Source: a virus. Taken from it: a stretch of 64,000 bases of DNA. A model generated the notes under the pieces. It saw nothing but the letters and a program-made list of their open reading frames with translations. It did no database searches and was not told the origin of the DNA. Location: positions 1 to 64,000 of IMG/VR virus record IMGVR_UViG_3300045912_000789; one strand, written 5' to 3'. Positions within the stretch are counted from its first letter, which is position 1; each line of letters starts with the position of its first letter. Below, piece by piece: positions 1 to 64,000 of the stretch. Made by a program: the position numbers and the translations under genes.

Positions 1-9
1 CGCACGCGC

Positions 10-480
10 GTGCCGATCGACACCTGCGTGTCGAGCTACACCAGCGAGGACGAGGATGGCATCGGCACGCCGACGTCCGAGCACCTCGGCATGGTGCGCA
101 GTGCCGGCGGCATCATCAACCAGCGCGTCGGCTTCGAGCTGCTGAACGTCGGGCCGATCAACCGGGTCGGCGACATCAGGCCGGTCGCCTGCATGATCAT
201 GGTGAACGTCGGGGTGCCGCAGGACGTCGAGCGCGACGAAGGCGGTGGCTGGGCCTACCGCTGCCACGACTCGTGCTGCGTGGACATCTCGAACACCGGC
301 ACGCCGGAGCTGGCCTCGCTCGTCATCCAGCACGAGCTGGGGCACTGCCTCGGGCTCGCTCACGACGACTGGGAGGGCAGCATCATGCGTCGGACGCAAA
401 GCGAGACGCCCGACCGGGAGTTCCCGCCCCGCATCACCGACAGCGATCGAGACCTACTGCGCGAGGCCTACCTGCGGTAG
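10..480 (+). CDS. Matrixin/metzincin-like zinc metalloprotease (may start before the window)
   Basis: HELGHCLGLAH zinc motif (HExxHxxGxxH), followed by a SIM Met-turn and a DRDLLREAY C-terminal helix. Confidence 0.8.
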   Translation: MPIDTCVSSYTSEDEDGIGTPTSEHLGMVRSAGGIINQRVGFELLNVGPINRVGDIRPVACMIMVNVGVPQDVERDEGGGWAYRCHDSCCVDISNTGTPELASLVIQHELGHCLGLAHDDWEGSIMRRTQSETPDREFPPRITDSDRDLLREAYLR

Positions 481-493
481 GCGAGGAGGACAC

Positions 494-727
494 GTGGCGA
501 AGGAAACGCAACCGCCTCCGGAGATCAGCGCCGACGATGCTCGTCGGCTCGCCGACTCCGTGAGGAAGATCGAGAAGGGCATGAAGGAGCTGAACGAGGC
601 CGGGCTGAACCGCAAGGCCATCGTCGTCCTTCTCGCCGAGAGCACCGGCGTCTCGCGCCGGGACATCAACGCGGTGCTGAACGGACTGGAGACGCTGGGC
701 TCCGAGTACCTGGAGAAGGCGAAGTGA
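494..727 (+). CDS. Hypothetical protein (77 aa)
   Basis: GAGGAGGA SD before GTG at 494; 3' part of ORF 245..727. Confidence 0.7.
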   Translation: MAKETQPPPEISADDARRLADSVRKIEKGMKELNEAGLNRKAIVVLLAESTGVSRRDINAVLNGLETLGSEYLEKAK

Positions 728-1269
728 CGATCCCCAAGACCCCGTCGATCCGCATGACCGGCCCCGAGCGGGTCGGGATGCAGTTCCCCGAGGATGCGAG
801 GGAGTTCTTCGACTTCTTCGCGAAGCGGATGGGCGAGCGCTTCCTACACCACCAGCTCACCGACCGCCTGGTCGAGAGCGTGAAGATGGAGGGGCTCCAG
901 CTCCTCTCGGTCGCCAACGACATCTACCACCTCGGCTGTCGGAGCGGCTTCTGGGCCGTGGCGGTCATCCGGGATCCCCACGACCCCAGCAGCATCAAGA
1001 TCGACCCGCGTCCCGAGGTCCTGGTGGGGCACGACGTCGAGATCTACGAGCACGAGCAGGGCGGCATCGTCGCCAAGACCAGCTCGCACTTCGTCCGCGC
1101 GGACAGCGCGCTCGAAGCACTGGCCGGCCTCGGCCGCCTCATCGAGACCCGCGACATCCCGCTCCCGACCTACGAAGAGAAGGTCCAGGAGATCGCTGGC
1201 TCGTTCGACCCGAACACGAACTTCACCTGCACCTGCGGCACTGGCCGCGGCTGCGTCATCCACGACTGA
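724..1269 (+). CDS. Hypothetical protein
   Basis: GTGA coupling to the previous gene; high GC3 codon usage. Confidence 0.7.
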   Translation: MTIPKTPSIRMTGPERVGMQFPEDAREFFDFFAKRMGERFLHHQLTDRLVESVKMEGLQLLSVANDIYHLGCRSGFWAVAVIRDPHDPSSIKIDPRPEVLVGHDVEIYEHEQGGIVAKTSSHFVRADSALEALAGLGRLIETRDIPLPTYEEKVQEIAGSFDPNTNFTCTCGTGRGCVIHD

Positions 1270-1276
1270 GGCGATC

Positions 1277-1888
1277 ATGGCCGAAGCCAGATACTTCTGT
1301 CCCGACTGCGGCAGCATCGACCTGATCGTCTCGAACGCCGAGCTGCGCGATCACGAGGGCAGGACCCTCGGGCGCGCGGAGTGCCCGAACTGCTCGTGGA
1401 AGGGACGCCTCGTCGACACCGTCGGTGCGCTCACCACCGAGCAGTTCTGGGACAGCGACCGAGTCGGCGAGGTACTGCTGCGCGTGCTCGCCACCCGAGG
1501 CGCTGGCCCGCTCGTCCAGGCGCTGGAGTTCATCGGCCTGCTGCCGCGCAAGCGGGAGAAGCCGTACCTCACGAAGGACGCCACTCCCGAGGAGATGGCG
1601 AAGTACGAGAGCGATCTCGCGCTCTACAACGATCCCTCCACCTACAAGTGGAACAAGGCGGCTCAGGAGGCGCGCGATCACGTGATGCGCCGCTTCATGG
1701 AGGCGTCGCTCACCGCGACCTTCGAGGAGGCCGAGAAGCAGAACCGTCTGTTCGCCATCGCCACCGAGACCGACATCCACCCGATGCTCAAGGAAGAGGC
1801 GAACGTCGAGACCTTCGGCGGCGACTTCGCCGAGAAGAAGATCACGAACATCAAGGAAGCTCGCCGGAAGAAGGAGAAGGGCCGGTGA
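1277..1888 (+). CDS. Zinc-ribbon protein
   Basis: N-terminal CPDC...CPNC; GAGG SD. Confidence 0.7.
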   Translation: MAEARYFCPDCGSIDLIVSNAELRDHEGRTLGRAECPNCSWKGRLVDTVGALTTEQFWDSDRVGEVLLRVLATRGAGPLVQALEFIGLLPRKREKPYLTKDATPEEMAKYESDLALYNDPSTYKWNKAAQEARDHVMRRFMEASLTATFEEAEKQNRLFAIATETDIHPMLKEEANVETFGGDFAEKKITNIKEARRKKEKGR

Positions 1889-2268
1889 CGAAGGATCGAG
1901 ACAAGGAGCTGGACGAGGTCGAGAAGGAGCTGCTGGGCGTCAAGCCGGCAGCCGGCGGCCAGCCCTTCATCGAGCGCCCGGAGAAGCTCGACCTTCGTCG
2001 CGGCTCGCTCTGCTGGATGGACGGCTCGCGGGTCTGCGGCGCAGACTGCGTGGCCTTCAACCCCGAGGAGCTGGACGAGCAGGGGCAGGCGACCGACTCG
2101 CCGAACAAGTGCCTCGTCCTCACCTACATGGGGCAGCAGGGAGCTGCTGCTCTCTCGATCATCGCCATCAACCGCACCGCAGCCAAGAAGGCACAAGACG
2201 ATCGCCGCGCAGCGGCTGGCGGCACGCCTCCCGTCCCGATGGTCGGGGGAAAGAAGGACGGAACATGA
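1885..2268 (+). CDS. Cys-containing hypothetical protein
   Basis: GTGA coupling at 1885; AAGGAG upstream; CW..C..C..C motif. Confidence 0.65.
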   Translation: MTKDRDKELDEVEKELLGVKPAAGGQPFIERPEKLDLRRGSLCWMDGSRVCGADCVAFNPEELDEQGQATDSPNKCLVLTYMGQQGAAALSIIAINRTAAKKAQDDRRAAAGGTPPVPMVGGKKDGT

Positions 2269-3011
2269 AGATCATCGCAGAGCTGGTCCGCGTCAGGCAG
2301 GACTGGGATCCCGACACCAATGAGCACCACAACTCTGTGATCTTCGCCTTCGGTGGCGTGGAGGTCGAGGTGCCGGCCACGCCCGAGCAGGTCACGGCGA
2401 TCATCGTCGAGTCGCAGCGTCAGAAGAACGCCGGGATGGTCGGCGGCGACAGCCCGGCGAGCTACCCCTCCCCTCCGACCGTCTCCCCGGCCCAGCAGCT
2501 CGGCTGGGGCGCCGACCAGCCGATCGACGAGAGCGCCGGTGGCCAGGAGCTGGACGACGCGCTCGCCGCCGAGCTGACGAACGAAGGGGGCGAGGAGGTC
2601 TTCGGCGGCGACTTCGAGCAGAACCCCGACGAGCCTGTGTCGCGTGCGCCGTCGCTCTTCCAGGGATCGCCCGACATCCCTTCGGAGGCGCCGACCCTCG
2701 ACGTGGCACCGGTGGTGCCGCAGGAGCGCAAGGCGCCGCCTCCCACGCCCACGATGCAGCGGCAGGCGGCCATCGCCGCCCATCGCCAGCAGGACCCCGC
2801 CCAGCAGCGCAAGACGCAGAAGCTCGCGATGCGCGCTCGGGCGCAGGCAGTGCCGGTCCGCAAGGTCGGCAAGGACGAGATGGGGAACCCCGTGGTCTAC
2901 GAAGACCGCAGCGCCCCCATCGTGGGCCCCGCGGGCCACCCCACGGTGGTCGTGCGCCAGGTGGGCGGCCCGACCCCGGTCGGAGACGACGATGGCTTCG
3001 GTCAGGGCTGA
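2265..3011 (+). CDS. Hypothetical protein, Pro/acidic disordered centre
   Basis: ATGA coupling at 2265; AAGGA SD. Confidence 0.7.
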   Translation: MKIIAELVRVRQDWDPDTNEHHNSVIFAFGGVEVEVPATPEQVTAIIVESQRQKNAGMVGGDSPASYPSPPTVSPAQQLGWGADQPIDESAGGQELDDALAAELTNEGGEEVFGGDFEQNPDEPVSRAPSLFQGSPDIPSEAPTLDVAPVVPQERKAPPPTPTMQRQAAIAAHRQQDPAQQRKTQKLAMRARAQAVPVRKVGKDEMGNPVVYEDRSAPIVGPAGHPTVVVRQVGGPTPVGDDDGFGQG

Positions 3012-3303
3012 CCTCGACCTCGTGATCGGGTACGATCTCGGAGACGAGGTCTCGTACTCGGCGTTCACGCTCATGCGACGGCATGAGGACGGGACGCTGG
3101 AGGTCCTCGAAACGGAGACTGTCCCCGGGCCGATCACCCGGGGGCAGCTCCTCAACCTTTGCATCGAGTCGATCAAGAAGCTCAACCCCAAGCTGGTGTC
3201 GGTGAAGATCGGTGAAGGCCGAATCCTCGCCATCAGCGACCAGACCGTCGAGGAGATCCTCGCCGGAACCAAGCAGTGGACGGACCTGATGATCGGGTCC
3301 TGA
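2992..3303 (+). CDS. Hypothetical protein
   Basis: ATG at 2992 with GGAG upstream; 3' part of ORF 2644..3303. Confidence 0.6.
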   Translation: MASVRADLDLVIGYDLGDEVSYSAFTLMRRHEDGTLEVLETETVPGPITRGQLLNLCIESIKKLNPKLVSVKIGEGRILAISDQTVEEILAGTKQWTDLMIGS

Positions 3304-3318
3304 GAAGGAGAAGAGAAT

Positions 3319-3756
3319 ATGCCCAGCGTGCAGCAGCCCAAGCGGTCCCCCGAGTTCGTCAACGGCAAGCAGAACGTCGTGATCGGCGTCACCCCCGCCC
3401 AGCTCCTCGCCGTGAGCTGGGTGGACGGCAGCGGCCAGAAGTCGATGGCCCTCGTCCTCCAGTTCGGCAAGGACACCGAGGACGGCGGCCCCGGCGTCTT
3501 CGTCATGGCCGACGAGAACGAGATGGTGAACCAGCTCAAGCTCCCGAACGCCACGATCAAGAAGGGCGTCCGGCAGTGGCTGGCGAAGCAGGCCGATCCG
3601 ACGGCCGAGGAGGTGCCGGAGACGGCCACCGCGCTCGTCGCCCCGTCCGCTCCGAAGGCGGCCCGCAAGGCCGTCCCGGCGCAGATCGACGTCGGCCAGA
3701 TGGAGGGGCCGGCCACGGACGGCGACGCCGACATCTCCAAGATCGACCTCGGATGA
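3319..3756 (+). CDS. Hypothetical protein
   Basis: AAGGAG SD; typical codon usage. Confidence 0.75.
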   Translation: MPSVQQPKRSPEFVNGKQNVVIGVTPAQLLAVSWVDGSGQKSMALVLQFGKDTEDGGPGVFVMADENEMVNQLKLPNATIKKGVRQWLAKQADPTAEEVPETATALVAPSAPKAARKAVPAQIDVGQMEGPATDGDADISKIDLG

Positions 3757-3962
3757 CCCCCAGGGCGATGGCAACGGTCCTGCTACTCCTGATCGCTCTC
3801 CGCCTCTGTCACCGGGGGCTGGAGGCGCTCAGGTGTAGCAGGCCGCTTCCGGGGCCCGCGTTCCCCTGGTGTCGGTGCGCCGGCCCCTGTTGCTGGTGCG
3901 ACTACATGACCGCCTATGAGCAAGAGCCCGATCGGCCTGCCTCACAGGGACCCTACCGATGA
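3753..3962 (+). CDS. Small Cys-rich, possibly membrane, protein
   Basis: ATGA coupling at both ends; hydrophobic N-terminus; atypical codons. Confidence 0.4.
   Translation: MTPRAMATVLLLLIALRLCHRGLEALRCSRPLPGPAFPWCRCAGPCCWCDYMTAYEQEPDRPASQGPYR
3913..3923 (+). promoter_or_regulatory. Phage promoter motif class A (CCTATGAGCAA)
   Basis: Matches the CCTATNAG motif found at 7-8 other operon heads; ends 35 nt before ATG 3959. Confidence 0.55.
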
Positions 3963-4924
3963 CCGAGTTCAAGAGCCAGACGAAGTTCAGGGCGTTTCTC
4001 GCCCCCATCAGGATCTCGCCGTTCGTCGTGGACGGTGTGCGGACCTGTACGATCAGCGGTGTCGACGACGAAGGGACGCGTCTGGAGGAGGTCATCAAGG
4101 CCTCGTTCGAGAAAGGCGTTCCGGTTCGGTTCGAGCACGAGGTGAGGCGGCTGCCGACCGAGCCGCCCCCGCCTCCTGCCGGGCCCAGCATCTACAAGAT
4201 CGGAGATCCTCCGGGAGTTGAGCCGCCGTGCGAGGAGGGTGGCAACTGCTCGTGGGTCTGGGACGGAGACGAGCCCGAGTCCGATCTCTACTGCGAGAAC
4301 TGCTACCGCTCCCGGAACTGGGAGCTGAAGGAGCGAGATGAAGGACGCAGTCCCGAGACCGCAGGTGATGCCGCCGGCGTCGAAGCTCAGGATCGAGATG
4401 GACATCCCGGCGGGAGTGATCCCGTGGTTCTCGGAGGGCCTCCGGCTCAAGACGGAGATCCCGGTGCAGATCACGAACGATCGATCCCTGGGCGAGCAGC
4501 TCTCGGAGGCGCTCCGCGCGGCGTCGGAGAGGTTCAGGGTCGAGATCATCAGCAAGGAGAAGACGCTGGGCCGCCGACGGTGAACCCGGCCCTGCGCGAC
4601 GAGCTGGAACGTGTGCTCGATCCGGTCCTCAAGCTCGACACCGGGAAGCTGCACGAGCTGGGGATGCGGCTCTACCGCAGAGATCACGGGGGTGGTAGTG
4701 TGTTCCCCCCACTGAAGGAGACGACCATGGAGAAGAACGGAAACACCTTCGTGCCCGGCGACCACGTGACCCTGGCGCGAGGAGAGATCGATCCCCGCAC
4801 GAAGCAGGCCGCGCATCGCGGCAAGGGCACGGTCCGACCCGAGTCCAGCGACGGCCGCATGAAGGTCGCCTGGGAAGACGGCTCGGAGAGCTGGGAGAAG
4901 CCCGAGGACCTCAACCGGGGCTGA
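3959..4924 (+). CDS. Hypothetical protein; the frame runs through several apparent genes
   Basis: Protein-like N-terminal ~125 aa with C..C..CxxC; no stop until 4924. Confidence 0.5.
   Translation: MTEFKSQTKFRAFLAPIRISPFVVDGVRTCTISGVDDEGTRLEEVIKASFEKGVPVRFEHEVRRLPTEPPPPPAGPSIYKIGDPPGVEPPCEEGGNCSWVWDGDEPESDLYCENCYRSRNWELKERDEGRSPETAGDAAGVEAQDRDGHPGGSDPVVLGGPPAQDGDPGADHERSIPGRAALGGAPRGVGEVQGRDHQQGEDAGPPTVNPALRDELERVLDPVLKLDTGKLHELGMRLYRRDHGGGSVFPPLKETTMEKNGNTFVPGDHVTLARGEIDPRTKQAAHRGKGTVRPESSDGRMKVAWEDGSESWEKPEDLNRG
4338..4583 (+). CDS. Hypothetical protein (81 aa) nested in another frame of 3959..4924
   Basis: AAGGAG SD; high GC3 codons; GTGA coupling to 4580. Confidence 0.6.
   Translation: MKDAVPRPQVMPPASKLRIEMDIPAGVIPWFSEGLRLKTEIPVQITNDRSLGEQLSEALRAASERFRVEIISKEKTLGRRR
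4727..4924 (+). CDS. Small SH3-like beta-barrel protein (65 aa)
   Basis: Own AAGGAG SD and TAGTGT box at 4696-4701; FVPGDHV..GKGTV..VAWEDGSESW pattern. Confidence 0.6.
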   Translation: MEKNGNTFVPGDHVTLARGEIDPRTKQAAHRGKGTVRPESSDGRMKVAWEDGSESWEKPEDLNRG

Positions 4925-4956
4925 TCCCCGCTGATCGACCACAGGAGGACAGAGAC

Positions 4957-5838
4957 ATGGGCAACAAGGCCGAGATCACCACGCTCGACGGCATGCGCAA
5001 GGTGGCGCACGCCATGGTCGACGACTTCTTCAACCACCTCCCGGCGAACCCCGACGGCACGCCCGTCGACAACGTCCGCCTCCACCACGAGCGCCCGTTC
5101 GAGCGGCCCGGTGAAGGAGGATCGATCCTCCAGACCGGCGTGCTGATCGGGTTCGAGGCGCGCTTCGCTCGGCCGGTCATCACTCCGGCCGTGGGCTCGC
5201 GCCTCGTGCTCCGCACCCGCGAGGGGACGTTCGTCCTCGCCCACCAGAGCCGCGAGTCGCTCACGTCGCTCATCCGCTTCATGGTCGACGTGCTCGGAGG
5301 GCTGACCGAGTACGAGATCGTGGAGCGCATGGACCGCGGGACCGTGCTCTTCACCGACATGTCCATCGCGGAGATCAGCCGTCGCTCGAACCTGCTCTTC
5401 GAGCCGGTCGGCGATCCGGTCGGCCAGCCCGTCATCGAGACGGCGCCCGAGCCCGACGACACCACCGAGCAGGTCCGCCTCGCCGCCGAGAAGGAGCGCG
5501 CGGAGCAGGAGGCTCGCGAGCGCGCGGAGAAGGCGGAGGCCGAGGCCCGCGAGGCCGAGGAGCGTCGCCTCGCCGAGGAGAAGCGCGCGGAGGACAGCAC
5601 CCAGCAGCTCACGCCCGAGACCCTCGCCGAGCTGCGCGAGGAGTCGCGCACGGAGCAGCCGAGCGTCACCGACCTCGAAGGCGCGGTGGCCGAGGACATC
5701 GTCGACACCGAGGACCGTCGCTTCAGCGAGGATGCCGGTCTGACCGAGCCGATGCCCGAAGCCGAGGAGCCGGTCGCCGAGGGGAGCGCGCCGGCTGCCG
5801 AGGAGACCAAGACCAAGAGCAAGCGCAAGAAGAGCTGA
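4957..5838 (+). CDS. Hypothetical protein with an acidic coiled-coil C-terminus
   Basis: AGGAGG SD; E/A/R-rich helix. Confidence 0.75.
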   Translation: MGNKAEITTLDGMRKVAHAMVDDFFNHLPANPDGTPVDNVRLHHERPFERPGEGGSILQTGVLIGFEARFARPVITPAVGSRLVLRTREGTFVLAHQSRESLTSLIRFMVDVLGGLTEYEIVERMDRGTVLFTDMSIAEISRRSNLLFEPVGDPVGQPVIETAPEPDDTTEQVRLAAEKERAEQEARERAEKAEAEAREAEERRLAEEKRAEDSTQQLTPETLAELREESRTEQPSVTDLEGAVAEDIVDTEDRRFSEDAGLTEPMPEAEEPVAEGSAPAAEETKTKSKRKKS

Positions 5839-5844
5839 TCGAAC

Positions 5845-6255
5845 ATGGACACCCCGGCACTTCCCCACTACCAGTACCGAACCCCGAACGGTGAGATCGT
5901 CCGCCTCGTCAACGACGATCTCATCGTCCGGATGGACCCGCTCCGCGAGACCACGCGCGGAGGCATCATCATCCCGGACACCGCGGGCGACCGCGGCGAT
6001 GCCGGGATCCTGACCACCGGCACGGTCGAGGCCTTCGGGTTCGCGACGATCGGGGGCAAGAAGAACATCCCGTTCCAGAGGATCCCGCTGCCCGAGTTCT
6101 ACGTCGGGATGAAGGTCGTCTTCATCCGGTACTACGCGGAGCAGCACACCAACAAGTCGATCCAGCACACCTTCGGTGAGGGCGTGATCAAGCTGAAGCC
6201 GCTGGACGTCATGCTCGCGTTCGACCCCGAAGACATGGACCGCGTCCTGCGGTAG
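5845..6255 (+). CDS. groES: Co-chaperonin GroES-like protein
   Basis: RLVNDDLIVR..ETTRGGIIIPDTA..TGTVEAFG..VGMKVVF..YA pattern matches Cpn10. Confidence 0.85.
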   Translation: MDTPALPHYQYRTPNGEIVRLVNDDLIVRMDPLRETTRGGIIIPDTAGDRGDAGILTTGTVEAFGFATIGGKKNIPFQRIPLPEFYVGMKVVFIRYYAEQHTNKSIQHTFGEGVIKLKPLDVMLAFDPEDMDRVLR

Positions 6256-6268
6256 AGGAGAGACCCAC

Positions 6269-6751
6269 GTGATCACCTGGCCCGTCGCCTGCATCGTGCT
6301 CGGCATCATCGCCGCGCTCTGCTTCCTCGCCTGGATCCACTTCCGGCGCGAGATGGAGCGCGAGCACCACACCTTCCAGGACCGAGCGTTCAGCCTGGAG
6401 GAGAAGAAGTTCGAGGTGTGGAAGACCTCGAACCTCGCTCACGTCGCCACGCGCGGGAAGGAGGCCAAGAGCATCGTCGATCGCCTGCTGCGGGGCCCCG
6501 GCGGTGCGATGTCGGTCATTCCCGGCGGCGACATGGAACCGCAGCCCGCTCGCGTGCTCTCGATGGTGGGCCGCGGGCCCCACGCGAAGCGGGACGAGGA
6601 AGAGCCGCCGGAGAACGTGAAGGAGATCCTGGAGCTGATCGCCCAGGCCCAGCAGATGCCGCCCGAGGAGGCCAAGGCCTTCCTCGCCCAGCACGGCATC
6701 GAGGACGTGGAGTTCTTCAGGGGTCCGCAGCCCTCGGGGCCCGGTGCCTGA
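6269..6751 (+). CDS. Membrane-anchored hypothetical protein
   Basis: N-terminal TM helix; GAGGAG SD. Confidence 0.7.
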   Translation: MITWPVACIVLGIIAALCFLAWIHFRREMEREHHTFQDRAFSLEEKKFEVWKTSNLAHVATRGKEAKSIVDRLLRGPGGAMSVIPGGDMEPQPARVLSMVGRGPHAKRDEEEPPENVKEILELIAQAQQMPPEEAKAFLAQHGIEDVEFFRGPQPSGPGA

Positions 6752-7127
6752 ACTGATCGCGCATCTCCTGGGCGACTACGTCCTTCAGAGCGACTGGATG
6801 GCCCAGGAGAAGACGAAGCGGTGGGGAGTAGCGGTCGTGCACGCGATCGTCTACTCCCTGCCGTTCCTTCTTCTTTGCTCCCCTTCGCCGGCGGCGCTCG
6901 CGGTGATGGTCTTGACCCACGCGATCATCGATCGGCTGCGGCTGGCGAAGTACGTCGGCTACGCGAAGAACTTCCTCTCCCCTCGATCGTTCTGGTATGC
7001 GTGGGCGGACTGCGAGGCGACCGGCTACCACAAGGACCGACCGGCCTGGCTGGCGGTGTGGCTGCTGATCATCACCGACAACGCGATGCACCTGCTCATC
7101 AACCACCTCGCCCTGCGGTACCTGTGA
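6744..7127 (+). CDS. DUF3307-like membrane protein
   Basis: LIAHLLGDYVLQSDWMA..H..H..IID..DNAMH pattern. Confidence 0.75.
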   Translation: MPELIAHLLGDYVLQSDWMAQEKTKRWGVAVVHAIVYSLPFLLLCSPSPAALAVMVLTHAIIDRLRLAKYVGYAKNFLSPRSFWYAWADCEATGYHKDRPAWLAVWLLIITDNAMHLLINHLALRYL

Positions 7128-7169
7128 AGTTCGTGCTGGTCTGCGTCGGGCTCTCCGGTTAGGATCCTG

Positions 7170-7256
7170 ACTTCCCCGTGCCGGGGTGAAGGTAAGCGTG
7201 GCCCGAGACGATGGGCGGTTTCCTCGCCGACCACATCGTCTCGGGCTTCGTGTTCC
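7170..7256 (+). ncRNA. Candidate two-hairpin small RNA or structured intergenic element
   Basis: TAGGAT box at 7160-7165; hairpin 7171-7191; perfect 13-bp stem 7201-7213/7234-7246. Confidence 0.4.
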
Positions 7257-7273
7257 AGAGGCACGCCTCGTGA

Positions 7274-7288
7274 TGCTATGCTCGCGTC
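7274..7288 (+). promoter_or_regulatory. Class B promoter (TGcTATGCT-N6-ATG), leaderless
   Basis: TATGCT at 7277-7282, 6 nt before ATG 7289; no SD. Confidence 0.65.
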
Positions 7289-10200
7289 ATGCCGGCGGAG
7301 TTTCGGATCGACCAGGTCACGCCCGGAGCAGGAGTTCCGGGGCGCACGCGCCACGACCTGGTGCCCAACGAGGTCATCACCCTCGTCGCCACGAGCCCCA
7401 CAGGGCCCGGCGTCACGTACACGTGGGAGATCCTCGACAAGGTCGGCTCGACCGCGGTCCTCAGCGCGACGACCGGGCCGTCGGTCACCATCGGCCCGGC
7501 GCCGTCGATCGTCCGGCCGTGCAGCTTCCGCATCAAGCTCACGGTCAACGACAACGGGACCATCACCTCGACGGTGCGCCGCGCCTCTGTGCGCACGCTG
7601 GTCACCGGGATCTTCGTCCCGCTCTTCCCCGAGTCGGCGCTGAGCAGCGGTACGCTCTCGTCGAACAGCCCGGACAGCAGCGAGGACAACGCGGTCTACA
7701 ACAACCGCGCGGGGCTCGGCGTCGCCGATCAGAACTGGCGCGGCTGGGCCGAGTGGGCCTACGAGATCACGCTCGCGGTCGAGTCGGGAGGCGGCGCCGG
7801 CGGCCCGCCCACCGGCCCGGCCGGTGGCGACCTCGGCGACACCTACCCGAACCCCTCGGTGCGCAAGCTCTGGGGGCGCGCGATCGAGAACGTCGCGCCG
7901 AACAACAACGACTACCTCCGCTGGGACAGCGGCACGGTGAGCTGGAGGCCCACGGCGTTCCCCAGCGGCCTGCCGCCGACGGGCGCCGCGGGTGGAGACC
8001 TCGCCGGCAACTACCCGAACCCCACGGTCGCGCAGGTCCAGGGCTTCCCGGTCCAGTCGGGCACGCCTGCGGTGAACGACATCTGGCGCTTCAACGGCGT
8101 GAGCTGGGATCGCATCCCGCACGGCAACTTCATCGACGGCACCGAAGTGCTGCCTTCGATCTACTTCGGTTCGGATCCCGGCACCGACACGGGCCTCTAC
8201 AGGCCCGCCGGCGACACGATCGGCTTCACCAGCGGCGGGTCCTTCGTCGCGAAGTTCAAGCGTCCGCTCGTGGCAGCGGCCGGCACGCAGACGTCGTTCC
8301 AGCTCGTTTCGGATGTCGGTGGTGTCTCGGGCACCGCTGGCTTCAACGCGCTCTCGATGGACGTCCAGGGTGGACCGACCGGGTCGGGCATCCAGCGGCT
8401 GATCTACGTCACTCGGGACGGAGGTGACCGATTCACGGTCATGGAGACCGGCCAGATCCTGGCGCTCGATGGCACGGTGGGCGCTCCGGTCTATTCCTTC
8501 ATCAGCGATACCGACACCGGCCTCCGGAACACCGGAGTGAACAAGATGGCGCTCGTCGCCGGCGGTGTGGATCGACTGAACCTCGACACCACCCAGGCGT
8601 CGTTCTCGGTGAACGTCTACGCGCCGGTGGGTAGCGCAGCCCTCCCGTCGTACTCGTTCAACGGTGACGGGAACACCGGCTTCTACGAGATCGTCGCCGA
8701 CTCCATCGGCGTCTCCACGGGCGGCGTGCTCAGGCTCGCCGTCTCGACGACCGGCATCGACGCGACCCTGCCCTTCCGTGGGGTCGACGGCTCGGCGGCC
8801 AACCCCGGCTACGAGTTCGTGTCGGACCAGACGACCGGCATGTTCCTGATCGCGGCCGGTGTTCTCGGCTTCTCGGTCAGCGGCACCGAGCGCATGCGGC
8901 TCACCGCGACCGGCGGGCTCCTCGCTGGCAACTGGCTGCCGAGCGTCGATCTCACCTACAACCTCGGTGATCCTTCGTTCCGCTGGAACAACCTGTGGGT
9001 GGGCAGCGCGTCGTTCACGTCGGGCCTCTTCGCCGATGGAACGGTCGGCGCACCGTCGATCTCGTTCACCGCCGACACTAACACCGGCTTCTACCGCGTG
9101 GGCACGGGCAGCATCGGCGTGTCCGGCGACGGTCTACAGATCGTCCAGTTCCAGGCGCCGACTGGGGTGAACCCGCAGGCTCTCTTCGCCGCCGGCGCAG
9201 CGGGCGTCCCGTCGATCTCCTTCAACGGCAACTCGAACACCGGCATTTTCCGTCCCGTCGGCCAGGCGGTCGGCATCTCCAGCGATGGCGGGGAGATCGT
9301 CCGTATCACCCGTCAGTCGTCGGTCACCGACACGCCGCAGATCCTGGTCGCGACCGGTGTCGATCCGGCGACGCGGCCCCACTACAGCTTCATCTCGAAC
9401 ACTGACACCGGCATGTCGTTCAACGACGGCGGTCTCGCGTTCTACGCCGACGGTCAGCGCCCGCTGCTCCTCACCGGCATCGCCGGCATTCCGCGCGCCA
9501 TCATCCAGCCGGGTACGGCCGGCAACCCGGCGCTCGCCTTCGAGGGTGACCAGACGACGGGCGTGTTCCGCGCCGGCGCCGGCATCTTCGGGATCGCGAC
9601 GAGCGGCGTCGAGCGCGTGCGTTTCGTGCTCGGCCAGAGCGTCCTGTCGACCGACTGGTACCCCGACGCGACCAACACCCGTGACATGGGCTCGGGTGTC
9701 ACTCGGTGGCGCAGCATCTACGCCGCAACGCAGGTGGATGTCTCGGGCGGCCTCGTCCGGGCAGACCGGATTCACGTGCAGACCGATGGCACGGCCGCTG
9801 CGCCCGCGATCGTGTGGGGTGTCTACGGTGACAACGGCTTCTTCGGCGGAGGCGCCGATCGTCTCTCTGTGTCGGTCGACGGCCTGGAGGTCATGCGGTG
9901 GCGGAACGTCACCAGCACGAACCCGAAGTCGCTGATCACCGATGGCTCGACCTCCCATCCCGGACTCGGCTTCATCTCCGACGAGGACACCGGCTTCTAC
10001 AGGCCCGGCGCCGGCATCGTCGGTCTGGTGGGCGATGCCCTGGAGATCGTCAGGTTCCAGGCCCCCACCGGCGTGAACCCGCAGGGTCTGTTCGCGGCTG
10101 GCTCTGCCACCGCTCCGGCGATCTCCTTCGTCGGCGACCCCAACACTGGCTTCTTCTCGGCTGCGGCGGACTCCATCGGCATCGCGACCAACGGCACCGA

Positions 10201-12625
10201 GTTCTGGCGCTTCAACAACTCGATCCTCTCGGGCTTCCAGTCGAACAGCGTCATCTCGGCGCCGAGTGCGGTCGGTCGTCTCACGCTCCGCGGCAACATC
10301 CAGAACGCGGCTCAGGGCGTGCTCACCGTGGAGTCGGCATCGGCCTGGGGCGGCGGCGCAGGTGTCCAGCAGATCGGCATCGATCTGAACGCGACGCTGA
10401 ACCAGACGTCGACGGCGGGCTTCACCGGCCTGCGGCTCGCGCTCACCCACACCGCCATCGGTTCGGGTGTGCACCGCTTCGTGGACTTCACGATCGGCGG
10501 CACCACGCACTTCGCCGTCAGCTCGGGGGCATCTCCGGGTCTCGTGTTCGTGAACGACGGCGGGGTGGCGGGCCCGGCCTACTCGTTCCTTGGCGACACC
10601 AACACCGGCCTCTGGCGGCCTGGATCGGGCATCGTGGCGGTCGCCGGCGATGGCGTGGAAGTCGTGCGGTTCTCGGCTCCGGGAGGCGCGACGCCGCAGG
10701 TGCTTGCGCAGGGGGGCACGGTCGCCAACCCGTCCTACTCGTTCGTCGGCGGTACCAGCACCGGCATGCTCTACCTCTCGCCCGAGCTGGCGTTCTCGGT
10801 CGGAGGCACCGAGGTTGCGCGCATGCAGGCGCCCGCGGCCGTGCCGCAGCTCCTGATCCCCAACGGCACGGGCGCAGCACCGTCTCTCGCGTTCCGTCTG
10901 AACACCGACACCGGGCTCATCTCGACCTCTCCGCTGGGTGTGGGAGGCGTCGGTTTCATCGCCGACGGTTTGCTCGCTGGTGCGGCGGTGAACAGCGGCG
11001 GCAATGTCCAACTCATCGCGATGGCAGGAACGGCCGCGGCGCCGGGCCTCGTCGTCGATCAGTTCGGCTCGGGCTTCTACTCGCCGGGCGGTGGAGCAGT
11101 CACCGCGGTCTCCAACGGAACGGAGATCTTCCGGTGGGACAGCACGCCGGGCGTGTTCCTCATCCCCGACGGTACGGCGGCTCTGCCGATCCTCACGTGG
11201 GACGCGGACCCCGACACCGGCATCTACCGGGATGCGGCGAACGCACTCGCCATCACGACGGGCGGCGTGCGCATGGCTCGTTTTGAGCAGGCGCCCACGC
11301 TCGCGGCGGGCACCGGCACCGGTCTCGATCTGATCATCGCGGTCGGCGGCATCACGGGCACCGCCGGGTACGACGCGGTGCACATCGACGTCACCGGAGC
11401 CGCTACGGGCTCTGGAGACAAGAACCTGCTGAAGATCACCGAGGGCGGGGCGGATCGCCTCTACATCCAGCAGAACGGGCGAGTTCGAGGTGTGGACGGT
11501 ACGGCGGCTCTGCCGACCTACACGTTCCTCAACGATGCGAACACCGGCATCTTCTCGGCTGCCGCAGACGATCTCGGGTTCAGCGTCGGCGGCACGCAGC
11601 GTCTCGATATCTCGACAACGGCTGTCACGTCCACGCTGCCTTACCTCGCGCCGGACGGCACGGCGGGTGCGCCGGCCTACTCGTTCAGCGGCGACACCGA
11701 CAACGGGCTCTACTACGTCACGACCAACCAGGTCGCCATGGCGACCGGCGGCGTGCAGTCGATGCGCTGGGAGACGACGGTCACCGTCTCGGCCTACCCG
11801 ATCGAGTTCACCGGCGCGTCCATGGGCACTCCTACCGCGAACACCAACCGCGTCGGGACGCCCAACACCGCGGGTCGGCCACCGTTCCTCGCCCTGGCGG
11901 ACTCGTACTTCGGCACGCAGTTCATGGCGACGGCGTTCCACGATCGCCAGAAGTTCTTCCTGCTGCCGAGTGGCGCGACCACGATGGTCAACGCCGGATT
12001 CCAGTTCGGCACGTCGGGCACGGTGGCCTACGTCACGCCGACCGGCACGTCGTTCATGACTGCGTGCCAGAAGAACAGCTTCGTCACCGGCGCCGTCAGC
12101 GGCAACACCGCCGACATCCATTCGACCACCCCGATCGTCGCGCAGGGCAACGCCACCACGCTTCTCGGGTTCATGTTCCACGCGCGCTTCGCGGTGGGCA
12201 GCGACTACACCTCGAACACGCGACTGTTCGTCGGCCTGATCAACAGCGCGGTGACGCTCGCCGGCACCATAAACCCGAGCGCGCTCAGCAACAACCGACT
12301 CGTCGGCGTCGGTGCATCCTCGGGTAGTGCGACGCTTTTCGTCTACACGAACGACGCGGCCGGCGCGCCGCAGGCGACGAGCACGGGCCTTACGATCGCA
12401 GCGAATGACGCCTTCGACGTGTGGATCTGGATGCCGCCGAACTCCTCGACGCGCTACGTCTACGTGAACCGCATCAACGGCGCGGCTGGCACGTACAGCG
12501 GCAGCTCGTTCAGCTTCCCTCCGGGCGCGAACCAGTGGCTTTATCCGCACTCGTGGATCGCGACGGCCGAGGCCGCGGCCAAGACGCTGTACGTGATGCG
12601 CTGGGCGATCGAGGCCGGCCAGTGA
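7289..12625 (+). CDS. Long tail fibre / receptor-binding protein (1778 aa)
   Basis: Two GGDLxxxYPNP motifs; about 18 DGTxxxPxYSFxxDTxTG repeats; two PxxDxTxxLG..RW motifs typical of phage fibres. Confidence 0.8.
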   Translation: MPAEFRIDQVTPGAGVPGRTRHDLVPNEVITLVATSPTGPGVTYTWEILDKVGSTAVLSATTGPSVTIGPAPSIVRPCSFRIKLTVNDNGTITSTVRRASVRTLVTGIFVPLFPESALSSGTLSSNSPDSSEDNAVYNNRAGLGVADQNWRGWAEWAYEITLAVESGGGAGGPPTGPAGGDLGDTYPNPSVRKLWGRAIENVAPNNNDYLRWDSGTVSWRPTAFPSGLPPTGAAGGDLAGNYPNPTVAQVQGFPVQSGTPAVNDIWRFNGVSWDRIPHGNFIDGTEVLPSIYFGSDPGTDTGLYRPAGDTIGFTSGGSFVAKFKRPLVAAAGTQTSFQLVSDVGGVSGTAGFNALSMDVQGGPTGSGIQRLIYVTRDGGDRFTVMETGQILALDGTVGAPVYSFISDTDTGLRNTGVNKMALVAGGVDRLNLDTTQASFSVNVYAPVGSAALPSYSFNGDGNTGFYEIVADSIGVSTGGVLRLAVSTTGIDATLPFRGVDGSAANPGYEFVSDQTTGMFLIAAGVLGFSVSGTERMRLTATGGLLAGNWLPSVDLTYNLGDPSFRWNNLWVGSASFTSGLFADGTVGAPSISFTADTNTGFYRVGTGSIGVSGDGLQIVQFQAPTGVNPQALFAAGAAGVPSISFNGNSNTGIFRPVGQAVGISSDGGEIVRITRQSSVTDTPQILVATGVDPATRPHYSFISNTDTGMSFNDGGLAFYADGQRPLLLTGIAGIPRAIIQPGTAGNPALAFEGDQTTGVFRAGAGIFGIATSGVERVRFVLGQSVLSTDWYPDATNTRDMGSGVTRWRSIYAATQVDVSGGLVRADRIHVQTDGTAAAPAIVWGVYGDNGFFGGGADRLSVSVDGLEVMRWRNVTSTNPKSLITDGSTSHPGLGFISDEDTGFYRPGAGIVGLVGDALEIVRFQAPTGVNPQGLFAAGSATAPAISFVGDPNTGFFSAAADSIGIATNGTEFWRFNNSILSGFQSNSVISAPSAVGRLTLRGNIQNAAQGVLTVESASAWGGGAGVQQIGIDLNATLNQTSTAGFTGLRLALTHTAIGSGVHRFVDFTIGGTTHFAVSSGASPGLVFVNDGGVAGPAYSFLGDTNTGLWRPGSGIVAVAGDGVEVVRFSAPGGATPQVLAQGGTVANPSYSFVGGTSTGMLYLSPELAFSVGGTEVARMQAPAAVPQLLIPNGTGAAPSLAFRLNTDTGLISTSPLGVGGVGFIADGLLAGAAVNSGGNVQLIAMAGTAAAPGLVVDQFGSGFYSPGGGAVTAVSNGTEIFRWDSTPGVFLIPDGTAALPILTWDADPDTGIYRDAANALAITTGGVRMARFEQAPTLAAGTGTGLDLIIAVGGITGTAGYDAVHIDVTGAATGSGDKNLLKITEGGADRLYIQQNGRVRGVDGTAALPTYTFLNDANTGIFSAAADDLGFSVGGTQRLDISTTAVTSTLPYLAPDGTAGAPAYSFSGDTDNGLYYVTTNQVAMATGGVQSMRWETTVTVSAYPIEFTGASMGTPTANTNRVGTPNTAGRPPFLALADSYFGTQFMATAFHDRQKFFLLPSGATTMVNAGFQFGTSGTVAYVTPTGTSFMTACQKNSFVTGAVSGNTADIHSTTPIVAQGNATTLLGFMFHARFAVGSDYTSNTRLFVGLINSAVTLAGTINPSALSNNRLVGVGASSGSATLFVYTNDAAGAPQATSTGLTIAANDAFDVWIWMPPNSSTRYVYVNRINGAAGTYSGSSFSFPPGANQWLYPHSWIATAEAAAKTLYVMRWAIEAGQ

Positions 12626-12635
12626 AGGAGACCGC

Positions 12636-12938
12636 ATGACGGCTCGATGGAGATACACGGCTGCCCAGACCGAGACGCGCAACGTGGCGCGCATCGGATC
12701 GATCTCGTTCCGTTTCGGTGAGCGACCTGTGGTCGTCATCGAGTACGAGATCGGCGACGACACCGGCGGCGACTTCGTGGTGAAGAACCGCGGTCACCTG
12801 GAGATGGATCAGCCTCTCCCGGCGGCGGTCACCACGCTGATGGACAACATCAACACGAGGGCTCTCGCGTTCCTGGTCGCGAGGGGTATTATCCCGGCTG
12901 GTGCGGAGGAGACCCCTCCCGCTGCGCCTTCCCGCTGA
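12636..12938 (+). CDS. Hypothetical protein (possible fibre chaperone)
   Basis: AAGGAG SD; directly after the fibre gene. Confidence 0.65.
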   Translation: MTARWRYTAAQTETRNVARIGSISFRFGERPVVVIEYEIGDDTGGDFVVKNRGHLEMDQPLPAAVTTLMDNINTRALAFLVARGIIPAGAEETPPAAPSR

Positions 12939-12965
12939 AGATCCGAACCGAACAGGAGACCGAAC

Positions 12966-13298
12966 ATGAGCAAGAAGAACGGACGCACCCCGCCCACCAA
13001 CCCGCAGCCGCCCGCCGAGGATCCGGAGAGCCGGGTCGACGAGGTGCCGCTCGACGAGACCTCGGCGCTCGCCATCCAGCTCGGCCAGAGCCGCCTCAAC
13101 GAGGCGCAGCTCGCCGTACAGCTCCGGCAGCGCGAGATGCAGAGCACGCTCGACCGCGTGCGCGCCCGCTACGAGGAAGGCGGGAAGTACGCCGTCCAGG
13201 GCGTGAACTTCGAGAAGATGGTGGTGACCCGGATCCCCGTCGAGAAGAGGGAGGAGCCCGCGCCGACCACGCCCCCGTCGACCCCCTCGGCGAACTGA
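12966..13298 (+). CDS. Hypothetical coiled-coil protein
   Basis: AGGAG SD. Confidence 0.7.
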   Translation: MSKKNGRTPPTNPQPPAEDPESRVDEVPLDETSALAIQLGQSRLNEAQLAVQLRQREMQSTLDRVRARYEEGGKYAVQGVNFEKMVVTRIPVEKREEPAPTTPPSTPSAN

Positions 13299-13304
13299 TC
13301 GGCG

Positions 13305-13772
13305 ATGGAGCCGCTGTCCAACGCCCTCCAGACACTACTCGGCGCCGGCATCCCCGGCGCCGCGGTGGTGATCCTGTCGTTCGTGGTCTTCTACCTCTGG
13401 AGGGAGGGGAAGAACGAGCGAGCCGCGCACAAGCGCGAACGCGAGGAGATGATCAAGGCCCACAAGGAAGAGATCGAGAAGCACCAGGTGATCAACCGGG
13501 AGCTTCACGCAGCTCGCCTCGCCGACATTCGCGAGAGTACGGCGGCGCGTCTCGTCGACAACGAGTCGCTGCACAAGCAGATGCTCGAAGTCGTGAAGCA
13601 GGGCACCACCGTGATGGAGAGCACGGCCGCAGCGCTTGATGCGCACAAGGACGTGACGGTGGAGCACCGTGATGCAGCGAAGCAAGCAGCGGAGGAGCTG
13701 AGGAAGCTCTCGACGCTGGTCCACAACTTCTCGGAGGAGATCAAGCTCCGTATCCGCCCAGGCGTGCGGTAA
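13305..13772 (+). CDS. Holin-like single-TM coiled-coil protein
   Basis: GIPGAAVVILSFVVFYLW TM segment followed by a long charged helix. Confidence 0.55.
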   Translation: MEPLSNALQTLLGAGIPGAAVVILSFVVFYLWREGKNERAAHKREREEMIKAHKEEIEKHQVINRELHAARLADIRESTAARLVDNESLHKQMLEVVKQGTTVMESTAAALDAHKDVTVEHRDAAKQAAEELRKLSTLVHNFSEEIKLRIRPGVR

Positions 13773-13785
13773 CGAGGGAGACCTC

Positions 13786-14040
13786 ATGATGACCAAGATG
13801 GAACGTATGTCCGCTGACGCGATCTCGAAGCTGCCCGCCGTGGCAGAGCGGCTGAAGAAGTCGGCTGCGGACTCGGAGGCGGCGGCCCGGGAGACCCGGG
13901 CCCGCGTCCGACGCCAGCGCATGGCGAGTCAGCAGAACTTCCAGGCGGTGCGGCCCGAGGATCCGCCGCTGGAGATGCCCGACTCCTGGCGCGACGACGA
14001 GCCGACGGTGAAGACGACCCTGCCCGACGAGAAGAAGTGA
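13786..14040 (+). CDS. Hypothetical protein
   Basis: GAGGGAG SD. Confidence 0.6.
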   Translation: MMTKMERMSADAISKLPAVAERLKKSAADSEAAARETRARVRRQRMASQQNFQAVRPEDPPLEMPDSWRDDEPTVKTTLPDEKK

Positions 14041-14041
14041 C

Positions 14042-15694
14042 GTGGCTGTCCAGTACCCCAACCGCCGCTGCACCTGCGGCTTCACCCGCTTCCGGGAGAT
14101 CATCCGGAAGACGGAGGAGTCCGTGGATCGGTGGATGCTCTTCGAGGACCCGGGCGGGGGCTTCGGATCGACGCCGTTCGGCACGTACTTCGGTTCGGGT
14201 TCCGGCACAGCGTGGGGGCTCTTCACCAACCCGCTGAGGACGACGCGTCGCGACACCGTCTGCGAGAGCTGCTCGCGCGTCCGGGTCTCGAAGCTGCTCG
14301 GATCGATCGCCGTCTTCGGCGCCTTCATCGACAATGGCTACATCTACATCGTCGCCAGCGACCTGTCGCTCCCTGCGACGTGCTACTCGATCCGCTTCGA
14401 CGGTCCGGAGTCGTTCGAGGTCCCCCTCTCCTTCTTCCCCGGCGTACCCCCGGCGATCCTGGCGCCGACGCCGCCCACCACGGCCCCGACGCCGCCGCCC
14501 GGCGCGCCCACCGTGGACTCCATGCTCCGTGCACAGGTGCCGGAGGTGGTGATCACCGGCACGTACACGGTGGTTCTCGTCGACCGCTGCTGCGGTTGCG
14601 AGTACCCCATCGCGGAAGTTACTCTGGAGGCGCCTCCCATGATCTTCACGCCCTTCGACGCAGACCTCGGCGGAGCCCCGCGGCACTGGCTGCACGGCGG
14701 ATCCGTCCACTACGATCTCGTGCAGCCGGCCAGCGGCGTCAGGGCGTCGATCCCCTTCGACTACTGCGAGGCCGTGGCGGAGTACGACGCACGCCTCAAC
14801 ACCCTGCCCGACGCACAGGGCTGGACGCACCAGGGAACCGGCGTCCCCGGGAACTACCAGCTCATCGACGGCAAGGCGCTCAAGATGCAGATCGTCAGCG
14901 GCCAGTCGTCGTACTGGCGCAAGACGATCGCGCTGCCGGCCAGCCCGGGTCGGGTCTACGGCTACAGCTACTTCGCCCCGAACGTGATCACGTTCACCAA
15001 CCCGGGCGACGGCTACACCTTCGAGGGCCGCTACGCCCTGAGCATCGGCGGCACGTACGCCGGCATGCGGCTGAACTTCGCGGGGAACTCGCCGCGCACG
15101 ACGACGCTCACCGGGGGCGCAGGCACCGTGCTGCGCACCGAGCAGGCCCCGCCGGGGTTCCTCGTGCTCGCCGGCGGTGACGACAACTTCGACGGCATCG
15201 AGGGCGCGTGGTTCGAGGGCGAGAGCTTCCGAGACGCGTTCTACGGGACCACGGGCGTGCCGGCGGCCTTCGAGATGATCGCCGAGTTCGGCGACAAGGG
15301 GGCGGCCGGCAACGACCTCGCGTACATCCGCAACGTCGTCCTCAGCGCGGCCGGGCGTTTCATCCGCCCGATGTTCACCGCCTTCGCCCAGGTCGCGAAC
15401 CCCCGGCTCCGGCTCTACCTGATCGCGGACTCGAACTCGTCGGTGGACAAGTCCGCCCGGTTCCTCGTCCGCTACGGCGTCGGCACCGGCGATCCCTACG
15501 TCACGCCGGGCAGCACGACCTCGCAGACCGTCAACTTCACCACCGCGAACGTGATGTTCGAGGTCCCGCTCACGCTCACCGGCCTGACGGCACAGCAGCC
15601 GTTCTGGTTCACGATCGAGCGGGACTGGGCTCACACCGACGACAAGCTCGTCGCCACCGTCCACCTGATGCAGTGCACCGTGCGTTCGCAGTGA
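14042..15694 (+). CDS. Putative virion structural protein (550 aa)
   Basis: Beta-rich G/T/P composition; N-terminal CxC/CxxC; structural neighbourhood. Confidence 0.6.
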   Translation: MAVQYPNRRCTCGFTRFREIIRKTEESVDRWMLFEDPGGGFGSTPFGTYFGSGSGTAWGLFTNPLRTTRRDTVCESCSRVRVSKLLGSIAVFGAFIDNGYIYIVASDLSLPATCYSIRFDGPESFEVPLSFFPGVPPAILAPTPPTTAPTPPPGAPTVDSMLRAQVPEVVITGTYTVVLVDRCCGCEYPIAEVTLEAPPMIFTPFDADLGGAPRHWLHGGSVHYDLVQPASGVRASIPFDYCEAVAEYDARLNTLPDAQGWTHQGTGVPGNYQLIDGKALKMQIVSGQSSYWRKTIALPASPGRVYGYSYFAPNVITFTNPGDGYTFEGRYALSIGGTYAGMRLNFAGNSPRTTTLTGGAGTVLRTEQAPPGFLVLAGGDDNFDGIEGAWFEGESFRDAFYGTTGVPAAFEMIAEFGDKGAAGNDLAYIRNVVLSAAGRFIRPMFTAFAQVANPRLRLYLIADSNSSVDKSARFLVRYGVGTGDPYVTPGSTTSQTVNFTTANVMFEVPLTLTGLTAQQPFWFTIERDWAHTDDKLVATVHLMQCTVRSQ

Positions 15695-15701
15695 GATCGA
15701 T

Positions 15702-16064
15702 ATGAAGCCGGAGCGAGCACAGCGTCTGACCCGTCTGATCGATGCCGAGCCGGTGTGGCTCGACTCGGGCGGGCCCGGCATCACCGATGCGACCGGCGCT
15801 CCTGTGCCCCGGCGCCGCGGGGTCGCCATCCTCTTCGCCTGTCCGATCCACGGCGACGAGTGTCTGGTGGCGGTCTCGGTCGATCCGCCGCTCGATGGCG
15901 GGCCTCCTCCCGCCGGGGAGAAGACCTGGAAGCGCACCGGCGGCGAGGACTTCGCGACCGTCACGCTTTCGCCATCGATCCGGGTGCTCGGCGGGCCCGA
16001 CGGCTGCGAGTGGCATGGCTTCATCAGGAACGGGCTCTTCGAGCACTGCGGGGACGCGCGATGA
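15702..16064 (+). CDS. DUF6527-like Cys/His protein
   Basis: FACP..W..VTLSPSI..CEWHGFIRNG motif. Confidence 0.6.
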   Translation: MKPERAQRLTRLIDAEPVWLDSGGPGITDATGAPVPRRRGVAILFACPIHGDECLVAVSVDPPLDGGPPPAGEKTWKRTGGEDFATVTLSPSIRVLGGPDGCEWHGFIRNGLFEHCGDAR

Positions 16065-16333
16065 GGCTGGTGCACATCCGAGAGGGCGCGCTGGAGATCC
16101 GATGGACCTGGCTGCCGTACTGGCTGGCGGTGAACCCTCGGCTGGCCACCCTGGTCGAGCGTGAGCTGCACGACGCCGTCCTGCTCTGCGGCGCCACGAC
16201 CAGCGAGACCGACCTCGACGCCATGCACCGGTGGGTCGCTCGGCGGCTCTCCGCGCTCTTCCCGGCGTTCCCCGGGCTCCAGGAGTACCTGGACAGCCTC
16301 CGCCTCGTCGCCGAGCCTCCACGGCCCGCGTAG
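16061..16333 (+). CDS. Hypothetical protein (90 aa)
   Basis: ATGA coupling at 16061. Confidence 0.6.
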   Translation: MRLVHIREGALEIRWTWLPYWLAVNPRLATLVERELHDAVLLCGATTSETDLDAMHRWVARRLSALFPAFPGLQEYLDSLRLVAEPPRPA

Positions 16334-16373
16334 GCCCGCTGGCAGGGGAAGGTGGTCTACCCAGCTTCCCGAG

Positions 16374-16420
16374 TGTATTCGCCGTCTTGACGGCGTATGT
16401 ATTCTCTGTATTCTCTCTGA
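16374..16420 (+). promoter_or_regulatory. Sigma70-type promoter with operator-like repeats
   Basis: TTGACG (16387-92), 16-nt spacer, TATTCT (16409-14), 6 nt to GTG; TGTATTC three times; palindrome CGCCGTC-TT-GACGGCG. Confidence 0.7.
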
Positions 16421-16651
16421 GTGCCTCGACGCGCCGGAGCCCCGCCGAAGAAAACGCCGCCCACGACGGTGCGGTTCACGGCGGAGAACCACACGTTCGT
16501 GAAGGCGCAGAGCGAGCTGCACCCCGATGGTCAGAGCGGCGTGATCAACGACGCTGTGGCCTTCTATCGGAAGCATGTGGAGAAGCGCGGCGAGAAGATC
16601 TTCTCCACGATCCACGGAGCGAACGGACATGGCGAAGCTCAGGACTCATAG
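16421..16651 (+). CDS. Ribbon-helix-helix DNA-binding protein
   Basis: TTVRFTAENHTFVKAQS..QSGVINDAVAFY pattern (Arc/CopG-like). Confidence 0.6.
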   Translation: MPRRAGAPPKKTPPTTVRFTAENHTFVKAQSELHPDGQSGVINDAVAFYRKHVEKRGEKIFSTIHGANGHGEAQDS

Positions 16652-17150
16652 CGAACCTCTGCCGCGTAGCGCAGACCAGATCATCTCGCTGTTCAAGCGA
16701 GCGATCATGCTGCCGCACACGATGGAGATCCGGATCACGCCCGAGGAGTTCCTCCTCAGCCGTGAGCTGGAGGACGACGAGGAGGTCGTCTTCCCGAAGT
16801 CGGAGACCAAGGTCGACGCCGACATCGAGTACGTGCTCGCGCGAACCGTGGACAACCTCTACGAGCCGCCGTTCGACCCGAACCGCCACCCGTACATCGC
16901 GCTCCAGGAGGCGACCGCACATCTCGCGAAGGATCGACTCCGAGTCTGTGGCATCATGGCACCGAAGGGTTCGCTGTTCGCGGACTACTTCGGGCTCGAC
17001 GAAGACGAGATGCCAGAGACGTTCATGGGAATCCGCGTGATCTACCACAGCCTCACCGACAAGTACCCCGACAAGATCGTCGTCTTCGGCGGCCCGACCG
17101 TCTACTTCAACGACGCTACCCACGGCGTCATCATCGACACGGGAGTCTGA
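16629..17150 (+). CDS. Hypothetical protein
   Basis: ATG 16629; typical codon usage. Confidence 0.7.
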   Translation: MAKLRTHSEPLPRSADQIISLFKRAIMLPHTMEIRITPEEFLLSRELEDDEEVVFPKSETKVDADIEYVLARTVDNLYEPPFDPNRHPYIALQEATAHLAKDRLRVCGIMAPKGSLFADYFGLDEDEMPETFMGIRVIYHSLTDKYPDKIVVFGGPTVYFNDATHGVIIDTGV

Positions 17151-17152
17151 AG

Positions 17153-17608
17153 ATGAAGCTCGACCAGGCACTGGCGAGGATCGGCGTCACGATCGTGAAG
17201 GCGGAGCAGAAGCCGGCACAGGCCGTGCTCCTCCTTCGGATCGATCAGAAGAAGCAGGCCCTCTGGAACGAGACACTCACCGAGTTCCTGCTGGCGTCCG
17301 AGGAGCGCGACGGCACCGGCAAGAAGAAGGTGGCCTGGACCGCGGACGTCTCGAAGTACTTCTACGCCGTGCCCGACGCCGGGGTCGTGCGCTTCCTCTG
17401 GCGTGTGATCCTGGGAGGCAACCCCCGCGCGGCGGCGGAGGCTCTGGGACGCGCGGCGATGCGCGCGGTCGCCGCGGGCGTCGAGGTCACCTCCCAGCCG
17501 CTCGTCGGCCGCAAGGAGTTCGTCCACGACCCGGCCAGCGGCAAGATCGCCGGGGCCTACAGCACCAACAAGGGCGCGGCCATCCTCGCGCAGCAGGTGT
17601 CGCGATGA
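17153..17608 (+). CDS. Hypothetical protein
   Basis: GGGAG SD; operon context. Confidence 0.7.
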   Translation: MKLDQALARIGVTIVKAEQKPAQAVLLLRIDQKKQALWNETLTEFLLASEERDGTGKKKVAWTADVSKYFYAVPDAGVVRFLWRVILGGNPRAAAEALGRAAMRAVAAGVEVTSQPLVGRKEFVHDPASGKIAGAYSTNKGAAILAQQVSR

Positions 17609-18321
17609 ACCGCAAGGGCGTGGGCGGTCTCGTCGGGCCCGACGGGCAGTCGATCCTGCCCGCCGGCATCGTCGACCATGCCGAAGGGGCGGAGGGCGTC
17701 AACCTCTCTCCCGAGGTCCAGGCGCGGCTCGACGCCATCTTCAAGTCCGGCCTCGAAGAGATCAAGGGCACGTACAAGCTGGAGCTGGCCATCGACGAGG
17801 CCGAGCGCAGCTCGATCAAGCCCTACTGGGGTCTCGTCACCGCCTGGACGAACGGCGGCTTCGCGCACGGTGGAGGCGACGAGGCGGTCTACTTCTGCTC
17901 GGTGGTGATCGAGAAGAACGGGCAGCAGCGCACCTGCTCGGCGCCCATCGATCTGAAGTGGATCGGCGCGAGCGCGGCCATCTGTCCGACGTGCCGCCAC
18001 GCCATCGATCCCAAGGAGCTGGCCGGGCAGGTCGGCTTCCGCCTCACCACCCAGAACTGGGCCGCCGTCCTCACCCGGATGTGGCTCACGCTCGGTGGCA
18101 GCGCGGACATCCGCCTCGGCGTCATGCAGGGCGGCATCCGTGCGAAGACCGACGACATCCTGAAGAGGGTCTCGAACAGCGCGGGAGACAAGCTCGACGA
18201 TCTCCGCGGGAAGCGCCGTTGGGCGAGCTACCCGCTCAAGAACATCATCAAGGACACCTCGGCCGGAGCTGACCTCCAGATGAGGATCCGCGACTTCCTG
18301 GCGAACGCCATCACGAAGTGA
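17605..18321 (+). CDS. Zinc-finger-containing hypothetical protein
   Basis: C..C..CPTC; ATGA coupling. Confidence 0.7.
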   Translation: MNRKGVGGLVGPDGQSILPAGIVDHAEGAEGVNLSPEVQARLDAIFKSGLEEIKGTYKLELAIDEAERSSIKPYWGLVTAWTNGGFAHGGGDEAVYFCSVVIEKNGQQRTCSAPIDLKWIGASAAICPTCRHAIDPKELAGQVGFRLTTQNWAAVLTRMWLTLGGSADIRLGVMQGGIRAKTDDILKRVSNSAGDKLDDLRGKRRWASYPLKNIIKDTSAGADLQMRIRDFLANAITK

Positions 18322-18836
18322 CCAGGACGATGCTCACCGTCGGACAGCTCAACGAGAAGATCTCCATGCTGCGATCCAAGATCGCGGTGACGGAGGGCAT
18401 CGTCCTGTACCTGAAGACGCACTACATGCCGTCGGATGGGGCGACGTCAGAGATGTCCTTCACCCGCTCCGACTACGGCAAGGTCCCGCCGAAGCACGTC
18501 GAAGCCACGATCGCCGACTACGTCGACTACCTCGACAGCCTCAAGATCGAGCTGGAGAAGCTGGAGAACACGCCCCTGACCCTGCCGGAGCCGTCGAAGC
18601 TGGCCCCCACCCAGGAAGCGCTGCCCGAGGCGAAGGCCGCCGCGGAGCCCGAGAAGAAGCCCGTGGCGACCGAGCCCAAGAAGAATGGATCGCACCCCGC
18701 ACCCACGCCCTCCCCGGCCCAGGTCGCCGCGGCGAAGGCGCCACCCGCCCGGAAGGAGGCACCCAGTGGAACTGCACGTGGAAGTCAAGATCAACCCGCC
18801 CCCGCCCAGCCCCCTGCCGGCCGACAAGCTGGATGA
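18318..18836 (+). CDS. Hypothetical protein, Pro/Ala-rich tail
   Basis: Coupled start; coiled-coil N-terminus. Confidence 0.65.
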   Translation: MTRTMLTVGQLNEKISMLRSKIAVTEGIVLYLKTHYMPSDGATSEMSFTRSDYGKVPPKHVEATIADYVDYLDSLKIELEKLENTPLTLPEPSKLAPTQEALPEAKAAAEPEKKPVATEPKKNGSHPAPTPSPAQVAAAKAPPARKEAPSGTARGSQDQPAPAQPPAGRQAG

Positions 18837-18990
18837 GCTGATCAACGGCCACCTCTCGGAGTTCGAGCGGTGGTTCGTCGAGCGCCAGCGCGCCAAGGGC
18901 AACCCGAACCCCACCGGCCTGATCGGCGTCGAGGGGTCCATCCTCAAGACCTACGTGCTGTTCCTCCACTCGAAGGGAGCCTCTCCGTGA
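18766..18990 (+). CDS. Hypothetical protein (74 aa)
   Basis: AAGGAGG SD before GTG 18766. Confidence 0.65.
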   Translation: MELHVEVKINPPPPSPLPADKLDELINGHLSEFERWFVERQRAKGNPNPTGLIGVEGSILKTYVLFLHSKGASP

Positions 18991-19298
18991 CCGCCTCGCT
19001 GACCGTCAACCGCACCTGCACCCGCTGCCCCCGCGTCGAGCAGACCGAGGTCTCGGTCGAGGACATCATGAAGATGGCCACGACCGCCAAGTCCCAAGGG
19101 GGCAAGACCACCATCCCGGAGGGCCCGAAGGCTCTGGCGATCCGAATCGACGAGAAGCAGACCGTCGAGTTCCCCTTCCTCTGCACGCCGTGCCGCCAGA
19201 TCGTCGCGCGCTACATCGAGCACATCGCGAAGAAGCCGAAGCACCAGTCGGCGCTGCGAGGCGAGCAGAAGATCGAGGTCGAGGAGGACGACGCCTGA
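18987..19298 (+). CDS. Zinc-binding protein (CTRC...CTPC)
   Basis: GTGA coupling; two CxxC motifs. Confidence 0.65.
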   Translation: MTASLTVNRTCTRCPRVEQTEVSVEDIMKMATTAKSQGGKTTIPEGPKALAIRIDEKQTVEFPFLCTPCRQIVARYIEHIAKKPKHQSALRGEQKIEVEEDDA

Positions 19299-19310
19299 AC
19301 GGGTGCAAGA

Positions 19311-19352
19311 GAAACGGGTGAAGGGCCGCCTCGCAGCGGCCCTTTCCGTTTC
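19311..19352. terminator. Bidirectional intrinsic terminator
   Basis: GAAACGG-gtg-AAGGGCCGC-loop-GCGGCCCTT-t-CCGTTTC between convergent genes. Confidence 0.75.
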
Positions 19353-19355
19353 AGG

Positions 19356-19964
19356 TCACCAGACGTCCTCGCTGAACAGCTCGTCGCTCGGGCTCGCCCG
19401 TTCGAGGAGCTGATGCCGTTCGCGGGCGATGACCTTCGCCTCGTAGCGGTCGACGAAGCGGCCTGTACTGGTCACGAAGCCCTGCACGTGCCGGTACTCG
19501 AAGCGCTGTTCGTTGAAGGGCTTGCCGGCGGCCTTCATCACGGCGATGACGTCGTGGTGTCGACCCGGGCGCGGCACGGTGAAGACCGTGCCGTCCGCGT
19601 GCTGGATGGCCGCCATCTCGATCTGCTCGGGGAGGTCGCGGTCCTTGATGGCTGCGTGGCGGATCGCGTTGTGGACCACCGAGGCCAGGTCTCGACGACC
19701 GCCGGGCGGGAGCTTCTGCATCAGCTCGTGGGCCCAGAGGGTCCAGAGCTGGAACTGCTGCTCCGGCGTCAGCGGCTCCCCGTTCGTGCCGTTGAGCGTG
19801 GCGATCACAGCGCTGAGGCCCTTGCCGTCACCGGGAACGCCGATCACGGAGTAGAGCACGATGCAGTCGCACGCGCCGACGCTGCCGTCTGCGGGGATCT
19901 GCTCGCGAGTGAGCCCCTCGGGGTGGGGCTCGATCTTGTACGTGACGTGGTACTTGCCGTCCAT
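19356..19964 (-). CDS. Two-domain conserved phage protein
   Basis: C-terminal AAI..GRHHD..QGFVTSTGRFVDRxEA..LFSEDVW domain, recurrent in phages. Confidence 0.7.
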   Translation of the reverse strand: MDGKYHVTYKIEPHPEGLTREQIPADGSVGACDCIVLYSVIGVPGDGKGLSAVIATLNGTNGEPLTPEQQFQLWTLWAHELMQKLPPGGRRDLASVVHNAIRHAAIKDRDLPEQIEMAAIQHADGTVFTVPRPGRHHDVIAVMKAAGKPFNEQRFEYRHVQGFVTSTGRFVDRYEAKVIARERHQLLERASPSDELFSEDVW

Positions 19965-20200
19965 CACGACGCCTTGAGCTTCGCGACCTCGATGACCGCG
20001 ATCTTCCTCAGCTTGGCGTAGCGCACGTTCAGGTGCGTGAAGCCAGCCTCCTTGATCTGCGGGAGGTTGATGTAGCGCCCGTCGTCGGGGCTGCTCATGT
20101 CCGAGATCTGGAAGTCGAGGTCGCCGATGAGGCTACCCTCGATCTCCTTCTTGGACTTGTAGTCCCGTCCGTAGGCGGGCACGAGGGTGATCTTCTTCAC
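19964..20200 (-). CDS. Conserved small phage protein
   Basis: GTG 20200 with GGAGG SD; TLVPAYGRDYKSKKE motif. Confidence 0.7.
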   Translation of the reverse strand: MKKITLVPAYGRDYKSKKEIEGSLIGDLDFQISDMSSPDDGRYINLPQIKEAGFTHLNVRYAKLRKIAVIEVAKLKAS

Positions 20201-20454
20201 CGTGCCTCCGGGTTCTCCGACGGTACATGGCCGTCCGGGTCTTTCATCTGGTGGCCGAACTTGTCGAGGAAGGACTCGTCGACGATGATCGCCACCGGCT
20301 TCATCGCGACGCTGCCGTCTTCCTCTGCGATCGCCGCACAGACGTACGCGACGTCGTGCTCCTGGAACTTGCCGCTGAGCAGCGCGAAGTTCTCGTGGTC
20401 GTTCCGGATGACCTCGAAGATCCCCTTCTGCTCGTCGGTGAGGGGGCTGCTCAT
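20197..20454 (-). CDS. Hypothetical protein (85 aa)
   Basis: ATGA coupling at 20454. Confidence 0.65.
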   Translation of the reverse strand: MSSPLTDEQKGIFEVIRNDHENFALLSGKFQEHDVAYVCAAIAEEDGSVAMKPVAIIVDESFLDKFGHQMKDPDGHVPSENPEAR

Positions 20455-21176
20455 CGCGCCTGGAAGCCCCAGTAGAAGCGGGGGTGGTGCTGGAACAACA
20501 GCGTGCCCGACACGCCATCCTTCTTCCGCGTCACGATGACGAACGGCGCGGCGAAGCCCTGGACGTCGAAGTCGCGCTTCAGCTCCTCGGTGTCCCAGAC
20601 GTTGCCCTTGCCGTGGGTCGCCTCCAGCTCCTCGCGGGTGCCGGGGTTCTCGTTGATCTCCTTCGCCATGGACCGGCGAAGGTTCTCGGTCGAGTCTTCC
20701 ATGAACGGTCTCCTCAGCATCTTGATGTTGTCGATCGCCCACTGTCTGATCGACGGGCCTTCGCTGCCCGCCGAGTTCCAGCCCTGCTTGTCCTTCCACT
20801 TCATCCAGGTCAGCTCGACCGGAAGCGGGTGCAGGATCTCCCACAGACCGACGTACTTCTCGACGTCGATCGTGAGCCCGTTGTCGCCGTAGGTGCCCTC
20901 GATGTAGACGCGGTAGGCGCCGTCGAGGATGTACGGCTTGTAGTGCTCGGGGTGCGGGTGTGTCGGGCTCGGGCCAGTGTCGTGGATAGCCTTGGCCCGA
21001 TCGGACTTGATGATGAGGTCGCCCACCATGAAGTGCCCGAGCTGGTGCATCCGAGCGTGCCGCACACACGCTCGAATCTCGCCGCCGGCGGTCTTGGAGA
21101 AGAGCGCGAGGAACGGCCCGCGTGACCACTGCGAACCGTCGCGCTGGTTGTAGCCAGACGAACCGCCGAGGAACAT
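20451..21176 (-). CDS. Two-domain phage protein
   Basis: AGGAG SD; C-terminal WDTEEL..F..PFVIV..GTLLFQHHPRFYW domain. Confidence 0.65.
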   Translation of the reverse strand: MFLGGSSGYNQRDGSQWSRGPFLALFSKTAGGEIRACVRHARMHQLGHFMVGDLIIKSDRAKAIHDTGPSPTHPHPEHYKPYILDGAYRVYIEGTYGDNGLTIDVEKYVGLWEILHPLPVELTWMKWKDKQGWNSAGSEGPSIRQWAIDNIKMLRRPFMEDSTENLRRSMAKEINENPGTREELEATHGKGNVWDTEELKRDFDVQGFAAPFVIVTRKKDGVSGTLLFQHHPRFYWGFQAR

Positions 21177-21487
21177 CAGCGGCTCCTGGTCGGCGGCGTC
21201 GGCGTGGGAGGCAGCTCTCCGTGGTCGGCGAAGAACTGGAGGATCGGAAGGAGGTCCTTGACCATGTCGCGGGTCAGGTGCATCCGCGCCATGGCGCCCT
21301 TCTTTCCGTTCTCCTCGACGAGGTTCACCTCCTCGATGCTGGCGTGGTTGACGCCGAACCAGATGGCGTCGTCGGTCGCCAGCGACGACTCCTGGATCGA
21401 GCACTTCTCGCCGTAGCGATCGGTGAACTCGAAGCGCTCGAACCCGCGGTCGGTCTTCTTCGAGGTGATCTGGAACTTCTTGGCCAT
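21176..21487 (-). CDS. Conserved phage protein
   Basis: RGF..F.DRYG..CSIQESSLA..AIWFG..RMHL..LLP.L..F..GEL motif. Confidence 0.75.
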   Translation of the reverse strand: MAKKFQITSKKTDRGFERFEFTDRYGEKCSIQESSLATDDAIWFGVNHASIEEVNLVEENGKKGAMARMHLTRDMVKDLLPILQFFADHGELPPTPTPPTRSR

Positions 21488-22479
21488 CAGGGATTCTCCG
21501 CCCAGAAGCGCTCCTGGATGTCGCAGCAGCGCAGGTTGAGGAACTCCACGTTCGGTGCGCGGGGCAGCTCGGACTTCGCGTACAGCTCCTGCATCTCGGC
21601 GTCCTGTTGCTCTGCCCACGCGATGTCGTCGTACTTCCAGGCGCCGCGGCGGATCGCCAGCAGCTCCTCGGCGTCCGGGCGCCTCACGACCATCTCGCCG
21701 CGCGTCAGGATCTCACGGCACATCCGCAGCAGGCGCACGAGGTGCATGGCGTGCTTGGTGTCGTAGCCGAACTTCGCCTCCAGCTCGGCACGCGCTGGGT
21801 TGCGTTGCTTCTTCCAGCTCTGGTAACTGTTCCAGTTCTGCATCGCAGCGTGGTAGCGCTTCTCGGCGCCGACGATCTCTTGGACGTTCGGGCTGGGCGC
21901 GTAGCCCTCCTCCTTCAGATCGTCCACGAGCTTGTCGTACGCCCCGAGCATGTCGGGCGTGATCTTGACGTTGTCCGGCAGGCCGAAGTCCTTGCGCTCG
22001 GGCTTGGCGCCCGGCGGGTTCCGCAGCCAGCCGCGGTGTGTGCGGATGCGCTTGAGCTGGTGGATCGCGTAGCCGGTGAAGGTGTGCTTGGCCTTCTTCG
22101 ACAGGAACGCGTAGCGCAGCTCGCGCAGCGACTGCCCGGCAGGCGTGATCTTGATGATGTCCGAGTCGTCGACGAAGAGGACTTCGAGGACGTTCGGGTT
22201 GCAGTCTGCTGCGAGGTTCATGAACTTGCGGAGGTCGTAGATCACCTGATCGACCACGGCGTTCCCGAAGCCGTCGCGCTGGATCTTCGACTCGTTCTGC
22301 TCGAACGTGTAGGCGAAGCCCGTGACGTGCGTCCGTGGCGCGATGGCGGCGCCGCGAAGATCGATGTCGCTGTCGGGGAGGTTCGTGCCGTAGGCGTGGG
22401 ATCCGTGCCGGGCGAGGTAGATGGTGCGCGGTTCGATGTCGAAGTGCATGTTCACCAGGTCTTGGGTCTGAGTTTCCAT
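21487..22479 (-). CDS. Pol-beta superfamily nucleotidyltransferase (YcgL/RlaP/T4 NrdC.11-like)
   Basis: GSHAYGTNLPDSDIDLRG, NPNVLEVLF, YDTKHAMHLVRLL and LLAIRRG motifs. Confidence 0.85.
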   Translation of the reverse strand: METQTQDLVNMHFDIEPRTIYLARHGSHAYGTNLPDSDIDLRGAAIAPRTHVTGFAYTFEQNESKIQRDGFGNAVVDQVIYDLRKFMNLAADCNPNVLEVLFVDDSDIIKITPAGQSLRELRYAFLSKKAKHTFTGYAIHQLKRIRTHRGWLRNPPGAKPERKDFGLPDNVKITPDMLGAYDKLVDDLKEEGYAPSPNVQEIVGAEKRYHAAMQNWNSYQSWKKQRNPARAELEAKFGYDTKHAMHLVRLLRMCREILTRGEMVVRRPDAEELLAIRRGAWKYDDIAWAEQQDAEMQELYAKSELPRAPNVEFLNLRCCDIQERFWAENP

Positions 22480-22733
22480 CCGCGCTCATCGAGCCAGGCC
22501 TTCAGATCGGCCCAGCTCGCTGACGCGCGGTCCTTGTTCTTCTCGTCGAGGAAGAAGAGCTTGTAGACGTCGCGGAAGCAGAGTCCGTCGTGGCATGAAC
22601 AACAGCCACCGGGACGCATGATCGGAGGCTGAGGCTGCCCGCGGAGATCTAGCGCTCCATCGTCAGTTCTCTTCTCGACGATCACCTTCTGATCGAGTCG
22701 GAACGGTTGTGTGTCGAACTCCGTGATGACCAT
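22452..22733 (-). CDS. Cys-cluster hypothetical protein
   Basis: CCSCHDGLC; in operon. Confidence 0.55.
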   Translation of the reverse strand: MVITEFDTQPFRLDQKVIVEKRTDDGALDLRGQPQPPIMRPGGCCSCHDGLCFRDVYKLFFLDEKNKDRASASWADLKAWLDERGWKLRPKTW

Positions 22734-22747
22734 GGTCAACCCCCAGG

Positions 22748-22854
22748 AAAAAGACGCGGCGCCGGTGCACCGGCACCCCAGGTTTCCCCAGAGTACCAGT
22801 GCACCGGCGGGCGCGGAGGAGAGAACACACGAAGGAGGGGCGGCTCCCCACCAC
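22748..22854 (-). ncRNA. Candidate small RNA / attenuator leader
   Basis: Begins just after a class A motif; CU-rich segment; 22-bp hairpin 22761-22808 with GAAA loop and five G-U pairs valid only on this strand; U5 tract. Confidence 0.55.
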
Positions 22855-22865
22855 TTGCTTATAGG
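22855..22865 (-). promoter_or_regulatory. Class A motif CCTATAAGCAA
   Basis: Conserved motif flanked by CCACC/GGTGG and GGCGG/CCGCC arms. Confidence 0.65.
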
Positions 22866-22881
22866 TGGATCCCGCCTCAGT

Positions 22882-23613
22882 TCATCGCGCCGCGAGCTGC
22901 GCCATCATCTCCTCGATCTTGGACGGCAGCTCCTCCAGCGGGCATCTGTTGTCGAGGACGTACTGGAACCGTTCGCGAGGGATCTCGGTCAGCTCGCGCT
23001 CGCTGGCGTGCGTGGCCTTCGCGGCCTCCTCCAGCTTGCGCAGGAGCAGGACCGTGGTGCCGCCCAGCTCGACGCTGCGGGCTTGCTCGTTGATGAAGCG
23101 ACCGTCGGTGACGACGAACTGGGGCTCGGGCTCGATCTGGACGTTCTCGTAGGCGGGCTGCATCGGGCTGGAGAAGAGCGGAGCGAACGAGCGAGCCTTC
23201 CAGTTCTGGCGAGCGCGCCACATCGACGAGAACAGGTTGTCGATCCAGACCGTGCCGAAGAGACGCCGGCCCCACTCGGTCCCCAGGGTCTGGAGAGCGA
23301 TCCGCGGGTTGACGTAGCGGGGGTAGTCGTCGAGGCATCCCGGTTGCGTGCAGCTCAGCCCGCCCTTCGTGTTCTCGAAGAGGGGCGAGTCGCACTTCAG
23401 ACAGCGGTCGCCCATCGGGTACTGCTTGTACTGGTTCTCCCGGTTCTTGCTCGGACCGTAGAGATCCTCGTCCGTGAAGTCGGGGAAGGCGATCTTGACC
23501 ATCTGCTTGAGCGGCGCCGCGAAGCTCACCTTCGTGAACCCGTGGTTCGCCACGAGGTAGTCGCCGATGGTGTCCTTGCCGCTGCCGCGGCCACCGAAGA
23601 GGACGATGTTCAC
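22882..23613 (-). CDS. Deoxynucleoside monophosphate kinase
   Basis: GGRGSGKDT P-loop, SFAAPLK, PRIALQTLGTEWGR, VVTDGRFINE and HASE motifs (T4 gp1-like); CxxC..C..C insertion. Confidence 0.88.
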   Translation of the reverse strand: MNIVLFGGRGSGKDTIGDYLVANHGFTKVSFAAPLKQMVKIAFPDFTDEDLYGPSKNRENQYKQYPMGDRCLKCDSPLFENTKGGLSCTQPGCLDDYPRYVNPRIALQTLGTEWGRRLFGTVWIDNLFSSMWRARQNWKARSFAPLFSSPMQPAYENVQIEPEPQFVVTDGRFINEQARSVELGGTTVLLLRKLEEAAKATHASERELTEIPRERFQYVLDNRCPLEELPSKIEEMMAQLAAR

Positions 23614-23933
23614 GTGGTCTCCTTTTCGATCGCCTGACCAGGCGGTGGCGGGGTGATCTGCTCGCCGTTCGGGAAGACCAGGGTCTGCCCCACGTAGAGA
23701 TCGCGCAGGATGTTGTCGCAGAGCTGGCGCAGGGCGGCGACCTCCTCGGCGGACCAGAGCTGCTTCAGCTCGGGCGGGGTGCCCTTCGGCATCAGCTTGT
23801 CGAAGCGGACGTACGGCTGGCGGAAGACGCCCTCGCCGTGCATCTCGATGAGGGCCTGCACGTTGCCGAGCCGGGGCATCGCGACGAGGTGCGTGCGCTT
23901 CGGCTCCTGGGGGTTGTCGTTCTCGGTGGACAT
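23610..23933 (-). CDS. Hypothetical protein
   Basis: AAGGA SD; first gene after a class A motif. Confidence 0.7.
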   Translation of the reverse strand: MSTENDNPQEPKRTHLVAMPRLGNVQALIEMHGEGVFRQPYVRFDKLMPKGTPPELKQLWSAEEVAALRQLCDNILRDLYVGQTLVFPNGEQITPPPPGQAIEKETT

Positions 23934-23946
23934 CGCTTTCCTTTCG

Positions 23947-23958
23947 TTGCCTGATAGG
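23947..23958 (-). promoter_or_regulatory. Class A motif CCTATCAGGCAA
   Basis: Variant of the conserved motif at a divergent junction. Confidence 0.6.
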
Positions 23959-23993
23959 CGGGGAAGCCGCTGTCGGCTACACTACCAGGCGCC

Positions 23994-26900
23994 GTGACGA
24001 TCTACACCTCACAGATGATCTCGGGCATGGTCGGCCAGCAGGTCGGCATGTTCGCTGGCTACGGCGGCTACGCCCAGCAGATCAACCCCATGATGATGGG
24101 GTACCCCGGGATGATGCCGCCGGCGATGCCGCAGCTCGGTGCGGGCGCGGCGATGCGTCGCGGCATGGGCGGGGTGTACGGCGAGCAAGCCGCGATGCGC
24201 ATGGCGAACGTCGGCCAGACGGCGATGGGCGTCGGCATGGCCGGCCTCGGGGTGCTCAGCGCGTTCAGCCCGATCCCGATGGACCCGTTCAGCGGCGGCA
24301 TGATGGGCCTGATGCGCGGCGGGATCGGTGGCGGGCTCATGGGCGCCGGGGCCGGAGCTGTGGCGGCGCTCCCGCTTTACGCTGCGACGCAGGCGGCTCA
24401 GGTCTACGGCGGCGCCTTCATGGGAGGCATGCAGGATCAGGCCGCGCTCAACAGCACGCTGCGGAACAACTTCCAGCACTTCGGCGGTCAGGGCGCGTTC
24501 GGTCGAGGCTTCAGCCAGAACCAGATGGGCCAGATCGGCCAGATGATCAGCGGTGAGCTGCGTCGTAGCCCGTTCAGCAACGCGCAGGAGATGAACCAGC
24601 TCGTCCAAGGTGGGGCCGAGGCCGGGATGTTCACGGCGGTGCGCGACGTCCAGCAGTTCACGCAGCGCTTCCGCACGATGCTGAACACGCTGCGAGATGT
24701 GCAGCGCGAGCTGGGTGGCACGCTCACCGACGCGCTCCAGTTCGTGCGTGGCGCTCAGCAGGCTGGCATCTTCCGCAACGCCGATCAGGCGAACTTCGCG
24801 TCCGAGGTTCGTACGGCCGAAGCGGTCACCGGCATGGATCGTAACCAGCTCATCGCGCTGAGCGCTCAAGGCGCGCAGATCAGTCGGGCGTTCGGCGGGA
24901 TGGGGCGGCAGGGCGCGATGGGCGCTCTGCGAGGCGCACAGACTCTCGGCGCCGCGATCCAGTCGGGCGTGGTCAACCAGGAGATGCTCTCGGAGGCCAC
25001 GGGCGGGCTGATGGGGGCCGAGGCGATCGGCGCATTCACCACGAACATGCTCCAGCGCGCGGGCCGCTTCAGCCGAACCGGCATGGGACGCTTCAGCCTC
25101 TTCGCGCTCAGCAACGCGGAGGGCACTGGGCTCGACGCCGACATGATGTCGAGGTTCATGGCAGGCGATCTCTCGACCGGAGAGGTCAGCCGAGCGGCTC
25201 ACCGTCGAGTGGGCGGGATGGGGCGCGCTCGGGCGCTCAACCGGGAAGGGCTGCTTCGAGGGGCGGTGATGGAGGAGGGCGGCATGGCCGCCCAGATCGG
25301 CATGATGCGTCTGATGGTCGGAGATCGAGTGCTCGACCAGAGCGACGACATGGCGAGCCTCGTCCTCCAGCGGCGCTTCCACATGAGCCGGCCGGAGTCC
25401 GAGCTGATGATGAACCTGATGCGGAACCAGGGAACGATCGCTCAGGAAGAGGCGATGACGGCCCGAGGTGCGCGTCGTCAGACTGACATCTCCCGCGACA
25501 TCAGCGAGAACCGAAGCGTCGACGCCTTCATGCGACAGCTCGAACACGGCATGTCCGACACGATGGGCGTGACCCGCGTTCGAGAGCTGGGACGCAGCTT
25601 CATGACTCGGATCAGCTCGCTTGCCGAGCGGGCGATGAACGACATCCTCGGCATCTCGGCTTCGACTCTCACGCGAGGAGACGAGGCCGCCCTCAACCGG
25701 ATGTTCCTCGGCCGATCGTCGGCAGCCGACATCGCGCGGCTCGACACCCGAGGCGCCGGTGGCGGCGGGGACATGATCAATGCCGAGTCGCTCTTCGATC
25801 GGCCGCTTGCCCAGGACGTGCTGCATGCTCTGCCGTTCGGCATGGGCGGTCACGTCCCGCTCACCGCTGGTGAAGCGCTCAGCCGGCGCGGCGTGCGCGG
25901 GCTTCGGGGACCCGGTGCCGGCGCTACTGCGCGTGATGCGATCGAGGAGGCACGACAGGCTCAGACGGGCCTGGTCATGGGCGACAGCCGCCTTGCGCTC
26001 GATCGGCTCGCTGCCGACACCGAGCGGACCATGCGGCGCATCTCGCAGGCTGATCTGATGTCTGCGGGCCTGGGCGACAGCTCGCGCTTCTACCAGCTCC
26101 TCGGAGGAGACGCGAACGCGATCGATGCGTTCATGGCGAACAACGGCATGACCGGCACGATGCGGGGAGCCGGTGGTGTGCCCAGCCTGGCGAACGTGGG
26201 TGCTGGTGGGCGGATCACCGCGGGCGGGCTGGTGCGGGACGCCCTGCGATTCATGCTCGGCGGGGCTACCGGAATGGCCGTGTCCGAAGCGCTCGGGTTC
26301 GGTGGGTCGGAGACGCTCGCTGCACTCCGGACGCCCGAGGAGAGCGCAGCAGCGTTCTTCACGGGAGGCAACGCGGGCTTCCGGCGAGAGATGCTGCGGC
26401 GGTCGGGAGGACGTACCGGAGCCGACGTTCGCGAGACGATCTCGTACATGGAGGGGGCGGGTCTGGGAGACGACGCGGTCCGCCGAACGCTCGGCCTCAG
26501 CGAGAACCGCGCGGCTCTCCTGCTCGAAGGCGTGGAGGGCGTCGACCGGTCGGCCATGGAGGCGGTCCTGGGCTCGGAGGAGTTCCAGGGACGTGCTCGC
26601 CGGATCCTGGGTGCCGGAGAGGGGCTCGGCGACGAGCTGGAGGCGCTTCGTCGGTACGCAGGCACCCTGGAGGACCCCGCTCAGCGACGAGCCGTGGAGT
26701 CGCTCGCCGAGCAGATCAACCAGGGCGCGGGGGCCAACGGCGAGATCACCGGGGAGCTTCGTAGGGCGCTGGAGGCGTCGGGGTTCGATCCCCGCCGCAT
26801 CGCGGAGATCCGTACGCGGCGCGCGGACATGGCGTCCGAGTACCGGGCGATGGCCCGAGGGATCACGGCAGTCGGCGGCGAGGGCCTGTCGGAACTCGCT

Positions 26901-27611
26901 GGAGCCTTCACCGGCGCCGGCGAGGCGCTGATGGGCACCGAGGATCCCACCGAGGCCGTCAACCGTGCCCGCATGATGCTCTCTCGCATGGACACCGGAA
27001 CGGAGGAGTACGGGGACGTCGCATCGGCCCTGGGCGGCACCGAGGGCGGTCGTGCCCTCATGGCCGCTGCGGCACAGGACCGGCACATGCGCCGAGCGCT
27101 CAGCGGACGTGGACGACGCGGTGGAGCTGAGGCGGCCGAGACCGCGCTCGGTGCGATCACCGGTGGCTCGCTCTCGGAGATGGAGTTCACGGTCGGCGGG
27201 CGGACCATCCGCGGCAGCGACCGCAACGCCGCGCGTCGGATCGCCGGCATCCTCTCGGGCGGTGGACGCGGCGCCGAGGAGGTCATGACGCAGCTCACCA
27301 CGCACCTCCGCGGCCTCGGCATGAGCGAGGAGGAGGCGTCGGGCATGGTGGGCACCGTCACGATGGGCTTCATGGGAGGTCGCGGCGGTACGATGAGCGA
27401 GAGAGCCATCGAGGACCTCATCCGCTCCACCGGCAGCTCGGAGACCCTCTCCCGCGTCCGGCGTGAGGGCTCGGAGCGCATGGCGCGCGAGCGGGACCCG
27501 CTCGGGTTCGAGCGCAACCAGATCCTGGGCCGCATGGAGACTGCGCTCAACGGGATCCGTGATCGCCTGCCCGGAGCCACCACCAGCGAGCCCACAGGAG
27601 AAGCCGGATGA
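23994..27611 (+). CDS. Tape-measure-like protein (1205 aa)
   Basis: Long, helical, G/A/M/R-rich; hydrophobic Gly-rich segments; TACACT box at 23978-83. Confidence 0.6.
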   Translation: MTIYTSQMISGMVGQQVGMFAGYGGYAQQINPMMMGYPGMMPPAMPQLGAGAAMRRGMGGVYGEQAAMRMANVGQTAMGVGMAGLGVLSAFSPIPMDPFSGGMMGLMRGGIGGGLMGAGAGAVAALPLYAATQAAQVYGGAFMGGMQDQAALNSTLRNNFQHFGGQGAFGRGFSQNQMGQIGQMISGELRRSPFSNAQEMNQLVQGGAEAGMFTAVRDVQQFTQRFRTMLNTLRDVQRELGGTLTDALQFVRGAQQAGIFRNADQANFASEVRTAEAVTGMDRNQLIALSAQGAQISRAFGGMGRQGAMGALRGAQTLGAAIQSGVVNQEMLSEATGGLMGAEAIGAFTTNMLQRAGRFSRTGMGRFSLFALSNAEGTGLDADMMSRFMAGDLSTGEVSRAAHRRVGGMGRARALNREGLLRGAVMEEGGMAAQIGMMRLMVGDRVLDQSDDMASLVLQRRFHMSRPESELMMNLMRNQGTIAQEEAMTARGARRQTDISRDISENRSVDAFMRQLEHGMSDTMGVTRVRELGRSFMTRISSLAERAMNDILGISASTLTRGDEAALNRMFLGRSSAADIARLDTRGAGGGGDMINAESLFDRPLAQDVLHALPFGMGGHVPLTAGEALSRRGVRGLRGPGAGATARDAIEEARQAQTGLVMGDSRLALDRLAADTERTMRRISQADLMSAGLGDSSRFYQLLGGDANAIDAFMANNGMTGTMRGAGGVPSLANVGAGGRITAGGLVRDALRFMLGGATGMAVSEALGFGGSETLAALRTPEESAAAFFTGGNAGFRREMLRRSGGRTGADVRETISYMEGAGLGDDAVRRTLGLSENRAALLLEGVEGVDRSAMEAVLGSEEFQGRARRILGAGEGLGDELEALRRYAGTLEDPAQRRAVESLAEQINQGAGANGEITGELRRALEASGFDPRRIAEIRTRRADMASEYRAMARGITAVGGEGLSELAGAFTGAGEALMGTEDPTEAVNRARMMLSRMDTGTEEYGDVASALGGTEGGRALMAAAAQDRHMRRALSGRGRRGGAEAAETALGAITGGSLSEMEFTVGGRTIRGSDRNAARRIAGILSGGGRGAEEVMTQLTTHLRGLGMSEEEASGMVGTVTMGFMGGRGGTMSERAIEDLIRSTGSSETLSRVRREGSERMARERDPLGFERNQILGRMETALNGIRDRLPGATTSEPTGEAG

Positions 27612-27808
27612 GGAACGTCGTCTCGATCAACATCAAGGTCGGCAACCGGATGGTCACCATCCAGGCGATGGACAGCGTCGGGCCGGAGGACTGCTTCGAG
27701 AACGCGCTCAAGGGTGTCCTTCATCGCTACGCAACGAGCGAGGACCTCGTGATGCCGGTCCCCCGCGAAGTGAAGGACTTCATGATCAAGACGAACCTGT
27801 TCATCTGA
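27608..27808 (+). CDS. Hypothetical protein (66 aa)
   Basis: AGGAG SD; ATGA coupling. Confidence 0.6.
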   Translation: MRNVVSINIKVGNRMVTIQAMDSVGPEDCFENALKGVLHRYATSEDLVMPVPREVKDFMIKTNLFI

Positions 27809-28008
27809 TGCCGGAAGAAGTCAGCTACGAGGAAGCGGTCGCTATCGCCCGAGAGATCGGAGAGGCTCTCGGAGGACGGCAGCAGCGCGCTCTTGAAGTG
27901 CTGGCCCGGTACGCAGAGCGGGGCCGCCGCCGTAGCGAGTCGAACACGGCCATCGAAGCGTTCCGTACCGCTACCGAGATCGCGAAGAAGGGACTGGAGC
28001 AAGAGTGA
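27808..28008 (+). CDS. Hypothetical protein (66 aa)
   Basis: TGATG coupling at 27808. Confidence 0.55.
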   Translation: MPEEVSYEEAVAIAREIGEALGGRQQRALEVLARYAERGRRRSESNTAIEAFRTATEIAKKGLEQE

Positions 28009-28009
28009 C

Positions 28010-28040
28010 CGGGCGCGGGGCCCTTGCGGGCCCCGGCTCG
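28010..28040. terminator. Hairpin between convergent genes
   Basis: CGGGGCCC-TTGC-GGGCCCCG (GCAA loop on the - strand); no U-tract. Confidence 0.55.
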
Positions 28041-28041
28041 A

Positions 28042-28863
28042 TCACGAGTTCCTCAGATCGGCGCGGATGCGCATGAGCATCTTGCCGAGGTGATTGTTGC
28101 CGGTCCCGTTCGGCAGCACGCCCCAGAACGTGTCGCCCCAGGTGTTGCCCTCAGCGATCTGGACGTCGCCGGTGAGCAGCAGCCAGGTGCGCATCGGCTC
28201 GGTGAGGAACTTCTGCGCGAGCAGCCCCTGCATCACCGACAGCCGCCTCTTGTCGTCCCAGTCCGGGCGGATCGTCACCTTGCGCCCGCGCTGCTTCGCC
28301 GAGCCGGGCGACGGGGCGCCCCGTACGTGCTCGCGCTCGCCGGGATCGAGGGTCTTGGCCGCCTGGTAGGCGTGCTCCACCGACGGGTAGAGGATGCCCT
28401 CGAAGTCGACCTGCACCGGCCAGAAGTTCGAGAGGAACCGGAACAGGTGGGACGGGATCTTCCCGAACGACTCGATCGGCTGCCCCAGCCGCACGCAGTG
28501 GTCGTACACCATCAGCCCGCGCTGAGCGTCGACCTTCTCCTCGAACGGGCCACGTCGCTCGAACTCCTCGTCGTAGAACCACCACGCGCCGTCGAGCTGG
28601 ACGACCGGTTCCTTCGGCAGGAACTTGGCGGCGATCATGGCGGCGAAGTTCGAGATGTCGGCGGCCTCGTTCGCGACGGCCTCCGGATGTTCACCCTTCT
28701 CGATCGCCTCCTCCAGCTCCCTCACTTCCTCCTTCAGGCCGCGGAGGAGGTCGGGAACCGGCAGCTTGTCCCAGTGCAGCTTGTGCGAGTTCTTGCGGAG
28801 CTTCTTCCGCATGCGGATCGTCAGCTTCTCGACGATCTCCTTCTCTTCGCTCTCCGTGCTCAT
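28042..28863 (-). CDS. MazG-like NTP-PPase domain fused to a NADAR (YbiA-like) domain
   Basis: N-terminal LKEEVREL..EAADISNF; C-terminal FLSNFW..YPSVEHAYQAAK..AK..GR..DWD..KF..LL.TG..EGN.WGD.FWG..G.NHLGK.LM.IR. Confidence 0.85.
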   Translation of the reverse strand: MSTESEEKEIVEKLTIRMRKKLRKNSHKLHWDKLPVPDLLRGLKEEVRELEEAIEKGEHPEAVANEAADISNFAAMIAAKFLPKEPVVQLDGAWWFYDEEFERRGPFEEKVDAQRGLMVYDHCVRLGQPIESFGKIPSHLFRFLSNFWPVQVDFEGILYPSVEHAYQAAKTLDPGEREHVRGAPSPGSAKQRGRKVTIRPDWDDKRRLSVMQGLLAQKFLTEPMRTWLLLTGDVQIAEGNTWGDTFWGVLPNGTGNNHLGKMLMRIRADLRNS

Positions 28864-29635
28864 CGTTCCCTCGGTAGACGTTGTTGCTCGTGTAGGGGAA
28901 GATCGGTCCTCCCACGTTCTTCCAGTCGATGCCCTTCACGATACGCATGATCGTGGGGTTCGATACGCCGTACTTCATGGCGAGCTTGCGGTACGACGTG
29001 CCCTCCTTGAAGCGCTCCTCACGGATGGCAACCACCTGCTCGGCCGTCAACACGGGCTGATCGAAGTACCTCGCGTTCTTCGGATTGCCGGTCGGCTGGT
29101 ACTTGCGGGGGTAGTTGATCTTGTTGTAGCAGGCGCGACAGTAGCCCTTCGCGAAGTGGGGCTTCGTGGTCTTCTGGCAGCGCAGGCACGCAGGAGGCTT
29201 CTTCCCGATCCCCCAGACACCCTGCCGCGTCAGCTTGGCGTCCGGGCCCTCGTTCGCGAACACGAACGGGTTCGCCATCATGAACTCGATGAGCTTCTCC
29301 TGCTGCTCGTCGTCGATCACGATGTCGCGCGTGCGGTCTCGCTTCGCCCCCGGCTCGCTGGCCAGGCCGCGGCGGAGGTTGAGCCTGAGCGCCCGAGCCG
29401 ACTTCCTGATCTTCTCCGGGGTGAAGCCGGTGTAGCGCGCGAAGGCAGAGACGGTCATGTGGCCGCGATTCGCGCGACCCAGGCCCATGGCGTCGGCCTT
29501 CCTCCAGACCGCCATGGGTGTCCGCCCGAACTGTTCGGCGAGCTTGGAGAGCGGGTACGTGCCCCAGTCCCACGAGAGCTGCTTCTCGTCCTCCGGGCTC
29601 CACGGCTTGTTGTGGTTGGGAGGCAGATCGCTCAC
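28691..29635 (-). CDS. Multi-HTH / zinc-finger DNA-binding protein
   Basis: WSPEDEKQL Myb-like HTH; CLRC..H..CRACY; LTAEQVVAIR..SYRKLAMKYGVSNPTIMRIV..W HTH. Confidence 0.7.
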   Translation of the reverse strand: MSDLPPNHNKPWSPEDEKQLSWDWGTYPLSKLAEQFGRTPMAVWRKADAMGLGRANRGHMTVSAFARYTGFTPEKIRKSARALRLNLRRGLASEPGAKRDRTRDIVIDDEQQEKLIEFMMANPFVFANEGPDAKLTRQGVWGIGKKPPACLRCQKTTKPHFAKGYCRACYNKINYPRKYQPTGNPKNARYFDQPVLTAEQVVAIREERFKEGTSYRKLAMKYGVSNPTIMRIVKGIDWKNVGGPIFPYTSNNVYRGNDEHGERREGDRREADDPHAEEAPQELAQAALGQAAGSRPPPRPEGGSEGAGGGDREG

Positions 29636-29760
29636 GTCGGCGACTTCGTCTTCTGCACCCGCTTCTTCAGCTTCCGCAGCTCCTCGGGAGGCAGGAGGAT
29701 GCCGGCGGCGGTCAGCTCCTTGCGGGGATCGGCTTTCTTCGGCTTCTTGCGCTTCTTCAC
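29632..29760 (-). CDS. 42-aa Lys-rich peptide (absent from the ORF track)
   Basis: GTGA coupling at both ends; GGAG SD; MKKRKKPKKADPRKELTAAGILLPPEELRKLKKRVQKTKSPT. Confidence 0.65.
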   Translation of the reverse strand: MKKRKKPKKADPRKELTAAGILLPPEELRKLKKRVQKTKSPT

Positions 29761-30107
29761 GACTTCTCCGGGTGGACGATCATCCTGATGATGCCGATGT
29801 TCGCGCCCTTCGCGAGCGCGAACCCGCGGGAGGCGGACAGTAGCGCGAGGAGGTGCGTGGAGTCGACGTTCTTGTCTTTCTCGACGTCGATCACGAGGAT
29901 GTGGCCCCGGACGATCTCGGGGGTGAGCACCTCCATGTAGTAGATGTGCGGGGTCGCGTCGCGGATCTCGGTCAGCGAGCGGCGGCCGAGGCCCTTGAGC
30001 TTGAGCAGCTCGGGATCGCTCATGCGAGCGGCCGAGCTGAGGTCGAGGCCCGCCTTGTCGAGGATCGACTTCGTGCGGGGCGAGATGGAGCCGGTGGTGA
30101 TGAGCAT
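29757..30107 (-). CDS. RNA polymerase alpha-CTD-like domain protein
   Basis: ISPRTKSILDKAGL..MSDPELLKLKGLGRRSLTEI resembles the alpha-CTD consensus LSVR..N.L..AGI..ELLK..NLG.KSL.EI. Confidence 0.7.
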   Translation of the reverse strand: MLITTGSISPRTKSILDKAGLDLSSAARMSDPELLKLKGLGRRSLTEIRDATPHIYYMEVLTPEIVRGHILVIDVEKDKNVDSTHLLALLSASRGFALAKGANIGIIRMIVHPEKS

Positions 30108-30122
30108 GGAACCTACCTTCTC

Positions 30123-30141
30123 CTGCTGATAGGCTAGGCGC
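30123..30141. promoter_or_regulatory. Overlapping divergent promoters: class A (-, CCTATCAGCAG 30133-30123) and class B (+, TAGGCT 30130-35, N6, ATG)
   Basis: Both motifs share bases within a 34-bp intergenic gap. Confidence 0.65.
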
Positions 30142-31326
30142 ATGGCCGTCTTCATCAGCGTGACCACCGATCCGTTCAACGACGAGGATCTGCGCCGGCG
30201 CCAGCCGCAGGACAACGTGCGTCGACCGCTGCGCGGCATCACGATCAAGGAAGACACCTACGCGGTGCTGCGCGCCAAGACCGCGACCGGCGAGGATATC
30301 CCGTTCCTAGACAGCAGCAGCCCGACCGTCGAGGACGGCATCGGCCGCAGCACGCACTACGCGAACTTCATCGTGCAGCAGGTCCAGGAGCAGCGGGTCG
30401 AGAAGCAGCAGATCGTCGAGACGTTCGGCGAGGACTACATCTACTTCTTCGGCGAGCGCCCCCGCTTCCTCAACGTCACCGGCATCCTGATCAACACGAA
30501 GGACTTCAACTGGAAGTCGGAGTTCTGGGAGAACTACGAGCGCTATCTCCGCGGCACGCGGCTCGTCGAGCAGAACGCTCGGCTCTACTTCTACTTCGAC
30601 GACATCGTGGTCGAGGGCTACATCGTCTCGGCCGCGACGACCCAGGAGTCGATGAGCCCGTACCACCTGCCGTTCCAGTTCCAGATGTTCGTCTGCAACT
30701 ACGCGATCCTGTCGACGGTCGGCTCGGTCTTCTTCCAGCAGGAGGCCGAGGCGGCGATGAGCGCGACGGGTGCACCTGGGGGAGACGGCATCGCTCCCGA
30801 CGATCCCGAGTCCCAGGCGGCGGCAGCTCAGCAGGCCGCGCGCCAGGGCTCCTCGGGCGGCCTCAACGGCTTCCTCGCCAGCGCCTCGCAGTTCCTCCAG
30901 GACGCGAGCTTCTCGATCCAGAACACCCTGGAGACGATCAAGAACACCTTCTACGGCCGACGCATCGTCGTGCCGCAGGGGCTGGGCCAGACCATCTACA
31001 CGCCGCCCATCACGAACCAGGCCGCCTTCGAGCCGGCGCCGATCAACCGCCCCATCCACGAGATGCAGGACGAGTACGTGACGCGCGGGCCCATCGATGC
31101 CCAGTTCGACCAGAACGAGATCGAGCGCGTGCGCAGCGAGCTGAGTCTGCGAACGCCGGAGGAGCTGGAGCGCAAGGCGCGTCAGGAACTCCAGAAGTAC
31201 GGGATCGACACCAGCCGGCGCGAGACCACCTACCTGCTGCTCGGGCGCGGGGCGTTCGCGGCGGCGCAGACCGTCGGTTCGTTCGGCATCCGCCAGGCGG
31301 ACGGCGTCCTCAGCGGCGTGGTCTGA
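30142..31326 (+). CDS. Putative tail/baseplate structural protein
   Basis: E..QIVETFG..Y.YFFGERP..L..TG.L pattern seen in tube-initiator-like proteins of large myoviruses; class B promoter. Confidence 0.55.
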   Translation: MAVFISVTTDPFNDEDLRRRQPQDNVRRPLRGITIKEDTYAVLRAKTATGEDIPFLDSSSPTVEDGIGRSTHYANFIVQQVQEQRVEKQQIVETFGEDYIYFFGERPRFLNVTGILINTKDFNWKSEFWENYERYLRGTRLVEQNARLYFYFDDIVVEGYIVSAATTQESMSPYHLPFQFQMFVCNYAILSTVGSVFFQQEAEAAMSATGAPGGDGIAPDDPESQAAAAQQAARQGSSGGLNGFLASASQFLQDASFSIQNTLETIKNTFYGRRIVVPQGLGQTIYTPPITNQAAFEPAPINRPIHEMQDEYVTRGPIDAQFDQNEIERVRSELSLRTPEELERKARQELQKYGIDTSRRETTYLLLGRGAFAAAQTVGSFGIRQADGVLSGVV

Positions 31327-31330
31327 GCAA

Positions 31331-31360
31331 AGAAGAAGGGCGCGGCGGCGCCCTCCTTCT
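31331..31360. terminator. Intrinsic terminator at a convergent junction
   Basis: AGAAG-a-AGGGCGC-GGCG-GCGCCCT-c-CTTCT. Confidence 0.7.
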
Positions 31361-31683
31361 CACCCTTTCGCCATGTACTTGGCGATCGGGGTGACCGACG
31401 TCATGTCGGCCGGGTCGGTGAGCACTCGGTACGTCAGGTGCTCGACCCAGCCGACGAGGAAGTGGCTGAAGCGCTCGATGCGGAAGTCCTCGTTCTCCAC
31501 GAACTTCTTCCGCAGCGTCTCGATGCGCCGCCGCCACGCGTTCCTCTTGGAGTCGTCGGCGTCTCGGAAGTCGATCACCGGACCGATCGTCCAGGTCACG
31601 AACATCTGCTTGTTCTCGCCGCTGTAGATGAAGTCGGCCGGGCGGCTCAGCAGCTTGCGCACGACGTCCGGCCCCACCTTCAC
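31360..31683 (-). CDS. Hypothetical protein
   Basis: GTGA coupling at 31683. Confidence 0.6.
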   Translation of the reverse strand: MKVGPDVVRKLLSRPADFIYSGENKQMFVTWTIGPVIDFRDADDSKRNAWRRRIETLRKKFVENEDFRIERFSHFLVGWVEHLTYRVLTDPADMTSVTPIAKYMAKG

Positions 31684-32339
31684 GGATCCAGCCACGCCTT
31701 CAGCCTCTCGAACTGCTCGGGGGAGATCACCTTCTTCTCCTCGCTGGTGAGCGAGGCGTACTCGAAGTTGACGTCCTTCCACGAGTAGTTCAGCAGCCCG
31801 CGGATGGCGTCCGGTTCCGGCACGACCTTGTCGCGCGAAAACTGCCACACCGAGTCGTCCCACCAGATGACCTCGGACATGTGCGGGTAGATGTTGCAGA
31901 CCCCTCTCTTGATCCACTTCACGATCGGCCCGGCCTCGTCCCCGTAGACGTTGCTGCTGCCGAACACGAAGCCGGTGTCGCCGCGACGAACGCCCGCGCC
32001 CTCGGGGTCGTAGTTCTTCCTAGCGACCACCATCATCCCGGGCACGAGATCGAACTTCGTGTGGTCCCACTTCGTCTTGCCGGCGTTGTTCCACCGGTAC
32101 GCCATCATCGACGGCGAACTGGGGTCGATCGTCGGATCGCCCATCTGGACGCGGAGGGGAAGGTTGATGGGCGCTCGGGTGAGGTCGTCGAGCGTCATCG
32201 GGCGGCCCATCCGCTTCTCCAGGCACGCGATGTGGAGGACGCCTCGCGGGCTCTCGTGGAACTTCTCCCACAGCTCGTTCTTGACCATGTACTGATCGTC
32301 CACCGGCAGGTGGCACTCCGTGCACTTGTACTTGCTCAT
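31680..32339 (-). CDS. Multi-domain phage protein with an N-terminal Zn finger
   Basis: AAGGAG SD; CTEC..YMV..LW..LHIACLEKRMGR. Confidence 0.7.
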   Translation of the reverse strand: MSKYKCTECHLPVDDQYMVKNELWEKFHESPRGVLHIACLEKRMGRPMTLDDLTRAPINLPLRVQMGDPTIDPSSPSMMAYRWNNAGKTKWDHTKFDLVPGMMVVARKNYDPEGAGVRRGDTGFVFGSSNVYGDEAGPIVKWIKRGVCNIYPHMSEVIWWDDSVWQFSRDKVVPEPDAIRGLLNYSWKDVNFEYASLTSEEKKVISPEQFERLKAWLDP

Positions 32340-32692
32340 GCTCTCTCCTTCGGGCCCGAGAAGCGCTTCCACTTGGAGCGCCCCATCCGTTCCCAACGTT
32401 CACGAGGCCAGCGGCCGATCGCCAGCTCGGCGTCAGTCACCGGCCTCCAGTCGCGGTTCCTGGACCGCCGGGCGACGGCCCGGGCGTAGTCGATGTCGAG
32501 TTCGTTCCCGATCATGATCAGGTCGCCTCGTTCGAGGTCCAGGCGGTACACGTGGTACCGGTAGCGGCGTCCCGATACGGCCGGGACGATGAGCGAGACG
32601 CTGCGGTAGCCCGCGAACTGCTTCTCGTCGTTCTCGTAGATCTCCTTGACCTTCGAGAAGGACGAGAGGTGCTGGTACTTCCCGATGGTCAT
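32336..32692 (-). CDS. Hypothetical protein
   Basis: ATGA coupling at 32692. Confidence 0.65.
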   Translation of the reverse strand: MTIGKYQHLSSFSKVKEIYENDEKQFAGYRSVSLIVPAVSGRRYRYHVYRLDLERGDLIMIGNELDIDYARAVARRSRNRDWRPVTDAELAIGRWPRERWERMGRSKWKRFSGPKERA

Positions 32693-33225
32693 CGCCGATC
32701 CTTGTAGAACTCGGCGAGCATCGCCTTGCGCGTCTCCAGCTCCTTGATCTCTTCGAGCACGGTGTTGCGCTGGCCGGCGAGGGCCTTCATGTCCTCCTCG
32801 ATGATGAGGATCTCGCCGCGCTTCTCCTCGATCATCGAGTCGACCGAGTTCAGCATGTCCCGGCCCATCGAGAGCCAGGCGTCCAGGTCGGACTTCCGAA
32901 AGCTGTGTTCGCCGGAGGACGAGGCATCGAGCTGCGGCAGGGGCGCCGGCTGCGGAAGGGTGATCGCTTCCTCCTGAGCAGGAGGGGCCGGACGGTCGGC
33001 GCGCTTCAAGGAGAAGCGCTCCCCGGTGGCGGGATCGATCACGTCTTTGAAGCGGACGACGGTCTCCCTCGCGCCAGTCCACTTCTCGTCGGTGACGTTG
33101 ATCTGCACGGCGTCACCGAGCACCTGCTTCACCTTGCCCTTGTAGCGGCGGGCCCGGACATCTGCGCTGTCCGCGCCCCGAACGAACTCGATCTCCTGGT
33201 TCTTCTCCAGCTCAGGTCGTCGCAT
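32689..33225 (-). CDS. Hypothetical protein (beta N-domain plus coiled coil)
   Basis: GAGGAG SD after a class A motif. Confidence 0.7.
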   Translation of the reverse strand: MRRPELEKNQEIEFVRGADSADVRARRYKGKVKQVLGDAVQINVTDEKWTGARETVVRFKDVIDPATGERFSLKRADRPAPPAQEEAITLPQPAPLPQLDASSSGEHSFRKSDLDAWLSMGRDMLNSVDSMIEEKRGEILIIEEDMKALAGQRNTVLEEIKELETRKAMLAEFYKDRR

Positions 33226-33237
33226 GGTTCTCCTCTA

Positions 33238-33271
33238 TCGCTTATAGGCCGAACCGCGCTACCGTTGGGGC
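33238..33271. promoter_or_regulatory. Divergent promoters: class A (-, CCTATAAGCGA 33248-33238) and class B (+, TACCGT 33260-65, N6, ATG)
   Basis: Both conserved motifs lie in a 46-bp gap. Confidence 0.65.
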
Positions 33272-36200
33272 ATGGCTGTCGGTCAGCATCTTCGCCTCCG
33301 CCTCTTCATCGAGGGTGTGGAGGTTCCCGTGATCTCCGCGAACATCCAGTCCGCGAAGAACGCCCCGGTCGCGTGCAGCATCCAGATCCCCGCGAACGAC
33401 TACGCCCTCGACTTCCGGCCCCGATCGCTCATCCACCTCTTCATGTACGACATCTACAACGGCGCACCGCCCGAGGAGATGGTCTCGGTGGGCGGGCCCG
33501 GAGTTCGCGTGGTGGACCGGGACGACGGTGTCGACCCCGAGCTGGGGGGCTTGTTCCCGCCCGAGCGCTTCGAGTCGACCACCGAGCAAAATCTCACGGA
33601 CCTGGAGAACGAGAACTACAAGCTGATCTTCGGCGGCGAGGTGGTCGGCATCAACTACTCGAAGTCGCCCACCAGCCGATCGGTCGTGCTCCAGTGCATG
33701 GACTGGTCGAGCTACTGGGACATCGCGTACCAGTACATGGTCAGCGGGATGAGCCTGGGAGGCGGTGGCATCCGGGCGGCGTTCACCGGCGCAGCCACAA
33801 CCGTCTTCAACGACTTCCTCGAAGGATCGGGCGACATCGTCGTGCGTCTGATGGAGACGCCGCCCCGCTCGTACCCCAGCCTGCGTGGGACGCTGCTCGG
33901 AGCCATCACACACATCATCGAGGCGATCGGCGGAACGTACTTCGGCCGGCGCGCGGTGCGTGGAGTGAACGACTTCTTCAGCCTCGCCGAGATGAGGCTG
34001 CACCTGACCCAGATGCTTGGGGCGAACCCGTTCCCCGAGCGGGACGAAGTGCGCCTGATGCGCGCACGGGGTTTCGGCAGCCTGTTCCGCCGCAGCCTGG
34101 CGGGCCTGGGGCGCCTCGTCACGATCCGCCAGGTGCTGCTCGCGCTCCAGCGCTACATCTTTCACGAGATCGTTCCCATCAACGCACCGCGGTACATCCC
34201 GCCGCTCTACGATCCCGCCCTGCCGCGGTACGAGACGCTGGGGATCGAGGAGGACAAGGAGACCCGCCCGCTCGCGCGTGCCGCCCGGACCATCAAGGCG
34301 CGGGCCGAGGAGCTGAAGGAGCGCCAGGAGGCTTCGACAGACACCAGCGCCGCGAGACGTCAGAGCGACCGCCGGGGCGGGCTCCAGGCGGAGATGCGGC
34401 AGCTCAGCCGGACGTGCCAGCGGGCAGCCGCCGCGGCCCGGCGCGTGGGTCTCCAGGGGGGCACGTACACCCGGCTGTCGGACTTCTTCGGGATCCCCGA
34501 GGTCAGCCGGGCGTTCGTCGTCTCGGGCAACAACTTCAACCAGCTCCTCGATGCGACCCGCCGCGGGCAGCGCGCGGACGTGCGGACGTACACCTTCTAC
34601 CCGCCCGGCAGCGACAGCGCGAATACGGTGAACGGGCTGTGCGATCAGATCATCGCGCTGATGCAGCAGGTGATCGAGTCGCGGCACAACCGCCGCATCC
34701 AGCGCACGACGTCGCAGCCCGACCCTCCGCCCCGTCTGATCACCCAGATCTACAGGCCGGACGTCTGGATGGTGGCGCCGCCGCGCTGCAACGTCTTCTT
34801 CCCCGAGCTGTACAGCCAGTTCTCCTACGGCCGGAACTTCCAGCAGGAGGTCACCCGCCTTCTGCTGCGCACGCACAGCGCGTTCTTCGGATCGGACATC
34901 CTCTTCGACGGCTTCTACATGGCGCCGTCGCGCCTCCTCGGCTCGCGTACCGGTCGTCCCATCGGACGAGGCCGGATCGGGGCAGACCCGCCCGACCTCA
35001 GCGATGCGCCGGCGTGGGTCGTGCGGGACATGCTCGACCACGAGCTGTTCACCGGCATCATCCCGGCGTTCGAGCGCATGAGCGATCTGAACCTGCACGC
35101 GCTCCGTGGCGGGTACGCCATGATCAATGGTGTGCGGGTCGGGTACGCGCAGCTCGCGGCCAACCACATCTTCTTCCAGTACCGCTTCCGATCTCGCGAG
35201 CTGATGCTCCAGGGGAAGTTCAATCCCTACGCGGTGCTCGGCTTCCCCACGCTGGTGATCGACAAGTACCTGCCCACCGACCTACTCCGCGAGGGCACGT
35301 ACGATCCCATCCTCGCAGCACGTCTCGCCGAGGCCGTGCGGGAAGGTGAAGGCGAGATCGGTCCCCCGAGCGACGAGCGTACTCGCATCGCGGAGGCGAA
35401 CAACGCGCGCGTGGCCGAGGTGCAGGCGGAGCTGCTCGCCGGACGCCCGAACACCCACTACCTCGGTACCCCCGCCATGATCGTGCACAGCATCGACGCC
35501 AGCAGCGGCGGTTCGACGCAGGTGCAGATGGAGTACGCGCGCACGACGAACGAGCGCACCGAGTTCCTCGGCGACAACGTGGGGCGCAGCGGGCGCACGC
35601 GCCGCACGCGCAACATCCAGCGGACGACCGTCGTCGCGGCTCTGGAGGCCCCGACGGTGGGGTCGCTGGGCTACTACGGCGGCGAGATCCAGGAGGTCAC
35701 GGACGTCACGGACCAGTACGAGCGCCGCTCGCGGCGTCGTTCGACCGACCGCACCGGCAGCAGCACGCGCCACGCGTCGAGCAGCCTGCTCCCCCTCTTC
35801 GTCCCCGACCGCCGCTTCACCGGCCGCTCCCGGCGCGGCACGCGGGTTCCCGTGGGCGTCGAGCAGACCGCCGCGAGCTACGGGCCCGAGGTCGTGGCGC
35901 TCGTCGGCGCAGCCGGCACCTTCGACGCCTCGACGTCGACTGACCGCGAGATCCTGGTCACGTTCCGTGCGTTCCGCATCGTGGAGCAGATCGGAGCCTA
36001 CCGGACCGAGGACGTCGAGCTGCCGCCCGAGGACCTCACGTTCCCGCCGTGGTACGGCGAGCACTACCGGACGAACCGGATCGGCGGCCTCTACGCCTAC
36101 TACTTCGGCACCGGAGCGATCACGGACCCGCTCTTCGTCCTGGAGCCCGGCGCGGACCCCGCGCAGTTCGACGGCACGGCTGCCTCTGAGGCCGCCTCGG

Positions 36201-36838
36201 AGACGGATGCCGAGGGCAGGGCGCGCGCCGCGAGCATCGCCTTCATCAACACGTTCTCCGAGATCATCCGGGCCAGCATCGGGTCCCCCGACATGCCGCC
36301 GCAGCCTGGAGACACCGCCCCGCCCGAGCTGTCGGCAGGTGAGGAGCCCGGACCTCCGGGCGAGGTCGCGCCGGCGGAGGACACCGGCCTCATCGCTGCC
36401 GTGCGTGCCAGGAGCCCCATCGCCGAGGCCACCGAAGAGATCGTGCGCGCCTACAGCCAGGTGAAGACCCGGAACTTCGACGTCCACCAGTTCATCCGTG
36501 CGTACACCTGGCGGCCCATCGCCTCGATGGTCGACCTCTTCGGGACGGCCAACCTGGAGATCAACGACAGCGGCGAGGTCGTGCGGGGGCGCGAGGGCTT
36601 CCACAGCCGGGCCTTCGGCGACTACGACGACCTGCGGCAGCTCGTGAACACGAGCGACGGCAGCCGGCCGCAGACCATCCTCGGGCTCACCACGCGCGAT
36701 CCCGACGAGACGGGAGACGACAGCGACACCAGCCGGGACGCGAACATCGCAGCCCGCCTGGACACCCGCAAGGAGAAGCGGATCGCGGTCCTGAAGTACC
36801 TCTTCCAGCTCGGCGCTTCTTGCGGCGTCCTGGGCTGA
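33272..36838 (+). CDS. Putative baseplate hub / large tail protein (1188 aa)
   Basis: LRLFIEGVEVPV..IFGGEV..LQCMD..YW..PPRCNV.FP..GKFNPY..GFP architecture of hub-like proteins. Confidence 0.55.
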   Translation: MAVGQHLRLRLFIEGVEVPVISANIQSAKNAPVACSIQIPANDYALDFRPRSLIHLFMYDIYNGAPPEEMVSVGGPGVRVVDRDDGVDPELGGLFPPERFESTTEQNLTDLENENYKLIFGGEVVGINYSKSPTSRSVVLQCMDWSSYWDIAYQYMVSGMSLGGGGIRAAFTGAATTVFNDFLEGSGDIVVRLMETPPRSYPSLRGTLLGAITHIIEAIGGTYFGRRAVRGVNDFFSLAEMRLHLTQMLGANPFPERDEVRLMRARGFGSLFRRSLAGLGRLVTIRQVLLALQRYIFHEIVPINAPRYIPPLYDPALPRYETLGIEEDKETRPLARAARTIKARAEELKERQEASTDTSAARRQSDRRGGLQAEMRQLSRTCQRAAAAARRVGLQGGTYTRLSDFFGIPEVSRAFVVSGNNFNQLLDATRRGQRADVRTYTFYPPGSDSANTVNGLCDQIIALMQQVIESRHNRRIQRTTSQPDPPPRLITQIYRPDVWMVAPPRCNVFFPELYSQFSYGRNFQQEVTRLLLRTHSAFFGSDILFDGFYMAPSRLLGSRTGRPIGRGRIGADPPDLSDAPAWVVRDMLDHELFTGIIPAFERMSDLNLHALRGGYAMINGVRVGYAQLAANHIFFQYRFRSRELMLQGKFNPYAVLGFPTLVIDKYLPTDLLREGTYDPILAARLAEAVREGEGEIGPPSDERTRIAEANNARVAEVQAELLAGRPNTHYLGTPAMIVHSIDASSGGSTQVQMEYARTTNERTEFLGDNVGRSGRTRRTRNIQRTTVVAALEAPTVGSLGYYGGEIQEVTDVTDQYERRSRRRSTDRTGSSTRHASSSLLPLFVPDRRFTGRSRRGTRVPVGVEQTAASYGPEVVALVGAAGTFDASTSTDREILVTFRAFRIVEQIGAYRTEDVELPPEDLTFPPWYGEHYRTNRIGGLYAYYFGTGAITDPLFVLEPGADPAQFDGTAASEAASETDAEGRARAASIAFINTFSEIIRASIGSPDMPPQPGDTAPPELSAGEEPGPPGEVAPAEDTGLIAAVRARSPIAEATEEIVRAYSQVKTRNFDVHQFIRAYTWRPIASMVDLFGTANLEINDSGEVVRGREGFHSRAFGDYDDLRQLVNTSDGSRPQTILGLTTRDPDETGDDSDTSRDANIAARLDTRKEKRIAVLKYLFQLGASCGVLG

Positions 36839-36855
36839 AGTCGTACAATCCGGCC

Positions 36856-37419
36856 GTGTCCATCACCTCGACCAGCAAGACGCTCGCCCGGGGCCTGTCC
36901 AAGACACGGTCGGGCTCGCCGTCCATCGGCATCCAGAACCTGATCGAGGCCTCGAAGCGCAAGGGCTTCTCGGACCGGATCAAGAAGGCGGTGAGCGAGG
37001 ACGAGGCGCTCGACGCGGCCAAGATGCTGTCGACGAAGGGCCGAGCCCGGCGGTACGTGGAGGGCGGCATGATCGGCGGTGCGAGCTACCCGATCATCAG
37101 TGCCGCCGGCGAGGCCGCCAAGGGGCTCACGGCCCACAGCGGGTCGGGGAAGCTCCGGGCCGCCGGCGCAGCAGCGCGCGCGGTCCTGAAGGGGCCCGAG
37201 GTCGCGAAGAGCGTCACGCGGGGTGCGATGGGCGGCGGGGTGATCCAGGCGGTTCGGGAGGGCGTCGAGCTGGGCCGCGCGAAGAAGACCGTCCGCCAGT
37301 TCATCGACGAGCGTACGAAGGGCTCGGGGGTCGAGCCCGCACCGCAGAGCGCTGGCGTTCCTCGTCGACGCCCTCACGAGCCGTGGCGGTACGATCCGCG
37401 TCCGGCGGGAGAGTTCTGA
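36856..37419 (+). CDS. Basic Gly/Ala-rich putative virion protein
   Basis: TACAAT (36844-49), N6, GTG 36856. Confidence 0.65.
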   Translation: MSITSTSKTLARGLSKTRSGSPSIGIQNLIEASKRKGFSDRIKKAVSEDEALDAAKMLSTKGRARRYVEGGMIGGASYPIISAAGEAAKGLTAHSGSGKLRAAGAAARAVLKGPEVAKSVTRGAMGGGVIQAVREGVELGRAKKTVRQFIDERTKGSGVEPAPQSAGVPRRRPHEPWRYDPRPAGEF

Positions 37420-37919
37420 TGCCGTTCCAGTCGAAGAGGCAGTGGCGCGCCGCCTTCTCCGGCCGGATCCCCGGCTTCAGCAAGGAGAAGGCGCGGGAGT
37501 GGGCGCATGAGACGAAGGGTGAGTTCAAGCAGCTCCCCGATCGTGCGCCTGCCGAGAAGGGCAAGCCCACTCTGCGATCGAAGGAGGCGTCCGCGGCACC
37601 CAAGGCGGTGTACGTCGCGAAGAAGCTGCGCGAGCAGCTCATCAGCAGCGGCACCGGGAAGAACGTCTTCGATGCGATGCAGAGCGAGCGCGAGCGGTCG
37701 CGCCGCAAGCAGGCGTCCGACGAGTTCGTCGACTTCTGCGCGAAGATCGCCTTCGCCGTGCCGCGCCCGGGCCAGGTCTCGATGGCCTCCCGCCACGTCG
37801 GCAGCTTCAGCGGTCAGGCGACGACGAACTTCCTGAAGGCTCCCGGATCGACCACCGCAGCCGTCACCAACCCCCGTCTGAGCCTCCGCAACGCGATGAC
37901 GAAGACCATGCGGACCTGA
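37419..37919 (+). CDS. Basic putative head-internal protein
   Basis: MPFQSKRQWR N-terminal motif; KEA/KQA/KIA motifs; GGGAG SD; TACGAT box at 37390-95. Confidence 0.65.
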   Translation: MPFQSKRQWRAAFSGRIPGFSKEKAREWAHETKGEFKQLPDRAPAEKGKPTLRSKEASAAPKAVYVAKKLREQLISSGTGKNVFDAMQSERERSRRKQASDEFVDFCAKIAFAVPRPGQVSMASRHVGSFSGQATTNFLKAPGSTTAAVTNPRLSLRNAMTKTMRT

Positions 37920-37930
37920 CCTATCAGCAG
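37920..37930 (+). promoter_or_regulatory. Class A motif CCTATCAGCAG
   Basis: Identical 11-mer to 30133-30123; directly before the GGAGG SD of the sigma gene. Confidence 0.7.
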
Positions 37931-37943
37931 GTGGAGGCGCCGT

Positions 37944-38774
37944 ATGGCGAACAAGAAGGAAATCGAGAAGGTCGAGAAGTTCATCAAGGATGCCGCCACG
38001 AGCCCGGCGAAGGTCGAGCGTGCGACGCAGCGGTACGGTGAGCTGCGAGGTCGGCGTGGTCAGGAGCTTCAGCTCTGGCACTCCTGGGATCAGAGCGGGC
38101 GGAAGCAGGAGCACCTCGAACCGCTGCTGAAGTCGCTCGATCCGCTCATCCGTTCCGAGACCACGAAGCGCATGCAGGGCCTGGGCGGGTCGATCTCGTC
38201 GCCGGCCCTGAAGAACGAGCTGCGCCGCGCCGCGGTGCGGGCGCTGGAGACGTACGACCCGAAGAAGGGCACCCAGCTCACGACGCACGTCGTGAACAAC
38301 TTCATGCGGATCACGGACTTCGTCGCCGCCAACCGCAACCCGAAGTACATGCCGCGCGAGGACGTCGAGCGCTTCGGGGCGTTCCAGAACGCCAAGCAGG
38401 AGTTCGTCGAGGAGCACGGCCGGGAGCCCACGCACTTCGAGCTGAAGATGAAGCTCCCGACCTGGAGCGATCGTCAGATCAAGAAGATGACCAAGGGCTT
38501 CGGCAGCGAGGCCTTCACGGACATGGGCACCGAGCTGGAGCACGACGTTCAGCACGAGGACCCGATGCAGCGTGTGCGCGGTGCGCTTCACCTGATGCGG
38601 AGCACGCTGACGCCCGAGCAGCAGACGTTCGCCGACATGCACTACCCCGCCGAGGGCGAGCCGCAGAAGTCGGTGTCCGCCATCGCCAAGGCGATGAAGA
38701 TCCCGGAGCACAAGGCCTACCGGATCAAGAAGAAGGTCGAGGCGAAGCTCGCCCCGATCATCAAGGGGCAGTGA
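37944..38774 (+). CDS. Phage sigma70-family factor (FliA/WhiG-like)
   Basis: Region 2 ALETYDPKKGTQLTTHV; region 3 EHGREPTHFEL; region 4 LTPEQQ..SVSAIAKAMKIP HTH. Confidence 0.8.
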   Translation: MANKKEIEKVEKFIKDAATSPAKVERATQRYGELRGRRGQELQLWHSWDQSGRKQEHLEPLLKSLDPLIRSETTKRMQGLGGSISSPALKNELRRAAVRALETYDPKKGTQLTTHVVNNFMRITDFVAANRNPKYMPREDVERFGAFQNAKQEFVEEHGREPTHFELKMKLPTWSDRQIKKMTKGFGSEAFTDMGTELEHDVQHEDPMQRVRGALHLMRSTLTPEQQTFADMHYPAEGEPQKSVSAIAKAMKIPEHKAYRIKKKVEAKLAPIIKGQ

Positions 38775-38995
38775 TGCGCGCCGGAACCGTCTCCAGCAGC
38801 GCTCTCTCGGCACGCACCCTGCGCGCGAGGGACTACGTCTTCTCGCCGCAGCGCGAAGCCGACCGGCTCATCGACGCCTGGCTGAAGGACAACCCCGGCT
38901 TCATGCACAAGAGCACCCCGGCGATGAAGGACCTCCGGGAGAAGCTCATCGCGAAGATCGAAGAGGCGATGGCCTCGAACGCAACGAAGGAGTGA
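38771..38995 (+). CDS. Hypothetical protein
   Basis: Coupled start. Confidence 0.55.
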   Translation: MMRAGTVSSSALSARTLRARDYVFSPQREADRLIDAWLKDNPGFMHKSTPAMKDLREKLIAKIEEAMASNATKE

Positions 38996-38998
38996 CCG

Positions 38999-39235
38999 GT
39001 GACCGCGCAGGCCGACCTCGAACGCCGCAACGCCCTCCTCGACGAGCTGAAGGAAGCCGTCGATGACTGGGCTGACGCGGAGGAGGAGAAGGTCAACAAG
39101 GAGATCGACTTCATGAAGTCGGTCCTGCGCGGTCGTACGGGATCGGAGCGGCTCGCTCGCAGCAACACGGAGGAAGCACGAGTGCTCGTCATCGACGACA
39201 TCGACAGCTTCCTGACCGGTGACGGGGCCACCTGA
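38999..39235 (+). CDS. Hypothetical protein
   Basis: AAGGAG SD. Confidence 0.65.
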   Translation: MTAQADLERRNALLDELKEAVDDWADAEEEKVNKEIDFMKSVLRGRTGSERLARSNTEEARVLVIDDIDSFLTGDGAT

Positions 39236-39267
39236 TCCCGCTATTCTTTTGCTCCCAGGAGGACACC

Positions 39268-39969
39268 ATGCGCTACGACATCTCCGGCGTCATCGATCTC
39301 ACGACCCAGCAGACCATGCCCCCGGGTCGGCCCGAGAAGTACATGATGAGGGGGAAGCAGGTCGTGGTGCGTGATCCGACGAAGGTCACGGGGATCGTCG
39401 TCCACCAGACCGCCTGCGAGTTCGGTGTCTCGAAGCGGCAGATCGAGGAAGCCGGCGGCGACCCGGTGCTGGCGAAGCACCGCCGCGCGCTGAACATCGC
39501 GGCGCACGTCACCGCGTTCATGACCGGCAAGGCCGTCTACGCGAACCAGCTCCCGTGGTACGTCTACCACGGCAACGGCTTCAACGCGTACACCTACGGC
39601 CTGGAGATCGAGGGGCTCTACTGCGGACTGAAGGGGAACCTCCGCACGGCCGCAGGCGATCCCAAGGACGTCACGAAGCTGACGCGCGCGACGATCGACG
39701 CGGCACGCACCGGCATCACCTTCCTCTACGAGCGAGGGCGCATGCTGGGCTCCCCGCTGGAGTGGGTGTACGCCCACCGCCAGTCGTCCTCGACTCGTCG
39801 TAGCGATCCTGGTCAGGAGATCTGGGAGGAGGTCGTGCTGAAGTACGCGGTGCCCGTGCTGGGCCTGAAGGTCAACAACGATCTCGTCCTGCCGGCCTCG
39901 AACCCGAAGAACGGTCCGGGCTACCCGATCCCGCGCGAGTGGGATCCTTCGGCGACGGCGCGGTACTGA
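39268..39969 (+). CDS. N-acetylmuramoyl-L-alanine amidase (Amidase_2 endolysin)
   Basis: IVVHQTA..AH..HGNGFN..GLEIEG..AHRQ..DPG; AGGAGG SD; TATTCT box at 39242-47. Confidence 0.8.
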   Translation: MRYDISGVIDLTTQQTMPPGRPEKYMMRGKQVVVRDPTKVTGIVVHQTACEFGVSKRQIEEAGGDPVLAKHRRALNIAAHVTAFMTGKAVYANQLPWYVYHGNGFNAYTYGLEIEGLYCGLKGNLRTAAGDPKDVTKLTRATIDAARTGITFLYERGRMLGSPLEWVYAHRQSSSTRRSDPGQEIWEEVVLKYAVPVLGLKVNNDLVLPASNPKNGPGYPIPREWDPSATARY

Positions 39970-39983
39970 GGTAGACTCCTCCC

Positions 39984-40946
39984 ATGCCCGTCGTCACGCA
40001 GCAGCCCGTGCAGCTCTCGTACTTCGTCGCCGACCCGGCGACGGAGCTGCTGACGTACAACCGGCTGCGCTTCTGGCGAAGCCGCACCGGACAGGACGGA
40101 CTCTACGAGCCGGCGACGGCCGCTGCGGCAGCACCGGCAGAGTTGGAGGGCACTTCCGAGACCCCGCACCAGCTCAACGGCAAGACCCTGAGCTTCCGGG
40201 TAAGCGGCGTGACCCAGGTCGACGTGCTCTTCGCGGATCCCGACCCGGTCACGACCACGCAGGTCGTGGCGGCCATCACCGGCGCGACGGCGCTGGTCGT
40301 GGCCACCGACGTGGGCGGGAAGCTGCACCTCGCGTCCGTGGCGACCGGCAGCGGCGCCAGCATCGAGATCCTGGAGTGCGACGCGGCCCCGTTCCTCGGC
40401 TTCGATGTGGGGCAGGCGGCTGTCGGGCTCGACGCCGACCTCGTGCTCACCGCCGGCGTCCACGAGTACCTCTACACCGATCAGAACAGCTCGGTGGACT
40501 TCTGGTACCGGGTCGAGCTGCTCCACAGCGTGACTGCGCAGACGAAGGGGGCCGGCCCGGCGTTCCAGGCAGGGCCGATCGGAACGCCCAACAGCACCAA
40601 GATCTGGTGCTACATCCGGCTGACCGATCTGGGAGGCCGCCCGCTGGCCGGGCGGATCGTGACTCTTCTGAACCCGTTCATCCCGAACACCGTGGTGTCG
40701 GGAGCGTCTCGGTGGGGGATCTTCCGCCACTACGCGCAGATGACCACCGACAGCGAGGGCTACGCTCAGATCCGAGCGCTGCGTGGGATGCAGGTCGACG
40801 TGGCGGTCGACGGCACGAACTTCATCCGACGCCTCGGCATCCCCACCACGGGCGACAGCGTCGACCTGCTCGACCCGTCGCTGGTGGTCGAGGACGAGTT
40901 CGGCATCCAGGAGCCGAACATCGACTTCGCGGTGAGGACGTCGTGA
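39984..40946 (+). CDS. Putative virion structural protein
   Basis: TAGACT-N6-ATG; beta-rich; C-terminal GRP..TD..G domain shared with 42149..43063. Confidence 0.6.
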   Translation: MPVVTQQPVQLSYFVADPATELLTYNRLRFWRSRTGQDGLYEPATAAAAAPAELEGTSETPHQLNGKTLSFRVSGVTQVDVLFADPDPVTTTQVVAAITGATALVVATDVGGKLHLASVATGSGASIEILECDAAPFLGFDVGQAAVGLDADLVLTAGVHEYLYTDQNSSVDFWYRVELLHSVTAQTKGAGPAFQAGPIGTPNSTKIWCYIRLTDLGGRPLAGRIVTLLNPFIPNTVVSGASRWGIFRHYAQMTTDSEGYAQIRALRGMQVDVAVDGTNFIRRLGIPTTGDSVDLLDPSLVVEDEFGIQEPNIDFAVRTS

Positions 40947-41284
40947 GCCGCGGCAAGCTCGTGACGGTGGTCCTCCCGGCAGCGATGCACCACGCCGGAG
41001 TGCCGAAGGAAGTGAGAGAGATCGTGGAGCACCCCGAGAAGAAGCTGGTCGAGGTCGTCGAGAAGCGTGCAGCCGTCGACCGAGCCATGTTCAAGGGCTT
41101 CGTCGATCGCGTCATGAAGTCGATCGAAGACGACGAGCCGAGCGAGATGCATACCGCGCTCGGCCTACTTCGTCTCGACCGGACCGGTCCGGCGAAGGAG
41201 GACCGTCCTCCACGTGCGGCCTACGCCCGCCAGGAAGTCGGCAAGGGCCTCGTCGACAACGTGATCCAGAAGGCCGCGACCTGA
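40943..41284 (+). CDS. Hypothetical protein
   Basis: GAGGA SD; GTGA coupling. Confidence 0.6.
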   Translation: MSRGKLVTVVLPAAMHHAGVPKEVREIVEHPEKKLVEVVEKRAAVDRAMFKGFVDRVMKSIEDDEPSEMHTALGLLRLDRTGPAKEDRPPRAAYARQEVGKGLVDNVIQKAAT

Positions 41285-41288
41285 GCAA

Positions 41289-41331
41289 ACGGATGTGGTG
41301 CAGGCCCCCGAGGGGGCCCGCACCGCTCCGT
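41289..41331. terminator. Hairpin terminator at a convergent junction
   Basis: ACGGA..GGTGC-a-GGCCCC-CGAG-GGGGCC-c-GCACC..TCCGT. Confidence 0.65.
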
Positions 41332-42059
41332 CAGCCCTCGTCGCCGCCGCTCAGGATCCGACGCAGCTCGGGCGGCAGGTCGCCGCCGCCCAGCTCCATC
41401 ACCTGGATGTCGAGGCCCGGGATGCCGCTCCGACCACGCCCGCGGCGACCGCCGGGCGGCCCGCCGAGGAGCATCTCGAAGAGGGCGCCGAGGACCCCGC
41501 CGGCCGACGGCCCGCCGAGCCCCATCTCGTTGGCGAGGTCGAGCAGGTTGCGCGCGGTCTCCCGCACGCCCTGCTTGTCCTCCTCGGTCTCGTCCCGGTT
41601 GAGGCTCTTGGTGAGGAAGTGATCGGTCGCCGGCCCGGGCATCCGACCGCGGTACTCGGCCGAGCGGATCTTGTCGGCCGACTCGACGCTCGCGCAGAGC
41701 GCACACGAGCAGCCCGGCGTGAGCCGCTCGGTGTGCATCCGCTCGCGCTCGTCGCCGGCGGCGACGAAGGCGCGCACGAGCTTCTCGCGCTCCGGCTTCA
41801 TCAGCCGGACGAAGAAGCTCTTGATCGACTCGCCCTCCGCCGAGCGCGAGTCGATGCCGTGGATCATCAGCGCGACCTCGACCTTCGCCGAGAAGTCGTC
41901 GGTCTTCCGCGCGTCGCTGAGCGGCAGCATCACGAGCGTCTTCATGAAGTCGCCGAAGGTCGCGTACCGCAGCGCCTTGGCGGAGAGGGCCTCGTTGTCC
42001 GCGCGCAGCTTCTGGTTCTCCTCGCGAAGCCGCTGCATCTCGATGTTCGTCGTGTTCAT
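41331..42059 (-). CDS. Hypothetical protein (single-gene island)
   Basis: GAGGAG SD; H..CSCALC motif; own class A motif. Confidence 0.7.
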   Translation of the reverse strand: MNTTNIEMQRLREENQKLRADNEALSAKALRYATFGDFMKTLVMLPLSDARKTDDFSAKVEVALMIHGIDSRSAEGESIKSFFVRLMKPEREKLVRAFVAAGDERERMHTERLTPGCSCALCASVESADKIRSAEYRGRMPGPATDHFLTKSLNRDETEEDKQGVRETARNLLDLANEMGLGGPSAGGVLGALFEMLLGGPPGGRRGRGRSGIPGLDIQVMELGGGDLPPELRRILSGGDEG

Positions 42060-42089
42060 GTGGGTGCTCTCCTCGTGTGTTCGGTGGGC

Positions 42090-42148
42090 CGGAGCCCGTT
42101 CACTGGCTTATAGGGGCACCGGGCTCCGATTTCGTGTAGGATTCCGGC
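42090..42148. promoter_or_regulatory. Divergent promoters: class A (-, CCTATAAGCCA 42114-42104, inside a 9-bp IR) and class B (+, TAGGAT 42137-42, N6, ATG)
   Basis: CGGAGCCCG (42090-98) and CGGGCTCCG (42120-28) flank the motif. Confidence 0.65.
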
Positions 42149-43063
42149 ATGGCTCTGGAGACAGTCGAGATCACGGTTCAGGACGACCAGATCGTGCCGG
42201 CGCTGGTCGACGGCGTCGTCGTCCGGGTGTTCGACGTCACGGGGACCTCGCTGATCACCGAGGGGACCACCGGCGTGGTGCTTCCGGGGAAAGTCCAGTT
42301 CACGCTGGACGGCAACAACCCGGCGATCCGGTACCAGCTCCGGTTCTACATCAACGGTGGCTCGATCCCGTCTCCCCAGTACATCGACGTCTTCTCGCCC
42401 CCGGCAGCCGCGCCCACCGGCGCGAACAACTTCCTGATCACGGCGAGCCTCTTCACGCTGCCCACGGCGACCAACCCCCGGCTCTGCCGCGCCTCCGGGT
42501 ACATCTGGGGGCCGAACGGTCGCCCGAAGCTCGGGATCGACATCGCCTTCATCCCGATGTTCACGCCTCTGGTGGTCGACGGGATCGGCATCCTGGGCGA
42601 GCGCGTGAACATCAAGAGCGACAAGAACGGCTTCTTCCAGGTCGATCTGATCCGAGACGGGAAGTACGAAGCCGTCGTCGAGTCGCACGAGAATGTCACC
42701 AGGTGCGTGGTCGTGCCCGACCGTTCCTCGATCAACATCATGCACCTGCTCTTCCCCATCATCGTCGACGTGGACTTCGGCGTGGTCAGCCCCGTCGCCG
42801 TCCCCCTCGGAGGGATCATCACCCTCACACCGCAGATCACCGCCAGCAACTTCCAGGTACTGGAAGGGACAGCCGTGGAGGACGTACAGTACGCGGTGGA
42901 CGACCCCAGCGTGGTCGGGCTCACCATCAACCAAGGCACGATCGTTCTCAATGGACTCTCCGCAGGCAGCACATCCCTTCGTGTCACCCGCAAGGACACG
43001 TCGATCGTCTACATCCCCGATCCCGGCATCGATGGAGCGGTCGTTCCGATCACGGTCGCCTAG
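42149..43063 (+). CDS. Virion protein with an Ig-like C-terminal domain
   Basis: VQYAVDDPSVV..G.SAGST.L.V Big-like pattern. Confidence 0.6.
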   Translation: MALETVEITVQDDQIVPALVDGVVVRVFDVTGTSLITEGTTGVVLPGKVQFTLDGNNPAIRYQLRFYINGGSIPSPQYIDVFSPPAAAPTGANNFLITASLFTLPTATNPRLCRASGYIWGPNGRPKLGIDIAFIPMFTPLVVDGIGILGERVNIKSDKNGFFQVDLIRDGKYEAVVESHENVTRCVVVPDRSSINIMHLLFPIIVDVDFGVVSPVAVPLGGIITLTPQITASNFQVLEGTAVEDVQYAVDDPSVVGLTINQGTIVLNGLSAGSTSLRVTRKDTSIVYIPDPGIDGAVVPITVA

Positions 43064-43460
43064 CGTATCCGTCGACGCGGAGTACGCTGAGGGAAGGAAG
43101 CGGGGCACCACGCCGTCGCAGCGCCTCCTCGTGGCCATCATGCGCCGGGCGATCTGGGACTTCGTTCTGTACAAGGACGAGGATCCGTCCCAGTTCGATC
43201 CGGAGAAGTTCAAGAGCACCAAGGCGAAGAAGCGCGCGGAGAACGAGCGCAAGCGCGCGGAACGCGACCTCGCCATCGCGACCGACGCCGCGGGGTGGCT
43301 CTTCTGGGATGGCGAAGAGGAGATCGACGAGGAAGGGCGGTACACGTTCAAGTACATCTGCTCGATGCTCGATCTCGATCCGACCGAGGTCCGCCAGCGC
43401 GCGCTGTCGATGACCCGCGAGGACATCCAGACGCTGAACAACCACATCAAGGAGGACTGA
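43032..43460 (+). CDS. Conserved small helical/HTH-like protein (start uncertain)
   Basis: QRLLVAIMRRAIWD..AAGWLF..TFKYICSMLDLDP.EVR motif. Confidence 0.6.
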   Translation: MERSFRSRSPSVSVDAEYAEGRKRGTTPSQRLLVAIMRRAIWDFVLYKDEDPSQFDPEKFKSTKAKKRAENERKRAERDLAIATDAAGWLFWDGEEEIDEEGRYTFKYICSMLDLDPTEVRQRALSMTREDIQTLNNHIKED

Positions 43461-43461
43461 C

Positions 43462-46059
43462 GTGGCGGGCTTCACCGACGAGGAAGTCGCAGCGGCGGTC
43501 GATCGCTTCCTGCTCAAGCAGCTCGAAGTCCCGCAGCTCAAGACTGGTGCGCGCGACGTGCTCACGCTGCGCGACCGAGTGTACGACCTCCTCTCGACGG
43601 CCCTCCTGCTTCGTCCGGACTCCTACTTCTACGTCATCTACCTCGCCAGGAACCGGCTGCTCGCACTGGTGAACCAGCAGATCGCCGCTATCGATGCCAT
43701 CACGGCTGCTGGGCCCAACACGACACGGTCCGCCAAGAAGATCAAGAGCACCACGGATCTCGCGGCTGCTCAGGCGGCCCTGCTCGACCTGAATGCCGGC
43801 CTGAATGCTCGGAACACCGGCGTGAGGGGGAGCATCGGTCCGGCGGTCGATCGCTTCCGGAAGAGCATCTCCAGCTTCGTGTCCTCCGAGCTGACGAAGA
43901 ACGTCGTGGTGTCGGGCCAGGTCACGGAGACGGGCCCCGAGCTTCGGACGCTCGTCGCACAGACTTGGGCCCAGGCCGTCGAGCGCCATCCGCAGATCGT
44001 CCAGCTCGCGACGAACATCGCCGGCGCCCTCTCCACGCTGGAGTCGGTGCGGCTGCCCGAGTCGTCCGTGCGCGACATCGTGTCGAGGATCCAAGATCGC
44101 CTCGCCGAGATCCGCGGGGTGATGGAAGGCAGCTCGGCCATCGAGCAGAGCCGCTCCTCGATGCTCGACCTGCTGACGATGCGCACGCTACTCACGAAGG
44201 CATCGACCTTCAGGAACCCCGAGCTGGTCCTGATGCCGAAGACCCGGGACACCTCCGTGGTCTCCTTCGTGGACAGCAGCGGTACCCAGGCGGGGATCCA
44301 GGGCACCGTCTCGGGCCCGTTCAACTACGACCCCGGTGCCGCGCTGAGCCTGTCGGTGAACGGCGGCACACCCGTCGCCGTGACGCTCCCTCGTTCGAGC
44401 ACGGGCTCCCGTGCTGAGCTGCGCTCTCGGGTCTTCTCGCCGTGGGTTGCGCCGACCCCAGGCGACGAAGCGGCCTTCACGGTGGATCTGGCCGGTACGT
44501 CGAGCTTCGTGATCGGTGCGGCCTACGCCAGCGGCCCTGTGGCGGCGGCTGCTCTGGACGCCGGTCTCGGGCCCAGCATGCAGGTGACGTGGGACGCGGC
44601 GACCAACCAGCTCGTGTTCCAGTCGACCAACGAGGGTGACGCCTCGCATCTGCGGCTGCTGACCGACACCCTCGTGCGTCAGCAGTTCAGGGCGTGGGCA
44701 TTCCCGGTCGCTGAGATCCTGTTCATCGAGAACAGGGGCGCCGGTGTTCCGATCGACGAGGTGGTGTCGGCAGTCGGGGCGGCGTCGCCGCTCCTCGACG
44801 CTCTCGCTGTTTCGGAGGACCTGGCCGGCTTCACCGCCGTGCGTACGGCAGTCGGTGGCGAAGAGGCGGTGCTCTGGGATCGGCGAGACAGCGGAAACGA
44901 TCTGGTGTCGACCGTCGGAGTGGCCGAGGTCATCAGCCCGAGCCGGAACTTCGAGTCGCTCGGAATCGCGCCTGGGATGGCGCTGCACACTACGGCGCCC
45001 GGCGTCGCGGACTACGAGATCGTCGCCGTGAGTGGTCCCCAGCTCACACTGAGCCCGACTCCCCCGACCGGACCCCTCACCTATTACATCGGGCCGGACT
45101 ACCGCACGATCCCCGATGGGGCGCGCGTGCAGGTCACAAGCGGCGGGAACCGCGACAACAGCGGACTCTACCGAGTAGCCGCGGGTGGCGGGCAGGTCGC
45201 GCGCATCGTGGTCGATCGGAATCTCCAGACCGCCGACACCGTCTCGGTGTCGGTCTTTCGGCAGTTCATCAGGATCGAGGCGCGGGGAACCACGACGTCT
45301 TCGGGCGTGGGCGTGTCCGCTCCGAGCCAGGGTGCCACGGCTCTCGGGCTGGTCGTGTCGGCCGAGACACGGCCGCTCCTCACCCGCCTCCAGCTCGTGG
45401 GTGCCGGCGACTTCATCGTCCGGGGAGTGCGCAGCGGCGACATCATCAAGCTCACGAGCCCGTCGCTGATCATCTACGAGGTTCTGATCGAGAGTGTGGC
45501 GACCACCACACTCTCGATCGAGCTGGACGGTGTGGTGTTCGAGCCGGGGAACTGGACGTACGAGATCAGGAGCTACAGGGCCGACCAGTTCACCGCGCTC
45601 CAGTCGAGCGCAAGCGCGTTCCTCGTCACCCCGTACGCCGAGGACTTCGCGGCGATCGATACGCTCGTCGGGCGCCTCATCCGCGGGGCTCGCTTCGCCG
45701 GAGAGATCGTGACGGGCCTGGCGCAGTACCGAAGCTCGCTGTCGGCGCTCGCGACGGCGCTCAGCACGTACACGGTCCCGAGAGAGCGGACCATCGACAA
45801 CGTCGTGCGCACGCTGCGGGAGCAGGGGCTCGACCGGGCCCTCGACCTGCTGCTGACGCTGGAGGTGGAGGAGCTGTTCAGCATGGAGCCCGACGGCGTC
45901 TCCTACACCACCTGGTTCATCAGGAAGTCGGCCACGGTGGCTCGGGAGGTCGTCCCCGTCTCGAAGTACGCCCGCAGTGATCGGGTCGTCCAGGAGTGGC
46001 GGACTACGAGCTTCCAGCCGGACCCCTTCGATCCGCGTGGCGAAGACACGCAGCGGTAG
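43462..46059 (+). CDS. Putative baseplate/tail structural protein (865 aa)
   Basis: AGGAGG SD; helical ends with a beta-rich centre; upstream of wedge genes. Confidence 0.6.
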   Translation: MAGFTDEEVAAAVDRFLLKQLEVPQLKTGARDVLTLRDRVYDLLSTALLLRPDSYFYVIYLARNRLLALVNQQIAAIDAITAAGPNTTRSAKKIKSTTDLAAAQAALLDLNAGLNARNTGVRGSIGPAVDRFRKSISSFVSSELTKNVVVSGQVTETGPELRTLVAQTWAQAVERHPQIVQLATNIAGALSTLESVRLPESSVRDIVSRIQDRLAEIRGVMEGSSAIEQSRSSMLDLLTMRTLLTKASTFRNPELVLMPKTRDTSVVSFVDSSGTQAGIQGTVSGPFNYDPGAALSLSVNGGTPVAVTLPRSSTGSRAELRSRVFSPWVAPTPGDEAAFTVDLAGTSSFVIGAAYASGPVAAAALDAGLGPSMQVTWDAATNQLVFQSTNEGDASHLRLLTDTLVRQQFRAWAFPVAEILFIENRGAGVPIDEVVSAVGAASPLLDALAVSEDLAGFTAVRTAVGGEEAVLWDRRDSGNDLVSTVGVAEVISPSRNFESLGIAPGMALHTTAPGVADYEIVAVSGPQLTLSPTPPTGPLTYYIGPDYRTIPDGARVQVTSGGNRDNSGLYRVAAGGGQVARIVVDRNLQTADTVSVSVFRQFIRIEARGTTTSSGVGVSAPSQGATALGLVVSAETRPLLTRLQLVGAGDFIVRGVRSGDIIKLTSPSLIIYEVLIESVATTTLSIELDGVVFEPGNWTYEIRSYRADQFTALQSSASAFLVTPYAEDFAAIDTLVGRLIRGARFAGEIVTGLAQYRSSLSALATALSTYTVPRERTIDNVVRTLREQGLDRALDLLLTLEVEELFSMEPDGVSYTTWFIRKSATVAREVVPVSKYARSDRVVQEWRTTSFQPDPFDPRGEDTQR

Positions 46060-46073
46060 GGTAGAGTTCGGGG

Positions 46074-46406
46074 GTGACCGAGGAAGCCACCCCCAGGAGC
46101 AGCGCGCGCGAGCAGCAGCGTGAGTTCCGCCGCATCGTCGCGAATGCGGTGGGCGAGCTGCGCTCGAACGAGATCCGAGACAGCTACGCCGCCCTGAGCC
46201 TCGAAGAGCTGATCGATCAGCAGATCGATCGGCTGGAGGGGACGGAAGACGGGCTGAACCCCAGCCGGCTCCAGCGCATCCAGAGAGTGCGCCAGGAGCT
46301 GGCCGACAACATCGAGGCGATGAAGGCCACGCCGCCGTCGGACTTCCGCCGGCACGACCCGGACGGCGACGTGAACACGGCACCCGAGACCGAGGACGAG
46401 GGCTGA
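46074..46406 (+). CDS. Hypothetical coiled-coil protein
   Basis: TAGAGT-N6-GTG. Confidence 0.65.
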   Translation: MTEEATPRSSAREQQREFRRIVANAVGELRSNEIRDSYAALSLEELIDQQIDRLEGTEDGLNPSRLQRIQRVRQELADNIEAMKATPPSDFRRHDPDGDVNTAPETEDEG

Positions 46407-46407
46407 C

Positions 46408-47049
46408 ATGGACACCATCCAGGTCGTTCGCCTACTCGACGTGCTGCGCGTCAACAGCGCGCGCAACGCCCCAGGGGTCAGCCCGCGATCGCTCATCATC
46501 AAGGGAGAGGACTTCAGGAACGTCGAGCAGGTCATCATGGATGGCTTCGTCTCGCCGTCCTTCGTCGCCTATTCGATGACCGAGATGATCGCCGAAGTCC
46601 CGGCACCGCTTCGCCAGGCCGTCATCACGGACGTCAGCGTGCTCAGCGGATCGCTCACGCTGACGGAGCGCAGCCTCGTCGAGTTCACGTTCGGCACCCG
46701 GCCGAAGAAGGCGTCGGGGGTTCTGCGGCTGATGCAGAACTTCCTCCGCATCCTGCTGCGGTCGCCGGGGTCGAACCGCTTCCACCCCCGAAGCGGTGGA
46801 GGCCTGCTGAAGCGAATCGGTAGCACGGCGAACAACCAGACTGCGGCCGACATCGCGATCGCCGTGCAATCCGCCAAGCAGTACATGATCAACGTCCAGA
46901 CGGCCGACCGCAACATCCCGCCGTCCGAGAGGCTGCTGTCGGCAGAGATCCAGGCCCTGACGGTCGATCCCCAGAGCACGACGGCGTTCGTCACCATCGT
47001 GCTCACCTCGCATTCCGGCGCGCGTAGCGCCGCCACCATCCAGACGTAG
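46408..47049 (+). CDS. gp25/GPW-like baseplate wedge protein with an N-terminal IPT-like domain
   Basis: LMQNFLRILLRSPGSN.FHP..GGGL..IG..ERLL..I pattern; precedes the J-like gene. Confidence 0.65.
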   Translation: MDTIQVVRLLDVLRVNSARNAPGVSPRSLIIKGEDFRNVEQVIMDGFVSPSFVAYSMTEMIAEVPAPLRQAVITDVSVLSGSLTLTERSLVEFTFGTRPKKASGVLRLMQNFLRILLRSPGSNRFHPRSGGGLLKRIGSTANNQTAADIAIAVQSAKQYMINVQTADRNIPPSERLLSAEIQALTVDPQSTTAFVTIVLTSHSGARSAATIQT

Positions 47050-47061
47050 TAGGATCCCCGC

Positions 47062-50000
47062 ATGGCGAACAACGACACCCGCCAGTTCCTCCAGGACGCG
47101 CTCGTCAGGTACGACCCCGACATCGACCTGAGCGAAGGCTCGCGCGCGGACACAGAGCTGGTGCAGCCGATCCTCCAGCGAATCGGCATCGACCCGTTCG
47201 ACGACGACATCCTCACGTTCGTGCGAACGAGGGTGCAGCAGTCGTTCCCGAACCTCGCCATCACCGAGGACGATCCGCTCACCGACATTCTGCTCGACGC
47301 GATGCGCGTGCTCATCGAGCCGCTCGTGCGCGAGGTGAAGCTCGTCAAGCTCCGCGGCAGCCTGCGCAACATCGAGAGCCTCTCGGACGATGAGGTCGAG
47401 GCCCTCCTCGCGAACTTCTTCATCTCGCGGATCACCGGCGGCTTCTCGGTCGGCGTCGTGCGGGTCTACTTCGCCACCCCACAGAGCCTCAGCCTGACGC
47501 TGACGAACCCGGCCACCACGAAGGCCGGGCTTCGTTTCCGGCCGACTCGTCCGCAGGCGATCACGGCCGACCAGATGCTGCTCAACCGCGAGGGCAGCGA
47601 GTTCTACTTCGACGTGAACTACACCGCGGAGAAACGCGGGGACGAGTACAACGTCGAGCCGAACGAGATCGTCTCCGTGGCGAACCTGCCCACGGCCACG
47701 CGGATCCGGAACCCCCGTCGCTTCCGAGGCGGCGTCCCGCAGGAGGGGATCCTCGACTTCGCGGCGCGCGCTCAGCGCAGCCTGAGCGACAAGACGCTCA
47801 CCGTGGAGCGCGGCATCATCTCGACGCTCACCGAGAGCTTCCCCGCCATCCGTCGCATCTTCTCGGTCGGCTTCCGTGATCCCGAGATGCAGCGCGATGT
47901 GATCAAGGGCGGAAGCCTCGGCCCGGTCCCCGGCGCGGACATCTCCGGCGACTTCTTCGGCGCCGGCACCGCGGTCGACGATTTCGACGGCGACCTGCTC
48001 ACCCCCATCCTCGATGCTCCTGGCGGGGCCTTCGTGTCGCGCCTCGGGCCGGTCGGCGCGCAGCCGGAGGGGTGGTTCGTCACGGTCGTCTACACGGTGG
48101 GCGCGACGCTCGTCGTGGAGGACGTGGCGGTGCTGGAGGTGCTCAGCTCGACGCAGGTCCGGCTGGATCACGAGTTCCCGGTGACCTCGCCGGCCCAGTC
48201 CGTCACGTGGATGCTGCGCCAGCGCAGCCTGACGATCTCGGACATCCCGGGCGGCATCGTGCTTCCGGACACGGCGACCGGAACGCTGGAGATCAAGAAG
48301 GACGAAGTCCACATCGGCGGCAAGACCGACGTGTACATCGCGGGCGAGACCGAGCTGGCCACGGCGCAGATCGAGAGCCTCACCGACGAGAGCCCCGCGG
48401 CGAAGGGCACGAACGCCCAGACGCAGGGCCTCACCCCGGGAAGCGAAGACATCATCAGGATCAACGACCCCAGCGGGCTGATCGCCCCGGGGTCGAGCCT
48501 CGTTCTGGAAGAGGGCGTGGATGCCGGGAGCTACCGCATCCTGGAGATCGTGAGCGGCCCGTCCCCGCTCTACGTGCGGGTCGACACCGACATGACGGGC
48601 GCGCAGGGCTCGCTCGCGTGGAAGGTGGTGGACGAGATCGACGTCGAGCTGACCGACCCCAAGGACATCAAGGTCGAGGGAGCCGACATGGTCACCTCGG
48701 CCGGCAACCAGGTTGTCACGACGTCGAGCGCCACGAACTTCATCGACGCGAACGTCCAGCCCGGCGACGTGCTGGAGCTGTTCGACGAGGACTTCGGCGG
48801 CGAGTTCGCGGTCGACGAGGTGAACGCCGTGTCCCTGAAGGTCTCGCCGGCGCCGGCGCGGACCTTCACGTCCGTGTCGTACCGCGTGTTCCGCCGCTCG
48901 GAGGCGGTCGATCCGCCGCTCGTGCGGGTGTCCTCGATGGAGCTGCTCGACAGCACCGGCGCGCCGAGTGGCACCGTCATCCCGTACCGCGATCCCGTGC
49001 TCGCGCTGAGCAACGCGTTCCAGAACGAGGGCTCGGGCTTCGTGTTCGAGGGCCTCTGCCTCGTCGGCCTGGTGTCGGACCCCGAGCCGTCGGGCTCGGC
49101 GGCGTACGTGGTCGGCGGTCAGACGATCGACTGGGAGGTCTACAACCCCGACACGATCTGGCTGGACCCGGTGAACGTCGGCACGTTCACGTTCATCGCC
49201 GGCCCGGCCAAGACCGCAGCGCAGGTGGTCGCGGAGATCAACGCGGACGTCCTGCTCGATCTCATGGGCGTGAAGGCTCGCGTCATCACGAAGCTGAACA
49301 ACGACTACGTCGGGATCGTGACCTCCTCCCACATCCGATTCGTGGGCGGCACCGCGCTCAGTGCGTTCGGCTGGGGCGCCGGCGTCCGGAACTCGATGAT
49401 GCGGAGCGTGGAGGACCAGTTCTCCGATGCCGGTGTGCGCCTCGGAGATGCGATCGAGGTCGTCGAGGGGAACAGCGCTGGCATCCTCGGTCGGATCATC
49501 GCAGGCCCCATCGTCGGCGGACCGAGCGACACCGTGTTCGTCGGAACCGGTCCGGTCGGTCCCGAGGAGACGTCCGGCTTCTCTGGGCTCTTCAACAACG
49601 TCGTGTTCAACCCCGACGTGAACGTCCTGGTGAGGATCGGGCGCGCCTCGGTCGGTTCGGCCCGCGTCTTCTTCCTCGGGCCCACGGCCGCGGAGTTCGA
49701 CTACCGCACCACGCGGTTCACCGCGAGCGTCCCGGAGGCCACCCTGCTCTTCCGGCCCGACCCGGAGAACCTGCGGATCGTGCGCCCGCCTCCGCCGATC
49801 ACCGAGCTGCCGAACACCGGCATCACGGACAACACCACGCCGGGTCAACTCACCGACAACGACGCGAACTTCCTCCTGTTCGGCATCCAGCTCGGCGACC
49901 TCGTCGACGTCCTGTACGTCCCGATCGTGGGAACCGGGCCTCTGCCGCCCAGCGGCAACATCGCGTTCACCGGGCTGAACAACGTCCTGCGCATCCGGCT

Positions 50001-51087
50001 CGACACCGATCCCTTCATCACGGTGTCGTTCCCGTTCCCGATGCCGCGACAGGACGTCGTCGACTTCATCAACGAGCAGGTCGGTGAGGACATCGCTTCG
50101 CTCACCAGCGGCGGGAACCTGCGGCTGCGGTCGAGCCGCCGCATCGAGCTGGACCCGACGTCGACCGTCATTACGCACGCGTCGAACCCCCTGTTCCTCG
50201 CCGGCGCGGCGCTGAACACCGATCACCCCGACAAGGGCACGTACATCGTCCGCACCGTGTCGGAGAACGTCCTGACGTTCTCCACCAAGACGGGCCAGCA
50301 GATCACGAGCGGAACCACGGCGGACACGCTCTACCGCATCCGACGGTACGTCCAGCGCATCTCCCCCACGGAGATGAACCTGAACCTCGACTCCTCGGGG
50401 CTCTACTACGCCGACGTGCAGATGCTGTCGCTGGCGCCCGGCGACATCTACAACATCACGTCGGGGGTCTCGCTGGAGATCTCGGGCGTGCGCAGCGATG
50501 GCTATCGGCTGATCGTGGACAACCCCGTCACGTCGTTCAGCAGGGCGGAGGTGCTCCGCGCCGAGATCAGCCGGACGATGCTCCTCGTGGGCAGTGCAGA
50601 CGATCCGACCGAGGCGGTGCAGCTCAGCCAGCAGAACGTCCAGGTCACGTACGACCGCTCCCAGCTCGTCGACGAGGTCCAGAGCTTCGCCGACTCGGAC
50701 TTCCAGCGGGTGATCTGCGAGGAGATCCTCGTCCGCCACCTCCTCCCTCACTACGTCTCGATGACCTGGAACTACGCCGGCGGGTCGAGCGAGCCGGACA
50801 TGCTCCGCGCGATCCAGGATCTGCTCGATGGCATCGAGCCGGACGAGCAGCTCGAAGTCACCGACCTCACCAACGTGCTGCGTCGCCGGAGCGCGACATC
50901 GGTGTTCACGCCCGACTCCAGCAGCTCCACGGGCCGGACGGCTCCGTTCTTCATCGTCGTCTACCACGACGAGAACCGGGCCATCCACGCACTGATCGTC
51001 AAGGACTACGTGACGACCGTGCGGACCCAGCGCTACATCCCCGACAAGATCACGCTCACTCGTATCACCACGGGCGGCATCCGCTAG
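47062..51087 (+). CDS. Baseplate J-like wedge protein (1341 aa)
   Basis: N-terminal LANFFISR..G..VYF..A..G..YN..NP..GG..E..RA..LS..G..DPEMQRD; TAGGAT-N6-ATG. Confidence 0.7.
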   Translation: MANNDTRQFLQDALVRYDPDIDLSEGSRADTELVQPILQRIGIDPFDDDILTFVRTRVQQSFPNLAITEDDPLTDILLDAMRVLIEPLVREVKLVKLRGSLRNIESLSDDEVEALLANFFISRITGGFSVGVVRVYFATPQSLSLTLTNPATTKAGLRFRPTRPQAITADQMLLNREGSEFYFDVNYTAEKRGDEYNVEPNEIVSVANLPTATRIRNPRRFRGGVPQEGILDFAARAQRSLSDKTLTVERGIISTLTESFPAIRRIFSVGFRDPEMQRDVIKGGSLGPVPGADISGDFFGAGTAVDDFDGDLLTPILDAPGGAFVSRLGPVGAQPEGWFVTVVYTVGATLVVEDVAVLEVLSSTQVRLDHEFPVTSPAQSVTWMLRQRSLTISDIPGGIVLPDTATGTLEIKKDEVHIGGKTDVYIAGETELATAQIESLTDESPAAKGTNAQTQGLTPGSEDIIRINDPSGLIAPGSSLVLEEGVDAGSYRILEIVSGPSPLYVRVDTDMTGAQGSLAWKVVDEIDVELTDPKDIKVEGADMVTSAGNQVVTTSSATNFIDANVQPGDVLELFDEDFGGEFAVDEVNAVSLKVSPAPARTFTSVSYRVFRRSEAVDPPLVRVSSMELLDSTGAPSGTVIPYRDPVLALSNAFQNEGSGFVFEGLCLVGLVSDPEPSGSAAYVVGGQTIDWEVYNPDTIWLDPVNVGTFTFIAGPAKTAAQVVAEINADVLLDLMGVKARVITKLNNDYVGIVTSSHIRFVGGTALSAFGWGAGVRNSMMRSVEDQFSDAGVRLGDAIEVVEGNSAGILGRIIAGPIVGGPSDTVFVGTGPVGPEETSGFSGLFNNVVFNPDVNVLVRIGRASVGSARVFFLGPTAAEFDYRTTRFTASVPEATLLFRPDPENLRIVRPPPPITELPNTGITDNTTPGQLTDNDANFLLFGIQLGDLVDVLYVPIVGTGPLPPSGNIAFTGLNNVLRIRLDTDPFITVSFPFPMPRQDVVDFINEQVGEDIASLTSGGNLRLRSSRRIELDPTSTVITHASNPLFLAGAALNTDHPDKGTYIVRTVSENVLTFSTKTGQQITSGTTADTLYRIRRYVQRISPTEMNLNLDSSGLYYADVQMLSLAPGDIYNITSGVSLEISGVRSDGYRLIVDNPVTSFSRAEVLRAEISRTMLLVGSADDPTEAVQLSQQNVQVTYDRSQLVDEVQSFADSDFQRVICEEILVRHLLPHYVSMTWNYAGGSSEPDMLRAIQDLLDGIEPDEQLEVTDLTNVLRRRSATSVFTPDSSSSTGRTAPFFIVVYHDENRAIHALIVKDYVTTVRTQRYIPDKITLTRITTGGIR

Positions 51088-51395
51088 TCGCCGTGACCTC
51101 GGACGATCGGGAGCGCGTCGTCGACTCTGCGAGGATCCCCCGTGTCGAGCACGATGTTCGTACGGGGGTCCACGGTCGCGCCGCAGTCCTGGCAGTACGC
51201 CATCATCCGGGGAAGCGGGTCGTGCTCGGAGAAGACCTGCGGCGTGTAGAGCTGCGGCGACATGGCCGAACGGCAGCGCGGGCAGGGCATGGATTTGATG
51301 AACGCCGTCCGGCTCTCGGCGAGCGGGGTCAGCTCGTCGGGGATGCCCTGGATCATGCGCTGGGCTAGACCTGGCGGAAGCGGTCGAAACTTCAT
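51084..51395 (-). CDS. Small zinc-ribbon protein
   Basis: CPRC...CQDC; fills the gap between two baseplate genes. Confidence 0.65.
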   Translation of the reverse strand: MKFRPLPPGLAQRMIQGIPDELTPLAESRTAFIKSMPCPRCRSAMSPQLYTPQVFSEHDPLPRMMAYCQDCGATVDPRTNIVLDTGDPRRVDDALPIVRGHGD

Positions 51396-51423
51396 CGCGG
51401 TACGAGTACGATAGCACAGCGAC

Positions 51424-54400
51424 ATGGCTCTCCCGACTTCGCCGACCTGGACTCTCGCCGACTTCAGCGGCCCCACGCTGGGCAGCCTGCTGTCGCTGGG
51501 CCCCAGTGATCTCACGATCACCCCGTCGACGTCGCCCTACTTCTCGTACAACGACGACTTCAGCGTCCTGACAGCTCGGTCGGCCGACGGAGCCCTGGCG
51601 ATGCTGGACTTCCACGTCCCGATTCCGCCTCGGTTCACGGTCGAGATGACGCTGCGGTTCCCCGAGATGCCACACAACCTCGCCGACCTCGAATCGCGAC
51701 GCGCGGGCCTCACCGTCGCCGATGACGGTGGACGCGGCATCGCGATCTACTTCGCTACCACCGGTCTGGCGGTCAGCCGAGTCGACGACTTCGGGAGCGT
51801 GACCGCGCTACCCGACACCACCGACACCACCGAGGAGATCGCCGTCACGTTCAAGACGATCCGCGTGGCCGTCGATTCGGGGCTCGGTCGTGCGTACGTC
51901 TTCATCGGGAACGAGTCCACCGTGGACCCCGAGGTCCGGTTCATCCTGCCGGTCGAGGCGACGCCGGCGACGGTGCTCGACGTCTTCCGCCTCTTCGTGA
52001 AGGGACTCTCGACGCAGCCTAGCCGAGTCGAGATCAAGGCGCTGCGGCTCGCCGGAGATCTGGTCATCCCGAACTTCCCGCCGACCGCCATCGCTGGGCC
52101 GGATCGGGTGGCTCCCGTCGGACAGGCGGTGCGCTTCGACGGCCGGTCCAGCTTCGACATCGAGGGGGCGCCGCTCACCTACCTCTGGAGGATCTTCGAC
52201 GCCCCGTTCGGCTCGCAGTACGCCGCCGAGAACAGCTCGGGCTCGACGGTGGACGACGGCGACGCCGATGGGTTCACCGATCTGCTCAGCTTCACCCCGA
52301 ACTCGCTCCCCGGCTGGGTGGCGCCCGGAGACATGCTCCGCATCGGAGCTGCTCGGCACATCATCGCCACCGTCGACAACCCCGGGGGACAGCTCACGAC
52401 CGAGGCCGAGACGATCCCCGACAACCTGTCGAACGTCCCGTTCCGCATCATCGATCAGAGCGCGCTCGTGGGCTCCGACACCGAGACCCCGTACCTCGTG
52501 GCGGACGTCCAGGGCGTCTACCGGGTCGAGTTGATCGTGAACGACGGCGAGTCCGACAGCGAGCCGGCCGAAGCTCTGGCCAGCATCGTCGGGGCCCGCG
52601 CCCCCTTCGGGGTCGAGCCGGACGTCTCCCCGATCTGGAAGGCGCTGGGTGACGAGTGGCAGCTCGTGCGCGGCAAGGAGGTCTTCGAGGAATCCTGGCG
52701 AGGGGTCGCGCAGATCCTGGCCGGGAGGCTGCTGGAGGTCTGGCAGCATCACTACAACTACAGCCTCCGCGATGCGCAGCGCACCTTCCAGCGCAAGTGG
52801 GTCGCGTACCGGTCGCTCATCACGGAGACAGATCCGGATGGTGCTGTGATCTCTCCGCGCTACGGCCTGGTGCGCGCCTCCCACGAGTTCGAGACCAGCG
52901 CTCCGGCCGTGGTGGGGCAGACCCTCGTGTTTGAGTACTTCACCGGCACGAGCGCTACGGCGGTCGAGCAGCGCACGGTCATCCTGACCGGCACCAGTCT
53001 GGCCAGCATCATCGCAGACGTGAACGCCGCGATGGTCGGCACCGGGATCTCGGCCTTCGGGTACGCGCTTCGCCGCGGTGACGCCACGTACCGCGCCATC
53101 ATCACGGGCGGCTCCACGACCGACGACGGAGACGGCGACGGGCTGACGCTGACGCTGTCGTTCCCCCCGCTCTCGCTCCCGTCGTGGGTGGCGGCGGGGG
53201 ACACGCTGGTCCTCGGGGGAGAACGCTTCACGATCGCTACGGTGAACAACCCCGGAGGCTCGCTCACGATCACGGCCGAAGAGCTGCCCGACAACCTGTC
53301 GGGTGTCACCTTCGTCGTCTACCGGATCGCTCGGCTCGGCTTCAAGGGGATGCGCGGGTTCCGGATCGCGTCCGGCACCGCCATGGCGACGCTGGGCATC
53401 ACCACGGCGTACAACTACCTGGAGGGTCTGGATGGGGCGCTGGTCACCGACCGAACGTACTACGCAGGCGACGGCGTCGACCTCAGCGAGCACGGCGTCA
53501 GTCGTGGTGATCTGCTCGTTCTCAACAACGGCCAGTCGTTCCGGATCGACCGCATTCTCACGGCCCAGGACGACCCCCTCCCCGGGCAGCGCCTTCTCCT
53601 CGTCGACGAACTGCCTTTCGACGCCAGCGAGTCTTGGAGCATCCCGTCGATCGTCCGATCGACCGTGGTCGACTACGAGTTCGAGGGCGCGTACCCGGGA
53701 GATCTCGTCAAGGCAGAGGTCTTCGATGCCGAGACGAACACCACCACGGATGTCCTGGGTCGTGTCGTGGCTCAGAAGGGCACGCAGCTCGCCGCGAACC
53801 TGACCGGGTTCTTCGGCGCGCTGCTCGACGACGAGCGGTACGAGATCCGGCTCCTGGGTGTGAAGCGGCGCAAGGCGATGCCGATCGCCGAAGACGTCGT
53901 CAGCATCCCCCGGCTCCAGGACATCATCCCCGTCAACAAGTACGACGAGAACGGCGCCAAGGTCCCCTCTGGCCAGACGATCTGGCGGGAGAACGAGCAC
54001 TACGTGCTGGAGCCGTTCTACCGAGACATCGGGGGCGCGCCCATCCCGCAGCTCCAGTTCCGGGACTCGGTCTTCATCGACCCCGACCTCGAACCGCCCG
54101 ACATCTTCTGGGCCGAGCTGACGATCTTCAGCAACGACCAGAACGTCGAGGACCTGTTCGGTCGGCTCGCTGGGTTCCTGCGCGACGATGCCTCCGTCTT
54201 CTCGTCCGACTTCAACTACGTCTCGGGCGTGGCGGGCCTGATCTACGCTCAGCAGCGCGGCCCGAGCGTGGAGGCTGTCCGCGTCGGTGCCCAGATCCTC
54301 TTCGGCCAGCCGTTCGCCGAGGTCTCCGGGACCATCGAGGAGATCAGCGACGACTTCTCGCCCACCACAGGCCGGATGCTCGTACGCGACTCCACTGGGG

Positions 54401-55152
54401 ACCCGAGTGTTCAGTCCGAGATCGTCCGGACCTACTACTACCGCAAGGACCCACTCGACCTGACCTCGACGAGCGGTCTGGCGGTGAACCCGAAGACGGG
54501 CGTGCCGTGGGCGGTGGGCGACACCATCCCGCAGTTCTCCCCCATCGGGGCAGGCGTCGAGATCATCGACCTGTACAACGACCCGAAGTGGTACGTGCCG
54601 TACGTCCGCAGCGGGCTGATGACCGAGATCGAGAAGTTCCACACCTTCCTCGTCCGGTACAACCTGGATTTCGTCACCCTGGCGAACCTCAGCCTGCTCT
54701 TCAACTTCATCACCACGGTGAAGCCGACGTACACGCACCACATGCTCGTGGGTCTTCGGCAGGCCGAGGAGGACATCGACGTCCAGGACGACCTCCGAAT
54801 GACGCTGGTGATGCACCTCTACGACAGCGTCTGCGGATCGCCGCGAGCCTTCATGTACGACGACTACCGCGGCGACGGGACGATCTGGTCCCTGTTCGAT
54901 GACGGGCTCACGTACTACGACGGCATCGTCGACTGCCCGCTCGACATCATCGAGTTCGTCCTCACGATCGTGTGGGGAGGCGGGATCATCACCTACGACT
55001 CGATCTTCTTCTTCGACACGCAGGTGGAGGACGTGAGCGGTACGCTGGGTCCGCCGGGCTCCTTCTTCACCCCGACCTATGATATGAATCTACCGGCAGG
55101 TACCTACCGCGTGACCGCGACGATCAAAGGCGGAGGAGTCGTGCTTCTATGA
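51424..55152 (+). CDS. Baseplate/tail protein with a PKD-like domain (1242 aa)
   Basis: NFPPTAIAGPD..FDGRSSFD.EG.PLTYLW..L.VNDG; GP...VR.G..IL.G.PF; KP.YT late motif. Confidence 0.65.
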   Translation: MALPTSPTWTLADFSGPTLGSLLSLGPSDLTITPSTSPYFSYNDDFSVLTARSADGALAMLDFHVPIPPRFTVEMTLRFPEMPHNLADLESRRAGLTVADDGGRGIAIYFATTGLAVSRVDDFGSVTALPDTTDTTEEIAVTFKTIRVAVDSGLGRAYVFIGNESTVDPEVRFILPVEATPATVLDVFRLFVKGLSTQPSRVEIKALRLAGDLVIPNFPPTAIAGPDRVAPVGQAVRFDGRSSFDIEGAPLTYLWRIFDAPFGSQYAAENSSGSTVDDGDADGFTDLLSFTPNSLPGWVAPGDMLRIGAARHIIATVDNPGGQLTTEAETIPDNLSNVPFRIIDQSALVGSDTETPYLVADVQGVYRVELIVNDGESDSEPAEALASIVGARAPFGVEPDVSPIWKALGDEWQLVRGKEVFEESWRGVAQILAGRLLEVWQHHYNYSLRDAQRTFQRKWVAYRSLITETDPDGAVISPRYGLVRASHEFETSAPAVVGQTLVFEYFTGTSATAVEQRTVILTGTSLASIIADVNAAMVGTGISAFGYALRRGDATYRAIITGGSTTDDGDGDGLTLTLSFPPLSLPSWVAAGDTLVLGGERFTIATVNNPGGSLTITAEELPDNLSGVTFVVYRIARLGFKGMRGFRIASGTAMATLGITTAYNYLEGLDGALVTDRTYYAGDGVDLSEHGVSRGDLLVLNNGQSFRIDRILTAQDDPLPGQRLLLVDELPFDASESWSIPSIVRSTVVDYEFEGAYPGDLVKAEVFDAETNTTTDVLGRVVAQKGTQLAANLTGFFGALLDDERYEIRLLGVKRRKAMPIAEDVVSIPRLQDIIPVNKYDENGAKVPSGQTIWRENEHYVLEPFYRDIGGAPIPQLQFRDSVFIDPDLEPPDIFWAELTIFSNDQNVEDLFGRLAGFLRDDASVFSSDFNYVSGVAGLIYAQQRGPSVEAVRVGAQILFGQPFAEVSGTIEEISDDFSPTTGRMLVRDSTGDPSVQSEIVRTYYYRKDPLDLTSTSGLAVNPKTGVPWAVGDTIPQFSPIGAGVEIIDLYNDPKWYVPYVRSGLMTEIEKFHTFLVRYNLDFVTLANLSLLFNFITTVKPTYTHHMLVGLRQAEEDIDVQDDLRMTLVMHLYDSVCGSPRAFMYDDYRGDGTIWSLFDDGLTYYDGIVDCPLDIIEFVLTIVWGGGIITYDSIFFFDTQVEDVSGTLGPPGSFFTPTYDMNLPAGTYRVTATIKGGGVVLL

Positions 55153-55781
55153 TGATCCTGACGGAGAAGATCGAGGCCACCTGGAACCTCGAAATCGACC
55201 TGATCGAGCGCGGCAAGAAGCGGCGGTGGCATCAGCGCACGCACAACATCGTCGTCAACACCGGACGCCAGATGTTCTGCGAGGTCATCACGCCGCAGTC
55301 GCTCGGGGTCGGCAGCTTCGTCCGGCACCAGGACACGGTCGTCCGCTACATCGGCTTCGGCATCGGCGGCAACCGGCAGAACAGCTCGTCGGCCTCCGGC
55401 GCGCCCTACTCGGTCGACTACCCCGGCACGAACGTGCAGACCGACACCGACGTGACGGTCGCGCGGCTGGAGCGCCCGGTGCGGGTCACCGCGGCCCCGC
55501 TCTGGATGCGGGAGATCTCCACCCCGGGCACGTTCCCCACCACGACCAGCACGCGGTTCATCGCGGTCTTCTCGGAGACCGACATCAACTACGGCGGCTA
55601 CACCAGCGTCCCGCTCTCGGAGATCGGTCTCTACAAGAGCAGCGCGGATCCTTCGCTACCCAACGGGTCGGCGGGAGCGTATCCTGGGACCGGCGGCCAC
55701 ACCATGGCCTACGACACCTTCGACACCATCCACAAGACGGGCCTGTTCTCGATCGAGGTGCGGTGGGAGTTCCGGTTCTGA
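55149..55781 (+). CDS. Tail-collar/baseplate-associated protein
   Basis: HNIVVNTGR..IG.G..L..SEIGLY..F..IHKT..V.WEFRF pattern. Confidence 0.65.
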   Translation: MMILTEKIEATWNLEIDLIERGKKRRWHQRTHNIVVNTGRQMFCEVITPQSLGVGSFVRHQDTVVRYIGFGIGGNRQNSSSASGAPYSVDYPGTNVQTDTDVTVARLERPVRVTAAPLWMREISTPGTFPTTTSTRFIAVFSETDINYGGYTSVPLSEIGLYKSSADPSLPNGSAGAYPGTGGHTMAYDTFDTIHKTGLFSIEVRWEFRF

Positions 55782-55803
55782 GCAACCCGAGCGAGGCTGA
55801 CAC

Positions 55804-58089
55804 ATGGCGATCAAGACGAAGGAGGAGATGTTCGGCGACGGCGGCGGCTTCGGTCCCGCCGTTCCGTACTCCACCACGAACCCTCCGGGCACGAGCGCCG
55901 GGAACCGGGGCATCCAGTTCGGTGAGCAGCTCACAGCGGCCATCGCGAACCGGACCCACTACGCGCTCGCCCTGAACGACGAGGACCTCAACGCCCGCCT
56001 CGCCTCGTTCGAGGTGGGCGGCCTCAACGGCGCCTACGACAACGGCACCGTGGGCCCGTCCGGCGGAGGACGCGACATCACGAAGGACGCCGGCGCGGTC
56101 GAGACCGTCAGCTCGGTGGGCGCGATGTCGGGCGACACCGTCCGGGACAACGCGCACTTCCGGGCGAACGCGCTCGGCGACACCGCCGGCGGCTCGGTCG
56201 GCTTCGACTTCCTCGCTCGTCGCGTCGGCGCGAGCGGCCAGAGCGGATTCGACGCCATCGCCGGCCTGCTCGATCGTCGGGTGTTCGCGAAGACCACCGG
56301 CCTGACGCAGCTCACGAACTCGAACGTCGCCACGCTGAACCCGGGCGGCGCGCTGGCCACCACGGTGCGGCTGTCGGCCGGCCAGTTCCACAGCGGCGGC
56401 AACACGGATCTAGCGCGAGGCTACGATCTCGTCCAGATCAGTGGCACCGCAGGCTCCGACGGTCTCTACATCTTCTCGAACGTCGGCGGCCTGACCACCG
56501 ACGCCATCCTGGAGACCCTGGACGGTGGAGCGCCGGCGTTCGTCGCGAACGAGGCGTGCACGATCACGGTCTACCGGATCCGCTTCGGCACGTTCGGCAG
56601 CTTCACGAACCGCACGCGACTCTCGGCGGCGGTCTCGGTCGGCATGCCGGATGCCACGTCGGCCCTCGATGTCCTCGCTGCGCGGAACCAGAGCGACACC
56701 CCGGCCGGTGGGTCGGATCGCGCTCTCCGGGTGATGCGGAAGAACAACGACGGCTCCACCGAAGAGGGCCTGGTGATCGATCACCTGGGCCGGATGGAGC
56801 AACTGCTCGATCGATCGTCGGACATCATCGACGAAGTCGACAAGAACGTCCGGATGGGCGGTTACTACACGTGGAAGCAGTACGCCACGAACCCCGGAGT
56901 CGGGCACGTCCTCCAGTCGTACTCCACGATCTCGAATCGTTACGACTTCCTGTCCCTCGTGCCGTTCGACCCCGCGGTGGTTCCCGCGATCACGCCGCTG
57001 ACCGGCGTGACCATGACGTTCACGGCGAACTCGCCGGTCACCGGCGAGTTGCTCTTCAACGCGCCGCAGAGCGCGAACCTGCCGTTCTACCTGTTCGGCA
57101 TCGGCATGTTCGTCGAGATTTCGGGAGCCAGCACGGCCAACGGGCTCTACTACGTCGCCGAGCACATCGTGTCCGGTAACCAGGGCTTCCTGCTGCGTCG
57201 CGCCGACAACTCGGTCCCGACGCACTTCCCGGCAGCGGGCACGTGCACGCTCAACGCCGTCTACAGCTCGTCGGGTCTCGGACGGAAGGTGAACTTCCCC
57301 AACGCTCTCGGCCTCTCCGGAAGCGGCGCGACTGTCACCGCACACAACGTCCTCTCGGGCGGTCCCGAGGTGGATTCGGCGGCGCTCGCGCTGTTCATGC
57401 CGGACAAGACCATCGGCGGAGGCACGCGATCGTTCATCAAGATGTTCGCGTCCGCTCCCGGTCTCGGTGACAACTTCGGAGAGGCGGTGTCGATCGACGC
57501 GGATGGTGACATCCGAACGGTTGGCGTCGTCACGTCGCTTGGTCACGTCACCGGTGACCAGATGACGGTCTCCGGTAACTACTTCATCACGTGTGCACAG
57601 ACCGATCGCACGATCAACGTCGATCTGCGGAACGGCTACCCCGAGGAAGACGCATCCGGGAATCCTCTCTGGAGGTTCGACCGCACGAACGGCTGGTGGG
57701 AGCTGATCACCCTGGGCGGTGGTGGCGACTCTGCGCTCTACTTCCCGATCATGTTCACCGGGCGACTGATGCAGACGTATGCGCAGTCGTTCTCGTCGGC
57801 GGGCAGCATCCACACGGTCTACGCGGCTCTCCAGATCACGACCCCGAACTGGGGTACTCCGGCCAATCCCCCTGGTGTCACCAACGCGAACGAGTCCTCG
57901 ATCTCGTTCGGTAACGGCGTCTGGGGCGAGGGCTTCATCAGCCACAGCCTCGGGTCGGGTACGCTGATCAACCTGGGCTCCAACAACTACGCGATTCGCA
58001 TTCGTGGTGAGCGTGTGGGCGACAGGCTGCGGGCCCTCAAGCACGTCGTCCGCTACACCAGAATCGGACCGGGCGGCATCGGAGGCTGA
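55804..58089 (+). CDS. Tail fibre/spike-like protein (761 aa)
   Basis: ANR..AL..N...L N-terminal anchor, LNGAYDNG; G/T/S/N-rich. Confidence 0.6.
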   Translation: MAIKTKEEMFGDGGGFGPAVPYSTTNPPGTSAGNRGIQFGEQLTAAIANRTHYALALNDEDLNARLASFEVGGLNGAYDNGTVGPSGGGRDITKDAGAVETVSSVGAMSGDTVRDNAHFRANALGDTAGGSVGFDFLARRVGASGQSGFDAIAGLLDRRVFAKTTGLTQLTNSNVATLNPGGALATTVRLSAGQFHSGGNTDLARGYDLVQISGTAGSDGLYIFSNVGGLTTDAILETLDGGAPAFVANEACTITVYRIRFGTFGSFTNRTRLSAAVSVGMPDATSALDVLAARNQSDTPAGGSDRALRVMRKNNDGSTEEGLVIDHLGRMEQLLDRSSDIIDEVDKNVRMGGYYTWKQYATNPGVGHVLQSYSTISNRYDFLSLVPFDPAVVPAITPLTGVTMTFTANSPVTGELLFNAPQSANLPFYLFGIGMFVEISGASTANGLYYVAEHIVSGNQGFLLRRADNSVPTHFPAAGTCTLNAVYSSSGLGRKVNFPNALGLSGSGATVTAHNVLSGGPEVDSAALALFMPDKTIGGGTRSFIKMFASAPGLGDNFGEAVSIDADGDIRTVGVVTSLGHVTGDQMTVSGNYFITCAQTDRTINVDLRNGYPEEDASGNPLWRFDRTNGWWELITLGGGGDSALYFPIMFTGRLMQTYAQSFSSAGSIHTVYAALQITTPNWGTPANPPGVTNANESSISFGNGVWGEGFISHSLGSGTLINLGSNNYAIRIRGERVGDRLRALKHVVRYTRIGPGGIGG

Positions 58090-58091
58090 TC

Positions 58092-58283
58092 ATGAAGATC
58101 CTTCAGTGTGGGCAGCCGGGCTGCCTCAACAGCATCTCCTGCCCGGACCAGATGTCCGACGCGGACGTCGAGAAGGTCGCCGAGAAGAACGGCTGGACGA
58201 AGCAGGAGGACGGGACGTGGAAGGGCTGCTCGGCCCCTCAGTCCTGCCCCATGGCGCAGCCCGAGCCGACGGAGGAAGCATGA
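58092..58283 (+). CDS. Small Cys-rich protein
   Basis: GGAGG SD; C..PGC..GW..C..C. Confidence 0.6.
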   Translation: MKILQCGQPGCLNSISCPDQMSDADVEKVAEKNGWTKQEDGTWKGCSAPQSCPMAQPEPTEEA

Positions 58284-58768
58284 ACCCCATCGAGATTATC
58301 TACTCCTGGCAGGCCCTGCTCGTGGCCTGCGCGGCGACCGGGCTGACCCAGCTCACGAAGGTGATCATCGACATCGGGCGCGGGCATCGGCACGCGGTCC
58401 CGACACCGACCGTCCGCGACATGGCGAAGGTCGGCAAGGAGCTGCGCGAGAGCCGAGAGGAGCTGTTCAACCGCGTCCTCAACCGCCTCATCCTGCCGGG
58501 TCTGCCGATCGTCTACGGCACGGCATGCGCGTGCATCGTGCCGGCACGTCCCGAGGTCATCATCGAGTACGCGGCCACCCACGAGATCGCAGGTGCCGGC
58601 CTCTACCTGCTCTTCGCGGCGTGGGGTGCAGCGTGCGGGCAGTTCGCCGACTACCTCTTCTCGAAGGCCAAGGGCGCGATGGAGGTCTTCGCTCGCTCGG
58701 GCGGAAGCTCGTCGAGCAGCTCGAAGCCGCCCGAGGCCGACGAGAAGGACGAGGAGAACGCTGGGTGA
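58280..58768 (+). CDS. Holin-like membrane protein
   Basis: GGAGG SD; about three hydrophobic segments; charged C-terminus. Confidence 0.55.
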   Translation: MNPIEIIYSWQALLVACAATGLTQLTKVIIDIGRGHRHAVPTPTVRDMAKVGKELRESREELFNRVLNRLILPGLPIVYGTACACIVPARPEVIIEYAATHEIAGAGLYLLFAAWGAACGQFADYLFSKAKGAMEVFARSGGSSSSSSKPPEADEKDEENAG

Positions 58769-59466
58769 TGGATCCGGTCTTCCAGGTGTTCAGTGAGGAG
58801 CTGGAGAAGCGCGCGATCAGCGTCGGGCTTCTCCAGCGGACTCTCGCGGGTCGTGCGGCGCAGGGCGTCGGCGGTGCCGCCGCGCTCGGCCGCCAGGTCG
58901 CCGGTGCCGCAGCCGGCGGGGCCACGACGGCGCGCCAGGCTCTCGCTGCCGGCGGCGGGCTCGCGAAGGCGCGCATGGGCGGAGTCGTCGAGGGCGGGCT
59001 CGCCGCGCGCCGTGTCGAGTCAGCGTGGTCGGGCCCGAAGTCCGGGCTGCTCGCTCGCGTGCAGGCCGCCGAGGCGATGCCGGCCGCGCAGCGCTACGAC
59101 ATGTCGCGCCCGCTCCGCACCCACGAAGGCTACATGGGCGGCGAGCACGCGTACTCCGCAGCGCACCTGAAGCTGATCACCGGTGGCGCCGGTGTGATCC
59201 ACGACCCGAAGGGGCTGATGCGTGCGCAGCCGGCCGTGAGCGCGACGGGTGCCACGCAGATCGCTCCCACCCAGATCGCCGACCGCACGCAGCTCGGGCA
59301 AGTCGGTGGTCGTCGGATCTCCACGCCCGGCAACCCGTTCGGCGCCGAGGCTGCTGCGGGTGCGCCGGCTCCGCTCCAGCACATCCACTCCAACCCCGCC
59401 GGAGGCACAGCGGTCGCCAAGGTCCGGCGGCGTCCGCTCGGCGCGCCGGCTCCCGCGATGGCGTGA
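58768..59466 (+). CDS. Gly/Ala-rich putative head-internal protein
   Basis: Starts MDPVFQVFSEELEKRA; low complexity. Confidence 0.55.
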   Translation: MDPVFQVFSEELEKRAISVGLLQRTLAGRAAQGVGGAAALGRQVAGAAAGGATTARQALAAGGGLAKARMGGVVEGGLAARRVESAWSGPKSGLLARVQAAEAMPAAQRYDMSRPLRTHEGYMGGEHAYSAAHLKLITGGAGVIHDPKGLMRAQPAVSATGATQIAPTQIADRTQLGQVGGRRISTPGNPFGAEAAAGAPAPLQHIHSNPAGGTAVAKVRRRPLGAPAPAMA

Positions 59467-59468
59467 TC

Positions 59469-59843
59469 ATGAAGACCTGGTGGACCGAGAAGGGCTGGCC
59501 CTGGCTCAAGGGCAACTGGTGGGTGCTTCTGCTCCTGCCGCTGATGGCGCTCGTCGCGCTGGGCATGATCATGATGCGGGTGATGGGCGGCAAGACGGTC
59601 GTCGTGGATCCGACCGCGGCGGCCGACGAGCGCGCCCGCATCGAGGCCGAGACCCGGGCTCGTCAGCTCGAAGAGGAGCGGAACCGGCTGGCCCTGGAGC
59701 TGGCGGGGGTCACCCGCGAGCGCGACCAGCTCCGCGAGCAGTTCGAGCAGCGGCTCGCCAACGAGGTCCAGGCCCTCCGGGACGACCCCGAGAAGCTCCG
59801 GCAGGCGATGCTGGAGGCCGGCAAGCCGGGGAGGGGCCGATGA
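59469..59843 (+). CDS. i-spanin-like protein
   Basis: N-terminal TM plus long coiled coil. Confidence 0.5.
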   Translation: MKTWWTEKGWPWLKGNWWVLLLLPLMALVALGMIMMRVMGGKTVVVDPTAAADERARIEAETRARQLEEERNRLALELAGVTRERDQLREQFEQRLANEVQALRDDPEKLRQAMLEAGKPGRGR

Positions 59844-60343
59844 GGCTCCTGGCTGCCCTCCTGGCCGTCGTGGCGCTCCTGGGCGCCCCGGAGGCCGTCC
59901 GGGCCCAGGACGAGGCCGCAGAGCCCGCCGTGGAGCCCCGGGAGCCCCCGGACCTGCCCCCGGGGGACGACGTCATCACGGCCGTGGCCGAGGGCTCCAG
60001 GGCGCCCCACAGCGGCATGCTCCTCGACACCGACACCGCCATCCGGTGGACCAACCGGCTGAGCTGGTTCCGGAACGAGCTGCGGCTGGTGATGCGGACC
60101 GACGCGGAGATCCTCGCCGCGGTGCGACGGTCCCACGAGACCGAGCTGCGGCTGGTCCGGGAGAGCTACGAGCGGGAGATCGAGGGGCTGCGCGGCGACC
60201 TTCGGCACCAGGCCGAGACCTTCGCCCAGGCGCAGGCCCGTGAGCACCCCTGGTTCGACACCTTCGCGTTCGGTGCGGTAGTCGGGATCGTGCTCGCCGG
60301 CGTCATCGTAGGTCTCACCGCCTGGGCCGCCAGCTCGATGTGA
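59840..60343 (+). CDS. Secreted coiled-coil protein with a C-terminal TM (spanin-partner-like)
   Basis: Signal peptide (VRA-Q), APHSGMLL, coiled coil, C-terminal TM. Confidence 0.5.
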   Translation: MRLLAALLAVVALLGAPEAVRAQDEAAEPAVEPREPPDLPPGDDVITAVAEGSRAPHSGMLLDTDTAIRWTNRLSWFRNELRLVMRTDAEILAAVRRSHETELRLVRESYEREIEGLRGDLRHQAETFAQAQAREHPWFDTFAFGAVVGIVLAGVIVGLTAWAASSM

Positions 60344-60400
60344 GCAAAGAGCTGGGGAGAGCCCCGGGCCGGCGCCCGGGGATCCCCAGAGGTGCTCACA
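60339..60400. terminator. Long hairpin at a convergent junction
   Basis: TGTGAGCA..CTGGGGA..CCCCGGGC-CGGC-GCCCGGGG-a-TCCCCAG..TGCTCACA. Confidence 0.65.
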
Positions 60401-60791
60401 GACCGGGCAAGACCACCTGAATCCAGGTGTCCAGGACCGCCTTGTCGACCGGCTTGGGGAACCACGGCTCGAAGCCGTCGATCGCCCCTCCCTCGCGCCC
60501 CGACATCACGGCGACCGGGAGCCCGGCTTCCTTGGCCTCGCGGTAGACGCGCTCGCCGGCATTGTCGCGCGGGAACTGCTCGTCTTCGCGGAACGGGAAC
60601 TGCCAGTCCGTGAGGACCGCGCCGATCTCACACTTCACCCCGATGAACTCGGCGCCCTCGCGGATGATGCGCACGGCCGTGACCATCGTGGTCGCGCGCA
60701 CCACCTGCACCTTGTGGAGTCCGAGGAGGCGGGTGATGGCGCGAGCCACGTGATCATCGTCTTCGACGAGCAGGATGCACTTCTTGGTCAT
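60396..60791 (-). CDS. Stand-alone response regulator receiver (CheY-like) protein
   Basis: ILLVEDD, VLTDWQFP (phospho-Asp), VMSG and FPKPV. Confidence 0.85.
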   Translation of the reverse strand: MTKKCILLVEDDDHVARAITRLLGLHKVQVVRATTMVTAVRIIREGAEFIGVKCEIGAVLTDWQFPFREDEQFPRDNAGERVYREAKEAGLPVAVMSGREGGAIDGFEPWFPKPVDKAVLDTWIQVVLPGL

Positions 60792-60811
60792 GTGTTCGGA
60801 TTCTCCTTCTA

Positions 60812-60822
60812 CTGCTCATAGG
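60812..60822 (-). promoter_or_regulatory. Class A motif CCTATGAGCAG inside a ~15-bp IR covering the RBS
   Basis: - strand reads GTGTCGGATTCC-CCTATGAGCAGTAGA-AGGAGAATCCGAACAC-ATG. Confidence 0.7.
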
Positions 60823-60838
60823 GGAATCCGACACGATC

Positions 60839-61441
60839 TCAGCGCTTCTGCCGGGCCTTCCAGTCGAGCCAGTTCTCCCCGTTCGGGCCCCACGGGTCGG
60901 TCTGGGCGTAGGCGCTCAGCTCGTGCTCGGCGTCACGGTAGACGTCACCGCGGCGCATCACCGCCGTGAGCATGTTCATGAGCTGCGAGAGGCCGCCGGA
61001 GAACCACAGCCCGAGGAAGAGGCCGACCGCGAGGCCCCAGTCCCCAGTGACCGGTCCGACGATCAGCATCGTGACGAGGCCCACGAGGAACATCCAGGCC
61101 ATGCGATCCTCCGACTGCCGGACGTGCACGTGCTCGTGCTGCTGCGTTCGGGTCATCGGGGCGCCGAGCGGGGCACGGGCGTTCGGCTGGTAGGCGATGG
61201 CACGGCACAGCGTGGTCGAGTAGCGCCAGAGCGGGATCAGCGCGCGGGTACCATCGGGGAGCTTCGGGACCCACGGCAACTTCCGGGGCTTCACGACCCA
61301 GTCGCGGAACACTGCGGTGAGCACGAGCGTGGGCTCCCAGCGGAAGTCCTTCACCGCGCCGATGCAGAACAGCAGAGCGAGCCAGCCCCAGCCGACGATC
61401 ACGCCGAACGGAGCAGTGAGGGCGAACAGCACGTAGTTCAT
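60839..61441 (-). CDS. Membrane protein with an HExxH motif (putative metallopeptidase)
   Basis: QHEHVHVRQ...EHELSAY; TM helices; GAGGA SD. Confidence 0.6.
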   Translation of the reverse strand: MNYVLFALTAPFGVIVGWGWLALLFCIGAVKDFRWEPTLVLTAVFRDWVVKPRKLPWVPKLPDGTRALIPLWRYSTTLCRAIAYQPNARAPLGAPMTRTQQHEHVHVRQSEDRMAWMFLVGLVTMLIVGPVTGDWGLAVGLFLGLWFSGGLSQLMNMLTAVMRRGDVYRDAEHELSAYAQTDPWGPNGENWLDWKARQKR

Positions 61442-61466
61442 GAGATCCTCTTTCTCGAAGGGTAGC

Positions 61467-61513
61467 AAAAAATAGCGAGAGGGGCGGGGCCCTCACGGAC
61501 CCCACCCCACCTC
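61467..61513 (-). terminator. Rho-independent terminator
   Basis: GGGGTGGGGTCC-GTGA-GGGCCCCGCCCC followed by TATTTTTT. Confidence 0.8.
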
Positions 61514-61762
61514 TTAGGACTCGATCGGCTCGACCTCAGCGGCGTGCTGCATGAGCCGGGTGTACAGGGCTGACTCTCGGTCCTCCAGACCCGCCAGGCT
61601 CACACCGATCTTCTGCGCGAACTCCTTCAGTTGAGGGAGGGTCATCTTGCGCAGCTTGTCGGCGTCGATCACGACCTCCATCCCCGGCGGGAGCGGCTCC
61701 ACACCGGGGATGGGCTGGATCGGCTTGCGTTCCCAGGCGGTCGGCCGGGAGGACGTCAGCCG
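61514..61762 (-). CDS. Rho-N/SAP-like domain, probably the -1 frameshift extension of the upstream gene
   Basis: LRKMTLPQLKEFAQKIGV..L; no good SD/start; in the -1 frame after GGGAAAC. Confidence 0.6.
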   Translation of the reverse strand, partial: RLTSSRPTAWERKPIQPIPGVEPLPPGMEVVIDADKLRKMTLPQLKEFAQKIGVSLAGLEDRESALYTRLMQHAAEVEPIES

Positions 61763-61768
61763 TTTCCC
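61723..61768 (-). other. Putative programmed -1 ribosomal frameshift signal
   Basis: G_GGA_AAC (61768-61762) in the correct phase, one codon before the stop; stem-loop starts 6 nt downstream. Confidence 0.6.
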
Positions 61769-62214
61769 AGCAGCTCGACCTTGATGTCCATGTCCTCGGC
61801 GTTCGCCTTCACCTTCGGGTCGGTGAAGATCTGGACGACGAGGAGGTCGTGGATCTTGCGCTGGAGCGCGATGCTCGTGTCGAGCTTCTCGCCCACCTCC
61901 TTCAGGAGCGCGCGGTCCGCCGCGGTCATGCCGCCGCCCCCGCCGCTCTCGGCCTTGCCGCCCTCGGCCTTGCTGACGGCGTCCTTCTTGCCGCCGCCCG
62001 AGGCCTTCGTCTCGGTCGCCGGGGCGCCCTCGCCCTGGTGCTTCATGATGATCGCGACGCGGTCCTCGGTGCTGAGCGGCATGTAGTCGGGCGACGCCAT
62101 GCCGAGCGCGCGGAGCGCGTCCGTGACCTGCTTGCGCTGCGCGGCGTCCTGGCTGTTGCCCAGCTCGATCCACTTCTCGCGCGACTTCGGCTCGATTCCG
62201 TTCGGGAGTGCCAT
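61756..62214 (-). CDS. Hypothetical protein (152 aa) with a G/A/K linker
   Basis: GAGGAG SD before ATG 62214. Confidence 0.75.
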   Translation of the reverse strand: MALPNGIEPKSREKWIELGNSQDAAQRKQVTDALRALGMASPDYMPLSTEDRVAIIMKHQGEGAPATETKASGGGKKDAVSKAEGGKAESGGGGGMTAADRALLKEVGEKLDTSIALQRKIHDLLVVQIFTDPKVKANAEDMDIKVELLGNG

Positions 62215-62227
62215 CTGTTCTATCTCC

Positions 62228-62560
62228 TCACTGTTTCCGGTTGCTGTGGTCGAAGATGATCGGGTTTCCGAGAGCGCACTCCGTGACCTGGACATCAGTA
62301 CACTGGAAGCACGCCCTAAGATCTCGTGTCTTGGCGGGACAGGCTTGGACGAGAGGCTCCACCTGCTTGAAGTTCTCGTCGATGAACGTCATGATCTTCA
62401 GTCGGATCTTGTCGACCTGCCGTTCAGGGAGGTCGATCTCTTCACCGAGGATGATCTTGGTGAGGACCTCGCGGCCGAGTCCTCTGTGTGCGTTGAGGTT
62501 GTTCTCCTGAGCGAGCAGCAGTAGCTCGCTGGCGTTCATCTCGTCAAGGAGATCCAGCAT
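62228..62560 (-). CDS. Rho-N-like plus Cys-cluster protein
   Basis: LDEMNASELLLLA..L..GR..L; CP..CFQC..C; GGAGG SD. Confidence 0.65.
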   Translation of the reverse strand: MLDLLDEMNASELLLLAQENNLNAHRGLGREVLTKIILGEEIDLPERQVDKIRLKIMTFIDENFKQVEPLVQACPAKTRDLRACFQCTDVQVTECALGNPIIFDHSNRKQ

Positions 62561-62798
62561 CGGAACCTCCCGTCGAGACGAACTTCACGGAGAAGCGGCT
62601 GTGCGGGCAGATCTTGCACCGGCTGCCGAAGTACTGGCTGAGGCAGAGAGCCCGCAGGACGACGGTACGCTTGCCCTTCTCCACGCGGAAGAAGTGGCCC
62701 TCGGCCTTGAAGACCGAGCCCCGTGCGTAGCACACGGCGTAGCGCGGATCGTCGGCCTTGTCCTTGTTCAGCGTGACCAGTTCGGTCGCCTTGCTCAT
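62544..62798 (-). CDS. Small zinc-binding protein
   Basis: ATGA coupling; C..C..CKICPH. Confidence 0.6.
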   Translation of the reverse strand: MSKATELVTLNKDKADDPRYAVCYARGSVFKAEGHFFRVEKGKRTVVLRALCLSQYFGSRCKICPHSRFSVKFVSTGGSDAGSP

Positions 62799-63391
62799 TC
62801 GTAGACCTTGTAGACGAGTACGATGCGGGGATCCAGACGATCTTCCCGCTTCTTGATAGCGACGTCGAGGTGCGCGGAATCGTCGATCCCGGTGCCCTTG
62901 ACGACGGCGTCTTCGATCAGCTTGATGTAGTTGCTGCCGTCCTTCTTCTGGTAGGGGGATCGGGGCTGGGGTTTCGCTGCCTTCTTCCCGGCCTTCGGCT
63001 TCTTCGGGACCGTCATGCTCCCGCCGACCTGCCACGCCCGGTTCAGGAGATCCTCCATGTAGAGCCAGATCGTGAGGTCAATGTGCCCCCCTTGCTTATA
63101 GACGGCATCCACCACGTGCTTCCACGCGATGGGCTGGGTGCCGAGCGCCGCAGCGGTGGCCGCCTTCAGCTTGTCCTCGAAGTTCCGGCCCTCCGCGGTC
63201 AGGAAGCGGTTCCCGACCCCTGAGTAGGCCTTGTTGATCGAGACCGGGCGGGGATCGCGGAGCACGGCCCAGAACTCGGTCGCCTGCACCCGCTGAGCTT
63301 CGTAGGCGCCGATGATCGACTTCTCGCGCTCCACCATCTCGACGTGGCGCCTGTTGTCGTCACCGGCGAAGAGGCCGAGCTGATCACCCAT
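62795..63391 (-). CDS. rusA: RusA-like Holliday junction resolvase
   Basis: PVSINKAY..DGSNYIKLIEDA..GIDDS..K..PR motifs. Confidence 0.75.
   Translation of the reverse strand: MGDQLGLFAGDDNRRHVEMVEREKSIIGAYEAQRVQATEFWAVLRDPRPVSINKAYSGVGNRFLTAEGRNFEDKLKAATAAALGTQPIAWKHVVDAVYKQGGHIDLTIWLYMEDLLNRAWQVGGSMTVPKKPKAGKKAAKPQPRSPYQKKDGSNYIKLIEDAVVKGTGIDDSAHLDVAIKKREDRLDPRIVLVYKVYE
63092..63102 (-). promoter_or_regulatory. Possible internal class A motif TCTATAAGCAA
   Basis: One mismatch to consensus; uses TAT and CAA codons that are rare in this genome. Confidence 0.4.
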
Positions 63392-63971
63392 CGTCCTTGC
63401 TCCCCTTCGACGGCGCGGCGCGCTCGAACTGCCCGCCGCTGCCCAGCGGCTGGCGGCGGACCTGGTCCTTCCGCCGGTTCTGGATGGTGTGATCTCGCAT
63501 CGACTGGTTGAACTCCAGCTCCCGCAACGCGATGATCCGGGAGAGCGCCTCGGCCTGCTTGCTGTAGACCTTGTAGTGCGCCTCCAGGATCTCCTTCATC
63601 GCGAAGAGCTTGAGCACCTCCATCTCGTAGTCGATCCGGATCGGATCCTCGCGGACCATCGCCGGCACCTCGGCCTTCGGCACGTCCCTCGCGAAGAGCT
63701 TGAGCTTCAGCTTCGCGTCGAGCTGCTTCAGGCTGGTGTTGGCGGCGCGGTAGGCGATCTCGGCCTTCACCAGCTCACCGTTCACGTATTGCGCGTGCGC
63801 GGTGTACTGGCTGTAGAGGTTGCCGAGTTGGTTGTTCGGCAGTTCGCTGATGTCCATGTCGGCGAGGTTCTCGGGAACGTTCGTCGGCTTCGGGTAGGGC
63901 AGCAGGCCGAGCCGGGCCGCCTGGTTCCCCACCTCAGCGAGGAGATCGTCGGCGTTCTTGAACTGCTCCAT
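63384..63971 (-). CDS. UvsY-like recombination mediator (helical)
   Basis: All-helical; Y..EL..AE..L..V..DP pattern; next to the resolvase; AAGGAGG SD. Confidence 0.5.
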   Translation of the reverse strand: MEQFKNADDLLAEVGNQAARLGLLPYPKPTNVPENLADMDISELPNNQLGNLYSQYTAHAQYVNGELVKAEIAYRAANTSLKQLDAKLKLKLFARDVPKAEVPAMVREDPIRIDYEMEVLKLFAMKEILEAHYKVYSKQAEALSRIIALRELEFNQSMRDHTIQNRRKDQVRRQPLGSGGQFERAAPSKGSKDDG

Positions 63972-64000
63972 CTCCTCCTTGTCGAGGAGCGGGGCGTTGT

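Follow-up and report, generated by a model that had tools for sequence, protein, structure and literature searches.

A conserved gene-start motif of an uncultured 172-kb phage family, most likely the promoter of its own RNA polymerase and sigma factor

Introduction

What kind of signal is the short motif CCTATNAG, which recurs ahead of genes in a 64,000-nucleotide stretch of viral DNA (the window), and what reads it? The initial annotation of this stretch described a promoter-like motif at the heads of transcription units, embedded in inverted repeats that would occlude the Shine–Dalgarno (SD) region, and proposed a genome-wide class of hairpin-gated promoters. Here, we treat the motif and the repeats separately. 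As a gene-start signal, CCTATNAG is genuine and conserved in an uncultured 172-kb phage family; its most likely role is as the promoter for the RNA polymerase (RNAP) and sigma factor that these phages themselves encode. Hairpin gating as a general mechanism does not hold.

An oriented, intergenic motif

All eight exact copies of CCTATNAG lie where they had been annotated (3913+, 22865-, 23958-, 30133-, 33248-, 37920+, 42114- and 60822-; Table 1), against an expectation of 1.4 +/- 1.15 for the window, and none of 100 shuffles reached eight. The enrichment extends to the whole 172-kb genome, which is 92% coding: it holds 22 copies, of which our own gene calls place 21 between genes (binomial p about 1e-22), and all 22 are in sense orientation to the downstream gene. 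The motif is also the top intergenic k-mer family (25-29x enrichment), and a PWM scan of the genome returns about 28 sites, nearly all intergenic. Two members of the original list are less secure. The core at 3913 is exact and correctly placed, but it sits inside a plausible 69-codon ORF (3753-3962), where it reads as codons for Ala-Tyr-Glu, and its PWM score is at the coding-region background. The variant at 63102 (TCTATAAG), listed as a weaker copy, is doubtful, being inside a gene with a similarly background-like score.

Table 1. Positions of the motif copies, inverted repeats, predicted transcript and candidate machinery; coordinates are those of the window except where G000 is given.
Feature	Sequence	Position	Strand	Remarks
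Doubtful motif copy		3913..3930	+	Core only, without downstream TG-R-A; PWM 12.5
Predicted motif-driven transcript		22738..22852	-	MFE -68.5, z -5.55
Motif copy	CCTATAAGcaagTGgtgg	22848..22865	-	Leads into candidate ~105-nt small RNA or leader instead of an ORF; PWM 26.0
Motif copy	CCTATCAG	23941..23958	-	17 nt before 107-aa gene; divergent intergenic region; PWM 17.5
Motif copy	CCTATCAGcagg	30116..30133	-	18 nt before 116-aa gene; divergent region
Motif copy	CCTATAAG	33231..33248	-	15 nt before 178-aa gene; divergent region
Inverted repeat	CCATGCGG..ACCT / AGGT..CCGTATGG	37906..37947	+	Encloses motif, SD and start codon; z -2.0
Motif copy	CCTATCAGcaggTGGAGG	37920..37937	+	16 nt before sigma-factor gene
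Sigma70-family sigma factor, 276 aa		37944..38774	+	Candidate reader of the motif
Inverted repeat	CGGAGCCCG / CGGGCTCCG	42090..42128	-	Encloses motif; z about -2
Motif copy	CCTATAAGccagTGaa	42097..42114	-	47 nt before 242-aa gene; divergent region
Inverted repeat	GTGTCGGATTC / GAATCCGAACAC	60792..60834	-	Encloses motif and SD; z -2.5
Motif copy	CCTATGAGcagtagAAGGAG	60805..60822	-	23 nt before 131-aa gene; PWM 27.1
Doubtful variant	TCTATAAG	63085..63102	-	Inside coding region, no gene start near; PWM 11.7
Fused single-chain beta-beta' RNA polymerase		G000 89735-95965

The full element reads SCTATMAG-c-N3-TG-R-A-G-G. Within the TATMAG core, the A at the second position and the G at the last are invariant, so that the core does not match the TANNNT form of a -10 hexamer (T at -7) and would fit a sigma70-family hexamer only as a variant specificity. 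Downstream, TG at +12/13 occurs in 61 of 67 sites and an A is conserved at +15, regardless of the distance to the SD. Upstream there is a faint A-rich patch at -18..-16 and nothing more: TTGACA-like matches are at control level and RTCAW-N16 is found in 3 of 75 sites, which confirms the annotated lack of a shared -35 element.

The company that the motif keeps is that of a transcription signal. Operons behind the motif code for PolA, a DnaB-like helicase, a RecA-like protein and a ligase, and further copies head the sigma gene, the tmRNA (a full-consensus copy 30 nt 5' of it) and a candidate small RNA. A terminator hairpin with a T-tract adjoins 14 of 75 copies, compared with 1-3% of random positions, and some copies lie in divergent regions of 47-63 bp, which leave no room for another promoter. 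In the relative G3, a variant of the motif stands 30 nt 5' of a tRNA cluster; in G2, no motif was found within 110 nt of the tmRNA. Its place ahead of tmRNA, tRNA cluster and small RNA, and after terminators, argues for a signal of transcription rather than translation.

The candidate small RNA lies behind the copy at 22865, which has no SD downstream. The predicted transcript consists of a 5' stem, a single-stranded CU-rich, anti-SD-like tract and a 27-bp terminator hairpin with a U-run; it is conserved in G2, and no Rfam family was found for it. Elsewhere in the window, the 116-aa gene behind 30133 has a weak RNAP alpha-CTD-like match, and the 131-aa gene behind 60822 a weak match to a response-regulator receiver. 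The copy at 30133 also overlaps, on the opposite strand, the TAGGCT -10 of a leaderless gene starting at 30142.

The motif is enriched in five related uncultured phages of 57-66% GC (16, 17, 28, 5 and 20 copies in G001-G005, against 1-6 for a reversed-pattern control). The spacer is AT-rich in the relative with 57% GC. Each of the eight orthologous loci that we compared, with sigma identities down to 41%, has a copy immediately ahead of the sigma gene. In Salmonella phage Arash and Vibrio phage D69, both distant relatives, SCTATNAG is not enriched.

Candidate reader of the motif

The protein encoded behind the 37920 copy is a sigma factor: all 62 matches of its profile against the PDB are sigma factors (best RpoD, 1.3e-12), and it matches Arash gp10 at 4e-17. 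In region 2.3/2.4, the E. coli residues Y430, W433 and W434 align to H, N and N, that is, the aromatic residues that melt the -10 element are replaced. H115 is nearly invariant among 24 aligned family members, and N118 and N119 are invariant only in a three-sequence alignment. The factor carries a region 4 HTH, although the motif sites show no -35 element. The phage also encodes an RNAP of the multisubunit type, with beta and beta' fused in a single chain, which matches the Arash and Vibrio phage enzymes (tblastn 6e-166 to 2e-167). A six-frame search with PF00940 (T7-like single-subunit RNAP) gave no match, and control genomes gave none either. The sigma factor is most likely what reads the motif, as judged from their co-occurrence. 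Altogether, the annotated view of a promoter-like motif at the heads of transcription units is well supported by intergenic position, strict orientation, conservation across the clade, terminators upstream, RNA genes downstream and the accompanying sigma factor and RNAP.

We consider it probable that SCTATMAG-c-N3-TG-R-A-G-G is a phage-specific, -10-only promoter whose likeliest reader is the phage sigma factor bound to the phage beta-beta' RNAP. TATMAG would then serve as the -10-like hexamer, its invariant A in second place and a G where housekeeping promoters have the T at -7, and the 4-5 nt that follow would form the discriminator. We know of no citable precedent for a G at the -7-equivalent position with a sigma70-family factor. 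The predicted start is the G or R conserved at +13/+14, for which the T-G-R at +12..+14, itself conserved, is the sole and indirect indication. With such a start, about half of the mRNAs would begin with the SD itself (5'-GGAGG...N5-8-AUG).

This machinery would transcribe the non-structural genes (replication, sigma, tmRNA and accessory). Virion genes and the polymerase gene are headed by a second, host-like leaderless class (TANNNT-N6-ATG), which they would use separately. The sigma gene, too, has the motif ahead of it, which means that the loop would have to be set going by holoenzyme made beforehand (in the virion) or from some other promoter. Mass spectrometry detected beta, beta' and sigma in the virions of phage Arash (PMC10585845); by analogy with this relative, at about 30% identity, the machinery may be packaged here too.

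The most serious alternative is that the motif is read by host RNAP, through a host alternative sigma, the phage sigma on the host core or a phage-modified holoenzyme, and that the beta-beta' enzyme serves the TANNNT class instead. As an ordinary member of the sigma70 family, the phage sigma could bind to a bacterial core, a pre-existing host enzyme would be the simplest starter for a sigma gene behind its own motif, and phage sigmas that redirect the host core are the commonest known case (T4 gp55, SPO1 gp28; PMC7824862). We nevertheless regard this reading as unlikely. The motif is invariant over relatives of 57-66% GC that probably have different hosts, as would be expected if its reader were phage-encoded; promoters of the TANNNT-N6 and TTGACC-N18-TAGACT class resemble a housekeeping host promoter; and Arash virions yield the sigma together with phage beta and beta'.

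Flanking inverted repeats

The second alternative takes the repeats as the essence of the element: RNA initiated at the motif would be translatable, whereas read-through RNA would fold and hide its SD or start codon, the 5' arm lying upstream of the start site as in T4 e, soc and I-TevI. The complementary arms reported at the eight main copies exist as written, and they do differ at every site, yet folding is more stable than in dinucleotide shuffles at three sites only, 37920, 42114 and 60822 (z -2.0 to -2.5), with z -0.1 to -0.5 at the remaining five window sites. Cognate flanks pair better than non-cognate ones at the eight window sites (p about 0.015-0.02), an excess that is nominal, becomes p 0.03-0.07 over all 22 genome sites, is marginal in G3 (p 0.07-0.08) and is lacking in the close relative G2 (p 0.76-0.87). 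Nor does the presence of the motif go with stronger folding of upstream regions (z -1.08 with the motif vs -0.51 without, p 0.11).

The individual stems tell the same story. Those at 37920 and 60822 enclose an SD or start codon and lie behind co-oriented genes with no terminator between, and at 60822 the 3' arm lies over the spacer as far as the start codon. At orthologous sites in G2 and G3, however, the arms are lost. The 37906..37947 repeat is not conserved in seven orthologs, and flank pairing at eight orthologous sigma-gene sites gives p 0.10-0.18; the G2 ortholog of the 60822 site has an upstream terminator in place of the repeat. The arms at 42090..42128 are absent from the G2 ortholog as well, and this hairpin stops about 20 nt short of the SD. 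With the lack of an SD at 22865, the annotated usual overlap of the 3' arm with the SD is not confirmed. Moreover, half of the window sites (23958, 30133, 33248 and 42114) are in divergent regions, where there is no co-oriented gene upstream to supply read-through RNA, and terminators precede many copies.

Neither the folding controls nor arm covariation in related phages thus bear out a genome-wide hairpin-gated class, and we regard gating across the class as very unlikely. The repeats are better described as GC-rich complementarity that arose for the most part by chance, together with a small number of lineage-specific stems, not as part of the element. Of the mechanisms offered in the initial annotation, silencing of read-through RNA could apply at individual lineage-specific sites (37920 and 60822) and not as a class property, and a DNA hairpin promoter of the N4 kind is disfavoured by variable arms and motif-holding loops of 20 nt or more. 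An RNA-processing site, or more broadly an RNA-level signal (endonuclease site, translational enhancer or RNA-binding-protein site in 5' UTRs) with the true promoters elsewhere, would suit the fixed short distance to an SD or start codon at about half of the sites and the overlap of +13..+17 with the SD, but is scarcely credible given copies that adjoin terminators on their 5' side, precede RNA genes that have no SD, lie in divergent regions too short for another promoter, and keep TG-R-A even where the SD lies 30-100 nt further downstream.

Implications

The preferred reading, a promoter for the phage's own enzyme, provides a defined, testable consensus for a bacterial-type phage RNAP/sigma pair that had no described promoter, and it allows the genes of these phages to be sorted into two transcription classes by sequence alone. 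If the pairing of sigma and motif holds, it would amount to an orthogonal transcription system as compact as one gene each for polymerase and sigma plus an 18-bp promoter, and to a natural case of altered -10 recognition, with G at -7 and non-aromatic residues at the melting positions. A fuller joint reading is more tentative: a minimal two-gene machine of beta-beta' RNAP and aromatic-replaced sigma would be delivered with the virion and drive an early/replication programme from SD-initiating SCTATMAG promoters, leaving late virion genes to host-type leaderless ones. That the G replaces a universal -7 T, that the cascade is inverted in the manner of N4 and that this uncultured family is widespread are parts of the same reading, and as a set they too are somewhat doubtful. 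RNAP-encoding and sigma-encoding jumbo phages have been treated as separate groups (Iyer et al. 2021, PMC7824862).

Comparison with other phage systems

N4 promoters have 5-7-bp stems and 3-nt loops of conserved sequence and are read by a T7-like single-subunit enzyme. The present system would resemble N4 in an early class read by a possibly virion-borne phage polymerase and in the 'inverted' logic of a host-like class for late genes, and differs in its long loops, its variable, non-conserved arms and its multisubunit-type enzyme. The hairpins of T4 e, soc and I-TevI are matched in geometry at 37920 and 60822 (5' arm before the predicted start, 3' arm over SD, spacer or AUG). Unlike in T4, these stems are no class property, are unconserved in orthologs and are statistically weak, and several sites here lack transcription from a co-oriented gene upstream.

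T4 late promoters (TATAAATA), for which gp55/gp33 act on the host core, are also phage-specific and -10-only, lack a -35 element, have a short invariant core and are read through a phage-encoded sigma-like factor, as is predicted here. They differ in consensus, SCTATMAG having a G at the last hexamer position; in heading late virion genes, whereas our motif heads non-structural (replication and accessory) ones; and in that the phage studied here encodes its own catalytic RNAP. SPO1 (gp28, gp33/34) and phiEco32 (gp36) likewise have a sigma70-family factor with a consensus unlike the host's. Their sigma-specific promoters are bipartite (-35 and -10) and use the host core, whereas our sites show no -35 and the phage has a core of its own.

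Related machinery is found in Salmonella phage Arash and the Vibrio phages D69, D181 and D148, which have homologous RNAP (beta and beta') and sigma. Arash keeps beta and beta' as separate genes where this phage has one chain, the motif enrichment seen here is not shared by Arash or D69, and the Arash paper (PMC10585845) describes no promoter. A strategy of transcribing with the phage's own holoenzyme is likely to be common to all of them.

Distribution and consensus of the motif

The CCTATNAG-core element, read here as a -10-only phage promoter, occurs eight times in the window, at exactly the coordinates reported in the initial annotation, against an expectation of 1.4 +/- 1.15 (none of 100 shuffles reaches eight). 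The complete phage genome (G000; 171,909 bp, 66% GC, CheckV 100%), whose first 64 kb form the window, carries 22 copies. Twenty-one of these are intergenic, in a genome that is only 8% intergenic (p about 1e-22), and all 22 lie in sense orientation to a downstream gene or RNA; the proposed placement at the heads of transcription units is well supported. The CCTATNAG family also supplies the top-enriched intergenic k-mers of this genome (25-29-fold).

Conservation extends beyond the octamer, with C+8 at 18 of the 22 sites, T+12 at 14, G+13 at 20 and A+15 at 16. The first position tolerates G (GCTATNAG, about seven more sites), and a PWM scan returns about 28 sites scoring at least 13.7, almost all intergenic. 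Seven of the copies listed initially are robust, whereas those at 3913 and 63102 both have PWM scores at the level of coding background; the 3913 copy lacks TG-R-A and lies within a plausible 69-codon ORF (3753-3962), where it reads Ala-Tyr-Glu. That leaves 22865-, 23958-, 30133-, 33248-, 37920+, 42114- and 60822- as robust copies in the window. Pooling 67 sites from three genomes (57-66% GC) gives the consensus CCTATMAG-c-N3-T-G-R-A-G-G, preceded by T-rich positions at -5 to -3, C at -2 and only a faint A-rich patch at -18 to -16.

No -35 element was found upstream of the motif sites. A candidate upstream element, RTCAW-N16, was rejected because it is present in just 3 of 75 sites, and a CTGATC k-mer enriched upstream of genes proved to be the stop codons of upstream genes caught in the extracted regions. 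In the longer 5' UTRs, the stretch from the motif to the Shine-Dalgarno sequence (SD) holds recurrent CA-rich repeats, (C)ACCGAAC(AC), which could be a translational enhancer or regulator site; regions upstream of genes show a 9-fold enrichment of ACCGAAC.

Promoter or RNA-level signal

An element placed just ahead of genes might act in RNA or in translation. Against this, GCTATAAG-catg-TG-A-G stands 30 nt upstream of the mature 5' end of the tmRNA, which has no SD. A tmRNA is present in the related phage G2 as well (tag ANDSSYAQARAA); another relative, G3, carries 10 tRNA genes instead, with a terminator and then CGTATAAG-atat-TG about 30 nt upstream of the cluster. In the window, the 22865 copy heads a candidate RNA predicted to start with a 5' stem and to end in a 27-bp terminator with a U-run (z -5.55), the CU-rich anti-SD-like tract between them (CCUCCUUCGUGUGUUCUCUCCUCC) being single-stranded. 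This candidate is kept in G2, and a 93-aa ORF begins just past its terminator; an Rfam search of window 22400-22950 returned no family, only sub-threshold miRNA noise.

Terminator-like hairpins with a T-tract, scored with a purpose-made test, directly adjoin 14 of 75 motif copies, compared with 1-3% of random positions. Some copies sit in divergent regions of just 47-63 bp, and TG-R-A is retained where the SD stands 30-100 nt further downstream. Taken together, the tmRNA, tRNA and small-RNA placements, the terminators, the short divergent regions and the SD-distant TG-R-A favour a promoter over an RNA or translation signal. The motif is a real promoter-like element, as the initial annotation had it: RNA-gene heads, terminator adjacency, tight divergent regions and sense orientation all bear this out.

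Conservation among related phages

Relatives were located via a 1,341-aa protein and via the phage sigma factor. Five of them (G001-G005) contain 16, 17, 28, 5 and 20 copies of CCTATNAG, with 1-6 for a reversed-pattern control. The N4 spacer is AT-rich in a relative of 57% GC, which is the behaviour expected of a discriminator. Four further contigs, chosen by their sigma homologs (41-52% identity), have CCTAT(C/A)AG directly before the sigma gene. The sigma gene directly follows the motif at seven other sigma loci; in G2 the conserved motif and the gene are separated by an extra 99-codon ORF (sub-stretch L007, 14699-14998, minus strand). Two cultured but distant relatives, Salmonella phage Arash and Vibrio phage D69, show no enrichment of CTATNAG-N4-TG.

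Inverted repeats and hairpin gating

The motif had been proposed to define a genome-wide class of promoters gated by hairpins that hide the ribosome-binding site. The inverted-repeat arms are present; as a class-wide gating feature they fail, and complementary arms are cheap in sequence of 66% GC. Folding of the -30 to +38 region against shuffles gave a mean z of -0.77; among the window sites, z was about -2 or below at 37920, 42114 and 60822 only. In start-anchored windows, 73 upstream regions lacking the motif had a mean z of -0.51 and motif-led ones -1.08, so the latter were not significantly more structured (p 0.11). We also compared the pairing between the two flanks of each site with that between its 5' flank and 3' flanks from elsewhere in the set, a control that preserves composition, the motif CCT and the SD AGG. 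For the window, with its eight sites, this comparison gave p about 0.015-0.02, and for the full set of 22 it gave 0.03-0.07; the values were 0.76-0.87 in G2, 0.07-0.08 in G3 and 0.10-0.18 across eight orthologs of the sigma-gene site.

The arms are not conserved in related phages, stems being absent at orthologous sites: in G2, the site orthologous to 42114 retains the motif, as TCTATAAG, with both arms missing, and the one orthologous to 60822 has a terminator upstream, then the motif. Of the window sites, four are in divergent regions, without co-oriented transcription from upstream. Weak folding, lost stems and divergent sites thus argue that gating is not a class property. With stems at three window sites, their loss in orthologs and no flank excess in G2, the proposed class is not supported; hairpin gating is at most a lineage-specific trait of 37920 and 60822.

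A 47-bp divergent region of near-perfect symmetry was also seen at G000 139986-140032. It holds back-to-back variants, GCTATAAG and CGTATCAG; ttGGAGGCACC and ATG come after each of them, which makes this 'inverted repeat' two promoters with their SDs facing apart.

A candidate polymerase and sigma factor

The phage encodes a single-chain RNA polymerase (RNAP) with matches to Rpb2_6 (2e-55), Rpb1 domains and Thermus beta' (3e-87), and the catalytic loop GGDIDGD. Its domains are bacterial-type, and its closest cultured relatives are those of phages D69 and Arash. A search for PF00940 (T7-like RNAP) gave no match, nor did its control.

The 276-aa sigma factor is weak as a single sequence (RpoD, E 0.01); a six-frame search for Sigma70_r2 (PF04542) at E<=1 did not detect it despite the sigma gene, and single-sequence Pfam likewise failed. 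Its identity comes instead from tblastn to Arash gp10, an annotated sigma factor (4e-17), and from a family profile against PDB. The family has 68 members, some with PF04539 matches and some named 'specialized sigma' by JGI; a 24-sequence profile hit sigma factors in 62 of 62 PDB matches (RpoD 1.3e-12, regions 2.3-4.2). E. coli Y430, W433 and W434 align with H, N and N, of which H115 is nearly invariant in the 24-sequence alignment and N118 and N119 are invariant in a three-sequence alignment only. Y430 and W433 are key for -10 melting, and the H/N/N substitution would fit an altered -10 specificity. In purified Arash virions, beta, beta' and sigma are abundant (PMC10585845).

Gene content and two proposed promoter classes

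A purpose-made GC3-based caller gave about 211 genes and 92% coding sequence in G000. Pfam and PHROG matches are lacking for most of the proteins; such searches returned next to nothing for ten large proteins of the window, and motif-led genes are mostly ORFans in them. Against cultured phages, a 12-kb part of the window had no Megablast match. Two small motif-led genes with weak domain matches (table) may be transcription accessory factors. A 321-codon ORF (window 3959-4924, plus strand) is open throughout, with its GC3 signal in another frame at about 4320-4560 and then back; this jump could reflect small genes that overlap, programmed frameshifts or indels in the assembly.

Coordinates of features (L024 and L027 are sub-stretches of G000)
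Feature	Coordinates	Strand	Remarks
tmRNA	G000 147719-148124 (L027:3719-4124)	+	tag ANDNSYAPAALAA; 30-nt hairpin leader behind motif copy
Candidate small RNA or attenuator leader	window 22738-22852	-	~105 nt; headed by 22865 motif copy
CA-rich repeats	window 42065-42085	-	
CA-rich repeats	G000 ~129995-130020, ~171800-171830, ~103190		
Single-chain beta-beta' RNA polymerase	G000 89735-95965 (L024:5735-11965)	+	2,039-2,076 aa; Rpb2 + Rpb1 domains
Sigma70-family factor	window 37944-38774	+	Arash gp10; PDB profile matches
Small motif-led gene	window 29757-30107	-	weak match to RNAP alpha C-terminal domain, E 2e-4
Small motif-led gene	window 60396-60791	-	weak match to response-regulator receiver domain, E 4e-3
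TANNNT-N6 sites	window 7277-7291, 30130-30144, 33260-33274, 39972-39986		
TANNNT-N6 sites	window 42137-42151, 46062-46076, 47050-47064; G000 78620, 89723, 142802, 161784		

A second class consists of TANNNT before ATG or GTG, found for 11 genes at N6, two at N5 and none at N7; some members have TTGACC at N18. It includes the RNAP gene (TTGACC-N18-TAGACT-N6-GTG) and precedes the genes of 1,778-, 1,188- and 1,341-aa proteins. The exact N6 spacing implies that the mRNAs of the large virion-type genes are leaderless, as is that of the RNAP gene. Motif-led operons encode a family A DNA polymerase, a DnaB-like helicase, a RecA-like protein, a DEAD/ResIII helicase, ligase, sigma and RNA genes. This split suggests that a phage holoenzyme serves the non-structural genes and host-like promoters the virion genes; here we infer both the order and the enzyme.

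Comparison with known systems

The hairpin interpretation is not supported. The motif is unlikely to be an N4-type hairpin promoter, as had been considered, and as a class it does not fit a T4-type system that sequesters ribosome-binding sites. No description of the motif turned up in literature searched by its consensus and by early promoters of virion-packaged sigma/RNAP. Iyer et al. 2021 kept RNAP-encoding and sigma-encoding jumbo phages apart (PMC7824862), so this phage family, which encodes both, falls outside that scheme. The motif resembles T4 late and other phage-sigma promoters in being -10-only and phage-specific, yet differs from them in its own consensus and in the class of genes it serves, and here the phage also has a catalytic core of its own.

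Follow-up and report, generated by a model that had tools for sequence, protein, structure and literature searches.

The 148-nt gap at 22734-22881 (minus strand) in the genome of an uncultured phage probably holds a new phage regulatory RNA. This genome is a single contig of 171,909 bp with 67% G+C, and the window, i.e., the whole stretch of DNA that was analysed, comprises its first 64 kb. Judged from the comparison with related sequences, the element is real and conserved and represents a new RNA family of a known kind. The reading we prefer, to which we assign a probability of about 45%, is that of a small RNA, which runs from promoter to terminator and pairs with ribosome-binding sites, while read-through of its terminator would feed seven promoter-less genes downstream.

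Upstream of the gap lies a dNMP kinase gene (22882..23613, minus-strand reading; PF21448, phrog_139). The first gene downstream is a 93-codon ORF (22452..22733, minus strand), followed by a gene for an RlaP-type nucleotidyltransferase (21487..22479) and five further tightly packed genes reaching down to 19356. The ORF has a weak SD sequence (GGGGG) and an ATG at 22731..22744 (minus strand) and is the first of seven genes without a promoter motif of their own. Along the minus strand, the promoter at 22864 is followed by the terminator at 22748 and the ATG at 22733. All sequence features that had been described for this site in a sequence-only reading were located on the minus strand between 22864 and 22748.

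The promoter motif CCTATAAGCAAGTG covers 22852..22865 (minus strand), with the core CTATAAG at 22864-22858; positions 22865-22854 of the minus strand read CCTATAAGCAAG. Transcription would start from this phage-type CTATAAG promoter at around 22852, a G that is located 6-7 nt past TATAAG, and most transcripts would end at a long hairpin with a U5 at 22748. The distance from the predicted start to the U-tract is ~105 nt, in line with the claim that about 105 non-coding nt follow a class A motif. The resulting RNA of ~105 nt would consist of a G-rich/C-rich hairpin at the 5' end, an exposed invariant pyrimidine stretch CCUCCUUCGUGUGUUCUCUCC and the terminator hairpin at the 3' end. With a promoter, a terminator and no ORF, the predicted transcript has the anatomy of a small RNA.

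The small 5' hairpin GGGG-AGCCG-CCCC lies at 22837..22849 (minus strand). Alternatively, its G-rich arm could pair with the distal CUCUCC, and the CU-rich stretch would then be looped out. At the site of this hairpin, each relative carries a different G-rich/C-rich pair (GGGCG/CGCCC, GGGA/UCCC, GAGG/CCUC or GAGGGAAG/CUUCUCUC). This supports the hairpin weakly, since purine-rich and CU-rich runs pair easily. The conserved CU-rich stretch CCCCTCCTTCGTGTGTTCTCTCCTCC (also given as CCCCUCCUUCGUGUGUUCUCUCCUCC) spans 22840-22815 of the minus strand and contains the two anti-SD motifs that had been claimed for it as well as the invariant core. For the part of it that is predicted to be open, CUCCUUCG, the predicted unpaired probability is 0.8-0.99 in five of the eight sequences and ~0.7-0.9 in L056, with smaller values for L053 and L057. 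In several relatives, pairing is predicted for the distal half of the stretch.

The long hairpin (22755..22815, minus strand) displays in the MFE fold an inner stem of 23 bp (22809-22787 with 22782-22760, minus strand), a GAAA loop (22786-22783) and an outer stem of 4 bp. Here, the hairpin, its loop and the five G·U pairs had been recognized before, and only the claimed length of 22 bp has to be corrected. On the plus strand the five G·U pairs would be A·C or C·A mismatches; the hairpin is therefore specific for the minus strand. Directly 3' of it the U-tract UCUUUUU is located (22748..22754, minus strand), including the expected U5 at 22752-22748, and a T-rich tail is present at the same place in all relatives. 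Hairpin and U-tract together would form a textbook intrinsic terminator. The extended hairpin has an energy of -52.9 kcal/mol and exceeds in stability all other terminator-like hairpins found in the genome, the clear terminators of which range from -20 to -36 kcal/mol. The whole unit also folds more stably than its own shuffles, with a z of -3.95.

Two alternative readings of this DNA were rejected. A coding reading as a 63-codon GTG frame (22663..22854) is broken by indels in the relatives; these are 1-2 nt long and not multiples of three, and the element is therefore non-coding. A plus-strand frame antisense to the kinase was dismissed as well, since the G·U pairs and the U-tract function on the minus strand only.

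The relatives were found by metagenome protein searches, after which the contigs were fetched. The element is present 3' of the dNMP kinase gene in eight distinct relatives (L012/L018, L017, L020, L056, L053, L057, L019 and L055), of which L017 is cut by the contig end and L019 has a copy that is identical in L021, L022 and L025. Their kinases are 95, 83 and 61-55% identical to that of the window. The gene downstream of the element differs among the relatives, and the conserved neighbour is the dNMP kinase gene and not the nucleotidyltransferase gene. Over 6.5 kb the locus shares 90.7% identity with L012; the flanking genes reach ~93-97% and the gap 147 of 148 positions.

Within the multiple alignments (A2, A3; 9 relatives) the promoter core CTATAAGCA.GTG is invariant. 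The same alignments show an invariant UCGUGU(GU)UCUCUCC, despite the adjoining kinase being only 56-61% identical, and the invariant single-stranded core amounts to 14-16 nt. The 5' hairpin and the lower stem of the large hairpin vary freely among the relatives. For the large hairpin, 24 pairs were followed through eight sequences: 96.3% of the cells are paired and 11 pairs have changes on both sides, a degree of covariation reached by none of 500 shuffles, while slid controls are 30-45% paired. The covariation check that had been suggested for this hairpin has consequently come out positive, with 11 compensatory pairs. At the top of the stem (GGUA/UGCC) one U·G pair and the adjoining GG/CC pairs never change. 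The element is present in one copy per genome, and no paralogs of the seed were found in G000 or in the complete relative G001 (172,310 bp). The claim of a discrete RNA element is borne out by these data, as the element is more than a spacer: it is conserved and strand-specific, and its own promoter motif is followed by a 5' hairpin, by a stretch that is both invariant and accessible, and by a terminator.

Further observations concern the surroundings of the element. The DNA of the 93-codon ORF (22452-22733, minus strand) is ~79% identical to the L012 copy, compared to 93-97% for the flanking genes and 99% for the non-coding gap, and its product would be a fast-evolving small protein adjoining a frozen RNA element. 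The divergent region of 60 nt at 23934-23993, between the genes 23610..23933 (minus strand) and 23994..27611 (plus strand), is ~99% identical to L012, a level of conservation equal to that of the sRNA gap. One of its strands bears a CCTATCAG motif, the opposite one a TACACT-type -10 together with a near-leaderless GTG. In the 95%-identical relative (L018:1990-2093) the kinase is without a stop codon and has a 34-residue C-terminal extension with a C..C pair, ending just before the element.

A search with Rfam gave no match at the gathering threshold in the whole window and, at E <= 10, only generic hairpin matches to miRNA models; a covariance-model match to RsaE, 6C or any other Rfam family was not found at the element. 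Among cultured phages, no DNA match to the locus was obtained, and the kinase and the nucleotidyltransferase had only distant protein matches. IMG/VR, searched with the kinase protein, contained only relatives of 26-30% identity, none with the element. A DNA pattern scan of viral_contigs returned two real matches of one lineage plus chance matches, and that of metagenomes 28 matches with one real among them, this pattern being too loose. In the literature searched, no described phage-encoded anti-SD sRNA of a similar sort was found, and the paper on Phage Arash holds no promoter or sRNA data.

The motif CTAT[ACG]AG occurs at 35 sites in the genome, 29 of which lie within intergenic DNA, although this makes up only 5.7% of the genome. 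The sites are co-oriented with the next gene and located mostly 14-50 nt before its start codon. Judged by this genome-wide placement, the motif behaves as a promoter. At operon boundaries of this genome the usual order is a terminator hairpin, a T-rich tail and then the CTAT[ACG]AG motif. The element shows the opposite arrangement, with the motif in front, the terminator 105 nt behind it and no ORF between the two. After correction of obvious gene-start miscalls, only two motif sites without a nearby ORF are left, namely the element and a tmRNA site.

The latter belongs to a tmRNA gene outside the window (147719-148124, plus strand; ARAGORN, tag ANDNSYAPAALAA), which lies 35 nt past the promoter motif GCTATAAGCATG and accounts for a gene-free gap of 664 nt. 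In more distant relatives (L014:33-978, L015:2352-2604) the nucleotide sequence of the tmRNA region is conserved, and the region forms a contiguous cluster with thyX and the RlaP nucleotidyltransferase. G001 also has a tmRNA (tag ANDSSYAQARAA), without a CTATAAG directly upstream. At ~103223-103309 of the genome (minus strand) a CTATAAG precedes a strong SD and what may be an ORF of 21 codons; directly after this unit stands a second promoter, the CTATGAG of gene 102612..103166. The CTATAAG of gene 41331..42059 lies within the loop of an 8-bp inverted repeat (GGAGCCCG ... CGGGCUCC; 42107-42140, minus strand), and in a similar way CCAC/GUGG, or CCUCAC/GUGAGG in L019, encloses the promoter of the sRNA unit.

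The site might also be an ordinary operon boundary, where hairpin and U5 end the kinase transcript, read-through is partial and transcription starts anew at the motif. In that case the CU-rich stretch would be kept for reasons other than base pairing, e.g., for the stability of the RNA, as a site of RNase III or RNase E, or for a protein such as S1. The combination of hairpin and U-tract, being that of a textbook intrinsic terminator, fits to this explanation, and RNase III could act on a perfect stem of this length (23-27 bp). Nevertheless, the other boundaries of the genome have the promoter after the terminator and stems of only 9-17 pairs. Furthermore, an invariant single-stranded block of 14-16 nt beside proteins that are 56% identical needs a sequence-specific partner, and we regard an ordinary boundary as unlikely.

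A stronger competitor, which we consider possible but doubtful, is a purely cis-acting leader. Here, CTATAAG would be the promoter of the seven-gene operon and the hairpin with U5 a conditional terminator, i.e., an attenuator or the target of antitermination. Recognition would take place at the invariant stretch and at the conserved hairpin top, and the short RNA would be a by-product like the 6S RNA of lambda PR'-tR'. Several observations speak for such a leader. No CTATNAG is present on the minus strand between 22864 and 19356, and hence none between the terminator and the next seven genes; that the seven downstream genes are promoter-less in any relative fits this explanation at least as well as it fits an sRNA. 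In all eight relatives the U-tract runs directly into the SD and the ATG, which leaves no room for a promoter. The order of promoter and terminator is the reverse of the genome's usual one, and a bound factor is suggested by the top of the stem (GGUA/UGCC with the invariant U·G), where the sequence itself is kept, in contrast to the free covariation of the lower stem. In addition, the CU-rich stretch contains the words GUUCUCU and CUCCUU, which may be boxA-like.

On the contrary, no antiterminator fold competing with the terminator was found in any of the eight sequences, and the element is therefore not a classical attenuator. The proposal of an attenuator for the nucleotidyltransferase operon keeps some probability: a terminator between promoter and first gene is indeed present, but the folds of the eight homologs and the consensus fold revealed neither an antiterminator nor a sensor domain. 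No antiterminator protein was identified either. Moreover, the element accompanies the kinase gene in relatives whose downstream genes differ, and a leader acting only in cis leaves unexplained why the match to the consensus start region extends beyond the anti-SD words.

This antisense match was evaluated with a local complementarity score between the 26-nt stretch and the region from -30 to +6 of the 217 called genes, which replaced unrestricted duplex folding, since the latter allowed large loops and was uninformative. A score of at least 25 is reached by 36 start regions, compared to 11.4 ± 5.6 for shuffled seeds, and a score of at least 28 by 17 start regions, compared to 3.8 ± 2.5 (0/300 shuffles in both cases). 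Start regions are matched three to four times more than by shuffles and score higher than gene interiors. This excess over shuffles is partly built in, as any CU-rich stretch matches SD sequences. If both anti-SD words are kept and only the middle CGTGTGTTCT is shuffled, the counts are still lower (p ~0.01-0.03), and AACACA is 24-fold enriched in leaders. Therefore, the stretch is antisense to the typical start region beyond GGAGG. The idea of a generic anti-SD RNA thus gains support, since the number of start regions that are matched lies far above that of shuffled seeds and also above that of middle-only shuffles.

The same excess is observed in G001 (0/200 shuffles). The seed of the window and that of G001 fit either genome equally well, and there is accordingly no genome-specific co-variation of seed and leaders.

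For an individual target, the sequence-only reading had named the gene 41331..42059, 19 kb from the element. Its promoter CTATAAGCCAG, leader and start codon lie at 42057..42113 (minus strand). The claimed 14-nt match exists: CUCCUUCGUGUGUUC (22837-22823) pairs with GAACACACGAGGAG (42082-42069), which covers the SD, by 10 perfect bp, one bulged U and 4 bp, with a duplex energy of -23.8 kcal/mol. Its significance on its own did not hold up, as 36% of the composition-matched shuffled seeds find an equally good best match among the 217 start regions. The gene ranks among the top three start regions with a score of 32, the best being 33. Around 25 ungapped matches of 10-11 nt to the CU-rich stretch are present in the genome, and no long target stands out anywhere in it.

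Some support comes from the ortholog in G001 (51083..51733), which keeps the CTATAAGCCAG promoter, whereas its leader is otherwise unalignable. This leader contains ACGAAGGAGGAU, a perfect 12-nt complement of the G001 seed with -21.2 kcal/mol. Duplexes of a 16S-like tail at the same two leaders reach -8.7 and -12.5 kcal/mol, in contrast to -23.8 and -21.2 kcal/mol for the seeds. This pair ranks first by joint score among the 148 reciprocal-best ortholog pairs, with SD strength as a confounder. Since a correlation of seed scores is found for orthologous start regions in general (Spearman 0.39), the best joint score is only modest support for this gene. As a target of the proposed trans-acting sRNA, 41331..42059 is consequently not singled out statistically within the genome, but the conserved 12-nt complement argues modestly for it. 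The product of 242 aa gave no lead in Pfam, PHROG or Atlas. The next-best joint complementarity with G001 orthologs was obtained for 31680-32339 (minus strand), 80232-81308 (plus strand) and 140422-140745 (plus strand), the last two outside the window, and these are further candidate targets. An antitoxin role, which had also been considered, finds no counterpart at the locus: no toxin-like gene overlaps or adjoins the element, and the start region of the next ORF is poorly complementary (score 14).

The complementarity could also act in cis, if the CU-rich stretch on read-through transcripts hides the SD of the next gene. In L020, the leader of the next gene GGAGGAGAGAACAAUG (L020:3820-3854) is a perfect 13-nt complement of UGUUCUCUCCUCC with a score of 34, and in the sequence analysed here CCUCC is joined to the downstream GGGGG in the MFE fold. 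However, the other seven relatives score only 13-21, which is no better than the mean of 20 for all start regions and renders translational repression in cis highly improbable. As a conserved feature, sequestration of the next SD was rejected, L020 being the only strong case among the eight.

Taken together, the small RNA acting on ribosome-binding sites could function as follows. The exposed stretch resembles the 3' tail of the 16S rRNA and is antisense to a typical start region (..GAACACA..GAAGGAG..). The accessible CCUCCUUCGUG.. loop would pair with ribosome-binding regions, so that start regions containing an SD would be bound and the loading of ribosomes blocked. The best conserved candidate target would be the single-gene unit 41331..42059, but many SD-led mRNAs of phage and host could be targets as well. 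The mRNAs of the structural genes, being leaderless and therefore without an SD, would not be affected. It is possible, as had been proposed in the sequence-only reading, that SD-led messages are repressed while the leaderless structural messages are spared. Between the terminator and the downstream genes no promoter motif is present, and these genes must therefore be fed by read-through. Polymerases passing the terminator would supply the seven promoter-less genes, with the leaky terminator as the entry gate of the downstream operon; the sRNA unit would therefore also set the level of the operon. In a more far-reaching variant, for which we see little likelihood, the phage's own polymerase would produce the RNA in large amounts, as a mimic of the 16S tail that titrates SD-led host and early phage mRNAs but does not affect the leaderless mRNAs of the structural genes.

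Among known systems, the element is similar to RsaE/RoxS of Gram-positive bacteria and the 6C RNA of Actinobacteria. These are short RNAs with their own promoter and an intrinsic terminator, in which exposed C/U-rich motifs pair with the G-rich SD regions of many mRNAs and block initiation. In contrast to them, the element is without an Rfam match and phage-encoded, and its function is a prediction. Its stretch is also longer (~22 nt) and covers the leader beside the SD, and its terminator stem comprises 23-27 bp.

Small phage-borne RNAs pairing with start regions of phage or host mRNAs are represented by the c4 RNA of P1/P7, sar of P22 and DicF. They have one or few specific targets, some of them in cis, and c4 is made from a transcription unit that continues into downstream genes. 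The element differs from these RNAs since it complements a consensus start region and its best candidate target is 19 kb away; a sequence similarity to them is not known.

With regard to its layout, the element resembles lambda PR'-tR' (6S, Q antitermination) and nut/put, with a promoter, a strong terminator 100-200 nt further on, genes that depend on read-through and a conserved element between promoter and terminator. Unlike in lambda, no Q-, N- or put-like component was identified at the element, and it does not show the two-hairpin put fold. A likeness to 3'-UTR sRNAs of the DapZ type is found in the position of the promoter at the very end of the upstream gene and in the terminator, which is common to the sRNA and the kinase mRNA; the seed is therefore also carried in the 3' UTR of this mRNA. 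In contrast to the DapZ type, the promoter of the element lies past the stop codon instead of within the coding sequence.

Little has been mapped so far of the regulatory RNAs that lytic and uncultured phages carry. Comparative support as obtained here, with eight relatives, covariation and an invariant seed, is rare among phage sRNA candidates. The phage belongs to a large and little-studied group with an RNA polymerase and a sigma factor of its own, and this polymerase is probably the one that transcribes the element. If the RNA pairs with ribosome-binding sites, the phage would possess a simple means to tune or shut off SD-dependent translation. This would be linked to the split of its genome into SD-led non-structural and leaderless structural genes. 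If the mimicry of the 16S tail were true, it would constitute an RNA-based switch from SD-led to leaderless translation during infection. If the element is a cis-acting leader instead, it would mark a regulated terminator for the phage-encoded bacterial-type polymerase, which would be equally useful for the understanding of this enzyme. In either reading, the element is a clean candidate for a new RNA family.

Follow-up and report, generated by a model that had tools for sequence, protein, structure and literature searches.

Genome and gene organization

The stretch of DNA analysed here (the window) is the first 64 kb (64,000 bp) of a 171,909-bp viral record in IMG/VR (IMGVR_UViG_3300045912_000789), which is rated complete and has a G+C content of 66-67%. 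The gene of interest, ORF1, is located on the minus strand (62214..61756), starts with ATG 62214, is preceded by GAGGAG 9 nt 5' of this ATG, and encodes 152 amino acids from translation. Its last codons are GAG CTG CTG GGA AAC GGC TGA (protein end ...VELLGNG). They contain the slippery heptamer G_GGA_AAC (61768..61762, minus strand) in the exact X_XXY_YYZ phase of the zero frame, and the zero-frame stop TGA (61758..61756, minus strand) follows one codon past the heptamer. The original prediction of a programmed -1 frameshift was built on this in-phase heptamer at the end of a 152-aa gene, and the same arrangement was read here on the minus strand.

The -1 frame starts at the last C of the heptamer (CGG CTG ACG...) and is open for 82 codons followed by TAA (61516..61514). 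This extension (61762..61514, minus strand; RLTSSRPTAW...EVEPIES) would, if joined to ORF1 residues 1-151, give a trans-frame product of 233 amino acids. An intrinsic-terminator-like hairpin with a T-run (61496..61465, minus strand) is located directly 3' of the stop codon of the extension, and the frame is thus open for 82 more codons up to a terminator, as had been stated. Since the terminator lies 3' of the extension and not of ORF1, the transcription unit would close after the extension. Direct reading revealed terminator-like GC hairpins with T-runs 3' of the extension also in the related loci L001, L003, L004 and L007 (see below). By itself, an open frame of 82 codons is unremarkable, with a chance of about 16% at 67% GC according to our estimate.

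In the genome of the window phage GGA makes up 13.5% of the Gly codons, CTG and TTG together 41% of the Leu codons, and AAC 95.5% of the Asn codons; with this usage Leu-Gly-Asn is expected to be spelled as G_GGA_AAC about 5% of the time. The sequence GGGAAAC occurs three times on both strands of the 172-kb genome, where we estimate about 20 copies from base composition. The only other copy within the window (22782-22788, minus strand) is located in a non-coding region without a convincing gene. A crude scan of the whole genome for in-phase heptameric slip sites turned up no tail-chaperone-like case, and no tRNA gene was identified in the 172-kb genome with ARAGORN.

Gene neighbourhood

The gene order p195 - RusA - orf89 - 110-aa gene - ORF1 - extension is kept in all loci compared. 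ORF1 had been placed in a RusA/UvsY-like recombination cluster. The RusA neighbour matches Pfam PF05866 with 26.9 bits (cutoff 22.8) and this part of the assignment stands, but the UvsY-like label of the 195-aa neighbour found no support in Pfam or PHROGs. The description of the candidate as a frameshift in a non-tail gene agrees with this conserved block of non-tail genes, which includes RusA. A membrane protein and a CheY-like gene are located 3' of the extension, in an order that varies between loci. Within the block 60396-63971 ORF1 evolves fastest, with 31-59% identity; the 110-aa gene is 57-72% identical and orf89 70-74%.

The gene directly upstream of ORF1 (62228..62560, minus strand; 110 aa) is syntenic in all loci and encodes an HeH-like N-terminus followed by a Cys-x8-Cys-x2-Cys-x7-Cys part. 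BLASTP of the 110-aa protein gave matches to P0043 (57% over 96 aa) and P0023 (75% over 60 aa). In both of these (296 and 229 aa, respectively) the 110-aa part is fused in frame to an ORF1-like part that ends in LGNE or LLGNS. Because of these in-frame fusions, a Rosetta-stone link, the 110-aa protein and ORF1 very probably work together.

Assembly check and occurrence in metagenomes

Near-identical DNA to positions 61450-62300 was detected in metagenome runs of 15 studies, from hot spring and microbial mat, the probable source of the window phage, and from sludge, biofilm, soil and groundwater; judging from these matches, the window phage or very close kin is widespread. Contigs of the Logan collection from three other studies (soil, groundwater and sludge) cover 61686..61890 and 61593..62299 and contain no indel at the slip site. 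In addition, five loci that were assembled independently from different samples have the same two-frame layout. The same picture could arise at one locus from an indel introduced in assembly or sequencing, or from the recent breakage of a gene whose true form is a single frame of 233 codons; given the shared layout, the three further studies and the ends of the family proteins (in 77 of 99 within 0-4 residues of GN or GK, none of them fused), this explanation can be given next to no weight. The concern that reads might reveal a sequencing indel, raised with the original prediction, was thereby removed.

A diverged soil contig differs from the window just around the heptamer: two coordinated substitutions turn TGA into TAG, CTG is replaced by TTG, and the heptamer itself is untouched. 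At position 61939 contigs of three runs contain an extra CCG, which adds one more Gly codon to the GGGGG run of the disordered linker of ORF1 and represents a length polymorphism. In the RNA metatranscriptome run X20 a contig covers 62166..62299, together with a doubtful piece at 61879..61915; the slip site lies outside both.

Conservation in divergent loci

The comparison at the DNA level included five distinct loci, namely the window, L001/L002 (150- and 172-kb viral contigs, ORF1 49% identical to that of the window), L003 (177 kb, 42%), L004 (a 5.6-kb metagenome contig, 59%) and L007 (a 74-kb viral contig, 31%), plus the one diverged Logan contig. The viral-contig collection contains only four related records besides that of the window. 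Scans of it with remote subfamilies and single proteins, the membrane-protein neighbour, the extension profile and the upstream-gene profile gave no new record. The single scan of metagenome contigs yielded one new locus (L004) and one repeat, and profile scans of genome contigs with the ORF1 and extension profiles gave no match. Neither was a match obtained by tblastn of P0001, P0044, P0030 and P0052 against the GenBank phages; by these searches, no cultured phage in the GenBank collection carries the ORF1 family.

The exact GGGAAAC is found in the same phase in all five loci and in the diverged Logan contig. The zero-frame stop lies one codon past the heptamer in each of the five (TGA in the window, L001 and L003; TAG in L004 and L007), and the open -1 frame measures 69-80 codons in the other four, compared with 82 in the window. 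The same SAP/HeH-like domain is encoded in the extension of all five. Conservation of the heptamer and of the two-ORF arrangement in homologues, named as a check on the original prediction, therefore holds for every divergent locus with DNA. The sequence CTGGGAAACG is invariant across the four closer loci, and the flanking codons vary synonymously (the preceding Leu is CTG or CTC). That five loci share heptamer, stop position, open -1 frame and -1-frame protein sequence exceeds what would be expected by chance.

The C-termini of the wider family were used to extend the comparison. The 13 close homologues of ORF1 (137-153 aa) end in L-L-G-N-[G/D/A], one of them in L-G-N-D, and none is part of a fusion of any kind. 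A profile search with ORF1 retrieved 88 cluster representatives among 1.84 billion. The C-terminus x-G-[N/K] plus 0-4 residues is present in 77 of 99 family sequences, with N in 73 of the 99, and the GN/GK ending persists in sequences whose C-termini cannot otherwise be aligned. G is preceded by E, L, S, A, P, K, G, T, R, M, V or Q, each of which has an NNG codon; D, N, H, C, F, Y and I do not occur at this position. Two members end in EGKG and EGKE, which would fit G_GGA_AAG. This x-G-N pattern at the C-terminus is what a conserved slip site predicts, and is indirect evidence of one. The wider family was judged by protein C-termini; L007 is the sole remote member that was read at the DNA level, and it fits.

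In-frame fusions of ORF1 and extension in relatives, which had been named as a further sign to look for, were found neither among the 88 representatives nor in a search for longer proteins with the extension profile, the latter being weak evidence by the tool's own statement.

Coding constraint in the -1 frame

The first part of the extension is a Pro-rich linker (61682..61762, minus strand; RLTSSRPTAWERKPIQPIPGVEPLPPG), which lies 5' of the first ATG of the -1 frame. In the 24-25 codons before this ATG the window and L004 differ at 25 positions, distributed over codon positions 1/2/3 as 5/3/17; of the codon changes, 13 are synonymous and 7 non-synonymous. For L001 and L004 the corresponding numbers are 7/5/16, with 13 synonymous and 9 non-synonymous changes. 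The excess at third positions together with the synonymous majority is the signature of a translated -1 frame. The extensions align end to end, with RL invariant at the junction and GVxPLP invariant 5' of any plausible start. Going by the substitution pattern, the -1 frame is under coding constraint from the slip site onwards. Translation of the downstream ORF solely from ATG 61681 had been named as a finding that would speak against the frameshift; the constraint was found 5' of that ATG.

A reading in which two separate genes are present would have a small SAP-domain protein of 55-62 aa initiated at ATG 61681 or GTG 61702, with GN as a motif at the protein level and the heptamer incidental. 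Gene callers do annotate stand-alone proteins of 51-67 aa at the extension in all relatives. At the alignment column of ATG 61681 Met is found in about half of the relatives, and others have Met within four residues; in many relatives Met or another start codon is placed 3-7 residues before the SAP-like core. However, the -1-frame protein is constrained from the slip site on, already 5' of every candidate start. In L003, L004 and L007 no ATG, GTG or TTG is present in the -1 frame from the nearest upstream -1 stop to codon +19 to +26, a stretch that takes in the invariant RL...GVxPLP and leaves these loci without a start codon in the constrained region. The first ATG of L003 is located inside the SAP-like core and resulted in the call of a 39-aa protein (P0125). 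The window and L001 have GTG at the Val of GVEPLP. No Shine-Dalgarno-like sequence at normal spacing precedes the internal ATG 61681 (upstream ...CTCCCGCCGGGG), which agrees with the earlier statement that the extension lacks a good Shine-Dalgarno of its own, and the AUG is contained in a hairpin of -32 kcal/mol. Two separate genes would also leave unexplained that GGA, a minor Gly codon, is yet used in every locus, and that the stop always comes right after the heptamer. We consider this reading improbable. Independent initiation at an internal start may nevertheless occur as an additional route.

The fusion could also be produced by transcriptional slippage of the host or phage RNA polymerase, or by a shift elsewhere in the overlap. 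Upstream, most loci have an open -1 frame of 66-153 codons, and there the point of the shift cannot be fixed from sequence alone. The nearest upstream -1 stop is found 109 codons before the heptamer in L003 and 66 codons before it in L007, but only 15 codons before it in L004, which narrows the place of the frame change. Within these 15 codons the heptamer is the only invariant element. No homopolymer of at least 6 nt is present near the site, and the G3 and A3 runs are far below the lengths established for polymerase slippage (PMC5009743). Such other routes to the fusion were therefore regarded as very improbable.

RNA structure downstream of the slip site

Stimulators of frameshifting are common, but not obligatory. 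A stem-loop 6 nt 3' of the heptamer (61755..61728, minus strand) had been proposed as such an element. It can form, with -11.8 kcal/mol, but folds no better than shuffled sequences (z = 0.10; 101 of 200 shuffles fold as well). The proximal 46-nt stretches of the five loci are also at chance level (z from -0.30 to +0.89), RNAalifold gave no supported consensus for the proximal region (-6 kcal/mol with a covariation penalty), and most of the 3' arm of the stem-loop is changed in the diverged contig. Thus the possibility of the fold was confirmed, and its conservation as a stimulator was not. A shared Shine-Dalgarno-like sequence 5' of the heptamer was absent from the loci compared by direct reading.

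Further downstream, about 47-50 nt 3' of the heptamer, a distal hairpin of 16 bp was identified (61713..61678, minus strand), the 3' arm of which holds the internal AUG (61681..61679). It was found in the window (-32 kcal/mol, z -5.0), L001 (-35.3 kcal/mol, z -7.1) and L004 (-21.4 kcal/mol, z -2.1). One of its pairs is U-G, A-U and G-C in these three loci, and both of its bases occupy synonymous third positions. A hairpin of 13 bp is located elsewhere in L003, and L007 has no equivalent of the distal hairpin. The simplest idea for the role of the distal hairpin is masking of the internal start.

Predicted protein domains

The AlphaFold model of ORF1 (mean pLDDT 80) begins with a four-helix domain predicted with confidence (residues 1-60), followed by a disordered linker rich in Gly, Lys, Ala and Ser (61-97) and a long C-terminal helix (98-141). 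The slip site is encoded within the unstructured tail of this model. No significant match of ORF1 was found in Pfam, PHROGs, Foldseek (PDB and BFVD) or the ESM Atlas.

The C-terminal part of the extension contains a core with helices at extension residues 34-38, 42-51 and 63-76 (61535..61666, minus strand), modelled with pLDDT 75-82, that resembles SAP/HeH (Rho_N-like) domains. In Pfam the extension scored 18.1 bits with SAP (PF02037; E = 0.0021, cutoff 23.9) and 15.7 bits with Rho_N (PF07498; E = 0.015, cutoff 24.9), and for the relative P0116 a precomputed PF02037 match exists. A profile of 21 extension sequences matched only Rho in the PDB (E = 0.46). Foldseek of the extension model against the PDB listed SAP or Rho N-terminal domains in 7 of the first ten rows, every one with E > 1; local matches of the core have an rmsd of 1.3-2.6 Å over 40-50 residues, and the SAP neighbours listed are Tho1, MKL1, Hcc-1, DEK and Ku70. 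The two-helix spacing of SAP domains (L..M.L..LK..A...G) is shared by the extension, which differs in its third helix following the two, in scores below the Pfam gathering thresholds and in Foldseek E values above 1. The resemblance is thus weak, with the best structural neighbours mostly SAP or Rho, and it agrees with the Rho-N/SAP-like nucleic-acid-binding domain originally proposed. From sequence comparison and modelling, the core of the extension is likely SAP-like.

Proposed mechanism and role

The arrangement is explained best by a conserved programmed -1 frameshift at G_GGA_AAC that gives 152- and 233-residue forms of the protein, which we regard as highly probable from the comparative evidence. 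Most ribosomes would read ORF1 to the TGA and produce the 152-residue protein. A minority would slip back by one base while the P site holds GGA and the A site AAC; the Gly and Asn tRNAs would re-pair with GGG and AAA, and decoding would go on in the -1 frame (CGG CUG ACG...). The resulting long form of 233 residues would consist of ORF1 residues 1-151, the Pro-rich linker and the putative nucleic-acid-binding SAP/helix-extended-helix domain. The efficiency of frameshifting is probably low, since no conserved stimulator was found. The slippage itself and its efficiency are inferred, as are binding of nucleic acids by the tail and a biological function. One protein would therefore be made in two forms at a fixed ratio, one untethered and the other tethered to DNA or RNA. 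This protein probably acts, with its 110-aa partner encoded upstream, in a programme of replication/recombination or of genome organisation.

A more extensive reading combines these observations and is, as a whole, rather unlikely. According to it, an ancient, family-wide switch operates in a two-part module of large uncultured phages (the 110-aa HeH/Cys protein and ORF1), and the ratio of free to SAP-tethered ORF1 sets the anchoring of a disordered, Lys/Gly-rich, histone-like scaffold to the phage DNA. The distal hairpin, which buries the AUG and has compensatory synonymous changes, would then be a new kind of element that might enforce expression as a fusion only, or affect frameshifting at an unusual distance.

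Comparison with known frameshift systems

G_GGA_AAC is a documented -1 site, which Caulobacter phage Colossus uses for its tail chaperone (PMC3556154) and which also serves the haloarchaeal virus HCTV-1 (PMC5009743); it is frequent among IS1 and IS3 elements, despite its low efficiency in Escherichia coli (PMC4066793). The closest analogue in logic, by comparison of the arrangements, is the G/GT tail chaperone. In lambda G/GT (G_GGA_AAG), the frameshift of which occurs at a low level, and in Colossus (GGGAAAC), as proposed for ORF1, the -1 shift takes place at G_GGA_AAN towards the 3' end of a phage gene that is short (PMC5009743, PMC3556154). In the lambda G/GT type, and by prediction in ORF1, a short major form has the entire N-terminal protein in common with a minor form extended at the C-terminus, and both are conserved over wide divergence, with no strong stimulator obvious at ORF1.

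The likeness is limited to this logic. Among the frameshifts annotated by SEA-PHAGES, 2397 of 2476 are in tail chaperones (PMC10885494). Unlike these, ORF1 is mostly helical with a disordered linker, has no tail-chaperone match in Pfam or PHROGs, and is located in the RusA block instead of between the tail tube and tape-measure genes; its extension is an 82-residue linker plus SAP-like domain and not a T domain. An assignment of ORF1 as a tail chaperone of the G/GT type was accordingly rejected on sequence, fold (no significant match) and position.

The OrfA-OrfB arrangement of IS3 and IS1 elements also joins two modules by a bacterial -1 frameshift, with G_GGA_AAC in use (PMC4066793). In the IS elements the frameshift, usually with a downstream structure, joins a catalytic domain to a DNA-binding part that precedes it, whereas in ORF1 the putative nucleic-acid-binding module is the added part, no conserved proximal structure is present, and there is no homology to transposases.

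The proposed mechanism is classical -1 frameshifting by tandem slippage; new would be its occurrence in this gene family and phage group. The ORF1 case sits in a conserved non-structural block of widespread uncultured phages of 74 to 177 kb, the hosts of which are presumably bacterial, and these phages would use G_GGA_AAC without an evident stimulator. The 233-aa form is missing from every database searched because gene callers split it into a 152-aa protein and a hypothetical protein of 51-67 aa. The C-terminal x-G-N-stop signature offers a simple handle to find and correctly annotate the whole family, and the pair of short and long forms gives a concrete point from which to approach the function of the ORF1 family.

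Other members of the family

The members without a GN terminus (P0025, P0027, P0032, P0039, P0060, P0073 and P0078) have mostly long acidic Glu/Asp tails, and may represent a natural control group without frameshifting. In P0050, P0062, P0083 and P0092 (256-288 aa) the N-terminal helical domain of ORF1 is found at the C-terminus; P0062, P0083 and P0092 begin with a Zn-ribbon-like CxKCGGS motif.
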